Positions 1 to 64,000 of a stretch of DNA of 64,000 nucleotides are shown piece after piece. Every line of letters begins with the position of its first letter. The stretch's first letter is position 1. Below the pieces are notes generated by a model. That model made no database searches and was not told where the DNA came from. It saw only the letters and a list, made by a program, of their open reading frames with translations. The translations under genes were made by a program, and so were the position numbers. The DNA lies in contig JBFGLM010000009.1 of the NCBI GenBank assembly GCA_041576165.1, forward strand, positions 50,441-114,440, written 5' to 3'. The DNA comes from Acidimicrobiia bacterium. Its GTDB lineage: Bacteria > Actinomycetota > Acidimicrobiia > Spongiisociales > Spongiisociaceae.

Positions 1-183
1 CAGCTCAGCGGCCAGGGTGGCGGCCGCAGTGACGTGGCGGGCAGCGGCATCTTCCGCCGGCGGATGTTCACGCAGGTTGCGGAGCGTTTCGGCGGCGTCG
101 ATGAGCTGCTCGTCGTTCGGGTCTATTTCGAGTTCGGCCGCCAGCTCGTCGCGGCCGGTGCCGTTCCTTGAGTTCTCAGTCAT
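1..183 (-). CDS. 5' part of a probable anti-sigma/membrane partner of the ECF sigma factor (runs off the window)
   Basis: Open frame MTENSRNGTGRDELAAELEIDP... from ATG at 183 to the window edge, directly downstream of the ECF sigma gene. Confidence 0.55.
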   Translation of the reverse strand, partial: MTENSRNGTGRDELAAELEIDPNDEQLIDAAETLRNLREHPPAEDAAARHVTAAATLAAEL

Positions 184-208
184 ACATACGGGTAACCGTA
201 CGAACCGC

Positions 209-742
209 TCAGGGGGTTACTCCGAATGCTTGCGATCGCTCGCGCAGCCGCTGCAGTCCCCGACGCTGAGCCGCTTTGACCGCGTTCTCCTTTTTGCCGA
301 GGATCCGGGCCGTCTCGGCAATGCTCAGGTCGGCCACGATCCGCAGCAGCAGCACGTCACGTTGGTCGGGCGACAGCCGGGCCAGCAGGGATGCGATTTC
401 GTCTGTGACCAGCACCTCGATCGCCTCTTCCTCTGTGTCTCCGGTCACCACCACGTCGAGCGCAACGGATTCACGGTCTAGTTTGCGGCGGGCGTCGACG
501 ACCCGGTTGTGGGCCATCATGAACAACCACGACCGGAATGACGACTCGTCCCCAGTGAAACGGGCGAGGTTGCGGGCCAGATCGGCGAAGACGTCACCGA
601 CGACTCCGTCGGGATCGGCCACACCCTGACCGGCAGCGTAACCGCGGATCGGTCCCGCATATCGATCGTACAGTACCGACCAGGCGAACTCGTTGCCTGT
701 GATGGCGCGTTCTAGGAGCTGTTCGAATGTCGCCTGATGCAT
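209..742 (-). CDS. ECF-type RNA polymerase sigma-70 factor
   Basis: Region 2 (FRSWLFMMAHNRVVDARR) and region 4 HTH (LSPDQRDVLLLRIVADLSIAETARILGKKENAVKAAQRRGL). Start uncertain: 742, 751 or 769. Confidence 0.92.
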   Translation of the reverse strand: MHQATFEQLLERAITGNEFAWSVLYDRYAGPIRGYAAGQGVADPDGVVGDVFADLARNLARFTGDESSFRSWLFMMAHNRVVDARRKLDRESVALDVVVTGDTEEEAIEVLVTDEIASLLARLSPDQRDVLLLRIVADLSIAETARILGKKENAVKAAQRRGLQRLRERSQAFGVTP

Positions 743-901
743 CCCCGGCATCCGCCTGTGTGAGGTCATTGGTTACTCGCACGCTAGGCGTTCGAGGTTC
801 ACCGACTCCGGGACTTTGGTTTTTGCGGACGGCCCACCGGCTCATGAGAATGCGCTGGTCCGGTGCGGGACACCGGGCCCAATCCAGTTCCAGGAGCGTT
901 C

Positions 902-2485
902 ATGCGTCCCGTTGTTGTTGTCGCAGAGCAGATCGCCGAAGCGGGCCTCGACGCGCTGGAGGCGGTGGCCGACGTTCGGGTCGGGGTCGGGCTCGGCCGC
1001 GAAGAACTTCGGGGCCTGCTGGCCGACGCCGATGGATTGGTGGTCCGCTCGGGAACCCAGGTCGATCACGACTTGCTGGGCGCAGCACCCCGGCTGCGGG
1101 TTGTTGGCCGGGCCGGGGTAGGGGTGGACAACATCGACCTGGAGGCCGCCACGGCCGCCGGCGTGCTGGTTGTCAACGCCCCCCAGGCCAACATCGTGTC
1201 CGCAGCCGAGCACACCATGGCGCTGCTCCTGGCCCAGGCCCGCCACATCCCGGCGGCGGACGCTTCCATGCGAGCGGGCCGATGGGACCGCAAGGTATAT
1301 GTAGGTGTCGAGCTGACAGGCAAGACCCTCGGCGTGCTCGGGCTCGGCCGGATCGGCACACTCGTGTCGCAGCGGGCGTCGGCGTTCGGAATGCGAATTG
1401 TGGCGTACGACCCGTACGTGACCGCCCAGCGGGCGCGTCAGCTGGGTGTGGAGCTCGTCGAGACGCCCAATGAGCTGTTTGCCGCATCCGATTTCATCAC
1501 CGTTCATCTGCCCAGGACCACCGAAACCGAGGGTCTGGTCGGAGCTGATGCCTTCGCCAAGATGAAGGACGGTGTGCGAATCGTGAACGCCTCCCGGGGA
1601 GGGATCGTCGACGAAACTGCGCTGGTCGACGCGATTCAAACGGGGAAGGTCGGGGGTGCGGCGATCGACGTGTTCGCTGAGGAGCCCCCGAGCGGCAGCC
1701 TCCTTCTTTCGCTGCCCGAGGTGGTGCTGACCCCGCATCTGGGGGCGTCGACAGTCGAGGCCCAGCAGCGGGCCGGCGCGAATGTGGCTGAAGCGGTTGC
1801 GGCCGCCCTGCGCGGGGAGTTGGTGATGTCAGCCGTCAATGTGGATCTTGGGCCGGAGGTGGCTGACGACGTGCAGCCCTACTTGCCGTTGGTCGAACAC
1901 CTGGGTCGGGTGCTGGTGGCGCTGGGCGGCGGAGCTCCGCACGAGACGACGCTCACCGCCGGCGGCCGGCTGGCAGCGTTCGACACAAAAGCCCTGCACC
2001 TAGCCGCCCTGAAGGGAATCCTCGCCGGCATCCGCGAAGAGGCAATTTCGTACGTGAACGCAGCTGCCGTGGCGGCCGAGCACGGCATCATCGTCACCGG
2101 CCAGACCGATGAGGAAGCCGCCGAGTATGTGTCGACGGTACGACTCAGCGGAACAGCGGGCGGCAAGGAGATCTCGGTGGCGGGCACAGTCGGGCGGCGG
2201 GGACCAACGCTGATCGAGGTCCGCGGACTGAAGATCGAGCTTCCCGCCCACCAGCATCTCTTGCTGATCCGCAACGTCGACGTGCCGGGAGTGATCGGGC
2301 GGATCGGCACCTACATCGGTGATCTGGGAGTGAACATCCAAGACATGGTCGTCGGCCGTTCTGAGGTGACCGGGGAGGCGGCCATGATGGGGATCGGAAT
2401 CAACCGGCGGATGACGCCGGACGAGGTGGCCGGGTTGCGGGCACTGGATGGGGTCACCGGCGCGGAGTATGTGGGCCTGGAATAG
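902..2485 (+). CDS. serA: D-3-phosphoglycerate dehydrogenase (with ASB and ACT domains)
   Basis: RAGVGVDNID, GLGRIG Rossmann motif, NASRGGIVDE, TPHLGAST and C-terminal ACT (DVPGVIG). AGGAG SD precedes ATG 902. Confidence 0.96.
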   Translation: MRPVVVVAEQIAEAGLDALEAVADVRVGVGLGREELRGLLADADGLVVRSGTQVDHDLLGAAPRLRVVGRAGVGVDNIDLEAATAAGVLVVNAPQANIVSAAEHTMALLLAQARHIPAADASMRAGRWDRKVYVGVELTGKTLGVLGLGRIGTLVSQRASAFGMRIVAYDPYVTAQRARQLGVELVETPNELFAASDFITVHLPRTTETEGLVGADAFAKMKDGVRIVNASRGGIVDETALVDAIQTGKVGGAAIDVFAEEPPSGSLLLSLPEVVLTPHLGASTVEAQQRAGANVAEAVAAALRGELVMSAVNVDLGPEVADDVQPYLPLVEHLGRVLVALGGGAPHETTLTAGGRLAAFDTKALHLAALKGILAGIREEAISYVNAAAVAAEHGIIVTGQTDEEAAEYVSTVRLSGTAGGKEISVAGTVGRRGPTLIEVRGLKIELPAHQHLLLIRNVDVPGVIGRIGTYIGDLGVNIQDMVVGRSEVTGEAAMMGIGINRRMTPDEVAGLRALDGVTGAEYVGLE

Positions 2486-2499
2486 ACCGGTCGGCCGGG

Positions 2500-2952
2500 T
2501 CATCCCAGGAACCATTGCAGCAGCCAACCCAGCGCCAACCCCCAGCCGCCGGCGACCAGATCGTCGGCGGTGACACCAACGGCGCCGCCCAACCGCTCGG
2601 CGGCTGCAACTCCCGGCGCCGTCTTGGTGATGTCGGCGACCCGAAACACCACGAACGCCAGTGCCGCCCCGGCAGGCCCGAGACCGATGGTGGCCAGCAG
2701 TGTCCCGGCTGCCTCGTCCACCACCACCCAGCCCGGATCCCCCTCAGCGGCTGCGAAAGGACGGGTCGACCACAGCGACGCGATGGTGACGGCGACAGCG
2801 GCGGCCGCCTGGGCCCACCAGCCAACCTGTGCCAGACCCCAGACGAGCAGCAGCGTGGCAGCGGCGGCCAGGGTTCCGGAGCCCCCGTCGTCGCCGCGAA
2901 TTCGACGCAGGATCAGACCGGTTCCGAACCAAGATGCGATCACCCGTTGCAC
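2500..2952 (-). CDS. pgpA: Phosphatidylglycerophosphatase A family protein
   Basis: GSGTLAA, DPGWVVVDEAAG, FRVADITK and GVTADDLVAG motifs. GTG start at 2952. Confidence 0.85.
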   Translation of the reverse strand: MQRVIASWFGTGLILRRIRGDDGGSGTLAAAATLLLVWGLAQVGWWAQAAAAVAVTIASLWSTRPFAAAEGDPGWVVVDEAAGTLLATIGLGPAGAALAFVVFRVADITKTAPGVAAAERLGGAVGVTADDLVAGGWGLALGWLLQWFLG

Positions 2953-3033
2953 GCGTCCGAAGTTAGAGGATCCCGGTAGCAGTCGCCCGGCGGCAGCGTA
3001 TCCGCGATCTTTGGCGGTAGCCTGCGCGGTGAT

Positions 3034-4956
3034 ATGCGTCCCCAGGATCTCAGCCGGTTCCGCACCGTGGCCCGGCCCCACCTCCACCCCGACGGCCACC
3101 GGGTCTGTTTCGACGTCGCCCAGATCGACCTCGATGAGGACCGATATCTGCGCCGCGTGTGGTTGTGGGATGGCGAAGCCCGCCCGTTCACAGCCGGCCC
3201 GGGCGACTCGAATGCCAGGTGGTCGCCCGGTGGGAGCCGGCTCGCGTTTCTCCGCCAGCCGGGCAAGGACCCGGCTCAGCTGGCGGTGATGCCGGCCGAG
3301 GGCGGCGAGGCGGAAATCATCACCGACTTCTCGCTCGGCGTGAATGGCTTTGAATGGTCGCCCGGCTCGGACCGCATCGCGGTCGAAGCGACAACTTGGC
3401 TCTCCGACTGGGCCGAGCTCGATGACGAGGAGCGGGCGCGCAAGCCGCGCAGGGTCGAGCACGCTGTCTACCGGTTCGACAACCAGGGGTGGCGCCACGA
3501 CCGGCGAACCCAGGTGTGGCTGGTGGATCCCTCCGGAGGCGCCGAGCCGGAACGGCTCACCGACGGTGAGGCTGACGAAATCGCCCCGGTGTGGAGCCCC
3601 GACGGGACCCGGGTGGCGCTGCTCACCGTGCTCGACGACCCCAAACGGATGGCCCCCGGCACCGACATCCTCGAGGTCGAGCGGGCCAGCGGTGCGGTCA
3701 CGATCCGGCACCGCCAGGGCGGCTGGTCGGCGCTGGCGTACCGCCCCGACGACACGTTGCTGGCGGTAGGCGACGTCGACCCGATGGCGTATCCGAGCCT
3801 GTCGACCCTGTGGTCCATCGAGGCCGACGAGCCCCGCGACCGGACCGGCCACCTCGATCGTTCGATCTGGAGCTTTCTCCTGCCCCCGGAGATGGCTCGA
3901 CCGGTGTGGCTCGAGGACGGCTACCTCGTCGGCTGGGAGGACAGCGGCCGCCTAGGCGTTGTCCGCATGGACGCGGCTGGTGGCTGCGAGCCGGTGATCG
4001 AGGGCGATCGCTACGTCACGGGCTTCGCCGCCGCCGAAGACGGCTCCCGGATCGTTTTCACAGCCACCGACCCGACCAACCCGGGTGAGCTCTATGAGCT
4101 GACGGCGGAGGGGGAGCGTCCGCTGACCACCATGAACGACGAGTTCCGGGGCTCGGTACCCATGTACCGCCCGCACCATTTGCGGGTGACGTCGGACGGC
4201 GTCGACATCGACGTGTGGGTGGTGCTGCCGGACGGTGCGGAATCCGTCCCGGTCTTGCTCAACATTCATGGTGGGCCCGCCAGCCAATACGGCTTCTCGT
4301 TCTTCGACGAGTTCCAGGTGTATGCCGGGGCCGGTTTCGGGGTAGTGGCATGCAACCCCCGGGGCTCGTCCGGCCGCGGGTTGAAGTTCCTGCGAGCCGT
4401 GGTGGGGGAGGGGTGGGGTGAGGTCGATGTGGCCGACGTCGCCGCCGCACTGGAGGGAGCGCTGGCCGCCCATCCCCGGCTGGATGCAGCCCGGGTTGGG
4501 ATCATGGGTGGTTCATACGGCGGATTCCTCACCGCGTGGATGACGGGTCGCGACCATGGTTTCGCATCGGCGGTGGTCGAACGGGCCTTGATCAACTGGG
4601 AGTCGTTCGCCGGGACGTCCGATATTGCACCCCATTTCTCGGCCTGGTATCTGGGGGCAGTTCCCCCAGGAGGGCGGGACGTGCTGGGCGCGGTCAGCCC
4701 GTCCACGTATGCCGACCGCATCACCACCCCGACGCTCATCATCCATTCCGAGGAAGACTTCCGCTGCCCCATCGAGCAAGCCGAGCAGCTGTTCATGACG
4801 CTGCTGCGCAACGGCGTCGACGTGTCGTTGTTACGTTTTCCAGGCGAGAGCCACGAGCTCAGCCGCTCCGGCAAGCCGCGCCACCGGGTCGAGCGTTTCG
4901 ACGCGATCCTGGATTGGCACCGCCGCTATCTGGGGCCGGGGCCCGAATCCAGTTAG
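3034..4956 (+). CDS. S9 family peptidase (acylaminoacyl-peptidase-like, beta-propeller plus alpha/beta hydrolase)
   Basis: WSPDG repeats, IHGGP, GGSYGG nucleophile, DFRCP and ESHELSRSG. Confidence 0.93.
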   Translation: MRPQDLSRFRTVARPHLHPDGHRVCFDVAQIDLDEDRYLRRVWLWDGEARPFTAGPGDSNARWSPGGSRLAFLRQPGKDPAQLAVMPAEGGEAEIITDFSLGVNGFEWSPGSDRIAVEATTWLSDWAELDDEERARKPRRVEHAVYRFDNQGWRHDRRTQVWLVDPSGGAEPERLTDGEADEIAPVWSPDGTRVALLTVLDDPKRMAPGTDILEVERASGAVTIRHRQGGWSALAYRPDDTLLAVGDVDPMAYPSLSTLWSIEADEPRDRTGHLDRSIWSFLLPPEMARPVWLEDGYLVGWEDSGRLGVVRMDAAGGCEPVIEGDRYVTGFAAAEDGSRIVFTATDPTNPGELYELTAEGERPLTTMNDEFRGSVPMYRPHHLRVTSDGVDIDVWVVLPDGAESVPVLLNIHGGPASQYGFSFFDEFQVYAGAGFGVVACNPRGSSGRGLKFLRAVVGEGWGEVDVADVAAALEGALAAHPRLDAARVGIMGGSYGGFLTAWMTGRDHGFASAVVERALINWESFAGTSDIAPHFSAWYLGAVPPGGRDVLGAVSPSTYADRITTPTLIIHSEEDFRCPIEQAEQLFMTLLRNGVDVSLLRFPGESHELSRSGKPRHRVERFDAILDWHRRYLGPGPESS

Positions 4957-5021
4957 CGGCACGCGAATTGTCAGAAGGTTGAAACGACGGCAAACTCGAC
5001 GCGTCGCCGCGGAGGACCGCC

Positions 5022-5561
5022 ATCGGTCAGCAACCCAATATCGAACTCGACGGGTCCGATCTTCCCCGCATCGAGCCCGAACGGGCCGCGGAGCGCCGCT
5101 GGTCGCCGAACCGTCCCGGCGAGATCACGGCTCCCTCGGACATGCCCCAGAGCCCAGCCTTCGGCCGCCCGGGCCCGGACACCGGCTGGGCGCTGCGGCT
5201 GCTGCGGTTTGCGGACTATGACCGGATGGCAGCCGGTCCCCACGCCGACGATGTGTTGGTGGCGCTCATGTCGGCCCGGGCGTCCCGGCTGGGACGAGCT
5301 CCGACCAAGGAAGACGTGGAGGCGGCGCTCGTTCTTCTGGGCCTGCAACCCGATGGCCTCGAAGCCGAGACACTTCGAGTGCTCGCCGATCACCGGGCGG
5401 CATGGCTCCACGCCGCCGCTCATGAGTGGTCAAAGGGAACGGCGGCCCTCGAAGCCATCCCGACCGCGCTCCTGCTGGAGACGCCCATCCATCTGCGGAC
5501 TCGCCTCAACCAGAACCCGCGCCTGATCGGGTCCGGCCCGCTGGAAGGCCACCCGGTCTAG
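5022..5561 (+). CDS. Hypothetical protein, probably initiated at an ATC codon
   Basis: ORF 5142-5561 extends in frame to ATC 5022, 6 nt after a GGAGG SD at 5011-5015. In-frame TGA at 4980. Confidence 0.65.
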   Translation: MGQQPNIELDGSDLPRIEPERAAERRWSPNRPGEITAPSDMPQSPAFGRPGPDTGWALRLLRFADYDRMAAGPHADDVLVALMSARASRLGRAPTKEDVEAALVLLGLQPDGLEAETLRVLADHRAAWLHAAAHEWSKGTAALEAIPTALLLETPIHLRTRLNQNPRLIGSGPLEGHPV

Positions 5562-5646
5562 CCTGCCGCGTGGCTCGGCCGTAATCTCCGAGCCAAGGGC
5601 GTCCGAAGCTGGGCGCATGTCGACCACGAGCGTCGGATGGGTTGGG

Positions 5647-6408
5647 ATGAAGATCGTACGAGTACAGACCGAAGAAGGAATTCGCTACGGAGGAGTAGAG
5701 GAGGAGGGGATTCGCTTGCACGAGGGGACCCCTCTCGTCGCGTGGGAGCCCACCGAGGTGATCCTCGAGTTCGGTCACGTTCAACTCCTCGCCCCGATCT
5801 TTCCGACCAAGGTGGTGGCGCTCGGCCGTAACTACGAAGACCACGCGGCCGAGTTCAACAATCCAGTTCCGGAGCGCCCGATGATCTTCATCAAACCCAA
5901 TACGACGGTGATCGGACCCGACGCCCCGATCGTCATCCCGCCCGGATCGACCAACGTCCACTACGAAGGTGAGCTAGCGGTCGTCATCGGGACTCTGGCG
6001 AAACGGGTGGCGGCGGAGGACGTTCACAGCGTCATTCTCGGCTACACCATCGGCAACGACGTCACGGAACGGGACCATCAACAGCAGGACGGTCAGTTCA
6101 CCCGCGGGAAAGGCTATGACACCTTTTGCCCGCTGGGGCCGGCCATCGAAACCGAGTTCGATCCGCTCGAGCCCGTGTTCGTCGAGACCCGGCTCAACGG
6201 CGAATTGAAACAGAGCGCCTCGATTCAGGACATGGTGTTCGGTGTGGCCGAACAGATCGAGTTCATCTCGAACATCATGACGTTGCTGCCCGGCGATGTG
6301 ATCCTCACCGGCACCCCGTCAGGCGTCGGCCCGATGAAGCCGGGCGACGAAGTTGAAGTGTCGATCGACGGGATCGGGAGCCTCCGCAATCCCGTGGTGG
6401 CTACGTGA
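5647..6408 (+). CDS. Fumarylacetoacetate hydrolase family protein
   Basis: GRNYEDH, FIKP, HYEGELAVVIG, NDVTERD, KGYDTFCPLGP, LLPGDVILTGTP. This is the usual actinobacterial position upstream of gltX. Confidence 0.93.
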   Translation: MKIVRVQTEEGIRYGGVEEEGIRLHEGTPLVAWEPTEVILEFGHVQLLAPIFPTKVVALGRNYEDHAAEFNNPVPERPMIFIKPNTTVIGPDAPIVIPPGSTNVHYEGELAVVIGTLAKRVAAEDVHSVILGYTIGNDVTERDHQQQDGQFTRGKGYDTFCPLGPAIETEFDPLEPVFVETRLNGELKQSASIQDMVFGVAEQIEFISNIMTLLPGDVILTGTPSGVGPMKPGDEVEVSIDGIGSLRNPVVAT

Positions 6409-7871
6409 GCGTGCGACTGCGCATCGCGCCATCGCCGACCGGACTGCTCCACGTTGGGAACGCCCGCTCGGCCGTCTTCAACTGGCTCTACGCCCGGCGG
6501 ATGGGCGGCACCTTCATCGTGCGGGTGGACGACACCGACCGGTCGCGCAGCGAGCCGCAGTATGAGGACGACCTGCTGGCCGGCTTTCGCTGGTTGGGCC
6601 TGGACTGGGACGAGGGGGTGGAGGTTGGTGGTCTCCACGGCAGCTACCGGCAGAGTGATCGGATCGACCGGTACCGGGAGGTGGCCGAGAGCCTGATCGA
6701 GCGGGAGCTGGCCTATTACAGCTTCCGGCCCTCCGAGGAGCTGGAGGAGCTGCGGACCCGGGCACAGAAAGAGGGAAAACCCCCTGGTTTCTACATACGC
6801 GGCCCGGAGATGCCACTGGACGAGGCGCAGGAGCGGGTCGCAGCGGGCGAGGCCGCGGTCGTTCGCATGGCGATCCCCGACGAGCTGGTTGTCTTCGACG
6901 ATGTTGTGCGGGGCGACATGGAATTCACTCACGCCGCCATCGACGACTTCATCATCCTGCGCTCCGACGGGTCGCCCACATATCACCTCGCTTCTACGGT
7001 GGACGACGTCGACTACGAGATCACCCATGTCGCCCGGGGTGAGGACTTGCTCTCTTCGACCCCAAAACACATTGTCCTGACCGACGCGATGGGCGCCACC
7101 CGTCCCACGTACGCCCATCTCCCGCTGCTGTTCGGCCCGGACGGCAAGAAGCTGTCGAAGCGTCACGGCGACACGTCGGTGCGGGCCTACCGGGAACAGG
7201 GGATCCTGGCGGACGCGATGTTCAACTACATGAGCCTGCTGGGCTGGTCACTCGATCCCGAGAACGAGGTTTTCAGCCGGGAGGACGCGGTTGCGGCGTT
7301 CGACCTGGCCGATGTATCGAAGAGCCCGGCCGTGTTCGATCCGAAAAAGCTTCAATGGATGAACGGGCTGTACATTCGCAAGATGGCCGCGGCCGACTTC
7401 CAAGTGCGAGCCACCGCCGCATTGGAGGAGGATGTGGGCCGCGACCTGACCGCCGACGAGCGGGCCCAGCTGGCCGAGGTGGCGCCGCTCGCGCAGGAGC
7501 GGGTGGCGCTGCTCACCGAGATCGCCGACAGCGTGCGCTACCTGTTCGTCGACGACATCGAGACCGACGAGGCGGCCTGGGGAAAGACTATGAAAACGGA
7601 CGCACCGCGGGCAGTGGCGGCCGCCATTGCGGCCTTGGAGGCGCTCAAAGAGTGGTCGACGCCCGGGATCGAAGCGGCCTTGAAGGCCATGCTGGACACC
7701 GAGGAGCTGAACCCGCGCAAGGGCCTTCAGCCGTTGCGAGTTGCGATCTCGGGGTCGAACGTGTCGCTGCCCCTCTACGAGTCGATGCACGCCTTGGGCC
7801 GGGACCGCACGCTACAGCGGCTGCGGGCAGCGGGGGAGCGCCTGGCCAGCGAGGGCGCCGCCCGCGAGTGA
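6405..7871 (+). CDS. gltX: Glutamate--tRNA ligase
   Basis: APSPTG..HVGN (HIGH), RVDDTD, ITHVARGED, KLSKR (KMSKS) and anticodon domain. Confidence 0.97.
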   Translation: MSVRLRIAPSPTGLLHVGNARSAVFNWLYARRMGGTFIVRVDDTDRSRSEPQYEDDLLAGFRWLGLDWDEGVEVGGLHGSYRQSDRIDRYREVAESLIERELAYYSFRPSEELEELRTRAQKEGKPPGFYIRGPEMPLDEAQERVAAGEAAVVRMAIPDELVVFDDVVRGDMEFTHAAIDDFIILRSDGSPTYHLASTVDDVDYEITHVARGEDLLSSTPKHIVLTDAMGATRPTYAHLPLLFGPDGKKLSKRHGDTSVRAYREQGILADAMFNYMSLLGWSLDPENEVFSREDAVAAFDLADVSKSPAVFDPKKLQWMNGLYIRKMAAADFQVRATAALEEDVGRDLTADERAQLAEVAPLAQERVALLTEIADSVRYLFVDDIETDEAAWGKTMKTDAPRAVAAAIAALEALKEWSTPGIEAALKAMLDTEELNPRKGLQPLRVAISGSNVSLPLYESMHALGRDRTLQRLRAAGERLASEGAARE

Positions 7872-7925
7872 CGTTTGGTCGATGACGTAGTGGGGCGGGC
7901 ATCGGCCTAAGATCTGTCTGCTTCT

Positions 7926-7998
7926 GGCCCCGTCGTCCAGCGGCCTAGGACGCCGGCCTTTCAAGCCGGTAACGCGGGTTCGAATCCCGTCGGGGCTG
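7926..7998 (+). tRNA. tRNA-Glu (anticodon TTC), CCA not encoded
   Basis: Cloverleaf: acceptor GGCCCCG/CGGGGCT, anticodon arm CCGGC-CTTTCAA-GCCGG, T arm GCGGG-TTCGAAT-CCCGT. Confidence 0.97.
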
Positions 7999-8127
7999 CG
8001 AGGTTAAAACCCCTGGTCAGCGGGGGTCTCAGCTGGTCTGAGGCTCACCAGCCGCCACGGTTTGGGCCACGCCTGGGCGACGAACGGATTGCGCGATTGC
8101 TGTGCTCCTTCGGTTGATACTGGACGT

Positions 8128-8392
8128 TGTGGCTCCGGTAGGTGGGTTCCACTTTGTGGACGCGGTTCCGGTTGCTGGGCGACGGTGGCTCCGGTTCCTG
8201 GGTGACATCTGCTGGTTCCATGCTCCTCGGCTGGTCCGAGGAGGTCGTGTTGGTGGAGCTGGGTGTTGTGGAGCAGCGGTATCAGGCGGTGTTGAAGGTG
8301 TTGGCGGGGGCGTCGGTGACGGGGGTGGCTTGTCGGTATGGGGTTGCTCGTCAGACGGTGCACACGTGGCTGCGGCGGTATGCCGCCGGTGA
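8128..8392 (+). mobile_element. IS481-family left end plus truncated transposase N-terminus
   Basis: TGT start and three related ~24-bp repeats (8128, 8161, 8184), then VELGVVEQRYQAVLKVLAGASVTGVACRYGVARQTVHTWLRRYAAG (HTH) ending abruptly. Confidence 0.75.
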
Positions 8393-8790
8393 GCGAACTC
8401 GTGGTGCACCACGTTGTGGCCGCGTTCGGGATGGCGCGCCGCCGCCAGGGCGGCGTCCCAGGCGACCAGGACCGGCCCGTGGAGGAGGGCCTCACCGGAA
8501 AGCGCGGTCGGCGCGTGGCGTTCGATGCCGTCGCCGATGACGTGCCGGCCGCGGCGGATCACCGTGGACGGGTAGACGATGATCGCGCCCACGTCCCGGT
8601 ACCACTCGTGACCGAGCCCCAGCACCAGCAGCGAGGCCTCGGCGGCGATGGTGACCTTCACGTCCTCGCAGGCTTCGAACCCGGCGGCGGCCTCGAAGGT
8701 CTTCGTGGCCAGGAAGATGCGCACGAGGTCCTCGAGGCGGGATCGCTCGTCGGCGTTCAGTTCGTTCCACCAGCGCAGCCGGTCGGCAGT
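8389..8790 (-). pseudogene. MtfA/M90-family zinc peptidase fragment
   Basis: VTIAAEASLLVLGL, IIVYPS, GPVLVAW and GHNVVHHEFAH. Truncated right after HExxH by the IS481 relic; N-terminus missing. Confidence 0.75.
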
Positions 8791-8858
8791 GAGGCTGGCT
8801 CCATGCACCTGAACGGCGTGGGTCCTGAGCTTGGATGACCGCGACCCGGAGGGGGTGC

Positions 8859-11800
8859 CTAGCGTCTGCTGGAGGCCATGTCGAGCACGCCCCCCAGTCC
8901 GAGTGTCTCGGCCGTGGCGCGAGCTCGGGAGAGGAGGTCGACGGACCGTGCCGGGTCGCTTTCGGCGAGAGCTCCTCCGTGTGCCGCTTGCGTCAGCGCT
9001 GTGAACGCCGGTGCCTGGAGCCGTTGGTGGATCGCTGCCGCCGCGGTGAAGGTGGCGTCGGCCGCGGCGGCATCGCCGAGAATCGTGTGCATCAATCCGA
9101 CGAAGAATTGGCCGGCAGGGAGGGGAGTCCACGGAACCCCGCTCATCAGGTCGCTCACGGGTTCGAAGGCCGTGATCGCGGCCTCAGCCCACGCTGGATC
9201 GCCGAGGTGCCACACGGCCATGGCGCAGGTAGCGAGAGCGATGCTGCCGAGGAATAGCTCGGGAAGACGAGGCAGGCGGTCAAGGCGCACCCGATGGAGC
9301 AGCTCCCGGGCCGCCGACTCGTTGCCGCCAGCGGCCTCCGTCCAAGCCAGCGTGCACCGTGTCGGCTGGCCTCCGAATCGCTCGTGGAGGGCAGCCACTC
9401 GCTGCCGGGATGCTGCGATGTCTCCCTCGAGCCAGTCGATCACCAGCCGTTGCCACATGTGGGTGCCTAGCGATGAGTCGCCCCAGCCTCCGATTTCTGC
9501 GGCCCGGTCCGCTGCCGTCTTTGCCAAGGGCAGGCGGCCCTCGACAATGGCGACGGCCGCCTCGAGCTGAAAGCCGACGGTTGCGATCCAATCCGGGGTT
9601 CGGGGATCGTCGGGCTCGAGGGCTGCGACCACAGCCCGGTAGGCCTCGCCGTCGGCGCGCCAGTACTGCGGACACGACACGCCAGTGGAGTAGCCTGCGG
9701 CCACGGGCACATCGAGGAGTTGAGGTAGCCCGGTGTTTGTGTGGGCGCTCATCTCGGCGAGTTCTTGCTCGATCCGATCCACCTCTTCGAGAGCTAGTGG
9801 GCAGTTGATGGCGATGTGTCGCGTGACCAGCGTGGCCGCCAGGGTTGCCGGGTTGGGCTCATCGCGAGCCAGCGCCACGGCTTCTGCGGTCACCCGATCG
9901 CGTTCGCCGAGGGGAGCGGTGAAGATCGAGAAAGCGGCCAGGCCGGCCTGGAGCCTCGCCCGGCTCAGCCGATCGTCGGCGGGACAACGTTCGAGCGCGG
10001 CCTGCAGCAGCTGTGGTGCGCGCGGGTCGAAGTTGGCATACCACGGATTACCCGCCCAGCAGCCGAGGGCCGCCTCGGTGAGCAGGTCGAACTGGTCCTG
10101 TTCGATCGCCCCGGCGGCCGCTCCTTCGAACCAGGGGACGCCCGCGGCAGCCCGGCCGGCGAAGTTGAGCGCGTTGCCGATCTCGAGTGCCAGTTCGGCA
10201 CGCACAACCGGATCGTCTGCTATCGCGAGTGCGCCCTCGAGCAGCGATACCGCCTGGTCAGGGCTCCCCTTGGTGACGGCTTCCTTGGCTGCGCTTCGCG
10301 TCGCACCGATCGCGTCGGCCTTCCCCACGAGCGGTGTGGCAGCAAGGAGGTGATGCGCGACCTCCGCACTCGGGCCACCCCGCTGCTCCAGCGCGGCGGC
10401 GAGGTCCCGGTGAATGCGCGTGCGGCGGCTTCGCGACGTGTTGGCGGTGATGACATCGACCATGAGGCGATGGGTGAACTGGTAGCGATCGAATCGATTC
10501 GGCACCTCGATGAGAAACCGCGCCGCTGCTGCCTCCTCGACGGCGTGGACGGCGTCTCTCTCTCCGAGGCCCGTGATCTCCGCGATCAAGCCGAGGTCGA
10601 ACTCCGCACCCGCGACTGCGCCGGTAGTGAGCAGGTCTACGGTGGCGTCACCCAACCGGCCGACTCTTGACTCCAAGAGGGCCTGAATCGACCGGGGCAC
10701 GGCTGCGGAGCTCTCGCTGTGATCGCGCGCATAGCGGACAAGTTCGGACACGAAGAAGGGATGTCCTGCGGTCTGTTCCCAGAGCGCTTCGGCGTCAACA
10801 TTTGCCTGGCTGCGGTCGACCAGCAACCGCAAGTCGTCGGCATCGAGGCCACCAACCTCCAAGACCTGCACCTGGGGGAGTCGTTCCAAGCTCCCCAGCC
10901 AGGTGGCGCCCTCGTTTCCTGGTTCACCTGCGCCATCGCGGCACGTGACGAACAACCCCACAGCCCCTCCATCGGCTTGGTGCAGCATACGTTCGAGGAG
11001 GATCCGTGTAGCCGGATCGGCCCACTGAACGTCGTCGATGAGCAAGGCGGTGGCTTGACGAGATGCGGCCTCCCGCACGATTCGGTTGAGGCCGGCCAGC
11101 AGTCGCCAGCGCTCGGTTTCCGCGTCGGGATCGGGCGTCCCCACGCTGACCCCGGCGTGCGCCGCGAACGCCGGGAAGTGGCGGCCAACCTCGTCGAGAT
11201 AGGGGCCGGCGTCCGCTTTCACGGTCGCAGCATCCTGGTTCCGGAGGTACATATCGACAGCGCCCTGAAACGGAAGCAACGGCGCGGTCATTCCCTCCTC
11301 GCATCGGCCGCTGAGCACGAGCCCGCCGGCGGCCCGAATCTCCCGAGCCGTCTCGACGAGAAGCCGAGTCTTGCCCACCCCGGCCTGGCCCACCAGGAAC
11401 ACAGCAACGCACGCGCCCGCGGTAACTTCCATCCAGATGTCGTGGAGCACCTTCAGCTCTCGGACGCGACCAACGAAGGGGAACTCTTCGTCAACCAGAA
11501 TCCCGACCCCCGCAGGGGCTGGGATGGGAGTCTCCGACCAATCGAGAGCCCAGCACCGAACGCTCCCGAGCCCTTTGAGCTCGATGTCACCGCGATCGAT
11601 CAGTGGGAATCCCTCCCACGAGCCGGCGAGCGTCCGGACGACGTCAGAGACGAGGATCTCGTCATCGGCCGCAGCCGCGCACAGACGGGCCGCTTCAACC
11701 ACCGGGGTGCCGAACACATCCCCCCCAACCTGGGATACGTCGCCCGCGCTGAGACCTACGCGCAACTGGATCGGCCCGCCCTCGCGGCGAGTAGCGGCGC

Positions 11801-12053
11801 GGTTGCATACCACGATCTCGGCCGCCGACGCCAGCGCAGCTCCAGCGCTCGTGAAAACCGCCATGACGCCGTCGCCCGTCCCCTTCACGACGCGGCCCTG
11901 GTGACGCTTGATGACCTCAATCTGCGTCGATTCCACCATTTCGCGCAGCTTCTCGGCCTTCGCGTCGCCAAGACGCCGTCTGCCCTCGGTGGAACCGACC
12001 ACGTCGGTGAACAAGACAGTGGCCGTTCCGAGCTGGCTTTGTTCCACTGCCAT
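8859..12053 (-). CDS. Class III adenylate/guanylate cyclase fused to an AAA/STAND ATPase and helical repeats
   Basis: LFTDVVGST, KGTGDGVMAVF, RVGLSAGDV, AARL; FVGR, Walker A GQAGVGKT, Walker B LLIDDVQWAD, GHPFFV, YQFTH. ATG at 12053. Confidence 0.9.
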   Translation of the reverse strand: MAVEQSQLGTATVLFTDVVGSTEGRRRLGDAKAEKLREMVESTQIEVIKRHQGRVVKGTGDGVMAVFTSAGAALASAAEIVVCNRAATRREGGPIQLRVGLSAGDVSQVGGDVFGTPVVEAARLCAAAADDEILVSDVVRTLAGSWEGFPLIDRGDIELKGLGSVRCWALDWSETPIPAPAGVGILVDEEFPFVGRVRELKVLHDIWMEVTAGACVAVFLVGQAGVGKTRLLVETAREIRAAGGLVLSGRCEEGMTAPLLPFQGAVDMYLRNQDAATVKADAGPYLDEVGRHFPAFAAHAGVSVGTPDPDAETERWRLLAGLNRIVREAASRQATALLIDDVQWADPATRILLERMLHQADGGAVGLFVTCRDGAGEPGNEGATWLGSLERLPQVQVLEVGGLDADDLRLLVDRSQANVDAEALWEQTAGHPFFVSELVRYARDHSESSAAVPRSIQALLESRVGRLGDATVDLLTTGAVAGAEFDLGLIAEITGLGERDAVHAVEEAAAARFLIEVPNRFDRYQFTHRLMVDVITANTSRSRRTRIHRDLAAALEQRGGPSAEVAHHLLAATPLVGKADAIGATRSAAKEAVTKGSPDQAVSLLEGALAIADDPVVRAELALEIGNALNFAGRAAAGVPWFEGAAAGAIEQDQFDLLTEAALGCWAGNPWYANFDPRAPQLLQAALERCPADDRLSRARLQAGLAAFSIFTAPLGERDRVTAEAVALARDEPNPATLAATLVTRHIAINCPLALEEVDRIEQELAEMSAHTNTGLPQLLDVPVAAGYSTGVSCPQYWRADGEAYRAVVAALEPDDPRTPDWIATVGFQLEAAVAIVEGRLPLAKTAADRAAEIGGWGDSSLGTHMWQRLVIDWLEGDIAASRQRVAALHERFGGQPTRCTLAWTEAAGGNESAARELLHRVRLDRLPRLPELFLGSIALATCAMAVWHLGDPAWAEAAITAFEPVSDLMSGVPWTPLPAGQFFVGLMHTILGDAAAADATFTAAAAIHQRLQAPAFTALTQAAHGGALAESDPARSVDLLSRARATAETLGLGGVLDMASSRR

Positions 12054-12406
12054 TGAGCCTACCGATGGCCGGTCGAACGCGGCGTGGCCGCTACGTGCTC
12101 GGAGCCACCACCCGGCATCTGAGGACGGCCTGTGCCTACTCAGGCCGACCACCTGGGCCGCCCCGTCATCCTCGGCCTCGTGGTCACAGGCCTCCCCATC
12201 GCCCGGAACATGGGCCCTGCCCGTCGAGTCCGAATCGATACACGGTGACGATCCAACAACCGGCGGCGTATGCCGCCGCGCCCATCGGCTGCTCTGACCC
12301 ACACGAGACCATCCCCGATCACCCGCTCTGCTCGATAACGAACCGACACGTGAAGCGAGCCGATCGGCACCTCGGCGCTCGGTCGAGGCGAGGTGTCGCG
12401 TCGGCT

Positions 12407-13045
12407 TCATGGCGACGTAGCAACGGTCTCGATTTGTCGGCAGGTGGCTTCGAGCGCAGCATCCCGATCGACGAGTTCTGACAGCTCTTGCGACCGGGTC
12501 GCCGTGTCCCAGCTGAGGGACAACTCCACCGCTTGCAGGGCCCGCGTGCCGCGGAAACGACCCATGGGGAGGAGACCACCTGCTCCCAGGTCGGCCAGGC
12601 GCGAGCCGTTGTCTGGCTGATCGAACCCTGAGTAGGGCCACGAGGTGGGGGATGCCGGCTGCGAGTGCCTGCGCGATGCTGCCAATGCCGCCGTGGGATA
12701 CCAGGGCGCGTGATCGGGGTAGCAGCCGCGTGAACGGCGCGTAGGTTTCGTGACGAATCGTCGGTGGCAACGAATTTGGTACCACGGAGGCGTCGCGGGT
12801 CACGAAGACCCCACGAAGGTCCAGGGTTGCACAGATCGACTGGGCCGTGCGGAAGAATGTGGCGGCGCGGATGTTGGCGGTGCCGGCGGTGAACACCACG
12901 GGCGGTGTCCCCCGGGCGATCCAAGCCTCCAGCTCGCCGCCGAGCGGTTCGGCATCGTCGTAGAGCGGGAACCCGGTGAGGCGTACGAATTTCGGCCAGT
13001 CGGGCTGCGGCGGGCCATACCACTCGGGGAACAAACCGAGATGGC
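12407..13045 (-). pseudogene. GT1/RhlB-like glycosyltransferase C-terminal fragment with frameshift
   Basis: LGLFPEWYGPPQPDWP and SHGGIGSIAQALAAGIPHL, continuing in another frame as FDQPDNGSRLADLG. Confidence 0.8.
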
Positions 13046-13130
13046 GGAGCGGGCCGGGATCGAGAAGCGGGTCCATCCGGATGGCCTGCGGCATACGATG
13101 GCGTTCGAGCTGATGATGGAAGGCGTTGCA
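13041..13130 (+). pseudogene. Tyrosine recombinase/integrase fragment
   Basis: AERAGIEKRVHPDGLRHTMAFELMMEGV resembles the H-x-L-R-H catalytic box, with His changed to Asp. Confidence 0.65.
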
Positions 13131-13398
13131 TGTCTCCTTCGACCTTCACCCTAAAAGGGCGATGACGCCGGCTTTGCATGACATGGAATCCCGGTTCGTG
13201 CCCCGCTTCGCCTAATGAGCTCCATGCCGCCGACGGAGAACGCGTCATGCGCGCCAAATGGGAGTGTTAGATCGGCCGCGAAAAGCGCTCAAACTCTCGC
13301 AATGGCACCCGGACCCAGATGGCTCTGATCCGGATCGATATCACGCCGTGTCCGACTCGCGCAGACCGGCAGCTCCGTGCGACGTCATGGCAGAGGTG

Positions 13399-13680
13399 TC
13401 ACACCTGTTCGATGATTGCCCCGTACCGTTGCTGCGCCGCCTGCGCAGAAGTTCCGAGCAGCTCGCCGATCCTCGCCCAAGAGATACCGGCAGCACGTGC
13501 CGCGGCCACTGCGTCGAGGATCTGACGTTCGCTCCGGGCGCGGGCCATCGCGGCCCGCTGGAGCGAATACTCTTCGATGGGCGATTCGTCGCCCTCGGCT
13601 GGCTCGTAGTCTTCGAATCGCTGCGCCAGCTCGTCGGCGTGGTCGAGGATCTCTTGGATAGATCTAGGCATCACGGTCAC
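13399..13680 (-). CDS. Putative HTH antitoxin
   Basis: C-terminal HTH (AVAAARAAGISWARIGELLGTSAQAAQQRYG). Overlaps the upstream small gene by 4 nt. Confidence 0.75.
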   Translation of the reverse strand: MTVMPRSIQEILDHADELAQRFEDYEPAEGDESPIEEYSLQRAAMARARSERQILDAVAAARAAGISWARIGELLGTSAQAAQQRYGAIIEQV

Positions 13681-13898
13681 CTCAGAAATCGTGGTCGGGC
13701 CGCCATGGCGTGAACAATGAACTCGATACCTTCACCGACCGCCACGCCTATCTCGAGCATGCGCCCAGCTTGGTCGGGGCCGATCAGCATGACGAGATCG
13801 TCGAGATCGAAAACTCGGATGGGGTTGCGGTAGGCATGAAGCATGTCGTTGTCACGGACCCCGTGCTTGCGGGCGCTCATCAGGATCACCGGATCCAC
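13677..13898 (-). CDS. Putative small toxin (BrnT/RelE-like fold, actinobacterial)
   Basis: 73 aa with SARKHG, LIGPDQAGRMLEIG and IVHAMAARPRFL. Toxin-first two-gene operon. Confidence 0.65.
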   Translation of the reverse strand: MDPVILMSARKHGVRDNDMLHAYRNPIRVFDLDDLVMLIGPDQAGRMLEIGVAVGEGIEFIVHAMAARPRFLR

Positions 13899-13900
13899 GC

Positions 13901-13918
13901 CATCAACTTAGCTTGATG
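13901..13918. promoter_or_regulatory. Palindromic operator of the TA pair
   Basis: CATCAA-CTTAGC-TTGATG, 2 nt upstream of the GTG start. Confidence 0.6.
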
Positions 13919-14579
13919 ATCTTTGATTGTCCATGCGTGGTGTTGGTCCAGGGATCGTTGTCGGTAGCCGCAGCCCGGTCACCAGCCATGTCGTTCGTCA
14001 GGACGATGACCGTGCCACCTGGTGTGGGTTTGTGGGCGAGCTTGTTCTCGGCGCCCGAGCCGCTGCCTTCAACAAAGGCAACGCCAATTATCTTCAAGTC
14101 ATGTCCGACTATCAGCGATGGGTCGAAGAGTCCCATCCCGAGTCGTATGACGAGATGTTCGTCCGGAGTTCACCCACCATGCTCCCGGAGAGCATGGAGT
14201 TGCAGAGCCAGATGATGGCCGAGTTACTTCGACACGGCAGCGTGACCGAACTAACCGATGGCGCCAGCGGAACTCGGTGAGACCGGGATGGGGCCGCACA
14301 GTGGAACCCGCTGGTCATCGGAGGCGGGTCTGAACAGCTCAGGCGCGTGCTTCGGTATCTATCCGGCGTCTTCGCCTCGTCGTGGGAGTCGGTCAAACAT
14401 GTCAACGAGCTGTTGGAGCGCTCTCCACGCACGCTCATGGTGAGTATCCATAGCCTTCAGGATCTCTCGCTCGGGATCAGGCTCATGTTCCTGTCTCCAC
14501 CGAGGCTCGGTGAGCTGGCCCATAGTGGGTCGGAGGTAGCCGAGGTGGTAGCAAGATCTGATTTCGTTGACGCCTCGGG

Positions 14580-14745
14580 CCACAAGCCCGCAAGTGTGAG
14601 GAGAACGATCACCGAACGCCGCCGATGCAAATCCGCACCCACGTAAGGTGTCATCAGAGAGTCTCCTCGCATCGGTTGTGATGACACCCCGAGTCTCGCC
14701 TCGGGACACAAGAGCGGGGAGGCTCCCGCTCTTCATCGCATCACG
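14580..14745 (-). mobile_element. IS110-family upstream end plus first ~20 codons of the transposase
   Basis: MTPYVGADLHRRRSVIV (DEDD first-Asp motif) from ATG 14654 with AGGAG SD. Upstream hairpins AAGAGCGGG/CCCGCTCTT and CCCGAG/CTCGGG. Confidence 0.6.
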
Positions 14746-14958
14746 TCGAGGGGCGATTCATAACTGCCGCATCGGTGGGGCCTCGAACGTGCGAGAGCCG
14801 TGTTGGTGCGCGTGGTCATGGGCGAGGCTCTCAGGAAGGATGGCCCTAGCGACGCCGACGTAGGAACCCTCATACTCGATAGCGGCAGCCGGGGCTGGGA
14901 ACGAGTGGGTTCGCAATCCCGGTGATAGCCGGGATTGCGAAGATTGGGGGAGGTAGCT

Positions 14959-15450
14959 ATGAAGCGAGCGACTGTCGTTCTTCTGTTCGGCTTGCTGTTC
15001 ATGACGGGGCTCACGTCCGTTGGCGCGGCACCGCCCGACAACCCGTTTGTCGGGTCGTGGGAGAGTGTCTATCTCGACGAGAGCAATGACATCGGCGAGC
15101 TACTCGGCGAGCGCGCCCTGAGGTTCCAGATTGGGGGCGGGAAGGGCCACATCCACGGTACGGCCAACCCCACCGGTATCTGCTACGCGCAGTATGAGGA
15201 GTTGATGCGCAGTTCATCCCTGGGGTGGGGCGCCATCGTCAGCGAGGACCCATACGTCTTCGAAGGCTATGTGGATGTCTACTGCCACACCGAGCAGGGC
15301 AAGCAGCTGGCGTTCGAGGGCTTCCGGCTCGAGTACCAATACGATCCCGACACCGACACCCTCATCGCGCTTCACTACCCGGAAACGGCTCAGTTCAACT
15401 GCCTGTGGCGATCTGGTTCGGATCGGTCAGTCTGCCCGCCATCCGAGTGA
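14959..15450 (+). CDS. Secreted hypothetical protein
   Basis: GGAGG SD; signal peptide MKRATVVLLFGLLFMTGLTSVGA; four Cys in a beta-rich mature region. Confidence 0.75.
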   Translation: MKRATVVLLFGLLFMTGLTSVGAAPPDNPFVGSWESVYLDESNDIGELLGERALRFQIGGGKGHIHGTANPTGICYAQYEELMRSSSLGWGAIVSEDPYVFEGYVDVYCHTEQGKQLAFEGFRLEYQYDPDTDTLIALHYPETAQFNCLWRSGSDRSVCPPSE

Positions 15451-15585
15451 CGTAAGGAGACAGACCACCGGGAGGGCGGAACCAGCGACAGCTCGTCGAG
15501 CGCCATGACCGAACCACCGAGCCGATCACCAGTCGGGCGCCCTAGCGAGCACTTCGCCGAGTGCTTGGTATCAGCACGTCGTGCG

Positions 15586-15984
15586 CTAGCGGTGGATGAC
15601 AGTGGCGACACCGGGAAGGTCGGTGAATGCCTCCTGATCGGCGGTCACGATAGACCGATCGGTAGCTCGAGCGGTCGCAGCGATCAGCAGGTCGTGTGCA
15701 CCGCGTGGGCGGCCCTGGTCGCGAACGGCGACAAGGAGGTCAGCGTGCTCGACCGCAACCTTGCGGTCGTAGGCAATGATGGGGAGCGACTCGAGGATCT
15801 CTTCGACGTAGACCTGGCGGGCATCCCGCCGCTTGCCAGAGGCAAGCCTGACTCCAACGAGCAGCTCGGCGACGGTGACGGCCGCAATGGCCACGTCGTC
15901 GTCATCGTCGATGGCATCGTCGAGGGTGACGTCGCCACGCGCGGCATCAATCAGGAAGGTAGTGTCGAGGAGGAGAAGACTCAT
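15586..15984 (-). CDS. vapC: VapC-family PIN-domain toxin
   Basis: LLDTTFLID, TVAEL, HDLLIAATA and IVTAD acidic PIN residues. Confidence 0.92.
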   Translation of the reverse strand: MSLLLLDTTFLIDAARGDVTLDDAIDDDDDVAIAAVTVAELLVGVRLASGKRRDARQVYVEEILESLPIIAYDRKVAVEHADLLVAVRDQGRPRGAHDLLIAATARATDRSIVTADQEAFTDLPGVATVIHR

Positions 15985-16223
15985 GCCCGGTCTTCAATCT
16001 CCAGCAGTCCTCGGAGATCGGTCAGTTCCTGCGACCACGCCGGATCGGGCCGGTGCCGGCGCAGGAGCGACTTGACTTCGGCGCCACGTCCGCTGGATAT
16101 CGGTTCGAGATGCGCGACCGCCTTGCCGCGGCGAACGATGGTATAGCGCTCGCCGCGGTGTTCAACACCGTCGAGTAGATCGGCGAAGTGACGAGCAGCG
16201 TCAGTAGCAGTGATATCCGGCAT
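15981..16223 (-). CDS. vapB: Phd/YefM-family antitoxin
   Basis: ITATDAARHFADLLDGVEHRGERYTIVRRGKAVAHLEP; ATGA overlap with vapC. Confidence 0.9.
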   Translation of the reverse strand: MPDITATDAARHFADLLDGVEHRGERYTIVRRGKAVAHLEPISSGRGAEVKSLLRRHRPDPAWSQELTDLRGLLEIEDRA

Positions 16224-16525
16224 GTGATCAGATTATCAGATTCGAACTTCGAGATGAACGCCTTTGTCGTGCCGATCACCAAATCGGGTACACGAGCGAA
16301 CCACTCGAGTGTTCGAGATCGGCACGTCGTGAGCAGTCCCTCGCTGCAGCACCGAGTGCGGCGTGGTGCGGCGTGTGCGCAGCGGCCGGCCGCCGCTCCT
16401 CGCGTTAGGCAATCCCACGCCGGTTGCCGGATCCCGGACGCTGGTGGGTGCGCGAGATTGCTCAGGGTGGTGCGTGAGCTGTGCGGCTGATTCCGGGTGC
16501 TGGTGGCTTCCGGCGGCGGGTCGGG

Positions 16526-17125
16526 TCAGAGTCCGAGCCTGGTGCGGATGGTGGCGCGGATGGCTTGGAGGATGGTGGGGTCTTCGTGGAGGAGGTAGGC
16601 GATGTCGGCGCCGGTGAGCATGGTGCTGAGCTCGAGGGTGAGTTGTTCAGGATCGGTGTCGGTCGGTAGTTCGCCGGCTTCGATGGCTTGTTTGGCGTTC
16701 TCGGTGAGGAGACTGGTCCATTGCCTCTGTTCGTCGGCGACTCGGTCGCGGACAGGTCCGGGTCGGTTGCTGACTTCGGAAGCAACGGAAGCGAAGAAGC
16801 ACCCGCCCGGGAACACGCGTCGTTCGACGTGATCGAGATACTCGAGGCACAGCGCGAGAAGCTGGTCTCGGCCGGGTAGAGCTTTGAGGGCGGGGCCGAT
16901 GACCTCGTTGATGAACACGTGGCGGGCCTTGTCGATGGTGGCGAGTTGGAGCTCTTCTTTCGAACCGAAGAGCCCGAAGACGCCGCTCTTGCTCATCCCG
17001 CTCACTTCGGCCAACCGCCCGAGCGACAACCCGTCGAGGCCTTCGACGGTGGCGAGCTGGGCGGCGGCGTCGAGAATCGCTTCTCGAGACCGCTCGCCAT
17101 CTGAGCGTGTCTTCCGGCTCGTCAT
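16526..17125 (-). CDS. TetR-family transcriptional regulator
   Basis: ILDAAAQLATVEGLDGLSLGRLAEVSGMSKSGVFGLFGSKEEL and PGGCFF. Confidence 0.93.
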   Translation of the reverse strand: MTSRKTRSDGERSREAILDAAAQLATVEGLDGLSLGRLAEVSGMSKSGVFGLFGSKEELQLATIDKARHVFINEVIGPALKALPGRDQLLALCLEYLDHVERRVFPGGCFFASVASEVSNRPGPVRDRVADEQRQWTSLLTENAKQAIEAGELPTDTDPEQLTLELSTMLTGADIAYLLHEDPTILQAIRATIRTRLGL

Positions 17126-17149
17126 CGGGGCCTTCTTGGTCGTATCACC

Positions 17150-17203
17150 TTGACAAGATAGCACGCACGGTCGTACGCTCTAATGACTTCGCACGATCGT
17201 GCG
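17150..17203. promoter_or_regulatory. Divergent promoter with two TetR-type operators
   Basis: TTGACA at 17150; CGCACGGTCGTACG at 17164-17177; perfect palindrome CGCACGATCGTGCG at 17190-17203. Confidence 0.7.
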
Positions 17204-17223
17204 GACTAAGGGAAGGAGCAGCG

Positions 17224-17781
17224 ATGACCGACCAGCATTCCATTGTGGCGACCCGACAGGCACCACTGCGGCGGATCTACACCGGGGACGGCACCCAGGC
17301 GATCACGGTGAAACGGGTCCGCACCGTGCAGACCCCCACCACCGATGCGTGGCACGGCACCGTCGAAGCCGTCGACTACCCAACCGTGCAATGGGAGTAT
17401 GGGATCGACGCCAAAGTCGGCGGATACGACGATCTGCCCAACCCCGGGCACATACTCTGCGCAGCCCTCGCCGCCTGCATGGACAGCACCGTGCGCATGA
17501 TCGCCGACCACCTCGGTGTGAGGATCGAGAACCTCGAGGTGGAAGTCGTCGGTGAGGTGGACGTGCGCGGATGCATGGCCATGGACTCCACGGTCCGATC
17601 CGGATTCCAGCAGCTGCGATGCGAGATCCGGCTCCAACCCGCCACGGGAGTCGAGGAGCGATTGGTCCGGATGCTGCTGCACCAAGCCGAGAAGCTCTGC
17701 GTCACCCTCGACACGCTCCGCACCGGTGTCCCAGTCGCCGTGGAGGCCCATCTGGGTGTCCCTGCCGAAACCCCGGCCTGA
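17224..17781 (+). CDS. OsmC/Ohr family protein
   Basis: VGGYDDLPNPGHILCAALAACMD...AEKLCVTLDTL two-Cys pattern; AAGGAG SD. Confidence 0.88.
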   Translation: MTDQHSIVATRQAPLRRIYTGDGTQAITVKRVRTVQTPTTDAWHGTVEAVDYPTVQWEYGIDAKVGGYDDLPNPGHILCAALAACMDSTVRMIADHLGVRIENLEVEVVGEVDVRGCMAMDSTVRSGFQQLRCEIRLQPATGVEERLVRMLLHQAEKLCVTLDTLRTGVPVAVEAHLGVPAETPA

Positions 17782-18102
17782 CCGCAGTTCACCACGCCGA
17801 TTACCAAATACGGCGCAGGAACGACGATTTCGCAGAGTGCGCTGGATCGGCAGTTATGGGGGTAATCGTGTCAAACGATTTCGAGATATGGGGGTAAGCG
17901 TGGTTCACGGGGTGTGCTGCTGGTTCGGTCGAGGAGCATCTGGAAGAGGTCGACGCAATGGTGTTGCCCGTGGGCGGCGCCGTGGTCGCGTTGAGCCTGG
18001 AGCACCGGTTCGAACGGCGCGCGGGCTCCCAGGTGGACAAGCTTCTCTTCCGATGCGTCACGATCGTGTGCCGGTTCGAACGTAGTTCCGTCGGGGCTGC
18101 GC

Positions 18103-18127
18103 CGGTTTCGGCCTTCGGCCGAAGCCG
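18103..18127. terminator. GC-rich hairpin just outside the right att repeat
   Basis: CGGTTTCGGCC-TTC-GGCCGAAGCCG. Confidence 0.5.
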
Positions 18128-18458
18128 TCACCGAGTTTCCTGCGGGTGCATCACACCCTCAACGACCATGGCCGCCGTCGTCGCCTGGACCCGGCGCGTC
18201 GTCGCAGGTGTTGTAGGTGTTTGCGTATGCTCCCGGTCAGGTCGCCGTGCAAATGGTTCAGGATTTGTCTTATTGGGCCCCACCGCACGAGTTCCTTCGA
18301 TCCGCTCAGCTGGCCAACGGCCTTTGCTGAGCTGCCCGGGCCGGGGCATACTCCTCTCCTAGCAGGGACCCTCGACGCGTGATCTGGGATCTCCACCCCT
18401 GACGGCCCGCCCCGCGCCGCATCGTGCACGCGTCCTACCAGCAGGAGCGAACACAGCA

Positions 18459-21164
18459 ATGTCCAATACAAAATGGGTCTACCGGTTCGACGAGGTCGAT
18501 GCTGCCGAAGCGCACGTCGACGGCGATTGGGAGTCGGTGCGCGGCCTCCTCGGCGGCAAAGGCGCCAACCTCGCCGACATGACACGGCTCGGTGTCCCAG
18601 TTCCGCCTGGATTCACGGTAACCACCGAGGCGTGCCTCGCATACCTCGAAGCCGACGAGCAGTTGCCCGAAGGGGCCTGGAAGCAAATCGAAGCAGCGCT
18701 TGCATCCATCGAGTCTGCGACCGGAAAGCGGTTCGGCAACGCGTCGGACCCGCTCCTGGTATCGGTCCGGTCGGGAGCCAAGTTTTCGATGCCCGGCATG
18801 ATGGACACCGTCCTGAATATCGGTCTCAACGACGAAGTGGCCGAAGGCATGGTCGCCCTCACGGGCGACGAGCACTTCGTCTACGACTCCTACCGGAGGC
18901 TCATCCAGATGTTCGGATCCGTGGTGCTCGGTCTCCGCGACGAGCTGTTCGAGCATGTGCTCGAACGGTCGCGGATCCGGCGGGGCGCGGAGTCGGACGC
19001 CGAACTGACCGTCGAGGACCTCCGCTCGATCGTCGACGAGTTCAAGGGTATCGCAGTGCGTTTCCCCGACGAGCCGATCGAGCAGCTGCGGCTCGCCACC
19101 GAGGCGGTGTTCAAGTCGTGGAACGGCAAGCGCGCCGTCGACTACCGCAACGCCGCAGGCATCGACCACGGCCTCGGCACGGCGGTCAACATCCAGACGA
19201 TGGTCTTTGGAAACATGGGCGACGACTCGGCCACCGGCGTCGCCATGTCGCGGAATGCGACGACCGGTGAGAATGAGATCGAAGGCGACTTCCTGGTGAA
19301 CGCCCAAGGCGAGGACGTCGTGGCCGGGATTCGGCCGACCCAGCGGATGGCCGACATGGCCGTGGAGATGCCCGCGCTCTACGAGGAGTTCGCCAATATT
19401 GCGCGGACCCTCGAGGCGCACCACCGCGACATGCAGGACATGGAGTTCACCGTCGAGAGCGGGAAGCTCTGGCTGCTGCAGACCCGCGACGGCAAGCGGA
19501 CCGCCCAGGCGGCGGTTCGGATCGCCGTCAGTCTCGCCGAGGAGGGTCTCATCGACCGGACCGAGGCAGTCATGCGGGTTCAGCCCGAACAGGTCGATTT
19601 CTTCCTGCACCCGCAGTTCAGCCCGGAGACCAAGAAAGCCGCGCAGCTCCTTGCGTCCGGGCTCAACGTTTCCCCCGGCGCAGCTGTCGGTGTCGTCGCC
19701 TTCGATGCCGACCTCACCGAGGAGTGGGCGAAGGAACACGGCCGGGACGTGATCATGGTGCGGCCCGAGACGAAGCCCGACGACGTGCACGGAATGCTCG
19801 CCGCAAACGGGATTCTCACGAGCCGCGGCGGGCGCACGAGCCACGCCGCACTCGTCGCTCGCCAGTTTGGGAAACCGGCGGTCGTCGGCGTAAGTGAGCT
19901 GCAGATCGACCTGCAGAGCCGGATGATGTCGGTGGGCGACACCGAGGTCGAGGAGGGCGACTGGATCTCGCTCGACGGCACCACCGGCGAGGTGTACCTC
20001 GGCAAGCTCGATTCGATCGTGCCCGACATCGAGGACCCATGGCTCATGACGCTGCTCGAATGGGCGGACGAGCTCCGCACGCTCGATGTGCGGGCGAATG
20101 CCGACTACCCGGTGGACGCTCAGCGGGCCCGGGCGTACGGCGCGCAAGGGATTGGGCTCACCCGCACCGAGCACATGTTCTTCGAGACCGAGCGGCTGCC
20201 CATCGTACAGACGATGATCATGGCCGAGTCGCCCGCCGAGCGCCGTGAGGCGCTCGAGGCGCTACTCCCGCTGCAGCGGTCCGACTTCGAGGGCTTGTTC
20301 CGGGCAATGGACGGGCTCCCGGTGATCATCCGGCTCATCGACCCACCGCTCCACGAATTCCTCCCCGAGGAGCGGGCGCTCACTCGACTTCTCGCGGACC
20401 ACAAGATCCGCTTGTCGCACGCCGGCACGCTCGACGAGATCGAGGAGCTCCTCGCGCAGGTCGAGGAGGAGGAGCACATGCTCGCCCGCGTCGAGGCGCT
20501 GCACGAGGCGAACCCCATGCTCGGCACCCGGGGCGTGCGCCTGGGCATCATGCTCCCCGACCTCACGAGGATGCAGGTCCGAGCGATCTTCCAGGCGGCC
20601 TGCGCGGTGGCCCGCGATGGGGTCGACGTGCACCCCGAAGTGATGATCCCGCTCACCAGCCACGTGAACGAACTCGCCCGCCAGCGCGCCGCCCTGGAGG
20701 CCGAGGCGCACGCCGTCATGGAGGAGGAGGGCCTCGAGGTCTCATACATGTTCGGGACGATGATCGAGATTCCGCGGGCGGCGCTCACCGCCGACGAGAT
20801 CGCCGAGTACGCCGAGTTCTTCTCCTTTGGGACGAACGATCTCACCCAGACGACGTTTGGGATCAGTCGTGACGACGCCGAGGCCGGCTTCCTCCTCGCC
20901 TACCTGCAGGAGGGCATCCTCGAGGACAACCCGTTCGATACGCTCGACCGCAACGGCGTCGGAAAGCTCATGGGCCAGGCCGTGGCGGCCGGCCGAGCAG
21001 TTCGGTCGGACCTCGAGGTCGGAATCTGCGGAGAGCACGGAGGAGACCCCCGCTCGATCGCCCTGTGCCAGGAGCTCGGGATCGACTACGTGTCGTGCTC
21101 ACCGTTCCGGGTGCCGATCGCCCGGCTGGCCGCGGCCCAAGCCGCCGTGCGAGCCGAAAGCTGA
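18459..21164 (+). CDS. ppdK: Pyruvate, phosphate dikinase
   Basis: LLGGKGANL, SVRSGA, SMPGMMDT, GGRTSHAA phospho-His, EANPMLG, FSFGTNDLTQ, GICGEHGG. Confidence 0.97.
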   Translation: MSNTKWVYRFDEVDAAEAHVDGDWESVRGLLGGKGANLADMTRLGVPVPPGFTVTTEACLAYLEADEQLPEGAWKQIEAALASIESATGKRFGNASDPLLVSVRSGAKFSMPGMMDTVLNIGLNDEVAEGMVALTGDEHFVYDSYRRLIQMFGSVVLGLRDELFEHVLERSRIRRGAESDAELTVEDLRSIVDEFKGIAVRFPDEPIEQLRLATEAVFKSWNGKRAVDYRNAAGIDHGLGTAVNIQTMVFGNMGDDSATGVAMSRNATTGENEIEGDFLVNAQGEDVVAGIRPTQRMADMAVEMPALYEEFANIARTLEAHHRDMQDMEFTVESGKLWLLQTRDGKRTAQAAVRIAVSLAEEGLIDRTEAVMRVQPEQVDFFLHPQFSPETKKAAQLLASGLNVSPGAAVGVVAFDADLTEEWAKEHGRDVIMVRPETKPDDVHGMLAANGILTSRGGRTSHAALVARQFGKPAVVGVSELQIDLQSRMMSVGDTEVEEGDWISLDGTTGEVYLGKLDSIVPDIEDPWLMTLLEWADELRTLDVRANADYPVDAQRARAYGAQGIGLTRTEHMFFETERLPIVQTMIMAESPAERREALEALLPLQRSDFEGLFRAMDGLPVIIRLIDPPLHEFLPEERALTRLLADHKIRLSHAGTLDEIEELLAQVEEEEHMLARVEALHEANPMLGTRGVRLGIMLPDLTRMQVRAIFQAACAVARDGVDVHPEVMIPLTSHVNELARQRAALEAEAHAVMEEEGLEVSYMFGTMIEIPRAALTADEIAEYAEFFSFGTNDLTQTTFGISRDDAEAGFLLAYLQEGILEDNPFDTLDRNGVGKLMGQAVAAGRAVRSDLEVGICGEHGGDPRSIALCQELGIDYVSCSPFRVPIARLAAAQAAVRAES

Positions 21165-21427
21165 ACCGCACGGAAACCGCCCCGTGCCGCGCACCCGCGG
21201 ATGGCAGGCGCATGATCAGCTCGCATAGTGCGATCACGGGTGGGTTGCGACGCGGATTCTCGGTGTCGGGTCGTCCTCGACGAGCTTCAACGGGTATCGC
21301 CGGCTGGCGTCGTGGCGGTGGTCCTATGGTGAGCTCACACCGGTCGGGGTCGAGTCCGTGACGACCCAATCGGAGCCTCCGCCGGGACGCCGGCGAGGCG
21401 GCCCGACCCAGGAGTGGCGATGATCGC

Positions 21428-21733
21428 CTACGCCTCGCTACTGCAGCCGGGCGCAGCATTGGGCCGCCAGCGTAGGATCGCCAGCCAGTCGATCACTCCC
21501 ACGAGATCCCGACCCTGCCCGAGGACATTGTCGTGATGAACGTCACGATGGATGACGCCTTGCGCCAGCTTCGGAGGTGCCGAGCCGGCTACCTCCCGAG
21601 CTCGTTCCCAGAGCCCGGGTCTCAGCACAAATCGCCCAGCGGCCGTTTCCAACCTGCGTACGCTCGCGGTGGTCGCGCTGTCCAGTGGCTCGATGTTGGC
21701 GATGGGCTGGCCGAGCATGCCGTCCAACCACAT
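21428..21733 (-). pseudogene. Aminoglycoside-phosphotransferase-like relic with internal deletion
   Basis: N-lobe ...GRFVLR joined almost directly to IHRDVHHDNVL...GVIDW. Confidence 0.6.
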
Positions 21734-21975
21734 CCGCACTCGTGGCTCAATCCCGTGTGAGTGCAGAGCCTTCGTCCGCCTCATCGTTCCAGACCTGGCA
21801 GAGCCTGGCAACGAGGCGATCATCGAAAGGGCGCTCCGGGGGCTTCAGGAAGATACGAAGACCAGCCTCTGGTGCTCTGGGCGCTCAGGTCGAGAGCTGA
21901 GCCCATGATTCTGCAGCGACCGCAGCGAAGACAGGGCCGGTAGAGTCGGGCCTCGCCGGCCGCAGAGGAGTTGGG

Positions 21976-23187
21976 ATGTCAAGCGGGGCCACCCTCGAGG
22001 GACCGCTGCACGGAGTTCGGGTGCTCGACATCGCCACGATGCTCGGCGCGGGCCACTGTTCGTCGCTGCTCGCCGACTTCGGCGCTGACGTGATCCATCT
22101 CGAATTACCGGGTCGCGGCGACAGCCTGCGGGGCATGGGCCCGTTCAAGAACGGCCACTCATTGCGCTGGGCGGTCGTCGGCCGGGGGAAGAGGTCGATC
22201 ACCGTCGATCTGCGCACGCCAGAGGGCCAGGCCATCGTGCACCGGCTCGCCCGCAAGTCCGACGTCGTCCTCGAGAACTACCGGCCGGGCACGATCGCCC
22301 GCTGGAACCTAGGTTTTGAGACGCTGTGCGAGATCAACCCCGACATCGTCCTGCTCAGTCTGTCCGGGTACGGCCAGACGGGACCGAAAAGCCACTTGGC
22401 GGGCTTCGGCAGAGTGATCGAAGCAGCAAGTGGACTGATGAACCAGACTGGCGATCCGGCAGGACCGCCCTATCAGATGGGCGTGCCCCTCGTCGACTAC
22501 GTCGCCGGTACCTTCGGTGCGATGGCGGTGGTCATGGCACTCTACGACCGGGCCGAACGCGGAGGGCGAGGGCAGTGGATCGACCTGTCCCTTTACGAAT
22601 CGGTGATCCGGCTTCTCGACTCTCTCCTGACCAGGGAGGATGTTCTCGGGGAGACGCCGACCCGGATGGGCAACCGCTACGTGAACGTAGCCCCCTCCGA
22701 CGTCTACCGAGCGGGGGACGGACGGTACTTCTTTCACAGCTCCGCGACGCAGAGCGTCTACGTCAGGCTGATGAAGGCGATTGGGCGCCCGGACCTCGTG
22801 ACCGACGAGCGGTACGCGACGAACGTGGCCAGAACCGCCGGGGGCGGGGACATCAACGACATCGTCCAAGCCTGGTTCTCAGAGCGCGACACCGAGGAGA
22901 TCATGCGGGTGATGGAAGCACATGACGTTCCGATCTCGCCCGTGAACACTACAGCCGAAGTGGTAACCGACCCCCAGCTGCACGAGAGGGAATCGCTGAT
23001 CCGGGCCGCCTACGCCGACATCGGCGACGTGCTGATGCCGGGCGTCGTGCCGAAGCTCTCGCGAACGCCAGGATCGGTCCGCCATGCCGGCCCGCCCCTT
23101 GGTGCCCATACCGATGAGGTCCTCGGTGAGTTGCTGGGTATGGGACCTGACGAAATCACTGCCCTGCGCGAGCAAGGAATCGTCTGA
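21976..23187 (+). CDS. CaiB/BaiF family III CoA-transferase
   Basis: GPLHGVRVLD, LADFGADVI, RGKRSITVDL, ENYRPG, GYGQTGP, catalytic D in LVDY, PLGAHTDEVL. Confidence 0.94.
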   Translation: MSSGATLEGPLHGVRVLDIATMLGAGHCSSLLADFGADVIHLELPGRGDSLRGMGPFKNGHSLRWAVVGRGKRSITVDLRTPEGQAIVHRLARKSDVVLENYRPGTIARWNLGFETLCEINPDIVLLSLSGYGQTGPKSHLAGFGRVIEAASGLMNQTGDPAGPPYQMGVPLVDYVAGTFGAMAVVMALYDRAERGGRGQWIDLSLYESVIRLLDSLLTREDVLGETPTRMGNRYVNVAPSDVYRAGDGRYFFHSSATQSVYVRLMKAIGRPDLVTDERYATNVARTAGGGDINDIVQAWFSERDTEEIMRVMEAHDVPISPVNTTAEVVTDPQLHERESLIRAAYADIGDVLMPGVVPKLSRTPGSVRHAGPPLGAHTDEVLGELLGMGPDEITALREQGIV

Positions 23188-23199
23188 AGGGGTCCGACC

Positions 23200-24084
23200 A
23201 TGGAAGCAATCCGCAGCCTTTTGAGCGTTCCCGGGAACCGTGATCGCATGATCGCCAAGGCCCCCGACGTCGGGGCCGACGCCCTCATCCTGGACCTCGA
23301 GGACTCGGTGCCTGAGGATCGCAAGGCGGAGGCGCGGGAGATGACTGCCGGGTTCCTGGGGGAGGACGCGGGCGGAGCGATCACCTACGTTCGCGTGAAT
23401 GCATTGGAGTCCGGTCACCTGGAGGCGGACCTCGATGCGATTGTTCGTCCCGGACTGGCGGGGATCCAATGCCCCAAGACCGATGTTCCCGCCGTGGTGC
23501 AGACGGTCGACCGGATGCTGCACGAGCTCGAGGCCGATCGGGGCCTGGAGCCGAACTCCGTCGAGCTGATCGCCGGGGTCGAATCCGCGGCCGGGGTATT
23601 TCATTGCTACGAGATCCTGTCGGCGGCGCGCCGGGTGAGCTCAGTGGTCGTTGGCGTCGCGGAGAACGGGGACCTGCAGCGAGACGTTGGCTTCGTCCAC
23701 AGCCCGGAAGGCCTCGAGTCCTTGTACATCCGATCCAAGGTGCTGCTCGAAGCCCGTCACGCCGGTATCACCAACCCGCTCGACGGTACGTTCAGCGACC
23801 TGGCGGACATGGAGGGTTTCGAGGCCGAGGCCCGTCGGGCCCACAACCTCGGATACAGAGGGAAGAAACTGATTCACCCCAAGCAGGTGGAGCCAACCAA
23901 TTCGATCTTCATGCCAACGGCGGCAGAGCTGGATTTCCATTCACGCGTGATCGAGGCGATGAAAGCTGCGGAGAGTGGAGGCCACGCCTCGACAACGGTG
24001 GACGGGAGAATGGTCGACATCGCGATGGTGGCAAACGCCAGGCAGGTGCTCGAATGGGCCGAGCGGCTCGGGATCGAGATCTAG
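23200..24084 (+). CDS. CitE/HpcH-family CoA-ester lyase
   Basis: RSLLSVPG, ILDLEDSV, YVRVN, PK, ESAAG, GYRGKKLIHPKQV, DGRMVD. Confidence 0.92.
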   Translation: MEAIRSLLSVPGNRDRMIAKAPDVGADALILDLEDSVPEDRKAEAREMTAGFLGEDAGGAITYVRVNALESGHLEADLDAIVRPGLAGIQCPKTDVPAVVQTVDRMLHELEADRGLEPNSVELIAGVESAAGVFHCYEILSAARRVSSVVVGVAENGDLQRDVGFVHSPEGLESLYIRSKVLLEARHAGITNPLDGTFSDLADMEGFEAEARRAHNLGYRGKKLIHPKQVEPTNSIFMPTAAELDFHSRVIEAMKAAESGGHASTTVDGRMVDIAMVANARQVLEWAERLGIEI

Positions 24085-24090
24085 GACGGC

Positions 24091-25185
24091 TCACGCGCCA
24101 TAATCGGCCGGATCGATCCCCAGTAGGTGGACGGCGTTGAGGCCGCAGATGAGCTCACGGTCGTGCTCGGAGAGGCCATCCGTCTGATACACCAGCTCGA
24201 TCGGCCGGTAATCGGCCATGTCCGCCGGGTAGTCGGTGCCCAGCACGACGTGGTCGGCCCCGAACTTCTGCACCAGGTAGCTGAGCTGATCAGGAGCGAA
24301 GACCAGCGTGTCGACATGGAAGCGTGTCAGGTAGGTGCTGGGAAGCTCATTGATGTGGTCCCGGCAATCGGGCCGCACGCCGAAGGCGTGATCCATCCTC
24401 GCTCCATACGCCGCAGCGAAGGCCCCACCGTGGGACAGGTAGATCTTGAGGTCCGGGTGGCGCGCCATGACTCCGTCGAAGATGAGGTAGTGCACGGCCA
24501 CTGTGGTGTCGAGCGGGTTGCCGATCACGTTTGCCAGGTGGTGGCGTGACAAACGCGGGCTGACGAAGGATGCGGGATGAATGAAGACGGCTACGTCCAG
24601 GGCCTCGCACCGATCCCAGAAGGGCTCCAGGCGCTCGGCTGACAACTCCTCGTCCATCACCCGTGCCCCGATCTGAATCCCCTTGAATCCCAGTCCGTAG
24701 ATACAGCGGTCCAGTTCCTCGAGGGCATGGTCGGTGGACTGGAGGGGGACGGTCCCCAGTCCCACGAATCTGCGCGGATGGGAGGCAACCGCGGCTGCGA
24801 TGCCGGCGTTCACCATCCGACTCACCTCGGCGCCGATATCCGGATCCACCATGTAATACATCTGTGGCGGCAGGCACGAGAGGGCCGCTACGTCGATCTG
24901 CATGGCATCCATGTCGCGCACTCGGGTGTCGATGTCGGTCCACTCTGCGACCCGAGTCGCATGGATCCGTTCGTAGATCTCTCGGCTTCTCTGATCGGAA
25001 ACCCGGTAGGCCGTGATGGCTTTCTCGGTTGGCAGGTGGGGTGCGACGAACTCTGCGGCCGCGAGCACCTTGAAGTGGTTGTGCAAATCCACGGTGAGTG
25101 TCGCTGGGCGCGCGCCCGGCTCGTCCAGATGTGGGCGGGCCGCCGTCGGCCCAAAGGGATCGAGGGGAATCTTGGGTTCTGCCAT
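24091..25185 (-). CDS. Amidohydrolase_2 family protein (ACMSD-like)
   Basis: DLHNH, FVGLGTVPLQ, VFIHP, SHGG, LGTDYP. Confidence 0.9.
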   Translation of the reverse strand: MAEPKIPLDPFGPTAARPHLDEPGARPATLTVDLHNHFKVLAAAEFVAPHLPTEKAITAYRVSDQRSREIYERIHATRVAEWTDIDTRVRDMDAMQIDVAALSCLPPQMYYMVDPDIGAEVSRMVNAGIAAAVASHPRRFVGLGTVPLQSTDHALEELDRCIYGLGFKGIQIGARVMDEELSAERLEPFWDRCEALDVAVFIHPASFVSPRLSRHHLANVIGNPLDTTVAVHYLIFDGVMARHPDLKIYLSHGGAFAAAYGARMDHAFGVRPDCRDHINELPSTYLTRFHVDTLVFAPDQLSYLVQKFGADHVVLGTDYPADMADYRPIELVYQTDGLSEHDRELICGLNAVHLLGIDPADYGA

Positions 25186-25233
25186 CCGAACGTCCTTCCG
25201 GGTCGAATCGGTCGCGGGGTTCCTCGGTCGATC

Positions 25234-26202
25234 TCAGCTCGGCCGAACGGGGAGGACCTCATCGACCTGTGCGAGAACCTCAGGCCCGACCGCCCAGGTC
25301 GAGGCGGCAACATTGGCCTGAACCTGCTCCGGTGTGGTGGCACCGGCGATCACCGACGCGACTCGGCGGCGGCTCAAAAGCCAGGAGATCGCCAGCTCGA
25401 GAATCGTGTGATCATAGGCTTCGGCGATCCCGGTCAGACGCTCGACGGTGTCGAGGACATCGTCGTGGAGACCGAGGTGGGGCCGGGCCTCCCAGAAGGC
25501 CAGGCGGGTGCCCTTGGGCGCCGCCGCGCCTTTCCGGTACTTGCCGGTGAGGAGCCCACTGGCGATGGGGAAGTAGGGAAGGAACGCCATGTCGAGGTCG
25601 TCACAGGTCGGGAGCACGTCCGCCTCTGCCCCGCGCACGAGCAGCGAGTACTCGTTCTGCACGCTGGAGAATCGCACGGTGCCGAGATCATCTGCCACCG
25701 CGGCGGCTTGCACGAGTTGGTCGGCGCTGAAGTTGGAACAACCGATCACGCGCACCTTGCCTTCGTCGACGAGTTCCTGAACGATGCCGAGCGTCTCGCT
25801 GATGTGGGAGTCGCGGTCCGGCCGGTGCATTTGATACAGGTCGATGTGGTCAGTGCCCAGCCGCCTCAGGCTGTCCTCACACGCGCGACGAACCCACTCT
25901 CGCCCTCCGCCTCGCATGCTGTTGTCCGTCTTGGACATCGAAATCCCGAACTTGGTCGCCACGATCACCTGATCGCGGCGAGCTCCAAGGGCGGCGCCCA
26001 AGAACTCCTCGGAAACGCCGGTACCGGAGTATGGATGGTCGCCGTATCCGTAGATGTCGGCGGTGTCGAAAAACGTTATGCCGGCGTCGAGGGCCGCGTG
26101 CACGACGGCCGTGCTGGAGGCACGATCGAGCTTGCGCCCGAAATTGTTACATCCCAGCCCGACGGCGGAGACCGAGAGTGCACCGATGCTTCGAGCTTCC
26201 AT
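25234..26202 (-). CDS. Aldo/keto reductase
   Basis: GLGCNNFG, FDTADIYG, ATKFG, SLRRLGTDHIDLYQMH, GCSNF. Confidence 0.94.
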   Translation of the reverse strand: MEARSIGALSVSAVGLGCNNFGRKLDRASSTAVVHAALDAGITFFDTADIYGYGDHPYSGTGVSEEFLGAALGARRDQVIVATKFGISMSKTDNSMRGGGREWVRRACEDSLRRLGTDHIDLYQMHRPDRDSHISETLGIVQELVDEGKVRVIGCSNFSADQLVQAAAVADDLGTVRFSSVQNEYSLLVRGAEADVLPTCDDLDMAFLPYFPIASGLLTGKYRKGAAAPKGTRLAFWEARPHLGLHDDVLDTVERLTGIAEAYDHTILELAISWLLSRRRVASVIAGATTPEQVQANVAASTWAVGPEVLAQVDEVLPVRPS

Positions 26203-26409
26203 GCCTTCGACTCCTTCGACGGCCCGTTGCCGTCATCGTATGCAGCCGTCCCCTTCGCCGCAGCGTGGCCATCTGCCGGGGCAGGATGAGCCTCCGGGGT
26301 GAGCGTGTAGACGGCAACATCGTCCGCGTTTCTCCGGAGCGAACATGGGGCGTCTCCGGCCCGCGCCCGAGCATCGCCGAAACGGCAGCGGTCGGCGATG
26401 CCCGGACGC

Positions 26410-26613
26410 GACCCTCACCGTTTGTATCAACTGGATGTGGCGGTCGATGTTCTCCTGTTTGAACCGTGGGTGAATGCGCCGCCTTCCCCGATGTCGTGTT
26501 CGCCCTTTGTCTCGCCCGAGAGGAACAGACCGGTAGCTGCTCACCAGAGCAACACCGTCCAGCCCGATCGCCGAGACCGATTCGCCGGCAGAGCCCAGTT
26601 GCCGTTGCTTCAA
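26410..26613 (-). pseudogene. Second aldo/keto reductase relic with internal deletion
   Basis: KQRQLGSAGESVSAIGL N-terminus joined to HPRFKQENIDRH from the C-terminal half. Confidence 0.55.
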
Positions 26614-26743
26614 CGGTTCACACGGCAAGTCCCTCGACCGGTCAGAATGCTAGGTCCTCTCCGGCCCAGCGATCGTTGGGCGAGGTCGCCGCGTACCGGA
26701 ATGGAAGGCGCCCGAGTTGCTGGCTGGGCCGGGGACAGCTGGA

Positions 26744-26765
26744 CATATCGATGGTGATCGATGTA
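26744..26765. promoter_or_regulatory. ArsR-type operator-like inverted repeat
   Basis: CATATCGAT-GGTG-ATCGATGTA, 25 nt upstream of arsM. Confidence 0.55.
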
Positions 26766-26790
26766 TCATACAAGAGTCACGAGGTACATC

Positions 26791-27555
26791 ATGACCGACA
26801 TCACCGACATCCACATCGAGAAAGACATCAAGGAAGCCGTACGGGCGCGGTACGCCACCGCCGCATTGCGAATCCTGGACCAGAACGACACCGGGTGCTG
26901 CGGGCCGGAAGCGGATACCACCGACGAAGGCCGCTTCGGCGCCTCAGTGTATGATTCCCTCGCCGCGGCCGAGCTCCCCGACTCCGCCACGCTGGCGTCG
27001 CTGGGGTGCGGCAACCCCACCGCCGTCGCGCAGCTCGCCGAGGGCGCAACGGTGCTCGACCTCGGCTCAGGCGCCGGGCTCGACGTCTTCCTCTCGGCTC
27101 GGCGGGTTGGCGCTTCGGGGAGGGTCTACGGACTCGACATGACCGACGAGATGCTCGAGCTGGCGCGTCGCAACCAGGCCGAACTCGGGATCGAGAACGT
27201 CGAGTTCCTCAAGGGGGATATCGAGGCTGTGTCCTTGCCCGACGACTCGGTCGACGTGGTGATCTCCAACTGTGTGATAAACCTCTCCACGGACAAGCCG
27301 GTTGTCTTCAGCGAGGCGCACCGGGTACTCCGCCGGGGCGGCCAGTTCGCAGTGACCGACGTCGTCACGACCCGACCGTTCACTGAGGACGAGAAAGCCG
27401 ACATGGCCTCCTGGACCGGCTGCATCGCGGGCGCCCTCACCATCGCCGAGTACGAGGACGGCCTGGCCAAGGCCGGCTTCTCCGCCATCGAGATCGAGGT
27501 CACCCACGAAGTCGGCCCCGACGCGGTGAGCGCCATCATCCGCGCAACCGCCTAA
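26791..27555 (+). CDS. arsM: Arsenite S-adenosylmethionine methyltransferase
   Basis: N-terminal CC, SLGCGNP, LDLGSGAG, ISNCVINLS, WTGCIAGA. Confidence 0.93.
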   Translation: MTDITDIHIEKDIKEAVRARYATAALRILDQNDTGCCGPEADTTDEGRFGASVYDSLAAAELPDSATLASLGCGNPTAVAQLAEGATVLDLGSGAGLDVFLSARRVGASGRVYGLDMTDEMLELARRNQAELGIENVEFLKGDIEAVSLPDDSVDVVISNCVINLSTDKPVVFSEAHRVLRRGGQFAVTDVVTTRPFTEDEKADMASWTGCIAGALTIAEYEDGLAKAGFSAIEIEVTHEVGPDAVSAIIRATA

Positions 27556-27932
27556 GAGGCACCTCGGATGGGGCGAATGGCAATGAGCCTTGAAGCGGGT
27601 GCCGTGGCCCGAGCGGCCCGGCTGGAAGAGCCAAGAGCGGACAATGACGGTCGTCTGGCGAGAGGCGCCTGCGCCTATCCGCTGACGCCCTGAGCCTGCG
27701 GACGACTGGGCCCGGCTGGAACTGATCTGCACCCGCGAAGCTTGGTGGCCTGGAGCTGGGTGTCGTGGAGCACCGCACGATCGGATATCAGTCGGGGCGG
27801 GAGGGGGTAGCGCTGGTGCGTCACCTTCGGCGCGGTGTCGGGCGAGCTGCGTCACAAGCTGGTCGATCAGAGCGCGCCACGGAGCGACGCCGGGTGGCAA
27901 TGACGACGAGCCGAATGCAGGGTTCAGGGTGC

Positions 27933-28868
27933 TCAGCGGGTTTCTTGGTGGCTAGCCCACGGGATGGGGTCGCTCAACTCGCCGAGGAACGTCCCGTGGC
28001 CGTTGAGATTGCGGAAGGCGAGCCACACCTTGGTGCCGTCGTATTTCTCGATGAGTCGTCCGGAGTACAAGTCAGGCAATAGGGCCGGCGATGCCCGGCT
28101 GATGTCGTACGGGCCGAGCGGGGACGAGACGTCCAGCACGTAGGTGGCATCACTGGGACGGGTTTGCAGCCGTGCCCGACGAGCCGCGGACACGAGATTT
28201 CCCTGACAACTGAAGACCAGCACATACCGTTTGTTCACCGGTACCAGCTGGCTGACCTCGAGGTGCCCAAACTCACCGCTTCCAGTGAGCGGTGGTGCGA
28301 CCTCCCATTTTGCGAGATCGGGGGAGAGGGCGTGTCCGATCACACCTCGCCCGTCGGGAGGGCCTTCGTTGACCCGCGCAGTCACCAGGGCGTGGAACAT
28401 CCCGTCGGGGCCTTTGAACACCCACGGGTCCCGCCACGCCTCCTCGTACCAGTCGTGCTCCTCAATCGTCTCGTACCAGCGAGCGTCTGCGGAGAACAGC
28501 GGGCCCGGCCGTTTCTCCCAACCCATCAAGTCGTCGGAAACGGCAACTCCAATCCGTTGGGAGACGACGCCGTTCAAGAGCGATGCACCGGTGTAGAACA
28601 TGTGCCAGACACCTTCATGCCGGACGATGCTCCCGGTCCAGATGGCCAAGGCATCCCACGAGCCCGGCTCACCAGGCCCGATCGCATCATCGAGGACCGT
28701 CCATCTACACAGATCTTCCGACACGGCATGTCCTACAGACGCGTGGGCGTGGCGCAGGTTGGGATCGCCGAGGGCCCGCGGCGCCTGCAAGTAGAACGCG
28801 TGATAGCGGCCGTCGGCCCGGGCGGTCCAGAAGTCCCAAATCCACCTGTCTTCGAGTCGAAGGCCCAA
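27933..28868 (-). CDS. GH-J clan (GH32/GH68-like) beta-fructosidase, five-bladed propeller
   Basis: WIWDFW nucleophile, WTGS, WRDP, HLEV acid/base. Confidence 0.85.
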   Translation of the reverse strand: MGLRLEDRWIWDFWTARADGRYHAFYLQAPRALGDPNLRHAHASVGHAVSEDLCRWTVLDDAIGPGEPGSWDALAIWTGSIVRHEGVWHMFYTGASLLNGVVSQRIGVAVSDDLMGWEKRPGPLFSADARWYETIEEHDWYEEAWRDPWVFKGPDGMFHALVTARVNEGPPDGRGVIGHALSPDLAKWEVAPPLTGSGEFGHLEVSQLVPVNKRYVLVFSCQGNLVSAARRARLQTRPSDATYVLDVSSPLGPYDISRASPALLPDLYSGRLIEKYDGTKVWLAFRNLNGHGTFLGELSDPIPWASHQETR

Positions 28869-28877
28869 GGTCGCCCC

Positions 28878-29753
28878 CTAACCCTTGACCCCCGACGAGG
28901 CGACGCCCTGGACGAACTGTCGCTGGAAGATCAAGAAGATGATGAGGAGCGGCAACGTCATCAGGACCGTATAGGCCATGATGTCGCCCCACGACACAGG
29001 TGGCGTTGTCTTAAACACCCCGATTCCCACTGGGAGGGGGCGCACGTCGATACCGCGGGTGACAATCGAGGGCCACAAGAACTGACCCCATGAGAACAGG
29101 AAACCCAGGATGGCCACTGTCGCGTAGGCGGGCTTGGCGAGTGGAGCTACCACCTTGGTGAATACCTCCACCGGGCCGGCCCCGTCGATCATTGCCGCCT
29201 CCTCGAGCGACCTGGGGATGCCGAGGAAGAACGTGTAGAACAGGAAGATGAACAACGGATTTGCCACAAAGGGCAGGATCTGGATCTGATATGTGTCCAG
29301 CCATCCCACCTCGGCTCCCATGAACAGCAGCGGCACTGCCAGCGCCTCGAACGGGATGATGATGAGCGCGATCACCACGCCGATGAGGATCTGCCGACCC
29401 TTGAAACGAAGCCTGGCAAGGGCGTAGCCGAACAAACTGTTGACGATCAGGCCCAAACCGACGATTGCGCCTGAGATCAGTACCGAGTTTGCAAAGACCC
29501 TGAACAGGCTGGCTCTCTCGATCGCGTCCTGGAAGTTCTCCAGCCCGACAAATGGGGTCGGTATGAACGCCGCCAGCGATTGACTCTTGGCGAGCACCTC
29601 ATCGTCCGGGATCAACGCCGAAGCCGCCATATAGACGAGAGGGAACAGGAAGAAAATCGCCAGAACGGTCATGACGGCGTAAAGAGCCCATCGCCAGAAA
29701 GGATTCGCTCCAACGCTCCGGCTGGGGCCGGTCTCCACGTGCCCGGTGGTCAT
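28878..29753 (-). CDS. Carbohydrate ABC transporter permease (MalG-like)
   Basis: GYALARLRFKG and EEAAMIDGAG EAA loop; ATG 29753 overlaps the upstream stop. Confidence 0.93.
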   Translation of the reverse strand: MTTGHVETGPSRSVGANPFWRWALYAVMTVLAIFFLFPLVYMAASALIPDDEVLAKSQSLAAFIPTPFVGLENFQDAIERASLFRVFANSVLISGAIVGLGLIVNSLFGYALARLRFKGRQILIGVVIALIIIPFEALAVPLLFMGAEVGWLDTYQIQILPFVANPLFIFLFYTFFLGIPRSLEEAAMIDGAGPVEVFTKVVAPLAKPAYATVAILGFLFSWGQFLWPSIVTRGIDVRPLPVGIGVFKTTPPVSWGDIMAYTVLMTLPLLIIFLIFQRQFVQGVASSGVKG

Positions 29754-30685
29754 CGCGCCTCCTCCTCCTTGAGAAACCTCCGCTGGATCAGTGTCAGCAC
29801 GAGCACGATCACAAAGAAGATGACGGCGATCGATGAGCCGCGACCAATCGATTGACGACCGAAACCCACATCGACCATGTGCACCATGGTCGTCCTGGTG
29901 CTGTCGAGCGGGCCACCCGGTGATCGCGGCATCAGCGTCGGCTGATCGAACAGTCGCATCGCCAGGATCGTGGTGACGGTGAAGACGAAGATAAGAGCGT
30001 TGCGGATGCCGGGGATCGTGACGTTGATGAACTGCTTCCAGGTGTCTGCACCATCGATGGAAGCTGCCTCGTAGAGCTCCCCGGGCACGTCTTGAAGGGC
30101 GGCGAGGATGATGACCATCTGAAATCCGACTCCCTGCCAGATCGAGACGACGATGATCGCCCACATTGCCCAGGTGGGGTCGTTCAGCCAGTCCGGGGTG
30201 AAGTTGCCGAACGTGATGACCTCGAAGAAGCCGTTGACCAGACCGTTGACATTGAACAGGAGCACCCAGATCGTGGCAGCTGCAGCCATGACAACGGTGA
30301 TGGGTGTGAAGAACACGGTCCGGAAGAAGACCCGCCCAGTGATCCGCTGGTTGACCATGACCGCCAGCAAGAGCGCGAAAGCCGTTTGGAACGGCACCAC
30401 GAAGGCGGCGAATCGGAAGTTGTTCCACAGCGACTTCCAGAACAGCGGGTCAGACAGTTCGTCGATGTAGTTCTCCAAACCGATGAACCGCGTTGGTAGG
30501 GGCGAGATGAGGCGCTGGTTGGTGAAGGAGAACCAGATCGCCAAGGTGAAGGGTAGGACGATGAACAGGAGCAGCAGCACCGCACCGGGGAGTATGAACA
30601 TCCAAGCCGCGCGGCTCTCGGAGGCCGCCGGCTTGCTCTTGCCCGAGGGCGCGGCCGCCTCAACCGTTGTTGGAGCCGCCGTCAT
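29750..30685 (-). CDS. Carbohydrate ABC transporter permease (MalF-like)
   Basis: FIGLENY and LYEAASIDGA. Confidence 0.93.
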   Translation of the reverse strand: MTAAPTTVEAAAPSGKSKPAASESRAAWMFILPGAVLLLLFIVLPFTLAIWFSFTNQRLISPLPTRFIGLENYIDELSDPLFWKSLWNNFRFAAFVVPFQTAFALLLAVMVNQRITGRVFFRTVFFTPITVVMAAAATIWVLLFNVNGLVNGFFEVITFGNFTPDWLNDPTWAMWAIIVVSIWQGVGFQMVIILAALQDVPGELYEAASIDGADTWKQFINVTIPGIRNALIFVFTVTTILAMRLFDQPTLMPRSPGGPLDSTRTTMVHMVDVGFGRQSIGRGSSIAVIFFVIVLVLTLIQRRFLKEEEAR

Positions 30686-30721
30686 GTCGTCTCACCTTTC
30701 TCCCTGAGGTCGTCACGTCAT

Positions 30722-30760
30722 GGTGAGGGAGGGGGGCTTGCGATCGTCCCCTCCCTCACC
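30722..30760. terminator. Intercistronic stem-loop after the solute-binding gene
   Basis: 13-bp inverted repeat GGTGAGGGAGGGG / CCCCTCCCTCACC. Confidence 0.7.
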
Positions 30761-30767
30761 GGTCCGC

Positions 30768-32102
30768 TTAGGGGGCCGGGTACCCCTCATTGGCATCGAC
30801 ATCGGCATCAATCGCGGCCGCTGCGTCATCCAGCGCCTGCTGAACATCCGCTCCGAGCAGGATCTCGTCCATGGCCCCCCAGAATTCGGAGGTGACCGTG
30901 GGATAGCCGGGTGTGATGGGCCGCGGTACTGCGATCTCCGGCGCGCCTTCGAGCTGTTGAACGAACAGCTCGAGCGGGCCGCCTTCGGCATAGTTGGCCG
31001 ACTGCGCCAGCGCCGACTTGGTCGATGGGACTGCCCCGTTCACATCGGTGATCTTGAGCACCGACTCGTCCGAGATGGCGAACTCGATGAATTCCCATGC
31101 CGCGTCGGGGTCGACGTCGGCGCCGGCCGACGTGATCGCCCACGCCCAGGAGCCCATGCCGGTCTTGGTGCCCTCCCCGAAGTCGGGCAGCGGCATCACA
31201 ATCAGATCGTCGCCGACCGCTTCTTTGTAGGGGTTGTACATCCAGTGCCCAACCCAGGAAATGGGCGCCTGACCCGAAGTGAAGTTGGTGTCATCGGCTG
31301 CGTCGGTGTCGATCAGTCCTTCTTCCGCCCAGCTCTGGAACGTAGTGAGCGCCTCCACCACTTCCGGCGCGTTCAGTACGCCGTCCGCCTTGAGGGTGTC
31401 ACGGTCAATCAGATCTCCGCCGGCAGACTGGGTGATTGGGCTGAAGCCGTATGTCATCCACTCGCCCTGGGTTCCATACCAGATCTTGATGTCGAGTGGA
31501 TTCTCGAACCCCGCCGCCTGGAGATCGCGCAGGATCTGCTCGGTCTCCTCAGCCGTCCAGGCATCGTCCGGCCCGGTTGGGATGCGGGCGCCGACTCCTT
31601 CGAGCGCCGACCTCCACGCGTACATGCCCAGGCCCGAGTCGAAGCTCCCCACGCTGTACAGATCGCCCTGATAGGAACCGCCGGCAACGATGGAAGGCAG
31701 CAGGTTGTCCCTTACGTCACCCGAGATGCACTCCTCGAGCGAGACGATGTGTCCGCTCCACGCCAGGTTGGCGAGGTTGGGGCCATCGAAGTCCAACAAC
31801 GCCGGCAAGTCCCCGGCAGCTGCGGCCGCGTTGACCTGATCGGTGTACTGGCCCTCAGGGATCAGCGTCAGATTCACGGTGAGGCCCATCTCCGCGCCGA
31901 CCGTCGCGTTGAAGTCGTCGACCATCTGCCGATAGGCATCTGCCTCGGCACCCTCGTGCGCCCACGCCTCGATCGTGCTGACTTCGACCTCGCCGTCGCA
32001 GGACGCTCCGGCTGCACCGTCGGAACCGCCACACGCGGCGGCGACGAGCGCCACGACGCCCAGGGTGATCCCCAGTCGCCGTGCTCTTCGCATTCGCTTC
32101 AT
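30768..32102 (-). CDS. Sugar ABC transporter substrate-binding lipoprotein
   Basis: Lipobox VAAAC-GG, SBP family 1 features, operon context. Confidence 0.92.
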   Translation of the reverse strand: MKRMRRARRLGITLGVVALVAAACGGSDGAAGASCDGEVEVSTIEAWAHEGAEADAYRQMVDDFNATVGAEMGLTVNLTLIPEGQYTDQVNAAAAAGDLPALLDFDGPNLANLAWSGHIVSLEECISGDVRDNLLPSIVAGGSYQGDLYSVGSFDSGLGMYAWRSALEGVGARIPTGPDDAWTAEETEQILRDLQAAGFENPLDIKIWYGTQGEWMTYGFSPITQSAGGDLIDRDTLKADGVLNAPEVVEALTTFQSWAEEGLIDTDAADDTNFTSGQAPISWVGHWMYNPYKEAVGDDLIVMPLPDFGEGTKTGMGSWAWAITSAGADVDPDAAWEFIEFAISDESVLKITDVNGAVPSTKSALAQSANYAEGGPLELFVQQLEGAPEIAVPRPITPGYPTVTSEFWGAMDEILLGADVQQALDDAAAAIDADVDANEGYPAP

Positions 32103-32114
32103 TGCTGTTTCCTC

Positions 32115-33173
32115 CTATTCAGTGGTTGCGGGCTCGTAGATGCCCGGCTCCGTCACAGACTCCCGAATGACCAGCGGACAGGGCAGCCGGTGCTGTACGG
32201 CCGGCAAATGCTCGCCCTTGATCATTCGTTCCAGATGCTCGACCGCCCAGCGTCCCATCTCATAGTGCGGTAGCTGGATGGTCGTGAGACCTGGGTCCAG
32301 CCACGGAGCGATCGTTTCCAGGTTGTCGAACCCGACGACCGAGAGGTCGCCTGGGATAGCGAGGCCGAGCCGGCGGGCCGATTGATACGCCCTGAGCGCG
32401 GTCAGGTCGTTGAAACAGAACAACGCCGTGGGCCGGTCGGCGCGTGCCAGCAGCTGTTCGACCCCGGGCGAGCGACCACCCGGCTCGAGACTGTCGAACA
32501 CGACGAGCGACTCGTCGAAGGTCAGTCCCGCCGACTCCAGCGTGGCCTGGTACGCCGTGAACCGCTCCTCGGCGGCAGGAACCGGATCGGTGTTCTGCAC
32601 GTACCCGATTCGCTCGTGCCCCATCTCGAGCAAATGCTGAACTGCCGCGGCAGCGCCTCCCATTTCATCGGGGACGACACTCGGCAGGGAGGAGTCCGGA
32701 TCACGGGCATCGAGCAACACCACCGGCATCTCGGCCACCATGCTCGGGACCATGACGATCTGGTGGTGCATTCGGGCGTAGAGGAGCCCGTCGACCCGCC
32801 GGTCGAAGACGGCCATGAGCGCCGCATGTTCCATCTCGGCGTCGCCCTCGGTGTCGATGAGGATGAGGACATGGCCGGCTTTCCAGGCGGCCTCCTGGGC
32901 GCCGCGGATCATCGCCCCGGAGAACGGTTTCGTGGCGATCTCGTCGGAGATCAGACCGATGGTATGGGTCTTCTGGCTCCGGAAGCTGCGGGCCAGCGCA
33001 TTGGGCCGGTACTGCAGGCGGGCGGCAGATTCCCGCACACGGGCAATGGTCGACTCGGGGAAGGCATCGACCTTGCCGTTGAGAATGAGCGAGGCTGTGG
33101 CGGGCGACACATTCGCCGCGGCGGCGACGTCCTTGAGCAATGCCTTCTTGCTCGTGTACTCGCTCACCGTCAC
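32115..33173 (-). CDS. LacI-family transcriptional regulator
   Basis: LKDVAAAANVSPATASLILN, YRPNALAR, DLSVVGFDN, LTTI. Confidence 0.95.
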   Translation of the reverse strand: MTVSEYTSKKALLKDVAAAANVSPATASLILNGKVDAFPESTIARVRESAARLQYRPNALARSFRSQKTHTIGLISDEIATKPFSGAMIRGAQEAAWKAGHVLILIDTEGDAEMEHAALMAVFDRRVDGLLYARMHHQIVMVPSMVAEMPVVLLDARDPDSSLPSVVPDEMGGAAAAVQHLLEMGHERIGYVQNTDPVPAAEERFTAYQATLESAGLTFDESLVVFDSLEPGGRSPGVEQLLARADRPTALFCFNDLTALRAYQSARRLGLAIPGDLSVVGFDNLETIAPWLDPGLTTIQLPHYEMGRWAVEHLERMIKGEHLPAVQHRLPCPLVIRESVTEPGIYEPATTE

Positions 33174-33201
33174 AGCGCTCCCCGTCCCCAGAAACCGTGA
33201 C

Positions 33202-33227
33202 TTAACCGATTTATTGAACCGATTTAT
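33202..33227. promoter_or_regulatory. Tandem LacI-type operators
   Basis: TTAACCGATTTAT then TGAACCGATTTAT, each a pseudo-palindrome with central CG, upstream of the lacI-like gene. Confidence 0.7.
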
Positions 33228-33506
33228 AGTCGTCGTTGGGCAGCTGTGTCAACCGGGGACAAGGGCTGCCTAGCTTCGCATTGGGGGATAGACGTTCACA
33301 GCACGGCTCGCGAGAGAGCCGAAATCAGTGGGGACTACCAAGCGGTTCCAATCAGCCACTGGAGTCTCCGGTTGCGCACCGGTCGCCGGGTGGGCGGCGG
33401 ACCGCAGCACGATCAGCCGGCTATCCAAGACTGAGAGGCCCGTTAGTCGGTGCTCGAAGCGGTCCCAATCTCCGACGGCTGGGGCTCGGCCAGCTTCGGC
33501 CTGCGA

Positions 33507-34340
33507 TCAGCTTGATCGAGCAGTGTTTCGAGCCGTGACCTGTTCGGAGGGAAACGCGCCTGCTATCCCGCCGTAGAGGCCGAGTGCGATGTCGGCGCCT
33601 GACGTCGCCCCGGCTGCGGCGAGCCGTTGACATGCCGCCTCGCACTCACCTGCGTCACCGGCGATCGCCGCCGTAAAGATCTCGTGGACGGGAGCGATGG
33701 CTTGTCCGACGGCCGCACCGCGGAGGTAGGCCAGGCTGATGGTGCTCGTCAGGTGTTGAGCCTCCCGGCCGATCTCCCAGCTGCCCGGGGCGAGCCGTCC
33801 CAAGGCCACCGAGGCCACCAGGAAACCGGCGATCACATCATCGCCCGCGGGCGTAAGCCCAGGACCGAAACCGAGCAGGCTCCCGCGAGCGTCGAGGTCG
33901 AGCGGGTCGGCAGCCCGCGACAGTCGCGACAGGCGTGCCGAATAGGGCGGGGCCATCAGCGCCGACGCCTGTGCGTGCGGGGCAAGCGCCGTCGTGAGTA
34001 TGGGACTGGCCGCGGCTACTCGAGCAGGGTGCGGCAGCCGGCCAACCCACGATGCGCCACCGGCCAGATCCACACGCCGGCCGTCTAGTTTGATCCGGTC
34101 GCCGGTGACCGGCATTTCGCTTCCGGGCTCCGCCTGCAGTTGATCGGCTGTGGTCGTGACGTGGATCGGACCCGGTGGAACGTCCCGGCTCGTCAGCACG
34201 ATCACCTCATCACCGGATTGTGCGTACACGGCCCGCGGGAAAGCTGCGATCACCCGCCACGGCCCCATCATCCGTCGCAATGCCGTCATGGCCATGGAAC
34301 CGATTGTCGTGGCTGTGACCGAGGTATTGGGGAGCATCAC
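33507..34340 (-). CDS. DUF2877 / YlbF (AllH-like) protein
   Basis: LLGFGPGLTPAGDDVIAG, TSTIS, GATSGADIALG. Confidence 0.85.
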   Translation of the reverse strand: MMLPNTSVTATTIGSMAMTALRRMMGPWRVIAAFPRAVYAQSGDEVIVLTSRDVPPGPIHVTTTADQLQAEPGSEMPVTGDRIKLDGRRVDLAGGASWVGRLPHPARVAAASPILTTALAPHAQASALMAPPYSARLSRLSRAADPLDLDARGSLLGFGPGLTPAGDDVIAGFLVASVALGRLAPGSWEIGREAQHLTSTISLAYLRGAAVGQAIAPVHEIFTAAIAGDAGECEAACQRLAAAGATSGADIALGLYGGIAGAFPSEQVTARNTARSS

Positions 34341-35764
34341 GCCAGCTTCTCATCGAGCGCCAGGAGAGCATCCCGGAACACGGACATTGGAGCCACAGCC
34401 ACGCCGGCCCCCACCTGGCCGCTGCCGTCCGACTTGTGGAGGATGCCCGTGTTGATGGCAGGGGCGATCTGCAACTCGATCACCTTCCGCACGTCGACCC
34501 CGACAGGCGTGCCGGCGTAATCGAGCACCGGCAGTGTGAACCGGGAGCTGCGCCCCAGTGCGATGTGCGCCATCTCCTCGGTCACAGCCCGGGCGTCGGC
34601 CATGGTGCCGCCCACGAATGCTGCCACCGCCGGAGCGCCCGCCGCCGCGGGTCCCCCGAGTCCGATCAGCTCCAGCACGGCGCTGTCCCCGATGTCGGGA
34701 GCGCTCGACTCGGGCCCGTAGCCCGAGTAGTACATCGCATGCTCAACCGGCGGAGCGGATGCGGTGAACCAGCCATCACCGGCCCCTGTCACCTGCACGC
34801 CGAACGTGGTGCCGTTCCTGGCCATGGTGACAACTGCGCTGGAGTCTGGGACTTCGCTTGCCCACGCAGTCGTCACCTTGGCGGCGGCCATCGCGATGTT
34901 GAGGAAGAACAGGTGGTTACTGCTCCAGTAGCGGGCGAATTCGGACAAGCCGGCATGGGCGGTCTCGACCAGATCGGCGAACAGACTCCGAAGCAACAGG
35001 TTCCCGGTTGCCTGGGTCCGCATGTGGAGGTCGTCGCCCATCTGCACACCCTGGGCGGCCAGGGCGAAGACGTTGACCGGCTCGGCGGTCCGCAGCGCGG
35101 CGGCGAGCAGCGGGCCCCCTACGTCGGCGAGCCACCGCAAGCGATCCACCGCCTCGGGGGCGTCGACCCCGAACCAGGCGGTCCTGCCCGGGCCCTGGTT
35201 GAGCGGCGAGAACGCCCGGCGATCGTCCATGCCGACCACAAACATGGGAGTGGACGGGCCCATCGCCGACGCCATCGGCACCACCGTGGAGTGATGGTTG
35301 GCGGAACCCAGCGTGACGCGGCCTCCGGCCACCAGGCCGGACGCTTCCTCGTGATCTGCGGCCCAGCCTTCGGCCAATATGGCGGCGAGCACCGACCGGC
35401 GCAGAGGATCGCAGAAGTCCGGCCAGTCGAGCGGCGGTCCACAATGCAGGATCGTGCGGTCCGTCATGTTCGGAACGACTTCGCGAGCGGGCCGCACATC
35501 CGTCAACAGCGGCGTCGCAGTATCCAGGCGGCGGAAGACCTCGGCATTTGCCCGGTCGATGCGCTCGGCGTGTTGTCCGAACAGCCGGGTCAGCGCGGCG
35601 ATCGCCGCCTCGTCGCCGGCGGCCGGAATTCGCCAATCCACCGAGACGACTTCGTGGCCCTGGGCGCGCACAGCCTCGGCGAGGAGGTCGAGACCGACGT
35701 TCACCACCCGCACCTCCTGCGGCAGACGGGGCGGTGTCGGCTGGTCGATAAACTCGTCACTCAT
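34337..35764 (-). CDS. DUF1116 / YlbE-YahG (AllG-like) protein with fused N-terminal VNVGL..VDW segment
   Basis: ILHCGPP, MGDDLHMR, FFLNIAMA, MARNGTTFG, PDIGDSA, PAINTGILH, GQVGAG. Confidence 0.9.
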   Translation of the reverse strand: MSDEFIDQPTPPRLPQEVRVVNVGLDLLAEAVRAQGHEVVSVDWRIPAAGDEAAIAALTRLFGQHAERIDRANAEVFRRLDTATPLLTDVRPAREVVPNMTDRTILHCGPPLDWPDFCDPLRRSVLAAILAEGWAADHEEASGLVAGGRVTLGSANHHSTVVPMASAMGPSTPMFVVGMDDRRAFSPLNQGPGRTAWFGVDAPEAVDRLRWLADVGGPLLAAALRTAEPVNVFALAAQGVQMGDDLHMRTQATGNLLLRSLFADLVETAHAGLSEFARYWSSNHLFFLNIAMAAAKVTTAWASEVPDSSAVVTMARNGTTFGVQVTGAGDGWFTASAPPVEHAMYYSGYGPESSAPDIGDSAVLELIGLGGPAAAGAPAVAAFVGGTMADARAVTEEMAHIALGRSSRFTLPVLDYAGTPVGVDVRKVIELQIAPAINTGILHKSDGSGQVGAGVAVAPMSVFRDALLALDEKLA

Positions 35765-36140
35765 GCGAACGGTTTCCTCCGTGTGGGAGGGTGATTATCG
35801 ATGCCGCGTGTTCGTGCGGGATTTCGAGCTGGTGGTCGACGAACCCACCGAGGTCGGCGGCACCAATACCGGACCCCGTCCGACTGAATTGATGTTGTCC
35901 GCCGTCGCCTCCTGTTTCGCACTCGCGATTGCCCACGTGGCCCGCAAGCACGACCGGCCGCTCGATGATCTGCAGGTCACCGCCTCTGGCGAGTACGACG
36001 GGCCCCGTTTCAGCAAGGTGTCGGTCATCGCGTCGTCCGCGATCCCCCAGGAGGACCTGCAATGGCTGGCCGATCGCGCCAGCCGCGTCTGCTACGTCTC
36101 GAACTCGTTGGGGTGCGACTTCGCTTATCGGGTCGAGTGA
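35763..36140 (+). CDS. OsmC family protein, antisense within the minus-strand operon
   Basis: VDEPTEVGGTNTGPRPTELMLSAVASCF...CYVSNSL. Confidence 0.85.
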   Translation: MRTVSSVWEGDYRCRVFVRDFELVVDEPTEVGGTNTGPRPTELMLSAVASCFALAIAHVARKHDRPLDDLQVTASGEYDGPRFSKVSVIASSAIPQEDLQWLADRASRVCYVSNSLGCDFAYRVE

Positions 36141-36141
36141 C

Positions 36142-37644
36142 TCAGACAGCACCTGCTACCGCCTTCGTGCGTTCCACAACGTCATGCTCGGCCTGGTCGA
36201 AGAGGTCGATGAACCGGCGGGCCCGTTCTCGGGCTGAGGTTGCCGTCTCGCGCACGTGACCCGCCATCCCAACGACTAGATCCGGCTTAGCTCCGCCCTG
36301 ACCATGCCGGGTCTGGACTATTTTGCGCGGATCGAGCACATCCCGCAGATCGACGTCTCGGAGGCCGATCGGGGAGCCCAGGATTTCGGCGGCAGCCTCG
36401 TCGATCAGCTCGCCCGTCATGTCGACCCCCCGCATTCCGGCGGCGCTCGCCCTCCGCACCGCGTTGCCAACCACCCGGTAGGCAGTCCGATAGTCGACGC
36501 CGGCCTCGAGCATCACTACCTCGGCCAGGTCGGTGGCCTGAGAAAAGCCGCCCTCGAGTTCGCTGTACAGGCGGGCGCGGTTGACCGATACGGTCGAGAC
36601 GACCTCGCGCATGAGCTCCGTGACCCGGAGGGCGAGATCCATCGCGCGGGGCACCTCGCCATAGGCGTAGATGTAGTTGTCGCTCCGCGCCGAGGGTGTC
36701 TTGATCACAGAGAGGAATCCGGCCAACCGCCCGATCAGCACCCCTGATGCGCCCCGCACGATCGACAGCGCGTACGGGTTTCGCTTCTGGGGCATCAGCA
36801 CGCTGGCCCGGGTGTACGGCCCGGCCAGATCGACGTAGTCGAACTCGGGGCTGGCCCAGATCTCGAGGTCCTCAGCGAGCTTGCTCTGATTCGAGACCAG
36901 GCTGGTAGTCGTCGACAAGACCGAGACCAACACGTCGGTCTGCCACATTGCGTCTCGGGTGTGTTCGATGATGCCTTCGAACCCGAGTGCATGGGCAAGG
37001 ACCTGGCGATCGGCCAGCAGCCGCGTGCCGTTGACACAGCCGGCCCCGCCGGGGCTGAGGTTCACCGACTGGAGCTCCGAGATGAGGCGCTCGATGTCGC
37101 GCAGCGCCGGCGGGGCAAATCCCAGCACGTAATGGCCGAACGTCGAGGGCTGGGCATGCTGTAGATACGTCTGATCCGGCATGTAGGTTTCGGCGTGATC
37201 AACCGCCAGATCGGCGAGCGCCAGGGCGAAATCGGCGCCGGCGCGAGCGACGTTCGCGCCCATCCGGCGCAGCACCACCCGCATGGCCACACGGGCGGCT
37301 TCCCGTCTCGGACGTCCGGCGTGGAGCCAGCCGGTTGCGTCTCCGATCTGAGCGGTGAAGTGCCGTTCCCGGCAGTTGTACGTCTCGCCGTAGGCAGGGT
37401 CGTAGGGAAACTCGTCCGCCGGGGTGGCGTGGGCATCGAGCAGTACCCGGGCAAGGTCGCGGAGAGCCGGCTTGGGCACCAGGTCGCGGGCCGCCAGGTC
37501 GAGGATGTGAGCCATGTCGGCCAGGTTGAGGCCGTGATGGAGGAACGGTGCGTCGTCGATCTCGGTCGCGAACCCGGCATCGATCAGCGTCTGTGCCGGA
37601 GCGAGGGAGGAGGGCCCTGCCAGCCGGTTGGTTACCTCGGTCAC
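36142..37644 (-). CDS. Argininosuccinate-lyase-like enzyme; candidate XcbC-type CoM biosynthesis lyase
   Basis: LHAGRPRRE, TYLQHAQP, ASVLMPQKRNP, ATDLAE; operonic with comA. Confidence 0.85.
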   Translation of the reverse strand: MTEVTNRLAGPSSLAPAQTLIDAGFATEIDDAPFLHHGLNLADMAHILDLAARDLVPKPALRDLARVLLDAHATPADEFPYDPAYGETYNCRERHFTAQIGDATGWLHAGRPRREAARVAMRVVLRRMGANVARAGADFALALADLAVDHAETYMPDQTYLQHAQPSTFGHYVLGFAPPALRDIERLISELQSVNLSPGGAGCVNGTRLLADRQVLAHALGFEGIIEHTRDAMWQTDVLVSVLSTTTSLVSNQSKLAEDLEIWASPEFDYVDLAGPYTRASVLMPQKRNPYALSIVRGASGVLIGRLAGFLSVIKTPSARSDNYIYAYGEVPRAMDLALRVTELMREVVSTVSVNRARLYSELEGGFSQATDLAEVVMLEAGVDYRTAYRVVGNAVRRASAAGMRGVDMTGELIDEAAAEILGSPIGLRDVDLRDVLDPRKIVQTRHGQGGAKPDLVVGMAGHVRETATSARERARRFIDLFDQAEHDVVERTKAVAGAV

Positions 37645-38609
37645 ATCGAATCCTTTCGCACGACCGCCTCGAGGATGGTCGCAGTGCCACCGGTATGCCA
37701 GAAGATGACCGGGCCACGGAGGTCGCCGGCCAGGCCCACCAAGGCGGCGAACGCTTTCGCCGTGTAGATGGGATCGAGCAGGAGCGACTCAGCGCGCCGG
37801 GCGAGGACGGCCGCGGCGACGGCCTTCCCCCACACCTTTCCATACCCGGGACCGCGGGCATCGACCACGTCAGGGACGTTCGATGGAGCCGAATTTCCGG
37901 CGAGGTCGCTGCACTCTTCGGCAAGCTGGTGGATCCGAGAGATGGCCTCGTCCTGGCTGCGGCTGACGGAGGCACCGACTAATGGCCAGTCGGCTCCAAC
38001 GGCGGAAAAGCCCGAGACGATCCCGGCCAGCGTGCCTCCGGACCCCACCGGAACCATTATCGCGGCGGGTTCAATGGCGGCTGTCCGGAGCTGGTCCGCC
38101 AGCTCGGTTGCGGCCCGGTGATAGCCCAGTGCCCCAACTGCGGTAGCTCCGCCGCGGGGAATGATGTACGGCGTGCCCCCGGCCGCTGCGATCTCGCTCG
38201 CCCGCGTACGCGCCAGCTCATCGACCGTTGACCGGTCCGGGTTGCCGGTGAAGTGAGCCACCGCCCCGCTCTCCTCCGCCAGTCGGAGGTTCACAGGGGG
38301 TGCGTCGGGTCGGCTCCCGTAGAGGATCAGCTCGCAGTCGAGCCCGAGCACTTCGGCGGCTGCAGCTGTGGTCTGGCACAGATTGGAGCGGGGTCCGCCG
38401 CACACGAGGATGGACGTCGCGTCAATCTCGCAGGCATCCGCCAGCAGAAACTCGAGCTTGCGGACCTTGTTCCCGCCCAGGCTGAAACCGGTCAGGTCGT
38501 CGCGCTTGATGTGAAGCGCCACGAGCCCGAGCCGCTCTGCGAGCCTGGGTGCGGGGTGCAGCGGCGTCGGATAGAGGCCGAGAGAAAGCGGCTCGACGTG
38601 CCCATTCAT
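37641..38609 (-). CDS. PLP-dependent D-cysteine desulfhydrase/ACC deaminase family; candidate XcbE
   Basis: PTPL, IKRDDLTG, GGNKVRKLEF, SN, GSGGTLAG, LDPIYTAKA, WHTGG. Confidence 0.9.
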   Translation of the reverse strand: MNGHVEPLSLGLYPTPLHPAPRLAERLGLVALHIKRDDLTGFSLGGNKVRKLEFLLADACEIDATSILVCGGPRSNLCQTTAAAAEVLGLDCELILYGSRPDAPPVNLRLAEESGAVAHFTGNPDRSTVDELARTRASEIAAAGGTPYIIPRGGATAVGALGYHRAATELADQLRTAAIEPAAIMVPVGSGGTLAGIVSGFSAVGADWPLVGASVSRSQDEAISRIHQLAEECSDLAGNSAPSNVPDVVDARGPGYGKVWGKAVAAAVLARRAESLLLDPIYTAKAFAALVGLAGDLRGPVIFWHTGGTATILEAVVRKDSM

Positions 38610-39979
38610 GGCCACTCGTCAGACTCGTCCTGGCGCTCGGTGGTCGCACGAGCGACCGCCAGGTCGACCATCTCCGCCGCTGCATGTACCGGAGGCGTGT
38701 CCAACAGCTCCTCGATCGCCTCGAGAGTCAGGTGCTCGGCGAGTGCGGGTTGGGACAGGATGGTTTCTTTCAAGTCACGCCCTGCCGACCAGCCGTCGCG
38801 CAGCGCGCTGAACAGCGCGTCCTGGGCACGGTGCTTGCCCAGCGATGTTGCCAGGGTTGCCAGTACCGCTTCTGATGCCCAGTAACCTCGAGTCTGATCG
38901 AGGTTGCGCCGCATGGCGTGCGGATCGACGTCGAGACTGCCCACGAGGTCCCGAGTGATCCGCAGCGAGGCACCCGTCAGGAGGCAGATCTCGGGAAACG
39001 CCACCCACTCCACCTTCCATCCTCGCCCGTCACGCTCGTGGCTCTGTACCGATCCGTCCAGAATCGTCTGCGCATGGGAACGGATCAGCCGCCCGAGGGT
39101 GACGAGGTGCTCGGATCCTTCCGGGTTGCGTTTGTGGGGCATAGTGATGCTGCCGACCGCCGCTGTGGAGCCGGCTTCGCCGAACTCGCCGATCTCCGGA
39201 CGTTGGAGCTCATAGATTTCGTCGCCGATCCGAGCGAGGGTTGTGGCGATCATCGCCATGAGCAGACTGAATTCGACGACCCGGTCGCGGGTGGTCGTCC
39301 AGGAGACCACGGGGTCGAACAGCCCCAGCAGGCTGCAGTAATCGGCGCGTACCGCCAGGCCGTGGTCGCCGAAGAACGCAAGAGTGCCGACAGAACCGGC
39401 GAGTTGGCCGACCAGCCACCTGGTCTGACCCTCTCTCAACCGATGCAGGTGACGACGTATCTCGTCGGCCCAGGTTGCGATTTTGAAGCCGGCCGTGATC
39501 GGGGACCCAATCTGTCCGTGTGTCCGGCCGGCCATGACCGTGGATCGGTGGCGGACCGCCATATCGAGGAGGTCCTTCTCGATTGCGCGCAGGTCGCGCC
39601 ACGCGACGGCGCCCATTCGTTTCATCGTCAGTGCGGCCCACGTGTCGGTGATGTCCTGCACGGTGGCGCCGTAGTACACGTACTGCGAGACGTCGGGAGG
39701 CAGCACCTGCTCGAGTCCCCGAATCAGGCCCAGCGTGGAATGAGACGTCGCCCGGGTTTCGGCTGCGATGTAGTCGAGGTCGAGACGATCCGTGTGGGCG
39801 TGGGTCGCGATCTGGGCGGCGGCTGCGTGCGGGATCAGCCCGTTCTTCGCCTGCGCATCGGCAAGCGCTACCAGGATGTCAAGCCAGGCGTCCAACCGCC
39901 CGGCCTCGCTGAAATGATCGCGCAACTCGTCCGTTCCCCAGAGGTGCGCATACATGCTGGAGTCAGCGATGCGGGACAT
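38606..39979 (-). CDS. Adenylosuccinate-lyase/PcaB-like enzyme; candidate XcbD
   Basis: GATVQDITDT, MAGRTHGQ, GSITMPHKRNP, HERDG. ATG 39979. Confidence 0.87.
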   Translation of the reverse strand: MSRIADSSMYAHLWGTDELRDHFSEAGRLDAWLDILVALADAQAKNGLIPHAAAAQIATHAHTDRLDLDYIAAETRATSHSTLGLIRGLEQVLPPDVSQYVYYGATVQDITDTWAALTMKRMGAVAWRDLRAIEKDLLDMAVRHRSTVMAGRTHGQIGSPITAGFKIATWADEIRRHLHRLREGQTRWLVGQLAGSVGTLAFFGDHGLAVRADYCSLLGLFDPVVSWTTTRDRVVEFSLLMAMIATTLARIGDEIYELQRPEIGEFGEAGSTAAVGSITMPHKRNPEGSEHLVTLGRLIRSHAQTILDGSVQSHERDGRGWKVEWVAFPEICLLTGASLRITRDLVGSLDVDPHAMRRNLDQTRGYWASEAVLATLATSLGKHRAQDALFSALRDGWSAGRDLKETILSQPALAEHLTLEAIEELLDTPPVHAAAEMVDLAVARATTERQDESDEWP

Positions 39980-39980
39980 G

Positions 39981-40892
39981 TCACCGTGGCGACGGGTCGA
40001 CCGGCTGCGAGGCCTCGGCTCGGGGGGAGCTCGACGCACTCCCGGCCAGCGCGACTGCGGCCTCCAGCCCGGCCCGCACGCCGTCCAGCGTCGATCCCCA
40101 AGGAACGTAAACCGTGCCACTGCGCACTTCCATGCCCGATTCGAGCAAGCAGCATTTTGTGAGGATGACTGCGCCATCGGGTGCTGGCCGCCGCTTCGGG
40201 CAGAAATCGACGATCGGAGCGGCCTCGCCGTAGAACCACGTGTGGATCTGCTGAGACCGGGTGCAGCCAATCAAGGTCCAGTCGCGCTTGGGAGGGCGCT
40301 GATCGAGATAACTGATGTCGGCGCGGCCTCGGTCGGACGCCGCGCCCGCACACGGTAGGAGGTACGGACCGTCTCCCACGATGAGGGCGTCCAGATCCTG
40401 GATGTCGGCGATCAGCCGGATCGGGGGGAGATCCTCGGAGACGTCGATGATCCGTTGTGCTTGGTTCAACAACTTCGCCGGATGGGGTGGAGTCACGTCC
40501 CGTATGACGATCTCCAGGGGTTGGGGATCCACGATGAAGCTCACATGTTCATATGCGCCGACGACGACGACGCAGCGCCTGCCCGGCGCCTCTCGGTGGG
40601 CGACCGCCGCCAGGTTCGACGGGATGCCCGTATCGAGGTCGGGATCCCGAACCAGAACGGTTTCTTCAGGACTGGCGACCAGCTCCACCCGAGTCACGGG
40701 GGAGAACAGTGGCTCCTCCGAAGCCTTGTCTACCGCGATCAGCGCGGTGTCGTCGCCGGAGATCACCACGATGTATGACGTACGTCGGTACACCTCACGC
40801 CCGGTGAAGAATTGTTCCAGCGCGTCGGGGTGGAGATCGAAATCGACTTCGGACACGGCAACGTTGCGGTACTGGTCGGGAGTGAGGTTCAT
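39981..40892 (-). CDS. Uncharacterised Cys/His-rich protein
   Basis: 303-aa ORF tightly linked on both sides (ATGA overlap with comA, 1-nt gap to the lyase). Motifs EHVSF, LPC, GCTRSQQIH, FCP, KCCLLE. Confidence 0.8.
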   Translation of the reverse strand: MNLTPDQYRNVAVSEVDFDLHPDALEQFFTGREVYRRTSYIVVISGDDTALIAVDKASEEPLFSPVTRVELVASPEETVLVRDPDLDTGIPSNLAAVAHREAPGRRCVVVVGAYEHVSFIVDPQPLEIVIRDVTPPHPAKLLNQAQRIIDVSEDLPPIRLIADIQDLDALIVGDGPYLLPCAGAASDRGRADISYLDQRPPKRDWTLIGCTRSQQIHTWFYGEAAPIVDFCPKRRPAPDGAVILTKCCLLESGMEVRSGTVYVPWGSTLDGVRAGLEAAVALAGSASSSPRAEASQPVDPSPR

Positions 40893-41665
40893 GAGGCGTC
40901 GCCGCCCGGGGTCAAACCCTCGCCGAGCGTGTCGGCCCGGAGGCCGCGCCGGAGCGCCTCGAGCGCCAGCACTCCGTCGGGTGCAATGTTGCCGAGGGAC
41001 ACATTGGATCCGAACGCACGGATGAAGGCGACCTGCTGATGCGTTTGGGGAGCTTCGAACACGACCCGATCGAGCGGGACTGCGTTGACAATGGAATCAA
41101 CGATGTTCCAGCGCAGTGATCCGTCTGATGAGTAGAGACCCGCAGTGCCGCTCTGCCTGCCCTCGGCGATGAGCCAGCTGGCGCCCGCGTCGAGGTCCTC
41201 GCTCATCTCGTGTGCCCAGGTTTCTGGTTCCATCGTCTCGGAGGGATCCTTGCTGCCGGCTTCGGCCAACACCTGGAACCGGCCGGAGGCCCGCTCGATC
41301 AGCTCTCGTTTGGCCGCCCGACCTATGCGGCCGAGGCTGTCGGAGACCTCGAGGCACGGGAACCCGATATCTCGCGCCCAGGCGAGACATTCGTCGGTGC
41401 TCGACTCCAGCCAGGCCGCTTCGAGTAGCGTGCCGCCAACACAGGCGAGGACGCCAGCGTCCCGAAGGAGCTGCACCTTCTTGTCGATGGTTGGGTCGAG
41501 AAAGCTCGTTCCAAACCCGAACTTCCAGATGTCGGTGTACTCGGCGGTGACGTCGAGCAATCCCCGGACGTGCTCGATGGGGACGCCCGTGTCGATGACG
41601 TGGGTGAGCCCCGACAGGCGCGGCTTCGCCGTGCGGTCGCGCCGGCCAACCGACCAGGGCGTCAC
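40889..41665 (-). CDS. comA: Phosphosulfolactate synthase (ComA/XcbB family)
   Basis: KPRLSGLTHVIDTG, DIWKFGFGTS, GGTLLE, EVSD, EAGSKD, EGRQSG, FEAP, FGSNVSLGNI, LEALRRGLRADT. AGGAG SD before GTG 41665. Confidence 0.92.
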   Translation of the reverse strand: MTPWSVGRRDRTAKPRLSGLTHVIDTGVPIEHVRGLLDVTAEYTDIWKFGFGTSFLDPTIDKKVQLLRDAGVLACVGGTLLEAAWLESSTDECLAWARDIGFPCLEVSDSLGRIGRAAKRELIERASGRFQVLAEAGSKDPSETMEPETWAHEMSEDLDAGASWLIAEGRQSGTAGLYSSDGSLRWNIVDSIVNAVPLDRVVFEAPQTHQQVAFIRAFGSNVSLGNIAPDGVLALEALRRGLRADTLGEGLTPGGDAS

Positions 41666-41779
41666 GTGCCGTCTCCTATACTCAACGTCTGTGCACTTTA
41701 CTACCATCGTAGAGCGGCCAACCGGGGTCCGACCGGACCGGTGCACCCTGGGTTCATGCTACGAGCCCTGCAGTCTCCC

Positions 41780-42730
41780 ATGACCGACCTGGAGCACGTG
41801 GTCGCCGCGTTCCGTGACCATGCCGGGGTTGCCCAGAAAGCGCCGATCCGGGTTGTGTCCGACCTGGTGGGCACGAGCGATTGGCTCACAGGGCCCGGTG
41901 ACGACGCGGCGTTCGTGCCGACGGGCGGCGGGCGCATCGTCGTCGGAGGCGAGGCCATGTTTCCGCCTTTCGTCGACGCCGACCCTCGCGGAGCCGGCTT
42001 TGCGGCGGTACTCACCAACGTGAACGACCTGGCGGCAATGGGGGCGGTGCCGCTCGGCATTCTGGATACGATCGTGGGGCCGGCAGATGTGGCGCAGCTG
42101 GTCCTCGCCGGAATGCGTGACGCCAGCGCCATGTACCAGGTGCCGATCATCGGCGGTCATCTGACGGTGCGCGATGGGCCGGCGGCGGTTTCGGCGTTTG
42201 GTATTGGAGAGGCGAGCGAGCTGCTGTCGGTGCGCAACGTCGAGCCGGGCCAGGCCATTCTCCTGGCGTGCGCACTGGACGGAACCATGCGAGAAGATTT
42301 CCCCTTCTTCGCCTCTTTCGAGCAGCGGCGTGATCAGATGGCCGGGGACGTGCGCACGCTGGCCGAGGTCGCCCGCTCCAAAGGAGCAGCGGCTGCCAAG
42401 GACGTGAGCATGGCCGGGCTGCTTGGATCGCTCGCCATGTTGCTGGAGGCACGTCAGGCGGGCGCCCTCGTCGACCTCGGGGCGATCCCGGTACCGGTCG
42501 GGGTGCCGATCGAGCAGTGGCTCATCTCGTTCCCGGCCTATGCCTTCTTGCTTTGTACAGACCGAAGTCTCGTCGATCATTGTCGCCGTCCCTTCCTGGA
42601 CCGGGGGCTGACGTGCGATGTGATTGGTGAGGTGACCGATTCGGGAGCGCTCGTGGTAGCAAGCGGAGACGTGCGCGCAACGGTTGTGCAGTTCCCGGAT
42701 GACGCGTTGACCGGAATCGCCCCCCTGTAG
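41780..42730 (+). CDS. AIR-synthase-related (PurM/ThiL/HypE fold) protein, Sll0787/NitF type
   Basis: GPGDDAA, NVNDLAAMGAVP, IIGGHL, KDVSMAGLLGS. Confidence 0.88.
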   Translation: MTDLEHVVAAFRDHAGVAQKAPIRVVSDLVGTSDWLTGPGDDAAFVPTGGGRIVVGGEAMFPPFVDADPRGAGFAAVLTNVNDLAAMGAVPLGILDTIVGPADVAQLVLAGMRDASAMYQVPIIGGHLTVRDGPAAVSAFGIGEASELLSVRNVEPGQAILLACALDGTMREDFPFFASFEQRRDQMAGDVRTLAEVARSKGAAAAKDVSMAGLLGSLAMLLEARQAGALVDLGAIPVPVGVPIEQWLISFPAYAFLLCTDRSLVDHCRRPFLDRGLTCDVIGEVTDSGALVVASGDVRATVVQFPDDALTGIAPL

Positions 42731-42740
42731 AGTCCAGCGG

Positions 42741-43268
42741 CTACGGCGTGAGCGGGATCCGCATCAGTTGGTGCATCACGCCGTAGGCGGGTGCCGGTTG
42801 CCCGTCCTGGTGCCAGCCGAGGTGCTCGAAGAACCGGACGTTCGAGAGCTGCACGGTCGCGATCATCTCCGCACCCCCGAGCCGGCCGGCCGTGCGCACT
42901 GCGGTCTGGACCAGGCGCTTGCCCACGACCATCCGGCGGAACGCCGGAAGGACGGCGAGCCGGTCGCCCTTCCACAGCCCGTCATCATCGATCGGATAGA
43001 TCCTGACGGTGCCGGCGGCGACGCCCTGCACATCGGCCACGAGGTGGACGGACGATTCGTCGCGGTCGTGGGCGTCTTCGTCTGTGCCCGCAAAGATCTC
43101 CTGTTCGACGACGAAGACCTCGTGCCGGAGCCGGGCGCATATCGATCGTTCCTCAGACGTTGCCGCAGGGCGGCACACAACCTCGGGCCGCCCTCTGGTG
43201 AGCGGCTCGAGGTCAATTGACGGATCGAACGGGGATACGAGTTCGGTCGCGGTCCGCTGACGGCTCAC
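42741..43268 (-). CDS. GNAT N-acetyltransferase, MSMEG_0567/Sll0786 (NitE) type
   Basis: LRHEVFVVEQEIF..D.DAHD, GTVRI, RLAV, ATVQLSNVRFF. Confidence 0.88.
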   Translation of the reverse strand: MSRQRTATELVSPFDPSIDLEPLTRGRPEVVCRPAATSEERSICARLRHEVFVVEQEIFAGTDEDAHDRDESSVHLVADVQGVAAGTVRIYPIDDDGLWKGDRLAVLPAFRRMVVGKRLVQTAVRTAGRLGGAEMIATVQLSNVRFFEHLGWHQDGQPAPAYGVMHQLMRIPLTP

Positions 43269-44385
43269 GGCGGCGGTACTCCTCTTCGATCAGGCTCATC
43301 CCGGAGCATGCCTGGCACCGGGCGCAGCCGGCCGAGACGGTCCAGGATCCGATTCCCCGATCCACCAGGTAGGGCACGACCCGGCGATAGATCGATTCCG
43401 TGTACGCGGCATCTGGCGGCAGCAGGTCCTCGAGCAGGCTTCCTGGAACGGGCCGGAGCGGGACAATGAACGGGTAGACCCCCATGTCGATCGCCCGTTT
43501 GCAGCCCGCCACGGTCAGGTCGGGATCCTCGCCCATCCCCAGAATCACATAGGTCGATACCTGGCCTTCACCAAAGACGTCGACCGCTCGCTCCCAGGCC
43601 GCGAAGTACCCCTCGATTCCGGTTCGCGCCTTCGGCGGCGCCACATTCGCGAGCGTCTTGGGATCGAATGATTCGACATGAATCCCGACTGCACCGACAC
43701 CCATGTCGCGGAGCCGATCGAGGGTGTCGAGGTCGTCGGGCGGCTCAAACTGAGCCTCGACCGGAAGACCGCTGGCGTCGTGCATTGCCTGGGCGCACTT
43801 GCCCAAGTAGAGCGCGCCCTTGTCGTGTCCGTACGTGCTGCCCGTCGTCAGCGTGATGTCGACTGCACCGTCGAGCTCCTTGGCCGCCACGGCCACCTCA
43901 GCCAGATGCTCCGGGCGCTTCGCCGGGATCGTGTTGCCGGACTCGAGCGACAGCTCGATCCCGCAGAACTTGCATTGATCGCTCGTGTTCCAGTAGGCGC
44001 ATTTCTGGACAACCGTGCTGGCTAATGAATCCAGATGCAGCAGTGCGATCTTCCAGTATGGGATACCGTCTTCGGTGCTCATGTCGTAGAACTTGGGCCG
44101 CGGGGCGACTTCCGCCGATGCCAGACGTTCCGGTCCTTTGAAGATGCCCCAGCTACCCAGCAGATCCTGGCGCAACACGTACGGCGAGTCCTTGACGAAA
44201 TCTGCGCCTACCGGTGCGGTGACGTAGACGCCTTCGATGCTGATCATCCCGGCGTCGGATGGCCCGGCGCCGCCGACGCGGGTGGTATCGGCGCTGCGCT
44301 CGATGCGCAGGCCGACACTCTGGATGTCTGCGATCAGCGGCGCCAGCTCGGGCCGCATCGCGGAATGGCTACCAGGCTGCGCCAT
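43213..44385 (-). CDS. Radical SAM protein, MSMEG_0568 (NitD) family
   Basis: GGAGPSD, DGIPYWKIALLH, atypical Cx8CxxC (CAYWNTSDQCKFC), GVYPFIVP, C-terminal GCARCQACS. Confidence 0.92.
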   Translation of the reverse strand: MAQPGSHSAMRPELAPLIADIQSVGLRIERSADTTRVGGAGPSDAGMISIEGVYVTAPVGADFVKDSPYVLRQDLLGSWGIFKGPERLASAEVAPRPKFYDMSTEDGIPYWKIALLHLDSLASTVVQKCAYWNTSDQCKFCGIELSLESGNTIPAKRPEHLAEVAVAAKELDGAVDITLTTGSTYGHDKGALYLGKCAQAMHDASGLPVEAQFEPPDDLDTLDRLRDMGVGAVGIHVESFDPKTLANVAPPKARTGIEGYFAAWERAVDVFGEGQVSTYVILGMGEDPDLTVAGCKRAIDMGVYPFIVPLRPVPGSLLEDLLPPDAAYTESIYRRVVPYLVDRGIGSWTVSAGCARCQACSGMSLIEEEYRRREPSADRDRTRIPVRSVN

Positions 44386-45229
44386 AGAGCTCCTCGAAGT
44401 TTTGATGGAACACCCGGTTCTTCAGCTCCTCGCTGACGTCGGTGCCCTCGATCTTCCAGTACTCGCCCCAGAAGTCGCTCCAAGGCTCATCCGAGGCGAA
44501 CAGCACCCGGTCCTCGCCGACCCCCCGCTTCTCGATTTCGTGGAGCAACCACCGGGTGCCGAACCCGACGGTCCAAGTCGTATCGGCATAGACCTTGTAG
44601 CCCTCTTCAACCCAGTCGAGGAAGCGGGGCACCAGTTTGATGTGCCCGCTCACGCCACCGCCGAAATGTACAAGGTACATCTTCACGCGTTTGCCGTACT
44701 CCTCGACCAGGGGGATGTAGTTGTTGATGTCCGACCCGCCGCCGGGGCTCGTGTGGAAGTGGAACACCAGGTCGTGCTCTTCGGCCGCATCGAAACAAGC
44801 ATCCGCCACTTCGCGCGTGTCATCGTCCCATTCGTTCGGGTTCGGGTTTCCGCCCAGGAGGAACGTCGTCTTGAGTGCGACCACCCGGCCCTCGCCGGCA
44901 TGGCCGAGCGATTCGAGCGTCATGTCCTTGTTCTGTGGAAGGAACGAGACCCACAGCGCGCCCGCCAGCCGGTCGCTGGTCGTCACCGCGTCGAGCATGA
45001 CCTCGTTCAGCGAGAACGGCTGCGACTGGACGGGGATTCCGTAATTGGGGATCACCAGACCCCGCTCAACGCCATACGAATCCAGATGTTTGATATAGGC
45101 CGCCGTGTCCGGAAAGTCATAGACGGTGGGGCTCACCGGTTCCTTCAAGTCGTAGAACTGCCACGGTTCCATGGCGCCGATGTGGCTGTGTCCGTCGATC
45201 ACTGGTCGGGATACCTTCGGGGAACTCAT
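44369..45229 (-). CDS. Metal-dependent amidohydrolase (TIM barrel)
   Basis: IDGHSHIG, HFHT, VHFGGG, LFASDEPW. GGAGG SD. Confidence 0.88.
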   Translation of the reverse strand: MSSPKVSRPVIDGHSHIGAMEPWQFYDLKEPVSPTVYDFPDTAAYIKHLDSYGVERGLVIPNYGIPVQSQPFSLNEVMLDAVTTSDRLAGALWVSFLPQNKDMTLESLGHAGEGRVVALKTTFLLGGNPNPNEWDDDTREVADACFDAAEEHDLVFHFHTSPGGGSDINNYIPLVEEYGKRVKMYLVHFGGGVSGHIKLVPRFLDWVEEGYKVYADTTWTVGFGTRWLLHEIEKRGVGEDRVLFASDEPWSDFWGEYWKIEGTDVSEELKNRVFHQNFEELYGAAW

Positions 45230-45555
45230 GAACCATCCTCCCTCGATCGCCAGGTGAGTGCCCCTTCGTGCCGGTGGCGGGGCTCACCGGGTAGGTCGCT
45301 GCGAAAATGCCCGGCTGCCAGCTGCCGAGGTGGCCATTTACTTTCCGCAACGTCCATCTTCTATCTGACACACACTATAAACCACTGGTCCCTGTGGCTG
45401 CAGTGACGGCAGTGCCGCCGGTACACGCTGTACGTGCCGAGCTCGGCGCCGATTCCGGCCCACAATTGTGGGACCGGCATCAACTATCCTCAACATTGCA
45501 TGGCTTTTGGTGGACGGCGCGGCGACGGGTGCTGCGATTCGGGACGAGACTCCCG

Positions 45556-46494
45556 ATGAGCACGGTGGTAGTGGCGCTCGGGGGCAACGCCCTCATCAAG
45601 CAGGGCGAGTCCGGCACGTACGAGGAACTCACAGCCAACGCCGATCAGATGGCGGCCGCGGTGGCCCAGGTCGCTGCGGCGGGGTTTCGTGTTGTCGTCA
45701 CTCACGGCAACGGGCCGCAGGTCGGAAACCTGGCCATCCAGCACCACCAATCGGCCGACACGGTCCCGGCGCTGCCCCTCCACCTGATCGGTGCGATGAC
45801 GCAGGGTTATCTCGGGAGCCTCATCGTGAGGGCGCTGGCCGATCGACTGCCGCAGCTCCGTGACCGATTGGTGGCGATCGTGACCCACGCACTGGTTGAT
45901 CTAGACGCGCCCGGCTCGGCCCAACCGACCAAGCCAATCGGACCATATCTGACGGCAGCCGAGGCAGAACAGGCCAGCGCGATGGGCTGGACGGTGGCGG
46001 AGGATGCGGGCCGCGGACTCCGCCGGATCGTCTCGTCTCCGCTGCCGCTGGGCATTGTGGAAGCTGCGGCGATCCGAACCCTCGTCGAGCAGGATTTTGT
46101 GGTGGTTGCCGGTGGCGGTGGCGGGATCCCGACCGCGGAGACGGACGCCGGGCTCGTAGGAGTGGATGCGGTGATCGACAAGGACCGACTGGCAGTGCAC
46201 ATCGCACGGTGCGTTGACGCCGACGCCCTGGCGCTGGTCACCAGCGTCGACCGGGTCTTGGTCGGTTTCGGGACGCCCGACCAACACCCCGTGGCCGAAC
46301 TCACGACGGCCGAGGCACGAACCCACCTCGCTGGCGGCGAGTTTCCGCCCGGAAGTATGGGTCCGAAGATAGAAGCTGCGATCGACTTCGTTGAAGGTGG
46401 AGGCGGCTACGCCATAATCACCTCGGCCGCCCGCCTGTCGGATGCCCTGGCCGGGGAGGGAGGCACTCGAGTGGTGAGTTCGTCCCGCCCATGA
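45556..46494 (+). CDS. arcC: Carbamate kinase
   Basis: VVALGGNAL, THGNGPQVG, PTKPIGP, GGGGIP, AVIDKD, GSMGPKIEA. Confidence 0.95.
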   Translation: MSTVVVALGGNALIKQGESGTYEELTANADQMAAAVAQVAAAGFRVVVTHGNGPQVGNLAIQHHQSADTVPALPLHLIGAMTQGYLGSLIVRALADRLPQLRDRLVAIVTHALVDLDAPGSAQPTKPIGPYLTAAEAEQASAMGWTVAEDAGRGLRRIVSSPLPLGIVEAAAIRTLVEQDFVVVAGGGGGIPTAETDAGLVGVDAVIDKDRLAVHIARCVDADALALVTSVDRVLVGFGTPDQHPVAELTTAEARTHLAGGEFPPGSMGPKIEAAIDFVEGGGGYAIITSAARLSDALAGEGGTRVVSSSRP

Positions 46495-48029
46495 GCAGCA
46501 GCGTTCGTGTCCTCGAGAACACCTATGTCGACTCCGTGAAGCTGCTGGCCGGCACGCGAGCGATTCTCGCAACCAGCGGCATCGAGTGGGGAGCGGTCCT
46601 CACCGGGACGCCTGCCAACCGTGAACTACTGATCGATGCTGGTTTCGATCCGGCGGAACTATCAGGCTTTGGCGCCAACGATCTCGTGATGGCGGCCCGT
46701 GGACGTGCTGCGGATGAGGGCTTTCAGGCGGCCGAGGAAGCGATGTTCGCAGGCCCATCGTCCGCCTCGAGTTTCGCCGGACCCGTCACCAGAAGCCTCG
46801 ACGAGTTCGCCGACGGCCGGCCGAGGCCCAATCTCGCAGTGATCTCGGTTGCCGGACCGTACGCGGCTCTCGAAGCGCACAAAGCACTCAGCGCCGAGAT
46901 GGACGTTCTGCTGTTCAGCGACAACGTACCTCTCGAAGACGAAGTCGCCTTGAAGGATCGGGCTGCCGCCCTTTCTCGATTCGTGATGGGACCGGGGGCC
47001 GGTACTGCCCTCATTGACGGAGTCGGTCTCGGCTTCGCCAACGCCGTCCGTCGGGGCAAGATCGGGGTGGTGGCGGCGGCCGGAACCGGCGCGCAAGAAG
47101 TGATGAGTTTGATCCATCGGGCCGGCCTGGGCGTCTCTCAGGTCATCGGCGTTGGTGGTCGGGACCTCGGTGAGGCGGTGGGAGGCCGGATGACCGCGCA
47201 GGCGATCAAAGCCCTCGAGGCGGATGAGGCCACACAGGTGATCCTGCTGGTTTCAAAGCCCCCGTCCCCAGAAGTCGCTGCCCGAATCCTGAATCGACCC
47301 GGCAGCAAGGCGCTGGTCGCGAGCTTGATCGGCCTCGACACCCCATTGGATGTGGCGCAGCATGTCATGGTTACCACCGATCTCGAGTCGGGTGTGGAGG
47401 CGGCAGTCGCAGCTGCGGGGGGCCGTTTCGAGCCCGCCTCGGCTGAGCTGGTGGAGTCGGTCGACGCGGTGGCCCTATCCATCGACGATGCACGATCGAC
47501 TATCCGAGGGTTGTTCTCGGGCGGCACGATGTGCTTCGAAGCGCTGACGCTGCTGGCCGAGCAAGGACTCTCGGTTCACTCCAACACCCCACTCCGTCCC
47601 GAGCTGTCGCTCGACGAGGCCGGACCCGACAGCCACATCTGCCTCGACCTGGGCGAGGAGGAGTACACGCGGGGGCGGCCGCATCCGATGATCGACCCCG
47701 AGGCGCGCGCCGAGCTGATCGTCCGAGAAAGTACGTTTCCGGAGACGGCGGTGGTAGTCATCGACGTCGTCCTCGGCTACGGCAGCCACCCGGACCCGGC
47801 CGGACAGCTGGCGCCGGCCTGCGCGGAGGTGACGGAGATCACAGGCGGGCCTCAGGTGATTGCGTACGTGCTGGGCACCGACGAAGACCCGCAGCGACTG
47901 ACCGACCAGCGCCGGAAGCTGGAGGAGGCCGGTTGCATCGTCGCGCCGACCAATGCCCGGGCCGCCCTGGCCGCCGCCGCGATCAGCCTGAGGCGCCCAG
48001 AGGTGGCCGGATTTCGGAGAGGGACATGA
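46491..48029 (+). CDS. fdrA: FdrA family protein (AllF-like, succinyl-CoA synthetase alpha-like)
   Basis: YVDSVKL, GTPAN, FSDNV, MGPGAGT, GFAN, GVGGRDL, GLFSGGT, DLGEEEYTRGRPHPMIDP, GYGSHPDP, GTDEDPQ. Confidence 0.92.
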   Translation: MSSSVRVLENTYVDSVKLLAGTRAILATSGIEWGAVLTGTPANRELLIDAGFDPAELSGFGANDLVMAARGRAADEGFQAAEEAMFAGPSSASSFAGPVTRSLDEFADGRPRPNLAVISVAGPYAALEAHKALSAEMDVLLFSDNVPLEDEVALKDRAAALSRFVMGPGAGTALIDGVGLGFANAVRRGKIGVVAAAGTGAQEVMSLIHRAGLGVSQVIGVGGRDLGEAVGGRMTAQAIKALEADEATQVILLVSKPPSPEVAARILNRPGSKALVASLIGLDTPLDVAQHVMVTTDLESGVEAAVAAAGGRFEPASAELVESVDAVALSIDDARSTIRGLFSGGTMCFEALTLLAEQGLSVHSNTPLRPELSLDEAGPDSHICLDLGEEEYTRGRPHPMIDPEARAELIVRESTFPETAVVVIDVVLGYGSHPDPAGQLAPACAEVTEITGGPQVIAYVLGTDEDPQRLTDQRRKLEEAGCIVAPTNARAALAAAAISLRRPEVAGFRRGT

Positions 48030-49201
48030 AGGTGGCGTTGGTCACCTACTCGACGAAGCCACGCGGCGGGGTCGTGCACACCTTGGAGTTGGGCGAAGCG
48101 CTGCTGGCCGCCGGGGTCGACGTTCATGTCATTGCGCTGGGCGATGAATCGGCCGGGTTTTTCCGGACGACCAACATACCCCACTCCTTCGTCCCGGCTC
48201 CAGCGTGGGCCGACACGCTCGATGAACGGGTATTCCGATCAGTTGACGCGCTGGCCGATGGGCTCCGCCGCCAGGTGGGCGCGTTCTCAGTCCTCCATAC
48301 CCAGGATTGCATCGCGGCCCGGGCCGCGGCCCGGGTCCGGGACGAGCTGGAGCCGGCGGACCCCAACCGGCCGGTGGTCATCCGGACGGTGCATCACGTG
48401 GACGATTTCACGACACAGGCGCTGATCGACTGCCAGCGCCAGGCCATCATCGAGCCGGATGAGCTGATTGTCGTGAGCCGCCAGTGGCAGAACATCCTTC
48501 TGGCCGAATTCGGGCGCAAGGCCACGGTCATCTACAACGGAGTCGATCCGGAGCGGCTGGCGCCGCCACCTGGTTTCGATCGCGCCCGCCTGCGGGCCGA
48601 GATCGGAGCGACGGCCCGGTTCCTATTCCTGACCGTCGGAGGTATCGAGCCCCGCAAAGCCACGCGAGAAATGTTCGAGGCCCTCGCCGAACTCAAGGCC
48701 ACGGCACCGGAGCCACCCATCCTGGCCATCATCGGGGGGCACTCCTTTCAGGACCATGCCGCATACCGAGAAGCGGCCCTGATGCGGGCCGAGGAACTGG
48801 GTTTGTCACTCGACCGGGATGTAGTACAGCTTGGCACTGTGTCGGACGCCGACCTGGCGGCCTGGTACCACGCGGCCGACGCCTTCCTGTTCCCCTCCGT
48901 GAAGGAAGGATGGGGTCTGGTCGCGATGGAAGCCCTCAGCGTCGGGTTACCCCTCATTGCGTCCGACATACCCGTGTTTCGCGAATACCTGGATCCGGAT
49001 GAGACCGCCCTGCTGGTGCCACCCGGCGATGTGGGGGCGCTGGCTGCGGCCATGAGGCGCCTGGTCGAGGATCCCGAAACCCGAATGCAGCTGGCGGCGG
49101 CCGGCCGGGAAATGGTCGAGCAGTTCACATGGCACGCCGCTGCGTCGCGACATCGATCTGTCTACGCCCGGATCGTCTCCGACGCCGGCCTGGCGGTGTG
49201 A
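48026..49201 (+). CDS. GT4 glycosyltransferase, MSMEG_0565 family
   Basis: YSTKPRGGVVHTLELGEAL, HTQDCI, RTVHHVDDF, GGIEPRK, GGHSFQD, PSVKEGWGL. Confidence 0.92.
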   Translation: MKVALVTYSTKPRGGVVHTLELGEALLAAGVDVHVIALGDESAGFFRTTNIPHSFVPAPAWADTLDERVFRSVDALADGLRRQVGAFSVLHTQDCIAARAAARVRDELEPADPNRPVVIRTVHHVDDFTTQALIDCQRQAIIEPDELIVVSRQWQNILLAEFGRKATVIYNGVDPERLAPPPGFDRARLRAEIGATARFLFLTVGGIEPRKATREMFEALAELKATAPEPPILAIIGGHSFQDHAAYREAALMRAEELGLSLDRDVVQLGTVSDADLAAWYHAADAFLFPSVKEGWGLVAMEALSVGLPLIASDIPVFREYLDPDETALLVPPGDVGALAAAMRRLVEDPETRMQLAAAGREMVEQFTWHAAASRHRSVYARIVSDAGLAV

Positions 49202-49217
49202 AGGCGTTCGCCGGCGG

Positions 49218-49823
49218 TCAGGTCGCCTTGATGGCGGCTATGGCGGTGAGCCATTCCCGTCGGTCGCCGAACTCGGTTCGATCGGGGCGGGCGTTCGTTC
49301 CGGCAAACTCACCGGTGGCGGGATCGAGCTGAAGCGTTTCGATGCCGTACAGCGGAAGGAACGTCGTGGGGTCGACATCGATGTACGTGTGCAGGCCAAG
49401 CCCGTCCGGCAAACGCATCTCGATACGGCGGAAGCCCGTCCCACCCGCACCACTCTCATCTCCGGTCTCGTCCAGCGTGATCCAGCCCTCGTCCGCCTGG
49501 GCGATGCGTCGTTCGGCCTCGGCCTTGGCCCGCTCGCCGGAAAGCTCCCGGTAGCGGCCGCTGAAGGCGGCGTCGATCAACAGCAGTGCCACCTCGGGGG
49601 AGGGAGGCGGCCTCTGCAAACTTTCAACCGCTGCTGCGAGCCGGTCGTGGCGCTCCGCATAGGCCGATACGAGATCATCGACGCTGGTTATGGCGGTGAG
49701 GTCATCGGTCATCGCCCGCACCAGTTCGAGATTTGCCTCGTACTGGTGCGGGTTGACGACGACCATCGGGTACAGCTTGGCTTCGGCCGCTCGCCATTGG
49801 CCGAGCAGAGCCTCTAGATCCAT
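49218..49823 (-). CDS. Hypothetical protein in the Nit1C-like operon
   Basis: ORF MDLEALLGQWRAAEAKLYPMVVVNP... with coding-like composition, downstream of the MSMEG_0572-like gene. Confidence 0.7.
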   Translation of the reverse strand: MDLEALLGQWRAAEAKLYPMVVVNPHQYEANLELVRAMTDDLTAITSVDDLVSAYAERHDRLAAAVESLQRPPPSPEVALLLIDAAFSGRYRELSGERAKAEAERRIAQADEGWITLDETGDESGAGGTGFRRIEMRLPDGLGLHTYIDVDPTTFLPLYGIETLQLDPATGEFAGTNARPDRTEFGDRREWLTAIAAIKAT

Positions 49824-49845
49824 GCTGTGGTGAGCGGGCCCAGGC

Positions 49846-50331
49846 CTACAGCGTCCAGGTGGTGAGGACCAGCGCTTTGTTGCGATAGGCGGTGAGGGTC
49901 GCGTCCAGCACGTCCAGCGGATTGATTGGCTGGACACCTTCCATCATGTCTGCTTCCCGCATGCCGTAGAGCATCCCCGCCGAGAAACGACAGGCGTACA
50001 CCTTGGCACCCTCATCGAGCAGCGTCTGGATTTGGCGGTTGTAGGCCATTGCACCGGGAAACGCCTCGTCTCCTACCTTCGGAAAACCGCGCGACGCGGA
50101 AGCCATGAGAGAGCCGGGGCCGTACAGCACGAGGTGGGTGTCGAAGCCTTTCCGGTTGATGCGGGTTGTGGTCAGCATGTTGACCAATCCGACTGACCCT
50201 TCGAAGGGCACTGTGTGCATGAATACCCAGGCCTGCTCACCCTCCTCGGCCTGGATGTCCGGGAAGACCTTGTGTTCGTAATCGACGATCGCGTCTCCGG
50301 GCTGTACTCGCTCGCTTGCGAAATCTGCCAT
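49846..50331 (-). CDS. MSMEG_0572/Sll0783 (NitB) family DsrE-like protein
   Basis: VDYEHKVFPD, HTVPFEGSVGLVNMLT, RGFPKVGDEAFPG, YACRF, TTWTL. AAGGAG SD. Confidence 0.93.
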   Translation of the reverse strand: MADFASERVQPGDAIVDYEHKVFPDIQAEEGEQAWVFMHTVPFEGSVGLVNMLTTTRINRKGFDTHLVLYGPGSLMASASRGFPKVGDEAFPGAMAYNRQIQTLLDEGAKVYACRFSAGMLYGMREADMMEGVQPINPLDVLDATLTAYRNKALVLTTWTL

Positions 50332-50507
50332 AAAGGGCTCCTTTTTCCGTTGCAGTCGTAGGCCGCCTGATCAACTGTCAGCCAGGCCGACTGAGCGTTC
50401 GTCGGTGGCGGCCTCACGCGACCCGCCCCGCCGTTGGTATCTCCTCGGGACTAGCTCCCACCCGGTTGCGATGCCAGGCGACGATCGCACCGGGATCCTC
50501 CCACGGG

Positions 50508-50753
50508 TTACTTGACGGACCTCCTCTCCCACGATTGACGGTGACTGCCGGGCATCGCCCGCATGATCGATCTCCGCACCGGCCACGGCAGCACGCGGTA
50601 GACGGGGACGAACACATGCCGCCAGAAGAGTGCGTTGGCGCTCTTCGGTCGAACCGGCCCTGCTCCGCCGCGATGGCGTTTGGCCATCTCGACCTGGGCC
50701 GCCTCCAGCAGGTAGTGCTCCGCGTTCTGACGCAGCCAGTAGAAGAACCGCAC
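50508..50753 (-). CDS. Small basic, aromatic-rich hypothetical protein (81 aa)
   Basis: GTG start 4 nt after the oxidoreductase stop: RFFYWLRQNAEHYLLE...FWRHVFVPVYRVLPW...MPGSHRQSW. Confidence 0.7.
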   Translation of the reverse strand: MRFFYWLRQNAEHYLLEAAQVEMAKRHRGGAGPVRPKSANALFWRHVFVPVYRVLPWPVRRSIMRAMPGSHRQSWERRSVK

Positions 50754-50757
50754 GGGA

Positions 50758-52080
50758 TCAGAGCTTCCCGAGCGCGTTTTGGGCGGCGAGCGCCATGGGC
50801 TCGTTGAGCGCTCCGATCGGAGGCGAGTAGACGTTTTCCATCCAGGCGATGTCGTCGATGGGAATCTTCGCTCGCATCGCCATCGCCAGGAAGTCAGCCC
50901 GCTCCTTGATGCCTTCCAATCCGGCCATTTGGGCGCCAACCAAGGTCTTGGTGTCGGGATCGACCAGCAACTTCACTCGGATCACGGCCCAGCCCGGGTA
51001 GTAGCGGGCTCTCGAGATACCGTCCGCCAAGCCGACGATGTGGGGTATGCCGAGGGCCGTCGCCAGCGTCTCTCCGAAGGAGACCCCGCCGATCGTCCAC
51101 GTACCGGCGACCATTCCCCACGGCACCTGCACCGCCTGGTAAGCGCGCTCGCCGCCACCCGCGTTGACGCCGGCCACCTTGCCTTGCGAGTACGCGTGGC
51201 TGCCGGATAGTCCGTTGATCGGAACCTGGGTGAGCGCGTGGGGAATCTCGACACAGTCACCCGCCGCCCACACGTTCTCGGCGGAAGTAGCCATGCCGTC
51301 GTCGACGATTATGCCGCCGGTCGACCCGGTCTTGATGCCCGCGTTGGTCGCCAGCTCGGTGTTGGGTGTTTTGTGAGTCGCGACGACGACAACGTCGGCC
51401 GGCAACTCGCCGGCAGACGTTGCAACTGCTCGCACGCTCGTCTCACCCACGAACCGCTCCACACTTGTGCGCATGTGCATGTGAATGCCGAGGTCACGCA
51501 AGGACTGCTCGACTGGCTCCATGATCTCGGGGTCGGCCACATCCGAGAGGGGCCAGCCGCCCGGATCAACGAAATGGGTCTCGAGACCACGATGGGCGAA
51601 TGCCGTCGCCATCTCGACGCCGATTGGCGAGGCGTCGACGACCACGGCCACTCTTGCCTCGTCGAGCACCTTGTCGAACTCCATGGCTCGACGGATGTTC
51701 TTGACATAATGCAAGCCGGCGAGGTCGCTGCCGGGTATGCCGGGATCTTCGTAGTTCCAGCCGGTTCCCAACACGAGCCTGTCGTAGTGGACCGTGCCCT
51801 CGCCGGCCACCTCGACGGTTTGAGCGCTGGTATCGACTGCCTCGACTCGGGTCGTGTATCTGATGTCGAATCCGGCATCGGCGTAGAACTGCTTGTCTTG
51901 CAGGAAGAGATCCTCGAACTGTTCGATCTCCCGCCCGTGTACGAACGGGATCCCGCAGGGGCTGTACCCGACATCCTCGTACTCGGTGTAGAGGATGACT
52001 TCCGCGTCCGGTGCCGCGCCCTTCGCGCCTCCCTGCGCGCCGATGCCGGCAGCGCCTCCTCCCACGACGACTATCCGCAT
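50758..52080 (-). CDS. FAD-dependent pyridine nucleotide-disulfide oxidoreductase (NADH oxidase/CoA-disulfide reductase family)
   Basis: GGGAAG, single redox Cys in YSPCGIP, AAGDC, RYYPG, YSPP. Confidence 0.9.
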   Translation of the reverse strand: MRIVVVGGGAAGIGAQGGAKGAAPDAEVILYTEYEDVGYSPCGIPFVHGREIEQFEDLFLQDKQFYADAGFDIRYTTRVEAVDTSAQTVEVAGEGTVHYDRLVLGTGWNYEDPGIPGSDLAGLHYVKNIRRAMEFDKVLDEARVAVVVDASPIGVEMATAFAHRGLETHFVDPGGWPLSDVADPEIMEPVEQSLRDLGIHMHMRTSVERFVGETSVRAVATSAGELPADVVVVATHKTPNTELATNAGIKTGSTGGIIVDDGMATSAENVWAAGDCVEIPHALTQVPINGLSGSHAYSQGKVAGVNAGGGERAYQAVQVPWGMVAGTWTIGGVSFGETLATALGIPHIVGLADGISRARYYPGWAVIRVKLLVDPDTKTLVGAQMAGLEGIKERADFLAMAMRAKIPIDDIAWMENVYSPPIGALNEPMALAAQNALGKL

Positions 52081-52315
52081 GCCGAATGCCTCCCGAACAA
52101 CGACCCTACCCGTTGGTGCCGGCTGGTGATTGACGTCGGCAGGAGGTTCAGTTTCCCGTTACGACGTGTTGCGACCGGCGGACCCGACGGCGGGTGACGT
52201 GATTACTAAAGTATGGGAACTGTTTCTCATAGTATCAGGCACACCTGGGGGGAGTCGGGCAGAGCCAGGAGAGCACAACCCCGGGCAATTTGATCATTGG
52301 CGCGGTGTGAGATCG

Positions 52316-52939
52316 TCAGATCGGCCGCAGCGCCAGCCACACCGCCTTGGCTACCTCGCCGGATGGGTTGTGCCACCGGTGCATCAGATCGCCCCGGAAA
52401 TGCACTGACTCTCCGGGCCGCAGGTTGACGGTTTGGTCCTCGAATTCGAAGCAGAGTTCGCCTTCGAGCAGGTAGACCAATTCTTCCCCGGGGTGCTTGG
52501 TCGGGCCGGGACCCGATTCGCTCCCGGGCTGTGCCGACGCATAGGCCCCCGCCAGGAAGAACCGGCCGTAGGCGCCGGAGATGCTCTTGAGGTCCAACCC
52601 GGGAATCGCCGTGAGCACGGGGCGACGATTCTCTGGAGTGGTGTGCACCGCGGGCCGGTCCTGTTCCTCGTCCTCCGAGATGAAGTAGCTGACGGGCCGG
52701 TTGAGTGCTGCGGCCAGTTTCATCAGCGTCGTGATGGTGGGCACCATGCCGTTGCGTTCGATCTTGTGGATTGCCGCGGCAGACACGTCGGCCAGCTTGG
52801 CGAGTTGCTGCAGCGAATGACCCTTGCGAGTTCGCATGAGCCGCACCTTGGCCCCGATGCCATTGATCACCTCGTCGAGGCTGTTGGCCTCGTCAGGCGC
52901 ATCGGTCGAGGATGCAGATGCGTCAACCGTTTCAGACAT
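52316..52939 (-). CDS. XRE-family HTH regulator with C-terminal cupin sensor
   Basis: IGAKVRLMRTRKGHSLQQLAKLADVSAAAIHKIERNGMVPTI; HPGEELVYLLEG...GESVHFRGDLMHRWHN. Confidence 0.93.
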   Translation of the reverse strand: MSETVDASASSTDAPDEANSLDEVINGIGAKVRLMRTRKGHSLQQLAKLADVSAAAIHKIERNGMVPTITTLMKLAAALNRPVSYFISEDEEQDRPAVHTTPENRRPVLTAIPGLDLKSISGAYGRFFLAGAYASAQPGSESGPGPTKHPGEELVYLLEGELCFEFEDQTVNLRPGESVHFRGDLMHRWHNPSGEVAKAVWLALRPI

Positions 52940-53357
52940 GTTCAATCACGGTCGTGCACGTCAGGTAGGCGATTGGTCCCAACATTGATGATAGTTGACG
53001 TCGCGTCGTATCTTGATGAACTTGTGGCTGTGCGCCGGGCCCGCCGCCGACGGTCGACGCTCGCCGCGACCACCCATCCGCTGCCGCCACATCCTCGGTA
53101 CCAGCCCGCCCGATACGGCTGAGAAAAGGACTCCACAGCACCCGATCTGAGGCATAGCATCAACCGGTGAACGCGGCAGCCGTGCTCGCCGCTCGTCGAC
53201 GACCCAGATATCCGCCTCGTGTCAGAGATCATCTGATGGAAGGAGGAAGCGCCTCACAGCTGCGGAACGGTCACGAGGGCTCCCAGAAGACCCGCCTTGA
53301 GCGCCGTGCGGTGTTCAAGTCGAGCTTCCGGGGGCCGTGTCTCGAAAGGCAGGGAAG

Positions 53358-55109
53358 ATGCCAAGCGCAGACAAGAAGACGGAAAGATCGAGGGCCCGCT
53401 CATCCCAATCGACCAAGCGTGTCTCTCTCGACCCTGAACTGATCGTCATCACCAAACCTACTGCCGGCGTCGTCGCAGCCGAGGGTGTAGCAATGGCTCA
53501 GCCGAGCCTGGGCGACCTCGCCAGCGTGCTCAGGGCGGCGGACGCCAATATCACGCCGATCTTCGATGTCCAGGACTCCATGGCTGCGGCTCCGAGGATG
53601 GAAATGCCGCCGATCGGGGAAGCATTCGCAGGCGAAACGCTGTTGCCCCTGGGAGCCTTCTTCCGTGTCGAGCCCAAGAACGGGGACCTCGAAAAGGTTG
53701 CCGAGTCCCTCCGGGAGCTCGATGCGGTCGTCGGCGCCTATGTGAAACCGCCGGCGGAGCTGGCAACCGTCGGTGTGCTCGAACCGGAGAAACTCGAAAC
53801 CATCAACGAGATGGCCCCCAGCGCCGCCGGGGCGCCGGCGGCCACGCCAGACTTCGAGGGCCGGCAGGTGTACCTGAACCCGGCGCCGGAGGGTATCGAT
53901 GCCCGGTACGCGTGGACGCTGGCCGGCGGGCGCGGGGCCGGCCTCAAAATCATCGACTGCGAGTGGGGTTGGCGTTTCGAACACGAGGACCTCATCGACA
54001 GGCAATTCGGGTGTGTCGCGGGGACAGACACGACCTCCCGGGACTTCGAGAACCACGGCACCGCGGTGATCGGGGTCCTTGGCGGTGACATCAATGGATT
54101 CGGGATCATCGGAATCTGTCCCGACGCGTACGTGGGTGGGTCGTCGTTTGTGGGTCAGTCGACATCCACCGCCATAGTCAAGGCCGCCGACCAGCTGTCG
54201 GCCGGCGACTTGATGATCCTCGAAGTGCACCGGGCCGGGCCCAACGCAACGGGGAACGGGCAGTTCGGCTACATCGCCGTCGAGTGGTGGCCCGACGACT
54301 TTGCAGCCATCCGGTATGCGGTCAACAAGGGGATCATCGTCTGCGAAGCGGCCGGCAACGGCTACCAGGACCTCGATGACCCCGTGTACGACACTCCGGC
54401 AGTCGGTTTCCCAGCCAGCTGGAAGAACCCCTTCAACCCGGCGAACCCGACTTCGGGTGCCGTGGTGATCGGAGCCGGTGCGCCGCCCCCCGGCACCCAC
54501 GGCCGGGATCACGGACCTGATCGGTCGCGGCTTGCCTTCTCGAACTACGGCCAGCGCGTCGATGCGCAAGGTTGGGGTCGGGAAGTGACCAGCGTCGGGT
54601 ACGGCGATCTGCAGGGTGACTCGGACGCCAACAACAATCTGGCGGCCCGCAACCGCTGGTACACCGACATGTTCAGTGGCACCTCGAGCGCGAGCCCGAT
54701 CGTGACCGGGGCGCTTGCCTGTGCCCAGGGTGTACTCAAGACGCAGGGGGCGCCGCTGCTGACGTCCCACACCGCCCGGAGTCTGCTGCGGTCGACGGGT
54801 TCGCTGCAGCAAGATGCACCGACGCGGCCCGCCACTCAACGGATCGGAAATCGGCCGGATCTGCGGCAGATGATTCAGACGGTCGCCAAGGTGTGGCACA
54901 TGTACAAGACGGTGCAAACCACATACGTGCTCACGACCAGCGCGGCTGCGTGGATCAACATCAGCGATCTCGGCTGGCGGCGCATCCATCCGGACTCGCC
55001 GGACGGTGTGACCAACATGCTGCAGGTGGCGGCACTGGCCCAGACCAGCAACCGTCAGATTCACGCGTACGCGGACGGGAACTATGTCTACCGGTTGTAT
55101 CTCCTGTGA
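53358..55109 (+). CDS. S8 (subtilisin-like) serine protease with prodomain and small C-terminal domain; no signal peptide seen
   Basis: Triad IIDCE (Asp), NHGTAV (His), FSGTSSASP (Ser); oxyanion EAAGN. Start uncertain: 53337 or 53358. Confidence 0.92.
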   Translation: MPSADKKTERSRARSSQSTKRVSLDPELIVITKPTAGVVAAEGVAMAQPSLGDLASVLRAADANITPIFDVQDSMAAAPRMEMPPIGEAFAGETLLPLGAFFRVEPKNGDLEKVAESLRELDAVVGAYVKPPAELATVGVLEPEKLETINEMAPSAAGAPAATPDFEGRQVYLNPAPEGIDARYAWTLAGGRGAGLKIIDCEWGWRFEHEDLIDRQFGCVAGTDTTSRDFENHGTAVIGVLGGDINGFGIIGICPDAYVGGSSFVGQSTSTAIVKAADQLSAGDLMILEVHRAGPNATGNGQFGYIAVEWWPDDFAAIRYAVNKGIIVCEAAGNGYQDLDDPVYDTPAVGFPASWKNPFNPANPTSGAVVIGAGAPPPGTHGRDHGPDRSRLAFSNYGQRVDAQGWGREVTSVGYGDLQGDSDANNNLAARNRWYTDMFSGTSSASPIVTGALACAQGVLKTQGAPLLTSHTARSLLRSTGSLQQDAPTRPATQRIGNRPDLRQMIQTVAKVWHMYKTVQTTYVLTTSAAAWINISDLGWRRIHPDSPDGVTNMLQVAALAQTSNRQIHAYADGNYVYRLYLL

Positions 55110-55164
55110 CTCGAGGAGGGATCGAGTGATGTAGCTCCGGCCACGGAGGCATCCAACGAGGAGC

Positions 55165-55782
55165 GTGATCAATATGATCAATGTGTCTATGCCCCGCGAG
55201 CCGGCTCCGCCCGACATGCCGGCCGAATACCTGAGTCCGATTGGTGTTCGAACACTGGCTAAGCCGTCACAGCAGGGAACGCCCGAGCTGGGTCCGCCGC
55301 CGGATCTGCCCGCGGTGTTACTCCGTCCCGAACCGGTCGATCCCCCACGCAGGGCCGCAGAAATGCCGGACCTTCCAGAGGAGTTGCTCGACCCTGCGGT
55401 CGCTCCCGTCAGCGGTCCGGGTGGCATCCCGGCACCAGATCTTCCGGACGGATTCCTGCAACCGAGCGGGCTGGGCGGCGAGGCGCCGCCCCGCCCGGCT
55501 CCTTTCCCCGTCGGGCCGGCACCGGACAGCGAGGTGCCGGATATGCACGCCGTGCCGGGTCCGGACGCGGCGTTTCCGCTGAGCACCGACGATCTCCCGC
55601 TGGTCGACGAGTCAACGTTCGAGCAAAGGTGGGACGAACTGTCTCGCCGTCTCCAGTCGCCGAAATCCATAGGAGACCTGAGCGATCCGATAAGTGGAGG
55701 GCCGATCGACCTTCCACCCGAGTTTCCGCCTCCGGGCGGCGAGGAAGGGGACGACTCCGCCACCGGCGATGATGAGGGATGA
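55165..55782 (+). CDS. Pro/acidic-rich repeat protein
   Basis: Repeated PD[LM]Pxx[LFY]LxP motif; GAGGAG SD; ATGA overlap with the next gene. Start 55165-55189 uncertain. Confidence 0.65.
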   Translation: MINMINVSMPREPAPPDMPAEYLSPIGVRTLAKPSQQGTPELGPPPDLPAVLLRPEPVDPPRRAAEMPDLPEELLDPAVAPVSGPGGIPAPDLPDGFLQPSGLGGEAPPRPAPFPVGPAPDSEVPDMHAVPGPDAAFPLSTDDLPLVDESTFEQRWDELSRRLQSPKSIGDLSDPISGGPIDLPPEFPPPGGEEGDDSATGDDEG

Positions 55783-56093
55783 ATCCAGGAGGTGTGATCA
55801 CGGAGATTGTCGTCATACTGGACCCGGAGCTGGCGAGATCGTTTCGTAGCGGGCTGCGGACAGATGAAGCGCTGACCCTCGAGGAGCAGCTGTCTGATCT
55901 GGGAGTGGAACTGTCAGCGCTATTCCCCGACGTAGAGCCCGAGTTGGAGGAGCTGGTGACCCAATTCTCCGGTCACCTGCCCGACGACGTCGTTGACGAG
56001 CGATTGCAGCATCTGCGCGCTCTTTCCGGGGTCGAAGCCGCCTACAAGAAGCCACCGGCGGAGCTACCAACCACCGACGCTCCGGGGCTCTGA
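55779..56093 (+). CDS. Stand-alone S8-prodomain-like (I9-like) protein
   Basis: LRALSGVEAAYKKPPAELP matches LRELDAVVGAYVKPPAELA in the prodomain of the upstream protease. Confidence 0.75.
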   Translation: MNPGGVITEIVVILDPELARSFRSGLRTDEALTLEEQLSDLGVELSALFPDVEPELEELVTQFSGHLPDDVVDERLQHLRALSGVEAAYKKPPAELPTTDAPGL

Positions 56094-56379
56094 ACCGCAG
56101 GCCCGGCGAGGCGCCGCCGGTGAAGCGCGCTCCCTCTCGCGTGCCGAGCGCCCGTGGAGCGTGGCTCGGGGAGCCAGCAGGCGCACGCGCGTTGGCGGCA
56201 GCGAGGTCGTCAGGCTCGGACGCTCATACCACCTTGGGACGGCGTTTCGCCAGCCTCGGGGCGCCACCGCGCGCCAGGGCCAGCACAGTCAGAAGGAGAA
56301 GGCCGCCCGCCTCGGGCAGGTCCAGGCAGGGACTGCCCATAGGCTGCGAACAGCGAGAGGTTCATTGTCCAGCCAGGCG

Positions 56380-56442
56380 CCGCGAGGTGAAGGCCAAGCA
56401 CGACCCTGAGAACGTGTTCCGACACTACAAGAACAATCCAGC
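56380..56442 (+). pseudogene. BBE-domain (FAD oxidase C-terminus) relic
   Basis: REVKAKHDPENVFRHYKNNP resembles the VKxKYDPxNxF motif. Confidence 0.45.
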
Positions 56443-56713
56443 CTCAGAAGCCGCTGCATTGAGCCAGCCAGTCCCGGACGTGAGCGTCGCGAACGTAGCC
56501 GGCGAGTGATGTCGGCGAGCGGCATCGCGGGGGGCGACGTTTGCCTCTACCCGGAGCAGTCGATCGATGGTTGCGTGGTAGAGGAGCCGCAAGGGCTGAG
56601 AAATGTGTCGAGCAAAGAAGGTATTGACCTCGACTGACCGTATTCGGAATTGCCTGGCGGACTGCGACGACGTCGTCTCAGTCGTCGGCTACGCGTCCTT
56701 TTCCCGTAGGTAG

Positions 56714-58568
<1,855 letters not shown>

Positions 58569-58572
<4 letters not shown>

Positions 58573-58946
58573 GCGGCCGGCGACGCGATGACCGGGTCTC
58601 ACGCCGATACGGCGAGAGGTTCGGCCGCGTGATCGGGCGCAAGGCTCGGCGGCGCATCGCAGCTCGCCGGGGCCAGCCGGGAGTGTGGTTCTGGCTGGGC
58701 ATGCTCGGATTGATCGGGTGGTCGGTCGCCATACCGACCGTGGTTGGCGTCGCCGTCGGTGTCTGGCTCGATCGGGTGCTCAGTGCCGGATTCTCGTGGA
58801 CCCTCAGCCTTCTCTTCGTGGGCCTCGCGATCGGGGTGCTCAACGCCTGGTTCTGGGTGAGGCAGGAGACGTCGGCGCCGGGCGGGCCCGGCCAGGATCC
58901 ACCACCGTCGTATGCGAGCGGAGCAGGAGATGGCCATGACCATTGA
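58569..58946 (+). CDS. atpQ: N-ATPase AtpQ (AtpZ/AtpI-like) membrane protein
   Basis: LGMLGLIGWSVAIPTVVG...GVWLD...SWTLSL...NAWFW. Confidence 0.88.
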
Positions 58947-59220
58947 CATCGGCGTGGGCCTGATTCTGGGCGTGACAATCGGCCTGTTTTTCTTCGGGGG
59001 CCTGCGTCTCACCCTCGAGTGGCTAGCGAAGGCGAAACGACCCGAGCTGCTGGCAGTCCTGAGCTTCGTCATTCGGATGGCGAGCGTGGCGGGTGTGATG
59101 GTCTGGCTGGCAACGCAAAGCCTCGGATCCGTTGTGGCAGGCCTCGTCGGCCTGTTGGGAGCTCGGACCATCTTGATCACGCGTGCCGGCTCGGCCGGAG
59201 AGGGGCACCGATGGACCTGA
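58930..59220 (+). CDS. atpR: N-ATPase AtpR subunit
   Basis: GLFFFGGLRLT, SFVIR, LLGAR; three hydrophobic helices with two Arg. Confidence 0.85.
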   Translation: MAMTIDIGVGLILGVTIGLFFFGGLRLTLEWLAKAKRPELLAVLSFVIRMASVAGVMVWLATQSLGSVVAGLVGLLGARTILITRAGSAGEGHRWT

Positions 59221-59927
59221 CCCGACTCAGTCCCGACGAGGTCATCCTGTGGGAATGGGGTGTTTTCAAAGTGAACGCCACCCTGGCATTCACGTGGGCG
59301 ATGATGGCCGCTCTCATCGTTGCGTCATGGCTGCTCACCCGTCGCCTCACCTCCGGCCGTGACGTCTCCCGGGTGCAGATGGCGCTCGAGTTGGTAGTGG
59401 ACTACATGCGGGATCAGATCCGAGAAGTGACCGGCGATCGCAACCCCAACCGGTATCTCGCGTTCATCGGAAGTCTGTTCTTGTTCGTCGGGTTTGCTGC
59501 GTTACTCACGATCGTGCCTGGCTTCACGCCTCCCACCGCATCGCTGTCCACGACTGCGGCTCTCGCTCTCGCCGTATTCCTCGCCGTTCCGGCCTACGGC
59601 ATCGCGGTGGAGGGAGTTCGTGACTACGCCCAGCACTACCTCCAGCCGAGCATCGTGATGCTCCCATTCAACATCATCGGGGAGCTGTCACGGACTCTGG
59701 CACTGGCGGTCCGGCTCTTTGGGAACATGATGAGCGGCACCAAGATCGTCGCGGTGCTCGTTGCAGTCGTCCCGTTCATCTTCCCCATCGTGTTCCGTGC
59801 GCTCGGCCTGCTGACGGGGATGATTCAGGCCTACATATTTGCCGTTCTGGCCCTGGTGTACATCGCCAGCGGTATGCGGACCCAAGCAGAGCGGTCCACC
59901 TTCGATAGCGAAAGGAAGGCCGACTGA
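59211..59927 (+). CDS. atpB: N-ATPase subunit a
   Basis: PPTASLSTT, PFNIIGELSRTLALAVRLFGNMMSG, IQAYIF. Confidence 0.94.
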   Translation: MDLTRLSPDEVILWEWGVFKVNATLAFTWAMMAALIVASWLLTRRLTSGRDVSRVQMALELVVDYMRDQIREVTGDRNPNRYLAFIGSLFLFVGFAALLTIVPGFTPPTASLSTTAALALAVFLAVPAYGIAVEGVRDYAQHYLQPSIVMLPFNIIGELSRTLALAVRLFGNMMSGTKIVAVLVAVVPFIFPIVFRALGLLTGMIQAYIFAVLALVYIASGMRTQAERSTFDSERKAD

Positions 59928-60193
59928 TGGATGCTCAAACGATCATCGGCATGGTCTCGATCATGACTGCCGGCTTCACCATTGCAGTCGGCTCGATTGG
60001 CCCGGCATTCGGTGAGGCTCGAGCGCTCGACCGGGCGCTGGCGGCCATCGCCCAGCAACCCGACGAGGCCGGCAACATAACTCGGACGGCGTTTGTTGGC
60101 CTCGCTTTCATCGAGTCCACGGCCATCTACGCGTTCGTGATCTCGATCATCCTCATCTTCGCCAATCCGTTTTGGAACCAGGTTGTCCCATGA
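59927..60193 (+). CDS. atpE: N-ATPase subunit c with Na+-binding signature
   Basis: GPAFGE, QQPD, IESTAIY, FANPFW. Confidence 0.95.
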   Translation: MDAQTIIGMVSIMTAGFTIAVGSIGPAFGEARALDRALAAIAQQPDEAGNITRTAFVGLAFIESTAIYAFVISIILIFANPFWNQVVP

Positions 60194-60233
60194 CCGGCAA
60201 CGCAGCCCCTGAGCCGGAAAGGCCGCGCTTGAC

Positions 60234-61109
60234 ATGCTGATCGATTGGTTCACGGTCGTTGCGCAACTCGTCAACTTCCTGATCATCGTGATCGTGCTGA
60301 AGGTGCTGCTCTTCGAACGCGTGGTGAGGATCATCGACCAGCGCCGGCAGATGATCTCTGCGCAGCTGGAGGAAACTGAGGAGCAGAACACTCGAGCCCA
60401 ACTGGCCATCGAGAACTACGAATCTCGGCGTAGGGAGCTGGAGGCGCACCGACATGAGCTGGCCCACGATGCGAAGAAGGAAGCGGCCGCGGTGCATCAG
60501 CGCCTCGTCGATGAGGCGCGTCGGGATGTCGAACACCGAGCCCATGAGTGGAGGGCCTCACTGGAGAGACAGCACCAGGAGCTCGTCGGCGACATGGTGC
60601 GCCGCAGTGGCGACGCGGCGTTGGCCCTCAGCCGCCGGGCCCTGGCCGACCTCGCCGGCCTCGACCTGGAGGCCCGGCTCATCGACCGGTTCGTCGTCGA
60701 ACTCAAGAGCCTCGACGACGCTGAGCGGGTGCGAATAGCCGAGACCGTGGTCGACCATCCCGTCACGATTGTGACTTCCTTCGAGCTCGATCCAGACCTG
60801 CGCGAGCAGCTGGAATCGGTTGTTCGCGACTTCGCCGGCGTCGGGGCCGCCATCAGATACCAGCATGACCAGGAACTGGTCTGCGGCGTGGTCGTGAGGT
60901 TCGGGCCGCGAGAACTCAGCTGGTCGATCGACGGCTACATGGAAGAGATCGCGGAGCACTACGCGCGCTTTCTCCGTGAGCACATCGAGGACCCGCCGCA
61001 CCCGCAGATCGAGGCGGACGAGGCTGACGCCCAACGGCTGCCCTCGGATGACCTGTTCACGCCGGCCGCCGGCCCGGGTGCTGGGCGCGTTGAGGGTGAG
61101 AGCATGTGA
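60234..61109 (+). CDS. atpF: N-ATPase subunit b (b/delta-like fusion)
   Basis: MLIDWFTVVAQLVNFLI, coiled coil, C-terminal ELVCGV...SWSIDGY. Confidence 0.92.
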   Translation: MLIDWFTVVAQLVNFLIIVIVLKVLLFERVVRIIDQRRQMISAQLEETEEQNTRAQLAIENYESRRRELEAHRHELAHDAKKEAAAVHQRLVDEARRDVEHRAHEWRASLERQHQELVGDMVRRSGDAALALSRRALADLAGLDLEARLIDRFVVELKSLDDAERVRIAETVVDHPVTIVTSFELDPDLREQLESVVRDFAGVGAAIRYQHDQELVCGVVVRFGPRELSWSIDGYMEEIAEHYARFLREHIEDPPHPQIEADEADAQRLPSDDLFTPAAGPGAGRVEGESM

Positions 61110-62641
61110 GCATTCCAGACCGCATCGATGTGCAAGAGCGGCTAGGCCGCAGGTCGCCACCCATCGAGGAAGCTCTCGCGGGGTTCGACTGGAAACCGCG
61201 GCTTACCGAACACGGCGAAGTCGATCACATCGAGGGCGGAGTTGTTCAGGTCAGCGGTTTGCCGGGCGTCCAGTCCGAGGAGCTCCTGCGCTTTCCGAAC
61301 GGATGCCTTGGCCTTGCCTACAACCTGGACCACGATCGCATCGGCGTCATCCTGCTCGACGACCCGGAGGCCATCGATGCGGGAGATCGGGTGCGGCGGA
61401 CGGGCCGGGTGGTGAGTGCGCCCGTGGGAGAAGCCGTTCTGGGCCGGGTCATCGATCCGGCGGGGCGTTCCCACGACGGGCTGGAGACGTTGGAGCACAT
61501 GGCCCACAACCCGATCGAGCGGCCATCACCATCGATCATCGACCGCGCGCCGGTTGACACACCTCTCCAAACGGGGATCAAAGCAATCGACGCGCTCATC
61601 CCCATCGGGCGAGGTCAACGAGAGCTGATCCTCGGAGACCGCCAAACCGGGAAGACCGCCATTGCCGTCGACGCCATCATCAATCAGCGTCATACCGGGG
61701 TGCTGTGCGTGTATTGCGCCGTCGGACAGCGCAGCTCCACCATCGCCAAAGTCGTCGACGATCTACGGCGGCACCGTGCGCTGAGATACACCGTTGTCGT
61801 GGCGACCACCGCAGGAGACCCTGCCGGACTTCAGTTCGTTGCCCCTTATGCGGCCACCACCATGGCGGAATACTTCCGGGATGTCGGCCGGGACGTGCTC
61901 ATTGTTTATGACGATCTGACTCGCCATGCGCGGGCGTACCGGGAGTTGTCTCTGCTATTGCGCCGTCCGCCCGGACGGGAGGCATATCCGGGCGACATCT
62001 TCTATATCCACTCTCGATTGCTCGAGCGGTCGGCCCACCTGGCGGAACGCCTCGGCGGCGGTTCCATGACCGCCCTACCGATCATCGAAACGCAAGCCGA
62101 GAATCTCGCCAGTTACATCCCCACCAATCTCATCTCCATAACAGACGGTCAGATATTCCTCTCTGCGCGACTCTTCCGGCAAGGACAGCTGCCGGCCATC
62201 GATGTTGCCCGCTCGGTCTCACGAGTAGGCGGCCGGGCTCAGCTACCTGCGTATCGAGGAGTGGTGTCCGACCTTCGCTTGGCGTATGCCCAGTTCGAGG
62301 AGCTGGAACGGTTCAGCCGCTACGGAGCTCGACTGGAAGAAAGTCGGCAACAGGCGCTCGAGCGGGGCCGGCGAGTACGCCAGGTGCTTCGCCAGCACCA
62401 GTACTCACCGTTGCCGGTAGTCGAACAAATCGCAGCACTGGTAGCGGTAACCGGGGGTGCCCTCGATGAGGTTGAGCCCGAACGGGTGAGTGAACTGACG
62501 ACCGCCATGAGCGAAGATCTCGTGAGGTCCATGCCGGAGTTATTCGAAGCGGTCGAGGCCGGTCGCGGACTCACGACCGAAGACGTCGAGCAGATCCGCT
62601 CGGCAGTGTGGTCGGCGGTGGAGCCTCGTCGGACGGGTTGA
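61106..62641 (+). CDS. atpA: N-ATPase subunit alpha
   Basis: PIGRGQRELILGDRQTGKT, RRPPGREAYPGDIFYIHSRLLER, SITDGQIFL. Confidence 0.96.
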   Translation: MSIPDRIDVQERLGRRSPPIEEALAGFDWKPRLTEHGEVDHIEGGVVQVSGLPGVQSEELLRFPNGCLGLAYNLDHDRIGVILLDDPEAIDAGDRVRRTGRVVSAPVGEAVLGRVIDPAGRSHDGLETLEHMAHNPIERPSPSIIDRAPVDTPLQTGIKAIDALIPIGRGQRELILGDRQTGKTAIAVDAIINQRHTGVLCVYCAVGQRSSTIAKVVDDLRRHRALRYTVVVATTAGDPAGLQFVAPYAATTMAEYFRDVGRDVLIVYDDLTRHARAYRELSLLLRRPPGREAYPGDIFYIHSRLLERSAHLAERLGGGSMTALPIIETQAENLASYIPTNLISITDGQIFLSARLFRQGQLPAIDVARSVSRVGGRAQLPAYRGVVSDLRLAYAQFEELERFSRYGARLEESRQQALERGRRVRQVLRQHQYSPLPVVEQIAALVAVTGGALDEVEPERVSELTTAMSEDLVRSMPELFEAVEAGRGLTTEDVEQIRSAVWSAVEPRRTG

Positions 62642-62644
62642 GCG

Positions 62645-63517
62645 ATGAACGTCATCGAGTTGCTGCAACGCAAGCTCAACGTGGGTGAGGAGCTGCACTC
62701 GGTCGTCCGGACCATGAAAGCCACCGCAGCCGTGAGCATTCGCGAACACGAAGTTGCCGTCGAGTCGTTGCGGAGGTATTCCCACACCGTCGATGACGCC
62801 TACCGGATCCTGCTCGGCAATCGACCTGATATAGCCGTTGATGTCGAGTGGCGTGCCACCGGCCGTACGGCGGCGATCGTGTTTGGATCGGATCAGGGCT
62901 TGTGTGGATCGTTCAACCGCGACATCGTTCGCTACGCGGCGCACACGCTCGACGCCCCAGGCACCGACGATCCGCTCGTCGCCGTGCTCGGCTTCCGGGC
63001 CGAGCGCGGCCTGGCGGAGCTGGGATACGAGCCTCGGGTGTTTCAACTGCCGAATTCGGTCGAAGCGATGGGAGAGGTAGTGAGGGACCTCATCCTGGCA
63101 ATCGACGATTGGCGAGCCCGGGAGGCGGTTGCGCGGGTGGTCGCATTTCATCATCGACCGTTGGGTCGGACGAGACACGCCGCCACTATGCGGGCGGTGT
63201 TCCCCGTGGATGGCGCACGTTTGCGCCGGCTGGCGGCGGCGCAGTGGCCGACAAGGATGCTGCCGGATTTTTTCGTCGATCCGGCCGTGCTGCTCTCACG
63301 GCTCACACGTGAGGTGCTGTTCGTGAGTTTGTACCGGGCGATCGCGGAGTCACGAACAGCCGAACACGGCGCCCGGCTGCTGTCGATGCAGGCCGCCGAA
63401 AAGAACATCGAGGATGAGCTCGACCGGCTGCGCACCCGGTACCGCCAGATCCGGCAGGCCGACATCGACGCCCAGCTGCGGGACGTTGTGTCCGGCTATG
63501 AAGCGACCCTCCGATGA
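62645..63517 (+). CDS. atpG: N-ATPase subunit gamma
   Basis: VVRTMKA, GSDQGLCGSFN, EHGARLLSMQAAEKNI, RQADID. Confidence 0.94.
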   Translation: MNVIELLQRKLNVGEELHSVVRTMKATAAVSIREHEVAVESLRRYSHTVDDAYRILLGNRPDIAVDVEWRATGRTAAIVFGSDQGLCGSFNRDIVRYAAHTLDAPGTDDPLVAVLGFRAERGLAELGYEPRVFQLPNSVEAMGEVVRDLILAIDDWRAREAVARVVAFHHRPLGRTRHAATMRAVFPVDGARLRRLAAAQWPTRMLPDFFVDPAVLLSRLTREVLFVSLYRAIAESRTAEHGARLLSMQAAEKNIEDELDRLRTRYRQIRQADIDAQLRDVVSGYEATLR

Positions 63518-63646
63518 GGCTGCCCGCATGCTGTGACTGACCTTGGTGGCCGAGTTCACGCCGTGGGGACGCCCGCCTGGTGGGTCGGAATGTCCGCCCG
63601 ACCCGGCTCGGAGGGAGCGGTTCGGATGAAGTCCGGTCGGTCCTCC

Positions 63647-63832
63647 TCAGGCGGTGGTGGTGTCCCCCTGGCCGTAGATCGTACGCCAGCACTTCTTAGT
63701 GTGAGCGTCGTCGAAGTTGGGACAGGGTGGCAGCGACTCTGTGGACGCTATCTGCAGTCCTTCGCCACAGCCGGCGTATTCGAAGGCACCGCCCGAAACG
63801 TTGCTGCCGTACTCGATGCAGCTGTTGTCCAT
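63647..63832 (-). CDS. Small zinc-ribbon-like protein, possibly degenerate
   Basis: MDNSCIEYGSNVSGGAFEYAGCG...SLPPCP...KKCW; the first CxxC appears as YAGC. Confidence 0.35.
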   Translation of the reverse strand: MDNSCIEYGSNVSGGAFEYAGCGEGLQIASTESLPPCPNFDDAHTKKCWRTIYGQGDTTTA

Positions 63833-64000
63833 GAGCCATCCTCCAGATCGCGCAGACAACGCGTCTACCCATCCGGACGCGCCGGCTAAACGTCGCTCTC
63901 CTCGTCGGGCTGATCGTGAAATGGCGCTCGAGCTTTGTGAGCCCTCAGCCGCACAGGTCTTCTGCCTGGGCCAGCGCAGCGAGAATGGTTCCACGGTTTG

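Follow-up and report, generated by a model that had tools for sequence, protein, structure and literature searches.

Why should the genes of a coenzyme M (CoM) pathway be joined to the unexplained nitrogen-starvation genes of the Nit1C/gpr type, to thiol-redox enzymes and to a module for carbamoyl phosphate and ATP? The question is raised by positions 33507-52945 of the window, the 64,000-nucleotide stretch of DNA analysed here; no paper describing the combination was found in the literature on its parts. Pfam and NCBIfam profile searches revealed about 21 genes of three module types: a full xcbB(comA)-A-D-E-C set, a nitrilase-less Nit1C/gpr core (radical SAM protein, GNAT, AIR-synthase-like protein, glycosyltransferase, MSMEG_0572 and Amidohydro_2), and AllF, AllG and AllH with a carbamate kinase. 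Beyond these modules are a flavoprotein of the CoA-disulfide-reductase (CoADR) type, an OsmC-like protein, two proteins without a family (o201 and o81) and an XRE-cupin regulator. The answer favoured here, plausible though short of probable, is that they form one conserved unit, a nitrilase-less relative of Nit1C/gpr that supplies its own cofactor and has a step for recovering energy and ammonia.

The minus strand carries AllH and AllG (33507-35764), the Xcb set with ComA (36142-41746), the GNAT, radical SAM and Amidohydro_2 genes (42741-45229) and, at the far end, MSMEG_0572, the pyridine-nucleotide disulfide oxidoreductase and the XRE-cupin regulator (49846-52945). The carbamate kinase, FdrA and MSMEG_0565 glycosyltransferase genes lie on the plus strand (45556-49201). 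Four-nucleotide overlaps join six same-strand pairs (AllG/AllH, XcbE/XcbC, XcbD/XcbE, ComA/XcbA, carbamate kinase/FdrA and FdrA/glycosyltransferase), and the cluster is flanked by a LacI regulator (32115-33173) and a subtilase (53337-55109). Every gene named in a first-pass annotation was recovered in place by the Pfam and NCBIfam searches, and two that it had overlooked were added. The minus-strand ORFs at 41759-42580 and 35757-36152 are antisense artefacts, whose homologues contain stop codons; the true genes opposite them, on the plus strand, encode an sll0787-type AIR-synthase-like protein (about 41780-42730) and the OsmC-like protein (35763-36140), the latter frame being better conserved than the antisense 'orf131'. 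AllG and AllH had been described as following the comA operon. They do lie downstream of the xcb genes, but not as a plain continuation, the opposite-strand OsmC-like gene standing between xcbC and allG.

The CoM genes are as follows:

40889..41746, minus strand: ComA/XcbB phosphosulfolactate synthase (PF02679, 256 bits; TIGR03849, 232 bits, below the cut-off of 280)
39981..40892, minus strand: XcbA-family protein (NF052538, 310 bits, above the cut-off of 150; PF24830)
38606..39979, minus strand: XcbD-like adenylosuccinate-lyase-family enzyme (NF052536, 577 bits, cut-off 600; ATG at 39979)
37641..38615, minus strand: XcbE-like PLP enzyme (NF052537, 264 bits, cut-off 450; CuyA, 232 bits)
36142..37644, minus strand: XcbC-like aspartase/fumarase-superfamily lyase (NF052535, 419 bits, its best NCBIfam match, below the cut-off of 575)

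The five enzymes of the Xanthobacter CoM pathway have been reconstituted in vitro (PMC9457059), and because of this homology ComA/XcbB, XcbC, XcbD, XcbE and XcbA are predicted to convert PEP, sulfite and cysteine to CoM or a very close sulfonate thiol. The XcbC-like protein is 38% identical to Xanthobacter XcbC, five Cys of XcbA are invariant in all 22 aligned sequences, and the order comA-xcbA-D-E-C is that of Nocardioides JS614. XcbA, C, D and E from the cluster loci form one clade, separate from their epoxide-type counterparts, and are 37-42% identical to the characterised Py2 enzymes. Since XcbC, D and E fall below their NCBIfam cut-offs and XcbE scores nearly as well on D-cysteate sulfo-lyase, the product may not be CoM. 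The xcb-like genes might then make or degrade another sulfonate, of the cysteate or sulfopropionate type, as substrate for the rest of the cluster, a reading that the separate clade and low identities also favour. Against it stand the presence of all five genes together, in the order found in a CoM-using Nocardioides, the XcbA score past the family cut-off with its invariant cysteines, and the Xcb model being the best NCBIfam match for each of the four; it is considered quite improbable.

A genome-wide search for epoxide-CoM enzymes, which could have accounted for the CoM genes, had been proposed in the first pass. No EaCoMT, 2-KPCC or diiron monooxygenase was found anywhere in the bin, the best matches to Xanthobacter EaCoMT and 2-KPCC being 27.6% and 27.8% identical. 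Related genomes served as positive controls. Beside xcb in six of these, EaCoMT matches of 76-79% were present in all six and 2-KPCC matches of 64-67% in five, and the adjoining xcb genes of these epoxide-type genomes belong to the different clade. Searches for the diiron monooxygenase domain (PF02332) were negative in G000, G327 and G235 and positive in two of three epoxide-type genomes. The cluster points to a use of CoM other than epoxide breakdown.

The gene set recurs in at least seven orders, both on metagenome contigs and in genomes from several actinobacterial families, and conservation of the block extends to many uncultured actinobacteria of soil and sea. Full synteny is kept in G327 and on a contig of an Acidimicrobiia MAG (L002); in G235 the locus is complete but rearranged, G359 has a third order, and G514, G488 and G698, which belong to other families of the phylum, show further ones. 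Across the 23 long loci (those of at least 16 kb), the radical SAM, GNAT and AIR-synthase-like genes occur in all 23, AllG in 22, the glycosyltransferase and o201 in 21 each, FdrA in 20, carbamate kinase, FADred, MSMEG_0572, ComA, XcbA and XcbD in 18 each, the OsmC-like gene in 16 and the XRE-cupin regulator in 15. The co-occurrence search suggested in the first pass thus found the three modules interleaved and co-conserved in other genomes, and their recurrence in so many gene orders makes them a single functional unit. With 5.1 Mb and 7.5% contamination, where its family has 2.3-2.8 Mb, the bin is probably mixed, as would suit modules that are neighbours by chance or assembly error; the synteny and the many arrangements contradict this. 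Such an artefact, or an epoxide pathway encoded elsewhere that the CoM genes serve, is very improbable, the latter in view of the enzymes absent from the bin and present in the controls.

A sister variant occurs in three genomes of 97-99% completeness (G523, G759 and G709): the Nit1C-type core is retained whole, together with AllF/G/H, carbamate kinase, OsmC and the flavoprotein, yet no XcbA-family gene was found anywhere in these genomes. In the one annotated (G523), the xcb position is occupied by an LLM monooxygenase, a PLP decarboxylase, an aminotransferase and an MMPL transporter. The carbamoyl module therefore needs no CoM in general, and CoM would be dispensable or replaceable. The carbamoyl module of the window comprises the following genes:

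33507..34340, minus strand: AllH-like subunit, DUF2877 (PF11392, 78 bits; 4-nt overlap with the allG stop)
34337..35764, minus strand: AllG-like subunit, DUF1116 (PF06545, 214 bits)
45556..46494, plus strand: carbamate kinase (TIGR00746, 330 bits; NF009007, 280 bits, above the cut-off of 266), with the usual N-terminus given by the ATG at 45556
46491..48029, plus strand: FdrA/AllF-like subunit (NF004760, 407 bits, cut-off 433; CoA_binding and Ligase_CoA domains)

E. coli AllFGH is described as an oxamic transcarbamylase forming carbamoyl phosphate and oxamate from oxalurate (PMC11326118), working with a catabolic carbamate kinase (PMC9843812). The first-pass annotation had proposed that cyanide, cyanate or a nitrile is converted to S-cyano- or S-carbamoyl-CoM, from which AllFGH releases carbamoyl phosphate and CoM and carbamate kinase NH3, CO2 and ATP, the flavoprotein cycling the CoM disulfide. 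This is regarded as unlikely. AllG/H stand immediately behind the xcb genes in most loci, FdrA is a relative of succinyl-CoA synthetase alpha with a CoA(thiol)-binding domain, and the flavoprotein has a single redox cysteine. The AIR-synthase-like protein is of the PurM superfamily and, among solved structures, matches ThiL best (38 bits) and HypE second (35 bits). HypE forms an S-cyanide by dehydration of an S-carboxamide derived from carbamoyl phosphate. Canonical Nit1C is also reported to carry a nitrilase and to support cyanide assimilation (PMC11049912). However, the variant without xcb weakens the case for CoM as carrier of the carbamoyl unit; no rhodanese, cyanase or nitrile hydratase was detected in the window's cluster by Pfam and NCBIfam searches; and the radical SAM, GNAT, glycosyltransferase, AIR-synthase-like, MSMEG_0572, OsmC, o201 and o81 proteins would be left without a role. 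The Amidohydro_2 protein, too, appears closer to decarboxylases and lactonases than to nitrile or amide hydrolases.

The Nit1C/gpr-type core consists of:

41780..42730, plus strand: sll0787-type AIR-synthase-like protein, PurM superfamily (PF00586, PF02769; TIGR04049, 246 bits, cut-off 321; methanogenesis marker 2, 181 bits)
42741..43268, minus strand: MSMEG_0567/Sll0786-family GNAT (TIGR04045, 103 bits, above the cut-off of 68)
43213..44385, minus strand: MSMEG_0568-family radical SAM protein (TIGR04043, 373 bits, above the cut-off of 304)
44369..45229, minus strand: Amidohydro_2 metal enzyme (PF04909, 61 bits)
48026..49201, plus strand: MSMEG_0565-family GT4 glycosyltransferase (TIGR04047, 357 bits, above the cut-off of 260; MshA and BshA match more weakly, at 101 and 80 bits)
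49218..49823, minus strand: o201, conserved and about 201 aa long (without a match in Pfam or NCBIfam)
49846..50331, minus strand: MSMEG_0572/Sll0783-family DsrE-like protein (TIGR04044, 214 bits, above the cut-off of 110)
50508..50753, minus strand: o81, conserved, basic, about 81 aa long and without Cys (WLRxNSE...PGSHRR), defined by alignment (no family match)

The CX8CX2C and C-terminal CX2CX2C motifs of the radical SAM protein are invariant; within its subfamily identity is 59-84% over 80 metagenome loci, and at least 533 relatives of the subfamily turned up in the metagenome scan. The AIR-synthase-like gene lies on the strand opposite to the radical SAM gene in 21 of the long loci. The Amidohydro_2 gene, upstream of the radical SAM gene, takes the position of the nitrilase in the canonical cluster, and its HxH, H157, H159, H188 and D247 are invariant. 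The folds nearest to its AF2 model (pLDDT 90) are ACMSD, LigI and IDCase; these modelled neighbours are decarboxylases and lactonases, not amidases, which counts against the favoured explanation. For o201 (AF2 pLDDT 91) no PDB match was obtained (Foldseek E 0.03 or worse; best VIA, Z 6.5), and 530 representatives among 1.84 billion are related at E<=0.001. Identity of o81 with MSMEG_0570 was ruled out, the two being unrelated by hhalign.

The same core could instead build a small sulfonated, glycosylated and carbamoylated metabolite with CoM as building block, for example a new low-molecular-weight thiol like mycothiol or bacillithiol, or an exported product; carbamate kinase would make carbamoyl phosphate and AllFGH would move the carbamoyl group to an acceptor. 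This is a doubtful but serious alternative, to which the relationship of the GT4 to MshA and BshA and the presence of a GNAT lend weight. MshD provides the analogue for the GNAT in mycothiol synthesis. The canonical genes carry the NCBI GO label 'biosynthetic process', the window's cluster has no uptake transporter by Pfam domain searches, and G523 has an aminotransferase, a decarboxylase and an LLM gene instead of xcb, as if another building block were supplied. L065 and L064 are bordered by ABC-2 exporter genes, and L065 and G523 by MMPL genes, a setting better suited to making a product for export than to catabolism; yet these exporters are not conserved, being beside three of the loci examined and absent from the window. 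It would also be odd for nitrogen to be spent on a carbamoylated product during nitrogen starvation. As a class, moreover, carbamate kinases usually run towards ATP. The partner kinase is likewise catabolic in the sole characterised AllFGH system, as described (PMC9843812; PMC11326118).

The redox and regulatory features are:

35763..36140, plus strand: OsmC-like protein of the thiol peroxidase family, lying antisense between xcbC and allG (PF02566, 60 bits; NF041052, 54 bits)
45230..45555, 326 nt: divergent intergenic region with presumed promoters, from reading the sequence
50758..52080, minus strand: CoADR/NADH-oxidase-like flavoprotein (PF07992, 159 bits; TIGR03385, 237 bits, below the cut-off of 579)
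52316..52945, minus strand: XRE-HTH/cupin regulator, PuuR-like (PF01381 and PF07883; NF007408, 67 bits)

Membership of the flavoprotein in the MSMEG_0569 family was rejected; it is CoADR-like, with a single cysteine, Cys42, in YSPCGIPF. It is of the single-cysteine thiol-disulfide reductase type that the disulfide cycling proposed in the first pass would need. The intergenic region gave no Rfam match and only a weak palindrome; GlnR boxes showed no enrichment (10 sites against 8.7 expected), with none at the cluster promoters, which counts against the favoured explanation.

Under the favoured explanation, the cluster would encode a pathway for nitrogen starvation and redox, one that synthesises a thiol of its own (CoM), maintains it in reduced form and frees NH3 and ATP through carbamoyl phosphate. 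Using NAD(P)H, the CoADR-type flavoprotein would hold this thiol (or a persulfide or disulfide of it) in the reduced state, and the OsmC-like protein may spend the thiol's reducing power against peroxides. Nitrogen starvation is reported to induce the homologous gpr locus of M. smegmatis more than 500-fold, and the locus to be required for peroxide resistance (PMC6039565), a phenotype that by analogy matches the putative OsmC role. The radical SAM protein, GNAT, AIR-synthase-like ATP enzyme, Amidohydro_2, GT4, DsrE-like MSMEG_0572, o201 and o81 would act on a putative C-N small molecule. Its carbamoyl end-product would undergo phosphorolysis by AllF/G/H to carbamoyl phosphate, which carbamate kinase would turn into NH3, CO2 and ATP, and the XRE-cupin protein may sense a pathway metabolite.

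Among known systems, the XcbABCDE sets of alkene and epoxide degraders (Xanthobacter Py2, Nocardioides JS614 and Mycolicibacterium) share all five genes, the JS614 order and the XcbA cysteines with the window, whose XcbA passes the family cut-off. The window's genes differ in their divergence from Py2 and separate clade, in lacking an EaCoMT, 2-KPCC, HPCDH and alkene monooxygenase context, and in sitting within a Nit1C-type cluster. With CoADR, NADH oxidase and persulfide reductase flavoproteins and OsmC/Ohr peroxidases the cluster shares fold families and a single N-terminal redox cysteine; the flavoprotein is far under the equivalog cut-off, and the small o81 gene next after it has no counterpart there.

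E. coli AllFGH with AllK has the same FdrA-, DUF1116- and DUF2877-type subunits and carbamate kinase. In the window they form two transcription units, carbamate kinase-FdrA-glycosyltransferase and AllG-AllH behind xcb, and the cluster has no allantoin-pathway genes. The last 50 or so residues of E. coli-type FdrA sit at the N-terminus of the window's AllG, whose residues 8-58 match them.

The closest comparison is with Nit1C/gpr (Pseudomonas nitBCDEFGH, Synechocystis sll0783-0787 and M. smegmatis MSMEG_0565-0572), with which the window shares the radical SAM, GNAT, MSMEG_0572 and glycosyltransferase proteins past their NCBIfam cut-offs and the sll0787-type AIR-synthase-like gene. An actinobacterial form (G239) also has Amidohydro_2 beside the core and no nitrilase seen, but there the gene lies beyond MSMEG_0572, whereas that of the window is directly upstream of the radical SAM gene. 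Canonical Nit1C radical SAM proteins are 39-43% identical to that of the window in the 40 plasmid records listed, and all 513 are below 60%. The window's cluster lacks the nitrilase, the MSMEG_0569 flavoprotein, MSMEG_0570 and the Pnap_2097-family protein; its type has the AIR-synthase-like gene inverted and adds about 13 conserved genes, namely the five xcb genes, AllFGH, carbamate kinase, the CoADR-like flavoprotein, OsmC, o201 and o81.

All of the genes named in the first-pass annotation were recovered at 33507-52945 by Pfam and NCBIfam scans of long ORFs. The cluster is bordered by a LacI regulator on one side and a subtilase on the other, and six of its same-strand gene pairs overlap by 4 nt.

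Genes of the cluster, with strand and the profile matches on which they were identified
AllH, minus strand: PF11392, 78 bits
AllG, minus strand: PF06545, 214 bits
OsmC-like protein, between xcbC and allG, plus strand: PF02566, 60 bits
XcbC-like lyase, XcbE-like PLP enzyme and XcbD-like lyase, minus strand: best NCBIfam matches
XcbA-family protein, minus strand: NF052538, 310 bits against a cut-off of 150
ComA/XcbB, minus strand: PF02679, 256 bits
AIR-synthase-like protein (AIRS), 41780-42730, plus strand: PF00586 and PF02769
MSMEG_0567 GNAT, MSMEG_0568 radical SAM protein (rSAM) and Amidohydro_2, minus strand: Pfam/NCBIfam
Carbamate kinase (CK), FdrA and MSMEG_0565 glycosyltransferase (GT), plus strand: Pfam/NCBIfam
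o201 (49218-49823), MSMEG_0572, o81 (50508-50753), pyridine-nucleotide disulfide oxidoreductase (the flavoprotein, 50758-52080) and XRE-cupin regulator, minus strand: Pfam/NCBIfam, with no family for o201 and o81

Two minus-strand ORFs (41759-42580 and 35757-36152) were considered as novel genes and rejected. Both are antisense shadows of plus-strand genes, since their homologues contain stop codons, their composition is of the antisense type and the Pfam matches fall on the plus strand. These frames gave tblastn matches of 35–42% identity in DNA of 65% GC and could be mistaken for new genes. With the AIRS and OsmC-like genes on the plus strand, the cluster comprises 21 genes, arranged in about seven transcription units that alternate in direction. 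At 35762-35765, the start codon of allG (minus) shares 2 nt with that of the OsmC-like gene (plus), which leaves no room for an intergenic promoter between them; in other loci the gap is about 57 nt or less. Transcription of allG and allH may proceed by read-through from xcbC, antisense to the OsmC-like gene. No Rfam family matched within 33000-53500 (E ≤ 0.1), and a repeat scan of four intergenic regions detected weak palindromes only.

That the modules work together is supported chiefly by a gene set that is kept through rearrangement. Among 401 genomes of the window's class, the XcbA family was found in 10 and the rSAM family in five; both occur together in four, the window's own bin (G000), G327, G235 and G359. 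By tblastn of fetched neighbourhoods, G327 and an Acidimicrobiia MAG contig (L002) have the full gene set arranged as in the window, the complete set lies within 26 kb in rearranged order in G235, and G359 displays a third order (rSAM-GNAT-AllG-AllH ... ComA, FdrA, flavoprotein). A phylum-level scan identified the full set in G514, G488 and G698, from two more families, and a partial set on a 10.7-kb contig of G564; G501 and G600 also gave hits. When metagenomes were scanned with an rSAM-subfamily profile, at least 533 relatives were returned, the best 80 of them at 59–84% identity; the system occurs widely in metagenomes from soil, sediment and marine sources. With a single XcbA protein as query, a scan of genome contigs returned one locus only.

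Presence was counted across 23 loci of at least 16 kb. The rSAM, GNAT and AIRS genes are found in all 23, AllG in 22, GT and o201 in 21, and FdrA in 20. CK, flavoprotein, MSMEG_0572, ComA, XcbA and XcbD each occur in 18 of the 23, XcbC and Amidohydro_2 in 17, and XcbE and OsmC in 16. Five long loci have no xcb genes; two of these stop at a contig edge where xcb would be expected, and three represent a true variant. Because some loci are near-duplicates (L002/L047, L118/L121 and L065/L074/G514), the independent lineages number fewer than 23. Even so, at least seven distinct gene orders were counted; thus the co-occurrence of the modules in other genomes, anticipated in the first-pass annotation, was borne out, and their adjacency by chance is extremely improbable.

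Several features of individual loci were also recorded. In G235 (locus L027), a DDE transposase (DUF772 and DDE_Tnp_1, 10285-11439) lies between rSAM and o201, the place of Amidohydro_2 elsewhere. In G698, a four-contig genome, ComA and XcbA are each split into two overlapping parts that lie in different frames (L131, 4477-6067), owing to frameshifts or assembly indels. Some loci are flanked by a CbtA cobalt transporter subunit (L104, 3412-4209) or by ABC-2 exporter genes (an exporter pair with an MMPL fragment in L065, 1599-4309; L064, 10145-10909), which may provide accessory transport functions. The G000 bin consists of 161 contigs totalling 5.1 Mb, with 7.5% contamination; the five remaining genomes of its family measure 2.3–2.8 Mb and carry an epoxide-type xcb locus instead. 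The window's cluster is nearest to that of G327, a genome of another family, and the bin may be a mixture of two organisms.

The five xcb-like genes follow the same order as in Nocardioides JS614, and both the ComA/XcbB and XcbA families of bacterial coenzyme M (CoM) biosynthesis (XcbABCDE) are present. The encoded proteins are 37–42% identical to the enzymes of Xanthobacter, whose CoM pathway has been reported as biochemically reconstituted (PMC9457059). The corresponding Xcb model was the top NCBIfam match for XcbC (419 bits against a cut-off of 575), XcbD (577 against 600) and XcbE (264 against 450). Five cysteines of XcbA are invariant in 22 of 22 sequences, epoxide-type and supercluster-type alike. 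As XcbC, XcbD and XcbE fall under the strict cut-offs, CoM is a likely rather than a certain product; that these enzymes make a sulfonate other than CoM is quite improbable.

To our knowledge, alkene and epoxide metabolism is the only setting in which bacteria have been found to use CoM. A preprint describes archaeal-type comABCDE genes without a known use in Desulfobacterota, a gene set that differs from xcb. Compared with the CoM-dependent epoxide carboxylation system, the window's genome lacks orthologues of epoxyalkane:CoM transferase (EaCoMT) and 2-KPCC (top matches in the whole bin 27.6% and 27.8% identity) and has no match to the diiron monooxygenase family PF02332 anywhere in the bin. 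Six Acidimicrobiia genomes with xcb and without rSAM (G336, G182, G390, G378, G342 and G366; loci L012-L025) served as positive control. EaCoMT adjoins xcb in all six, 76–79% identical to the Xanthobacter Py2 enzyme, and 2-KPCC does so in the fetched stretches of five (64–67% identity), together with R/S-HPCDH-like SDRs; PF02332 was present in two of three epoxide-type genomes searched. CoM-dependent alkene or epoxide metabolism seems to be common in this family. Thus, epoxide–CoM enzymes elsewhere in the window's genome, which the first-pass annotation had raised as a competing explanation of the CoM genes, were not found. In midpoint-rooted FastTree trees of XcbA, XcbC, XcbD and XcbE, the supercluster sequences come out together in a single clade, separate from the epoxide-type sequences. 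A second, older-looking clade of the complete CoM pathway, tied to a non-epoxide system, implies an unknown role of CoM.

The variant without xcb genes was found in three genomes of one family, G523, G759 and G709. These carry a sister rSAM (460–490 bits against the rSAM-subfamily profile) and keep the flavoprotein, OsmC, GT, FdrA, CK, MSMEG_0572, o201, Amidohydro_2, GNAT, AIRS and AllG; among them, AllH was confirmed in G523. An XcbA-family gene is absent genome-wide from all three, which are 97–99% complete. In G523 (L133/L134), the place of xcb is occupied by genes for an LLM monooxygenase, an Orn/DAP-type PLP decarboxylase, a class I/II aminotransferase, a MarR regulator and an MMPL transporter. 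ComA homologues lie elsewhere in the three genomes, and that of G523 adjoins ATP sulfurylase and an FAD_binding_2 protein. A taurine route (ComA, ComB, then aminotransferase and decarboxylase) was considered for this variant and rejected, as no ComB (PF04029) was found in five genomes searched. The variant indicates that the carbamoyl module is a constant part of the core and that CoM supply is an accessory to it which can be exchanged.

The variant bears on the route of the first-pass annotation, in which CoM itself would carry a C–N unit to AllFGH and carbamate kinase. As a lead in favour of that route, AIRS is an enzyme of the PurM superfamily, the solved relatives of which include HypE; the xcb-less variant counts against a carbamoyl-carrying CoM, unless another nucleophile replaces it, and the route is regarded as improbable. 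A further reading would have all Nit1C-type clusters handle a thiol-bound one-carbon C–N unit through HypF/HypE-like interconversion of S-carboxamide and S-cyanide on a small thiol. Here the thiol would be CoM, and CoM-S-CN or CoM-S-CONH2 would pass through AllFGH and CK to NH3, CO2 and ATP. This reading is quite improbable. If true, cyanide, thiocyanate or cyanate would be assimilated with a gain of ATP, and CoM would have a third physiological function besides those in methanogenesis and epoxide carboxylation; the canonical nitrilase would then stand for a form of the route that yields no ATP, and a different nucleophile would serve in the xcb-less variant.

The function of the Nit1C/gpr cluster has puzzled investigators since 2005. 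In M. smegmatis, gpr is reported to be induced more than 500-fold by nitrogen starvation via GlnR, to be necessary and sufficient for GlnR-dependent peroxide resistance, and to raise NADPH/NADP (PMC6039565). In Pseudomonas, Nit1C is reported to be needed for cyanide assimilation, and the non-nitrilase genes are described as of unknown function (PMC11049912). The peroxide and NADPH phenotype of gpr fits the extra genes of the window, which encode an OsmC-family protein, a thiol-disulfide reductase and the supply of a thiol. The flavoprotein resembles CoA-disulfide reductases and NADH oxidases and is not of the MSMEG_0569 type; it scored 237 bits against TIGR03385 (CoA-disulfide reductase, cut-off 579), with a single redox Cys42 in the motif YSPCGIPF, where a redox cysteine near residue 43 is expected. 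A GlnR-box scan gave 10 matches (8.7 expected) and none at the cluster promoters, with the Streptomyces consensus, which may not apply here.

From the observed gene anatomy and co-conservation, we tentatively infer, at somewhat less than an even chance, that the supercluster encodes a nitrogen-starvation and redox pathway made up of four parts. In it, CoM would be produced as a dedicated thiol. The CoADR-like flavoprotein would hold CoM reduced, and the OsmC-like protein would use it. The Nit1C-type core would act on an unknown C–N compound, and AllFGH with CK would recover NH3 and ATP via carbamoyl phosphate, as in the E. coli analogy (PMC11326118; PMC9843812). Biosynthesis of a sulfonated glyco-metabolite or a new thiol is somewhat unlikely; it draws on the similarity of GT to MshA and BshA and on the ABC-2 or MMPL exporters adjoining three loci. 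The added genes (thiol supply, thiol reductase, peroxidase and the carbamoyl-phosphate/ATP module) narrow Nit1C/gpr chemistry to testable options.

Two new protein families, o201 and o81, emerge from the locus. The o201 protein gave a confident structural model (pLDDT 91) with no Pfam or NCBIfam match, no PDB sequence or fold match and no usable Atlas match. Among 1.84 billion cluster representatives, 530 match it at E ≤ 0.001, with 152 at E ≤ 1e-30. An identity with Pnap_2097 was rejected (hhalign probability 0.1). The o81 protein is small and basic, with no cysteine and no NCBIfam match. It was rejected as MSMEG_0570 (hhalign probability 0.1 against annotated MSMEG_0570), as a TusA-like protein, having no cysteine, and as a flavoprotein fusion, the long ORFs being out-of-frame read-through.

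The first-pass annotation knew of no description of the combination, and full-text literature searches on portions of it returned no paper that links CoM genes with Nit1C or AllFGH. In a plasmid collection, rSAM was found in 513 records, all below 60% identity and at 39–43% in the 40 listed; none is of the supercluster type, and the annotated records carry canonical Nit1C genes. One canonical plasmid cluster runs 0572-nitrilase-rSAM-GNAT-AIRS-GT-0570-0569-Pnap_2097. Relative to Nit1C/gpr, the window's rSAM passes TIGR04043 (373 bits against 303.7), as do the MSMEG_0567 GNAT (103 against 68), MSMEG_0572 (214 against 110) and MSMEG_0565 GT (357 against 260) their own cut-offs. AIRS, on the opposite strand, has the sll0787 family TIGR04049 as its top NCBIfam match, at 246 bits under a cut-off of 321; methanogenesis marker protein 2, which belongs to CoM-using archaea, comes second at 181 bits.

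Unlike canonical Nit1C, the window's cluster has no nitrilase, 0569, 0570 or Pnap_2097. No Nit6803-type nitrilase (TIGR04048) lies in it, the best score in the whole bin being 171 bits against a cut-off of 503, and for MSMEG_0569 (TIGR04046) the bin has no match that exceeds the cut-off and the window no match at all. The place of the nitrilase, directly upstream of rSAM, is taken by Amidohydro_2; the M. smegmatis-type cluster of G239 also has an Amidohydro_2 gene, but beyond MSMEG_0572. Amidohydro_2 keeps its metal ligands, and in its confident model it is similar to ACMSD-type decarboxylases and LigI-type lactonases (TM ~0.6); neither it nor MSMEG_0572 has sequence relatives in the PDB. In loci without Amidohydro_2, a nitrile hydratase was considered and rejected: o201 and rSAM are directly adjacent, the gap in G235 is the transposase, and none was found among the ORFs tested.

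Compared with AllFGH oxamic transcarbamylase, an enzyme that acts on oxalurate, and carbamate kinase, all three subunit families and the kinase are present in the window (FdrA, NF004760, 407 bits with a cut-off of 433; CK, NF009007, 280 against 266). Pfam and NCBIfam scans of the cluster revealed no allantoin genes in it. In contrast to the single allFGHK operon of allantoin degradation, the genes fall into two units, with xcb and GT genes interspersed, and the locus is a second context for AllFGH, outside allantoin catabolism.

Follow-up and report, generated by a model that had tools for sequence, protein, structure and literature searches.

The closest described system is the xcbABCDE cluster for coenzyme M (CoM) synthesis of Xanthobacter autotrophicus Py2, located on pXAUT01 (Wu et al. 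2022, PMC9457059). Its genes run XcbA-XcbB-XcbC-XcbD-XcbE and follow those for the epoxyalkane:CoM transferase (EaCoMT), 2-KPCC and a dehydrogenase. In Nocardioides sp. JS614 (pNOCA01) and Mycolicibacterium chubuense NBB4, which oxidise ethene and vinyl chloride, the order is comA-xcbA-xcbD-xcbE-xcbC, and the JS614 genes adjoin a 2-KPCC-like gene as well as etnE and the alkene monooxygenase. In the described bacterial cases, the CoM genes always lie beside alkene-degrading genes, and alkene or epoxide metabolism is the only bacterial use of CoM described in two reports (PMC9457059, PMC11507031).

The Nit1C cluster, or gpr operon, comprises nitBCDEFGH of Pseudomonas, sll0783-0787 and MSMEG_0565-0572. 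Nitrogen starvation induces the gpr operon of M. smegmatis, and the operon confers peroxide resistance (PMC6039565). E. coli possesses the oxamic transcarbamylase AllFGH and the carbamate kinase AllK (PMC11326118, PMC9843812).

The 64,000-nt stretch analysed here (the window) comes from an uncultured actinobacterium assembly of 161 contigs, 96.5% complete and with 7.5% contamination. Judged by sequence, five of its genes are a true XcbB-XcbA-XcbD-XcbE-XcbC operon. It probably represents a module of a nitrilase-less Nit1C/gpr-type cluster, supplying a CoM-type thiol and not acting in alkene metabolism. A five-gene CoM pathway inside a nitrogen-starvation-type cluster suggests an undescribed job for this small sulfur cofactor; no paper describing such an arrangement was found in the literature.

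Organization of the xcb operon

The open reading frames form a translationally coupled minus-strand run (36142-41746), ordered ComA/XcbB-XcbA-XcbD-XcbE-XcbC:

40889..41746, minus strand: ComA/XcbB, phosphosulfolactate synthase (full-length PF02679 match, E 5e-76)
39981..40892, minus strand: XcbA-family Cys-rich protein (NF052538, 310 bits; DUF7714, 2.7e-84), of the family that provides the terminal reductase of the pathway in Xanthobacter
38606..39979, minus strand: XcbD-type lyase of PurB-like fold (NF052536, 577.6 bits vs. 276.7 for purB), presumably a 3-sulfopropionylcysteine synthase
37641..38615, minus strand: XcbE-type PLP enzyme of the D-cysteine-desulfhydrase family (best NCBIfam match NF052537, 264 bits)
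36142..37644, minus strand: XcbC-type lyase of ArgH-like fold (NF052535, 419 bits vs. 250.6 for argH), a type assumed to eliminate phosphate from phosphosulfolactate

The start of comA is ambiguous (GTG 41746, ATG 41707 or GTG 41665). An earlier note on this DNA had read the genes as overlapping or 1 nt apart, and the four junctions agree: comA/xcbA overlap by 4 nt, xcbD/xcbE by 10 nt and xcbE/xcbC by 4 nt, with a 1-nt gap at xcbA/xcbD. The order differs from that of Py2 and is identical to that of JS614 and NBB4, whose CoM proteins are 43-46% identical to those of the window. The EaCoMT, 2-KPCC and dehydrogenase genes that precede the Py2 cluster were not found here. As it recurs in 65 of the 69 related loci with all five genes, the operon is more than a chance assembly. 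XcbE always lies between XcbD and XcbC in the related loci.

Assignment of the five proteins

The composition proposed in the earlier note, that of the bacterial CoM pathway, was borne out by family scans, BLAST, trees and signature loops. The NCBIfam Xcb models are the top matches of the window's Xcb proteins. XcbA lies above the cut-off of its model (150 bits for NF052538), and XcbC, XcbD and XcbE remain below the curated cut-offs. These scores are no cause for concern, since JS614 XcbE (313 bits) and XcbC (332 bits) likewise stay under them. For XcbE, the margin over the D-cysteate sulfo-lyase CuyA is small (264 vs. 231 bits).

The likeness to Py2 covers the same five families, the XcbC- and XcbD-type loops and the XcbA cysteines. 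In reciprocal tblastn, the window genes are the best match genome-wide of all five Py2 queries, which are biochemically characterised enzymes with 36-42% identity: 38% for XcbC (268 bits, against 116 bits for the genome's ArgH), 42% for XcbD (296 bits, against 47 bits for its PurB), 41% for XcbE, 36% for XcbA and 40% for XcbB. In tblastn against plasmids, the window XcbC is 59.7% identical to a Methylocystis plasmid gene, 46.6% to that of JS614, 38.3% to that of Py2 and ~30% to true argH.

The XcbD loop GSITMPHKRNPE is common to the window, Xanthobacter and JS614, whereas PurB carries GSSAMPHK. The window XcbC has the XcbC-like loop R-A-S-V-L-M-P-Q-K-R-N-P-Y, where ArgH carries GSSAMPQKKNPD; the genome's own ArgH and PurB are devoid of Xcb-type loops. 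Cys181, 210, 231, 247 and 248 of XcbA are invariant (83/83 aligned rows), as is Lys50 of XcbE (73/73).

In the trees, one lyase falls within the XcbC clade and the other within the XcbD clade, both well removed from the ArgH and PurB of the same genome. The 68 Xcb rows of the XcbC tree form a single group against ArgH, in which the window clade is bracketed by Xanthobacter and JS614, and sequences from the Nit1C-type context are nested among alkene-linked ones. In the XcbD tree, 79 rows group together (SH-aLRT 93), separate from PurB and including the window. The XcbD proteins of the Nit1C-type context separate into a clade of their own (53 rows, SH-aLRT 97), so a shifted specificity is possible.

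The surrounding Nit1C/gpr-type cluster

The earlier note placed the operon outside any alkene-oxidation context. Alkene and epoxide genes were indeed not found, but the operon is not context-free: it lies within a ~19-kb conserved cluster of Nit1C/gpr-type and AllFGH-like genes, with a carbamate kinase, OsmC and a CoA-disulfide-reductase (CoADR)-like flavoprotein:

33507..34340, minus strand: AllH-like (DUF2877) subunit (PF11392, 8.5e-22), overlapping allG by 4 nt
34337..35764, minus strand: AllG-like (DUF1116) subunit of an oxamate-carbamoyltransferase-type enzyme (PF06545, 2.4e-63)
35763..36140, plus strand: OsmC-family peroxiredoxin-like protein (PF02566, 9e-17), antisense between xcbC and allG
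41756..42730, plus strand: sll0787-family AIR-synthase-like protein (TIGR04049, 244.8 bits), divergent from comA
42741..43268, minus strand: MSMEG_0567/Sll0786-family GNAT (TIGR04045, 103 bits, cut-off 68)
43213..44385, minus strand: MSMEG_0568-family radical SAM protein (TIGR04043, 372.9 bits, cut-off 303.7)
44369..45229, minus strand: Amidohydrolase_2 protein (PF04909, 2.7e-16)
45556..46494, plus strand: carbamate kinase (TIGR00746, 330 bits; NF009007, 279.9 bits, cut-off 266)
46491..48029, plus strand: FdrA/AllF-like subunit with CoA-ligase and CoA-binding domains (NF004760, 407 bits, under the cut-off of 433)
48029..49201 (start approximate), plus strand: MSMEG_0565-family GT4 glycosyltransferase (TIGR04047, 356.6 bits, cut-off 259.85)
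49218..49823, minus strand: conserved protein of no known family (no match in Pfam, NCBIfam or Atlas), whose homologues come after MSMEG_0572 in related clusters
49846..50331, minus strand: MSMEG_0572/Sll0783-family nitrogen-starvation protein (TIGR04044, 214 bits, cut-off 110)
50758..52080, minus strand: CoADR/NADH-oxidase-family flavoprotein (TIGR03385, 236.6 bits, below cut-off)
52316..52945, minus strand: HTH-cupin (PuuR-like) regulator at the cluster edge (HTH_3 and Cupin_2; PuuR model, 1.1e-18), probably part of the cluster judging from its position

The xcb genes are flanked by the divergent AIR-synthase-like gene on one side and by allGH on the other; in most relatives they are co-oriented and contiguous with allGH. 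In this arrangement the operon would be a built-in module of a conserved nitrilase-less Nit1C/gpr-type cluster, here named subtype B. The MSMEG_0572, radical SAM, GNAT, AIR-synthase-like and glycosyltransferase families are shared with Nit1C/gpr, four of the five above curated NCBIfam cut-offs; the AIR-synthase-like protein is below (244.8 vs. 321.3) and scores 180 bits on the methanogenesis marker 2 model. Unlike in Nit1C clusters, the nitrilase position is occupied by the Amidohydrolase_2 protein, which is 66-89% identical among related clusters. The Nit6803 nitrilase and the Pnap_2097 protein are absent from this contig, and the genome's best nitrilase matches (32-33% identical) lie on other contigs. 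The AllFGH-like genes, carbamate kinase, OsmC, CoADR-like gene and xcb are additions found in none of five classical loci. Homologues of all three E. coli AllFGH subunits and of the carbamate kinase are present, but the genes are split over two operons flanking xcb and FdrA is slightly below its cut-off.

Also encoded in the cluster is a thiol-redox set: OsmC, in which two cysteines are invariant (Cys53 and Cys112, 44/44 rows), the flavoprotein with its redox cysteine (Cys42, 24/27 rows) and the MSMEG_0572-family protein, weakly DsrE-like (PF02635, E 6e-4, below cut-off), with one invariant cysteine (Cys114, 27/27 rows). The flavoprotein is 58-66% identical across orders, and its best solved relatives are NoxA-3 6pfz (8e-57), CoADR 3kd9 and the CoA-persulfide reductase 8a56.

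This Nit1C-type context is conserved across orders. Nit1C/AllG-type markers accompany 54 of the 80 nearest XcbA loci, EaCoMT or 2-KPCC 18 and neither 8, in a ranking by likeness to the window's XcbA that is biased toward this context. XcbA occurs in ten of 400 genomes sampled evenly across the phylum, with the Nit1C-type context in 7/7 of those with long-enough contigs and EaCoMT at ≥40% identity in 0/10. AllG comes after XcbC in 32/34 loci, directly and on the same strand in 24 and with only OsmC between in eight, and the AIR-synthase-like gene is adjacent to and divergent from ComA in 32/36. On the Methylocystis plasmid, from a different phylum, xcb is joined to a classical Nit1C cluster and OsmC. 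Subtype B does not strictly require CoM, as three genomes (L114, L115 and L117) keep the cluster with no XcbA genome-wide at E 1e-20; there, the AIR-synthase-like gene directly adjoins allG, and ComA is located elsewhere with a fumarate-reductase-like flavoprotein. L117 retains the CoADR-like gene and OsmC, which are thus not tied to xcb.

Predicted product and alternative explanations

By homology to Xanthobacter, the pathway would use phosphoenolpyruvate, sulfite and cysteine. ComA/XcbB would form phosphosulfolactate, from which XcbC would eliminate phosphate to give sulfoacrylate; XcbD would then yield 3-sulfopropionyl-cysteine, XcbE (PLP) sulfoethanethioaldehyde, and XcbA (Fe-S) would reduce this to 2-mercaptoethanesulfonate, which is CoM. 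Given the 36-42% homology to characterised enzymes, CoM is most likely the product, made for the Nit1C-type cluster. We infer its use in this cluster: most likely, the operon provides subtype B with a small sulfonate thiol of its own.

It is rather unlikely that the operon delivers a different sulfonate, or a drawn-off intermediate (sulfoacrylate or 3-sulfopropionyl-cysteine), as a building block from which the radical SAM, GNAT, AIR-synthase-like and GT4 enzymes encoded nearby would assemble a small metabolite. The biosynthesis-type surroundings, the separate XcbD clade, the XcbE score near CuyA and the resemblance of the GT4 to the thiol-pathway glycosyltransferases MshA (4.8e-29) and BshA (1.1e-22) would fit such a product. 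However, all five genes are kept in the order of CoM-using JS614, including XcbA with its five invariant cysteines, the two contexts share their signature loops, and the XcbC tree nests this context among alkene-linked sequences. Much less probable still is that the lyases and the PLP enzyme are duplicates of ArgH, PurB and D-cysteine desulfhydrase that keep the standard activities, even though Pfam shows only Lyase_1, ASL_C2 and PALP and the nearest solved structures are argininosuccinate lyases. The housekeeping argH (467 bits, cut-off 279.5) and purB (389 bits, cut-off 326.2), which the earlier note expected elsewhere, are on other contigs. The window copies miss these cut-offs (250.6 and 276.7 bits) and score far higher on Xcb models. 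Like XcbC and XcbD, they carry another residue in place of the second Ser of the catalytic GSS loop, and long branches part them from ArgH and PurB.

In the preferred reading, the operon provides CoM to the cluster and has no part in alkene or epoxide metabolism. EaCoMT, 2-KPCC and alkene monooxygenase were not found in the 96.5%-complete, 161-contig genome: its best matches to EaCoMT and 2-KPCC are only 24-31% identical, and EtnA, EtnB and EtnC gave zero matches, as did PF02332 in a search run without positive control. A cryptic epoxide or alkene detoxification, with the transferase unassembled, in an unrecovered contaminant-free part of the genome or too diverged, is very improbable. It would agree with the one bacterial use of CoM that the two reports above describe (PMC9457059, PMC11507031), with the incompleteness of the genome and with three MetE-like genes 24-31% identical to EaCoMT. 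Genuine EaCoMTs of alkene-type loci, however, adjoin xcb and share 69-78% identity with Xanthobacter XecA or 75-83% with JS614 EtnE; five other genomes with the Nit1C-xcb cluster have best EaCoMT matches of 24-27% or none, monooxygenase subunits were not found in the genome, and the alternative context is kept across orders.

The expectation that routine annotation would miss the pathway held only in part. NCBIfam release 20 contains Xcb models, and XcbA would be named. XcbC, XcbD and XcbE, because of their scores under the curated cut-offs, would continue to receive ArgH-like or PurB-like names, as in the RefSeq Methylocystis record.

Architecture and identity of the xcb operon

Five open reading frames on the minus strand of the window form a compact operon, in which the first and last junctions are overlaps of 4 nt, the second is a 1-nt gap and the third a 10-nt overlap.

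Genes of the operon, in operon order
41746..40889, minus strand: ORF 1, comA (Pfam and NCBIfam: ComA)
40892..39981, minus strand: ORF 2, xcbA (Pfam and NCBIfam: DUF7714/XcbA family)
39979..38606, minus strand: ORF 3, xcbD (Pfam Lyase_1; top NCBIfam model XcbD)
38615..37641, minus strand: ORF 4, xcbE (Pfam PALP; top NCBIfam model XcbE)
37644..36142, minus strand: ORF 5, xcbC (Pfam Lyase_1 and ASL_C2; top NCBIfam model XcbC)

This reading confirms the operon of overlapping or 1-nt-spaced genes described in the earlier note. Its coordinates are correct except for the start of comA, for which 41707 or 41746 are candidates rather than 41665. The interpretation as a coenzyme M (CoM) pathway is supported by tblastn, NCBIfam models, catalytic loops, trees and invariant residues. 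The operon places a known pathway in a conserved setting that had not been described before.

The Xcb proteins of Xanthobacter autotrophicus Py2, taken from pXAUT01, were compared with the whole genome by tblastn. Each of them finds its top genome match in the operon. XcbB matches the window ComA with 40% identity and XcbA its counterpart with 36%. For XcbC (38%), the score is 268 bits, against 116 bits for the ArgH locus; for XcbD (42%) it is 296 bits, compared with 47 for PurB and 176 for another lyase, encoded on contig C38; and for XcbE (41%), 158 bits, against 103. The window XcbC shares 59.7% identity with the plasmid gene product of Methylocystis iwaonis, 46.6% with that of Nocardioides sp. 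JS614, 45-49% with those of Mycolicibacterium chubuense NBB4, 38.3% with that of Py2 and ~30% with true argH.

ComA covers positions 2-243 of the 243 in PF02679 (5e-76) and scores 232 bits on the archaeal model TIGR03849, below its cut-off of 280. XcbA exceeds the cut-off of its model (NF052538, 310 bits; cut-off 150). The top models of the other three are XcbC (NF052535, 419 bits; cut-off 575), XcbD (NF052536, 577.6 bits; cut-off 600) and XcbE (NF052537, 264 bits; cut-off 450), all scored below the cut-off. These NCBIfam "exception" cut-offs for XcbC, XcbD and XcbE are centred on Xanthobacter. Nocardioides sp. JS614 depends on CoM to oxidise ethene and vinyl chloride, and on the same models its XcbE reaches 313 bits (cut-off 450) and its XcbC 332 (cut-off 575).

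A routine reading of the two lyases would be that they are the housekeeping ArgH and PurB. Both do score on those models, at 250.6 bits for XcbC on argH and 276.7 bits for XcbD on purB, in each case below the equivalog cut-off (279.5 and 326.2). The true genes, whose presence elsewhere in the genome the earlier note proposed to confirm, are found on contigs C7 (argH, 467 bits) and C51 (purB, 389 bits), both above the same cut-offs. The catalytic loop of the window XcbC is RASVLMPQKRNPY, as in the Py2 and JS614 XcbC, and that of the genome's ArgH is GSSAMPQKKNPD; the window XcbD has GSITMPHKRNPE, as in all XcbD, and PurB has GSSAMPHK. Where the ArgH/PurB loop has GSS, ASV (XcbC) and GSI (XcbD) are found. 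The housekeeping assignment is rejected on these scores and on the missing GSS loop.

The phylogeny agrees, with the window lyases grouping with XcbC and XcbD, apart from ArgH and PurB. These were quick maximum-likelihood trees (LG+G4) with SH-aLRT as the only support. In the XcbC tree, from which L072 and L069 were left out for their odd length, all 68 XcbC rows stand together, a long branch separates ArgH, and the clade of the window has Py2, the JS614 group and a clade linked to epoxyalkane:CoM transferase (EaCoMT) on its flanks. In the XcbD tree (L099, L087 and L026 left out), 79 rows group together with an SH-aLRT of 93, and PurB and the C38 lyase fall outside.

XcbA is a Cys-rich protein of the XcbA family with a predicted Fe-S cluster; five Cys are identical in 83 of 83 aligned rows (L087 left out). 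All 73 aligned rows of XcbE share Lys50, and the position of the gene between xcbD and xcbC is conserved across related loci. Its score on the CuyA model (231 bits) is close to its XcbE score of 264, so that sequence assigns its substrate only tentatively. A PDB sequence search gave no solved relative of XcbA and, for XcbC, only argininosuccinate lyases and no solved XcbC. Two more enzymes of these kinds are encoded 24 kb apart on contig C38, one a PurB/XcbD-like lyase (C38:27266-28507, 39% identity to the window XcbD), the other a DcyD-like PLP enzyme (C38:2244-3170, 35% to the window XcbE).

Genomic surroundings of the operon

Upstream of comA lies a divergent sll0787-family AIR-synthase-like (AIRS) gene, 10-50 bp away, followed by genes for a GNAT protein (MSMEG_0567 family), a radical SAM protein (MSMEG_0568 family) and an Amidohydrolase_2. 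Further out are carbamate kinase, FdrA/AllF, a GT4 protein (MSMEG_0565 family), a protein of no family, MSMEG_0572 and a flavoprotein of the CoA-disulfide reductase (CoADR)/Nox family. On the downstream side, xcbC is followed by an OsmC gene in antisense orientation and then by AllG-like and AllH-like genes. Each of these neighbours is single-copy in the genome. Four families of the Nit1C/gpr cluster occur together here: MSMEG_0572, radical SAM 0568, GNAT 0567 and the sll0787-type AIRS. The models TIGR04044 (MSMEG_0572), TIGR04043 (radical SAM) and TIGR04045 (GNAT) are all matched above cut-off, and the AIRS gene scores 244.8 bits on TIGR04049, below the cut-off of 321. On the "methanogenesis marker 2" model, the AIRS protein (41756-42730, plus strand) gives a match too (5.8e-53), a second link to genes of methanogen type.

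By tblastn with the nitrilase of a Methylocystis cluster, no Nit6803-family nitrilase was found on the window contig; the nearest matches in the genome (32-33%) are on contigs C66 and C15, and none of 54 related loci gave a match. The nitrile hydratase alpha model (PF02979) had no match in the genome, nor in the control genomes. The thiol-redox set of the cluster is intact as judged by conserved Cys residues: OsmC Cys53 and Cys112 (44 of 44 rows), Cys42 of the CoADR-like protein (24 of 27) and MSMEG_0572 Cys114 (27 of 27). No solved relative of MSMEG_0572 was found by PDB sequence search. The gene next after MSMEG_0572 in clusters of the window's type encodes a conserved 201-aa protein (49218-49823, minus strand), for which no Pfam or NCBIfam family and no usable ESM Atlas match were found.

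The earlier note placed the operon outside any alkene-oxidation context, and no EaCoMT, 2-KPCC (a marker of the alkene/epoxide route) or alkene monooxygenase was found in the genome. With Py2 EaCoMT, JS614 EtnE and Py2 2-KPCC as tblastn queries, nothing better than 24-31% identity was obtained, and these matches are MetE-like or flavoprotein genes on other contigs. JS614 EtnA, EtnB and EtnC gave zero matches at an E-value of 1e-3. PF02332 had no match in the genome; the control genomes gave none either. As the assembly is incomplete (161 contigs, 96.5% complete, 7.5% contamination), the alkene genes are described as not found rather than absent. Among five further genomes with the cluster, the best EaCoMT match was 24-27% in three, and two had none.

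A search for the GlnR box consensus GTNAC-N6-GNAAC gave a single match in the window, inside xcbD, versus 1.17 expected, which is no evidence for GlnR control of the cluster. Promoter and terminator sites between 33000 and 52500 were no more numerous than in shuffles. Rfam found no RNA element in the cluster and, in the whole window, only a tRNA at 7926-7998.

Distribution of xcb and of Nit1C-type clusters

An XcbA alignment scan with one genome per species gave 508 pattern matches, of which 472 were confirmed as relatives, and the best 80 of these 472 were kept. The nearest relatives of the window XcbA are from Acidimicrobiia MAGs (64-68% identity), with neighbouring genes up to 91%, which suggests that the window comes from this class. 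The window proteins and the Py2 and JS614 alkene proteins were then searched over these 80 loci by tblastn. At least one Nit1C/AllG-type marker is found in 54 of the best 80 loci, and EaCoMT or 2-KPCC (at least 40% identity) in 18; neither type is found in eight, five of them on contigs shorter than 8 kb. Ranking by likeness to the window XcbA favours the window-type context, and an even sample of the phylum was therefore drawn. There, 10 of 400 other genomes carry XcbA, eight of them in one family. All seven XcbA loci with enough flank show the Nit1C/AllG-type context; in the three others, on contigs of 3.4-6 kb, the context is not visible. Among the relatives of the window, the non-alkene context is commoner than the alkene context (54 versus 18 of the best 80; 7/7 in the even sample).

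Gene order is conserved as well. In 32 of 36 loci, the AIRS gene is the divergent neighbour of comA. In 24 of 34, xcbC is followed by allG in the same orientation at a distance of no more than 300 bp, and in eight more only OsmC separates the two. A Methylocystis plasmid, from another phylum, carries xcb and OsmC together with a Nit1C set of the classical kind that includes nitrilase and a Pnap_2097 protein. At one locus (L110, G321:C1:1712229-1713075), XcbA is matched in two separate frames and ComA over a short length, perhaps because the operon copy is decaying while the rest of the cluster is intact.

Of the same 400 genomes, 15 carry genes of the MSMEG_0572 family, and XcbA is present in six of these 15 as well. 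The two genes lie on the same contig, within ~12 kb, in all five genomes where the fetched stretch or the coordinates reach. Among the nine genomes lacking XcbA, five have a classical colinear 0572-radical SAM-GNAT-AIRS cluster, without AllG, FdrA, carbamate kinase, CoADR or OsmC, and one (L119) is a 6.8-kb fragment. The remaining three (L114, L115 and L117) have the form seen in the window, a nitrilase-less Nit1C/gpr-type cluster that we call subtype B. In these three, the AIRS gene lies directly beside allG; xcb is therefore a module that some of the subtype-B clusters carry between the two.

The three xcb-less subtype-B genomes have ComA at another place. It adjoins a fumarate-reductase-like flavoprotein (FAD) and a LysR regulator (L121:8432-12603 and L122:9927-12869), and in L121 also ATP sulfurylase. 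This is a different ComA-based sulfonate route. Subtype B without xcb, together with this other context of ComA, speaks for CoM as an optional extra of subtype B rather than a requirement. A role of the CoADR-like gene as a CoM-specific reductase is weakened, since the gene also occurs in the subtype-B cluster of an XcbA-less genome (L117).

Possible role of coenzyme M

In Xanthobacter, PMC9457059 describes a route from PEP and sulfite through phosphosulfolactate, sulfoacrylate, 3-sulfopropionyl-cysteine and sulfoethanethioaldehyde to CoM. By homology, the window organism would follow the same five steps, with PEP, sulfite and cysteine as the starting compounds of CoM, and we infer that the cluster uses the thiol made by xcb. 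According to PMC11507031, genes for CoM biosynthesis are known from no organisms other than methanogens and aerobic users of alkenes. A literature search, mainly of openly accessible text, found no paper tying CoM genes to Nit1C/gpr genes.

The partner genes have described relatives. In Mycobacterium smegmatis, nitrogen starvation induces the gpr operon (MSMEG_0565-0572), which gives peroxide resistance (PMC6039565). In Escherichia coli, the oxamic transcarbamylase is AllFGH, and AllK serves as a catabolic carbamate kinase (PMC11326118, PMC9843812). Higher CoM shields a methanogen against oxidative stress (PMC12713407). A speculative role, read step by step from gene content and in our view quite improbable, is that a widespread pathway of nitrogen starvation, that of the nitrilase-less Nit1C subtype, has CoM as its dedicated carrier thiol. 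Cyano or carbamoyl one-carbon nitrogen units would be held on the CoM sulfur, as CoM thiocyanate ester or S-carbamoyl-CoM, and interconverted by the HypE/SelD-like protein of the AIR-synthase family. The AllFGH-like enzyme would release carbamoyl phosphate, from which carbamate kinase would yield ammonia, CO2 and ATP, and the CoADR-like flavoprotein, OsmC and a DsrE-like protein would keep the thiol reduced. If true, this would add a third physiological role for CoM and provide a chemistry for Nit1C-type clusters.

Independently of this carrier role, a complete bacterial CoM pathway is present in a genome in which the search for alkene genes came up empty. Should CoM really be produced, it would play a part so far unrecognised in aerobic Actinomycetota of soil and sea, reaching a methanotroph plasmid, and neither CoM nor its gene markers could still be taken to indicate methanogenesis or alkene oxidation. 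The Nit1C/gpr genes of nitrogen starvation, long without an explanation, would also gain a concrete chemical partner, testable in cultured carriers.

Elsewhere in the window, an alternate (N-type) F1F0 ATPase operon (56723-63517, plus strand) encodes the subunits beta, epsilon, A, B, alpha and gamma, each with an "alternate F1F0" NCBIfam model as top match. A large signalling regulator is probably encoded by a 1411-aa ORF (8859-13094, minus strand), which weakly matches models of kinase/cyclase fusions and of adenylate cyclase. A second OsmC-related gene (17107-17781, plus strand) lies beside a TetR-family regulator (16526-17164), and an arsenite methyltransferase homologue is encoded at 26761-27555 on the plus strand (NF008823, 304 bits, above the cut-off of 263).
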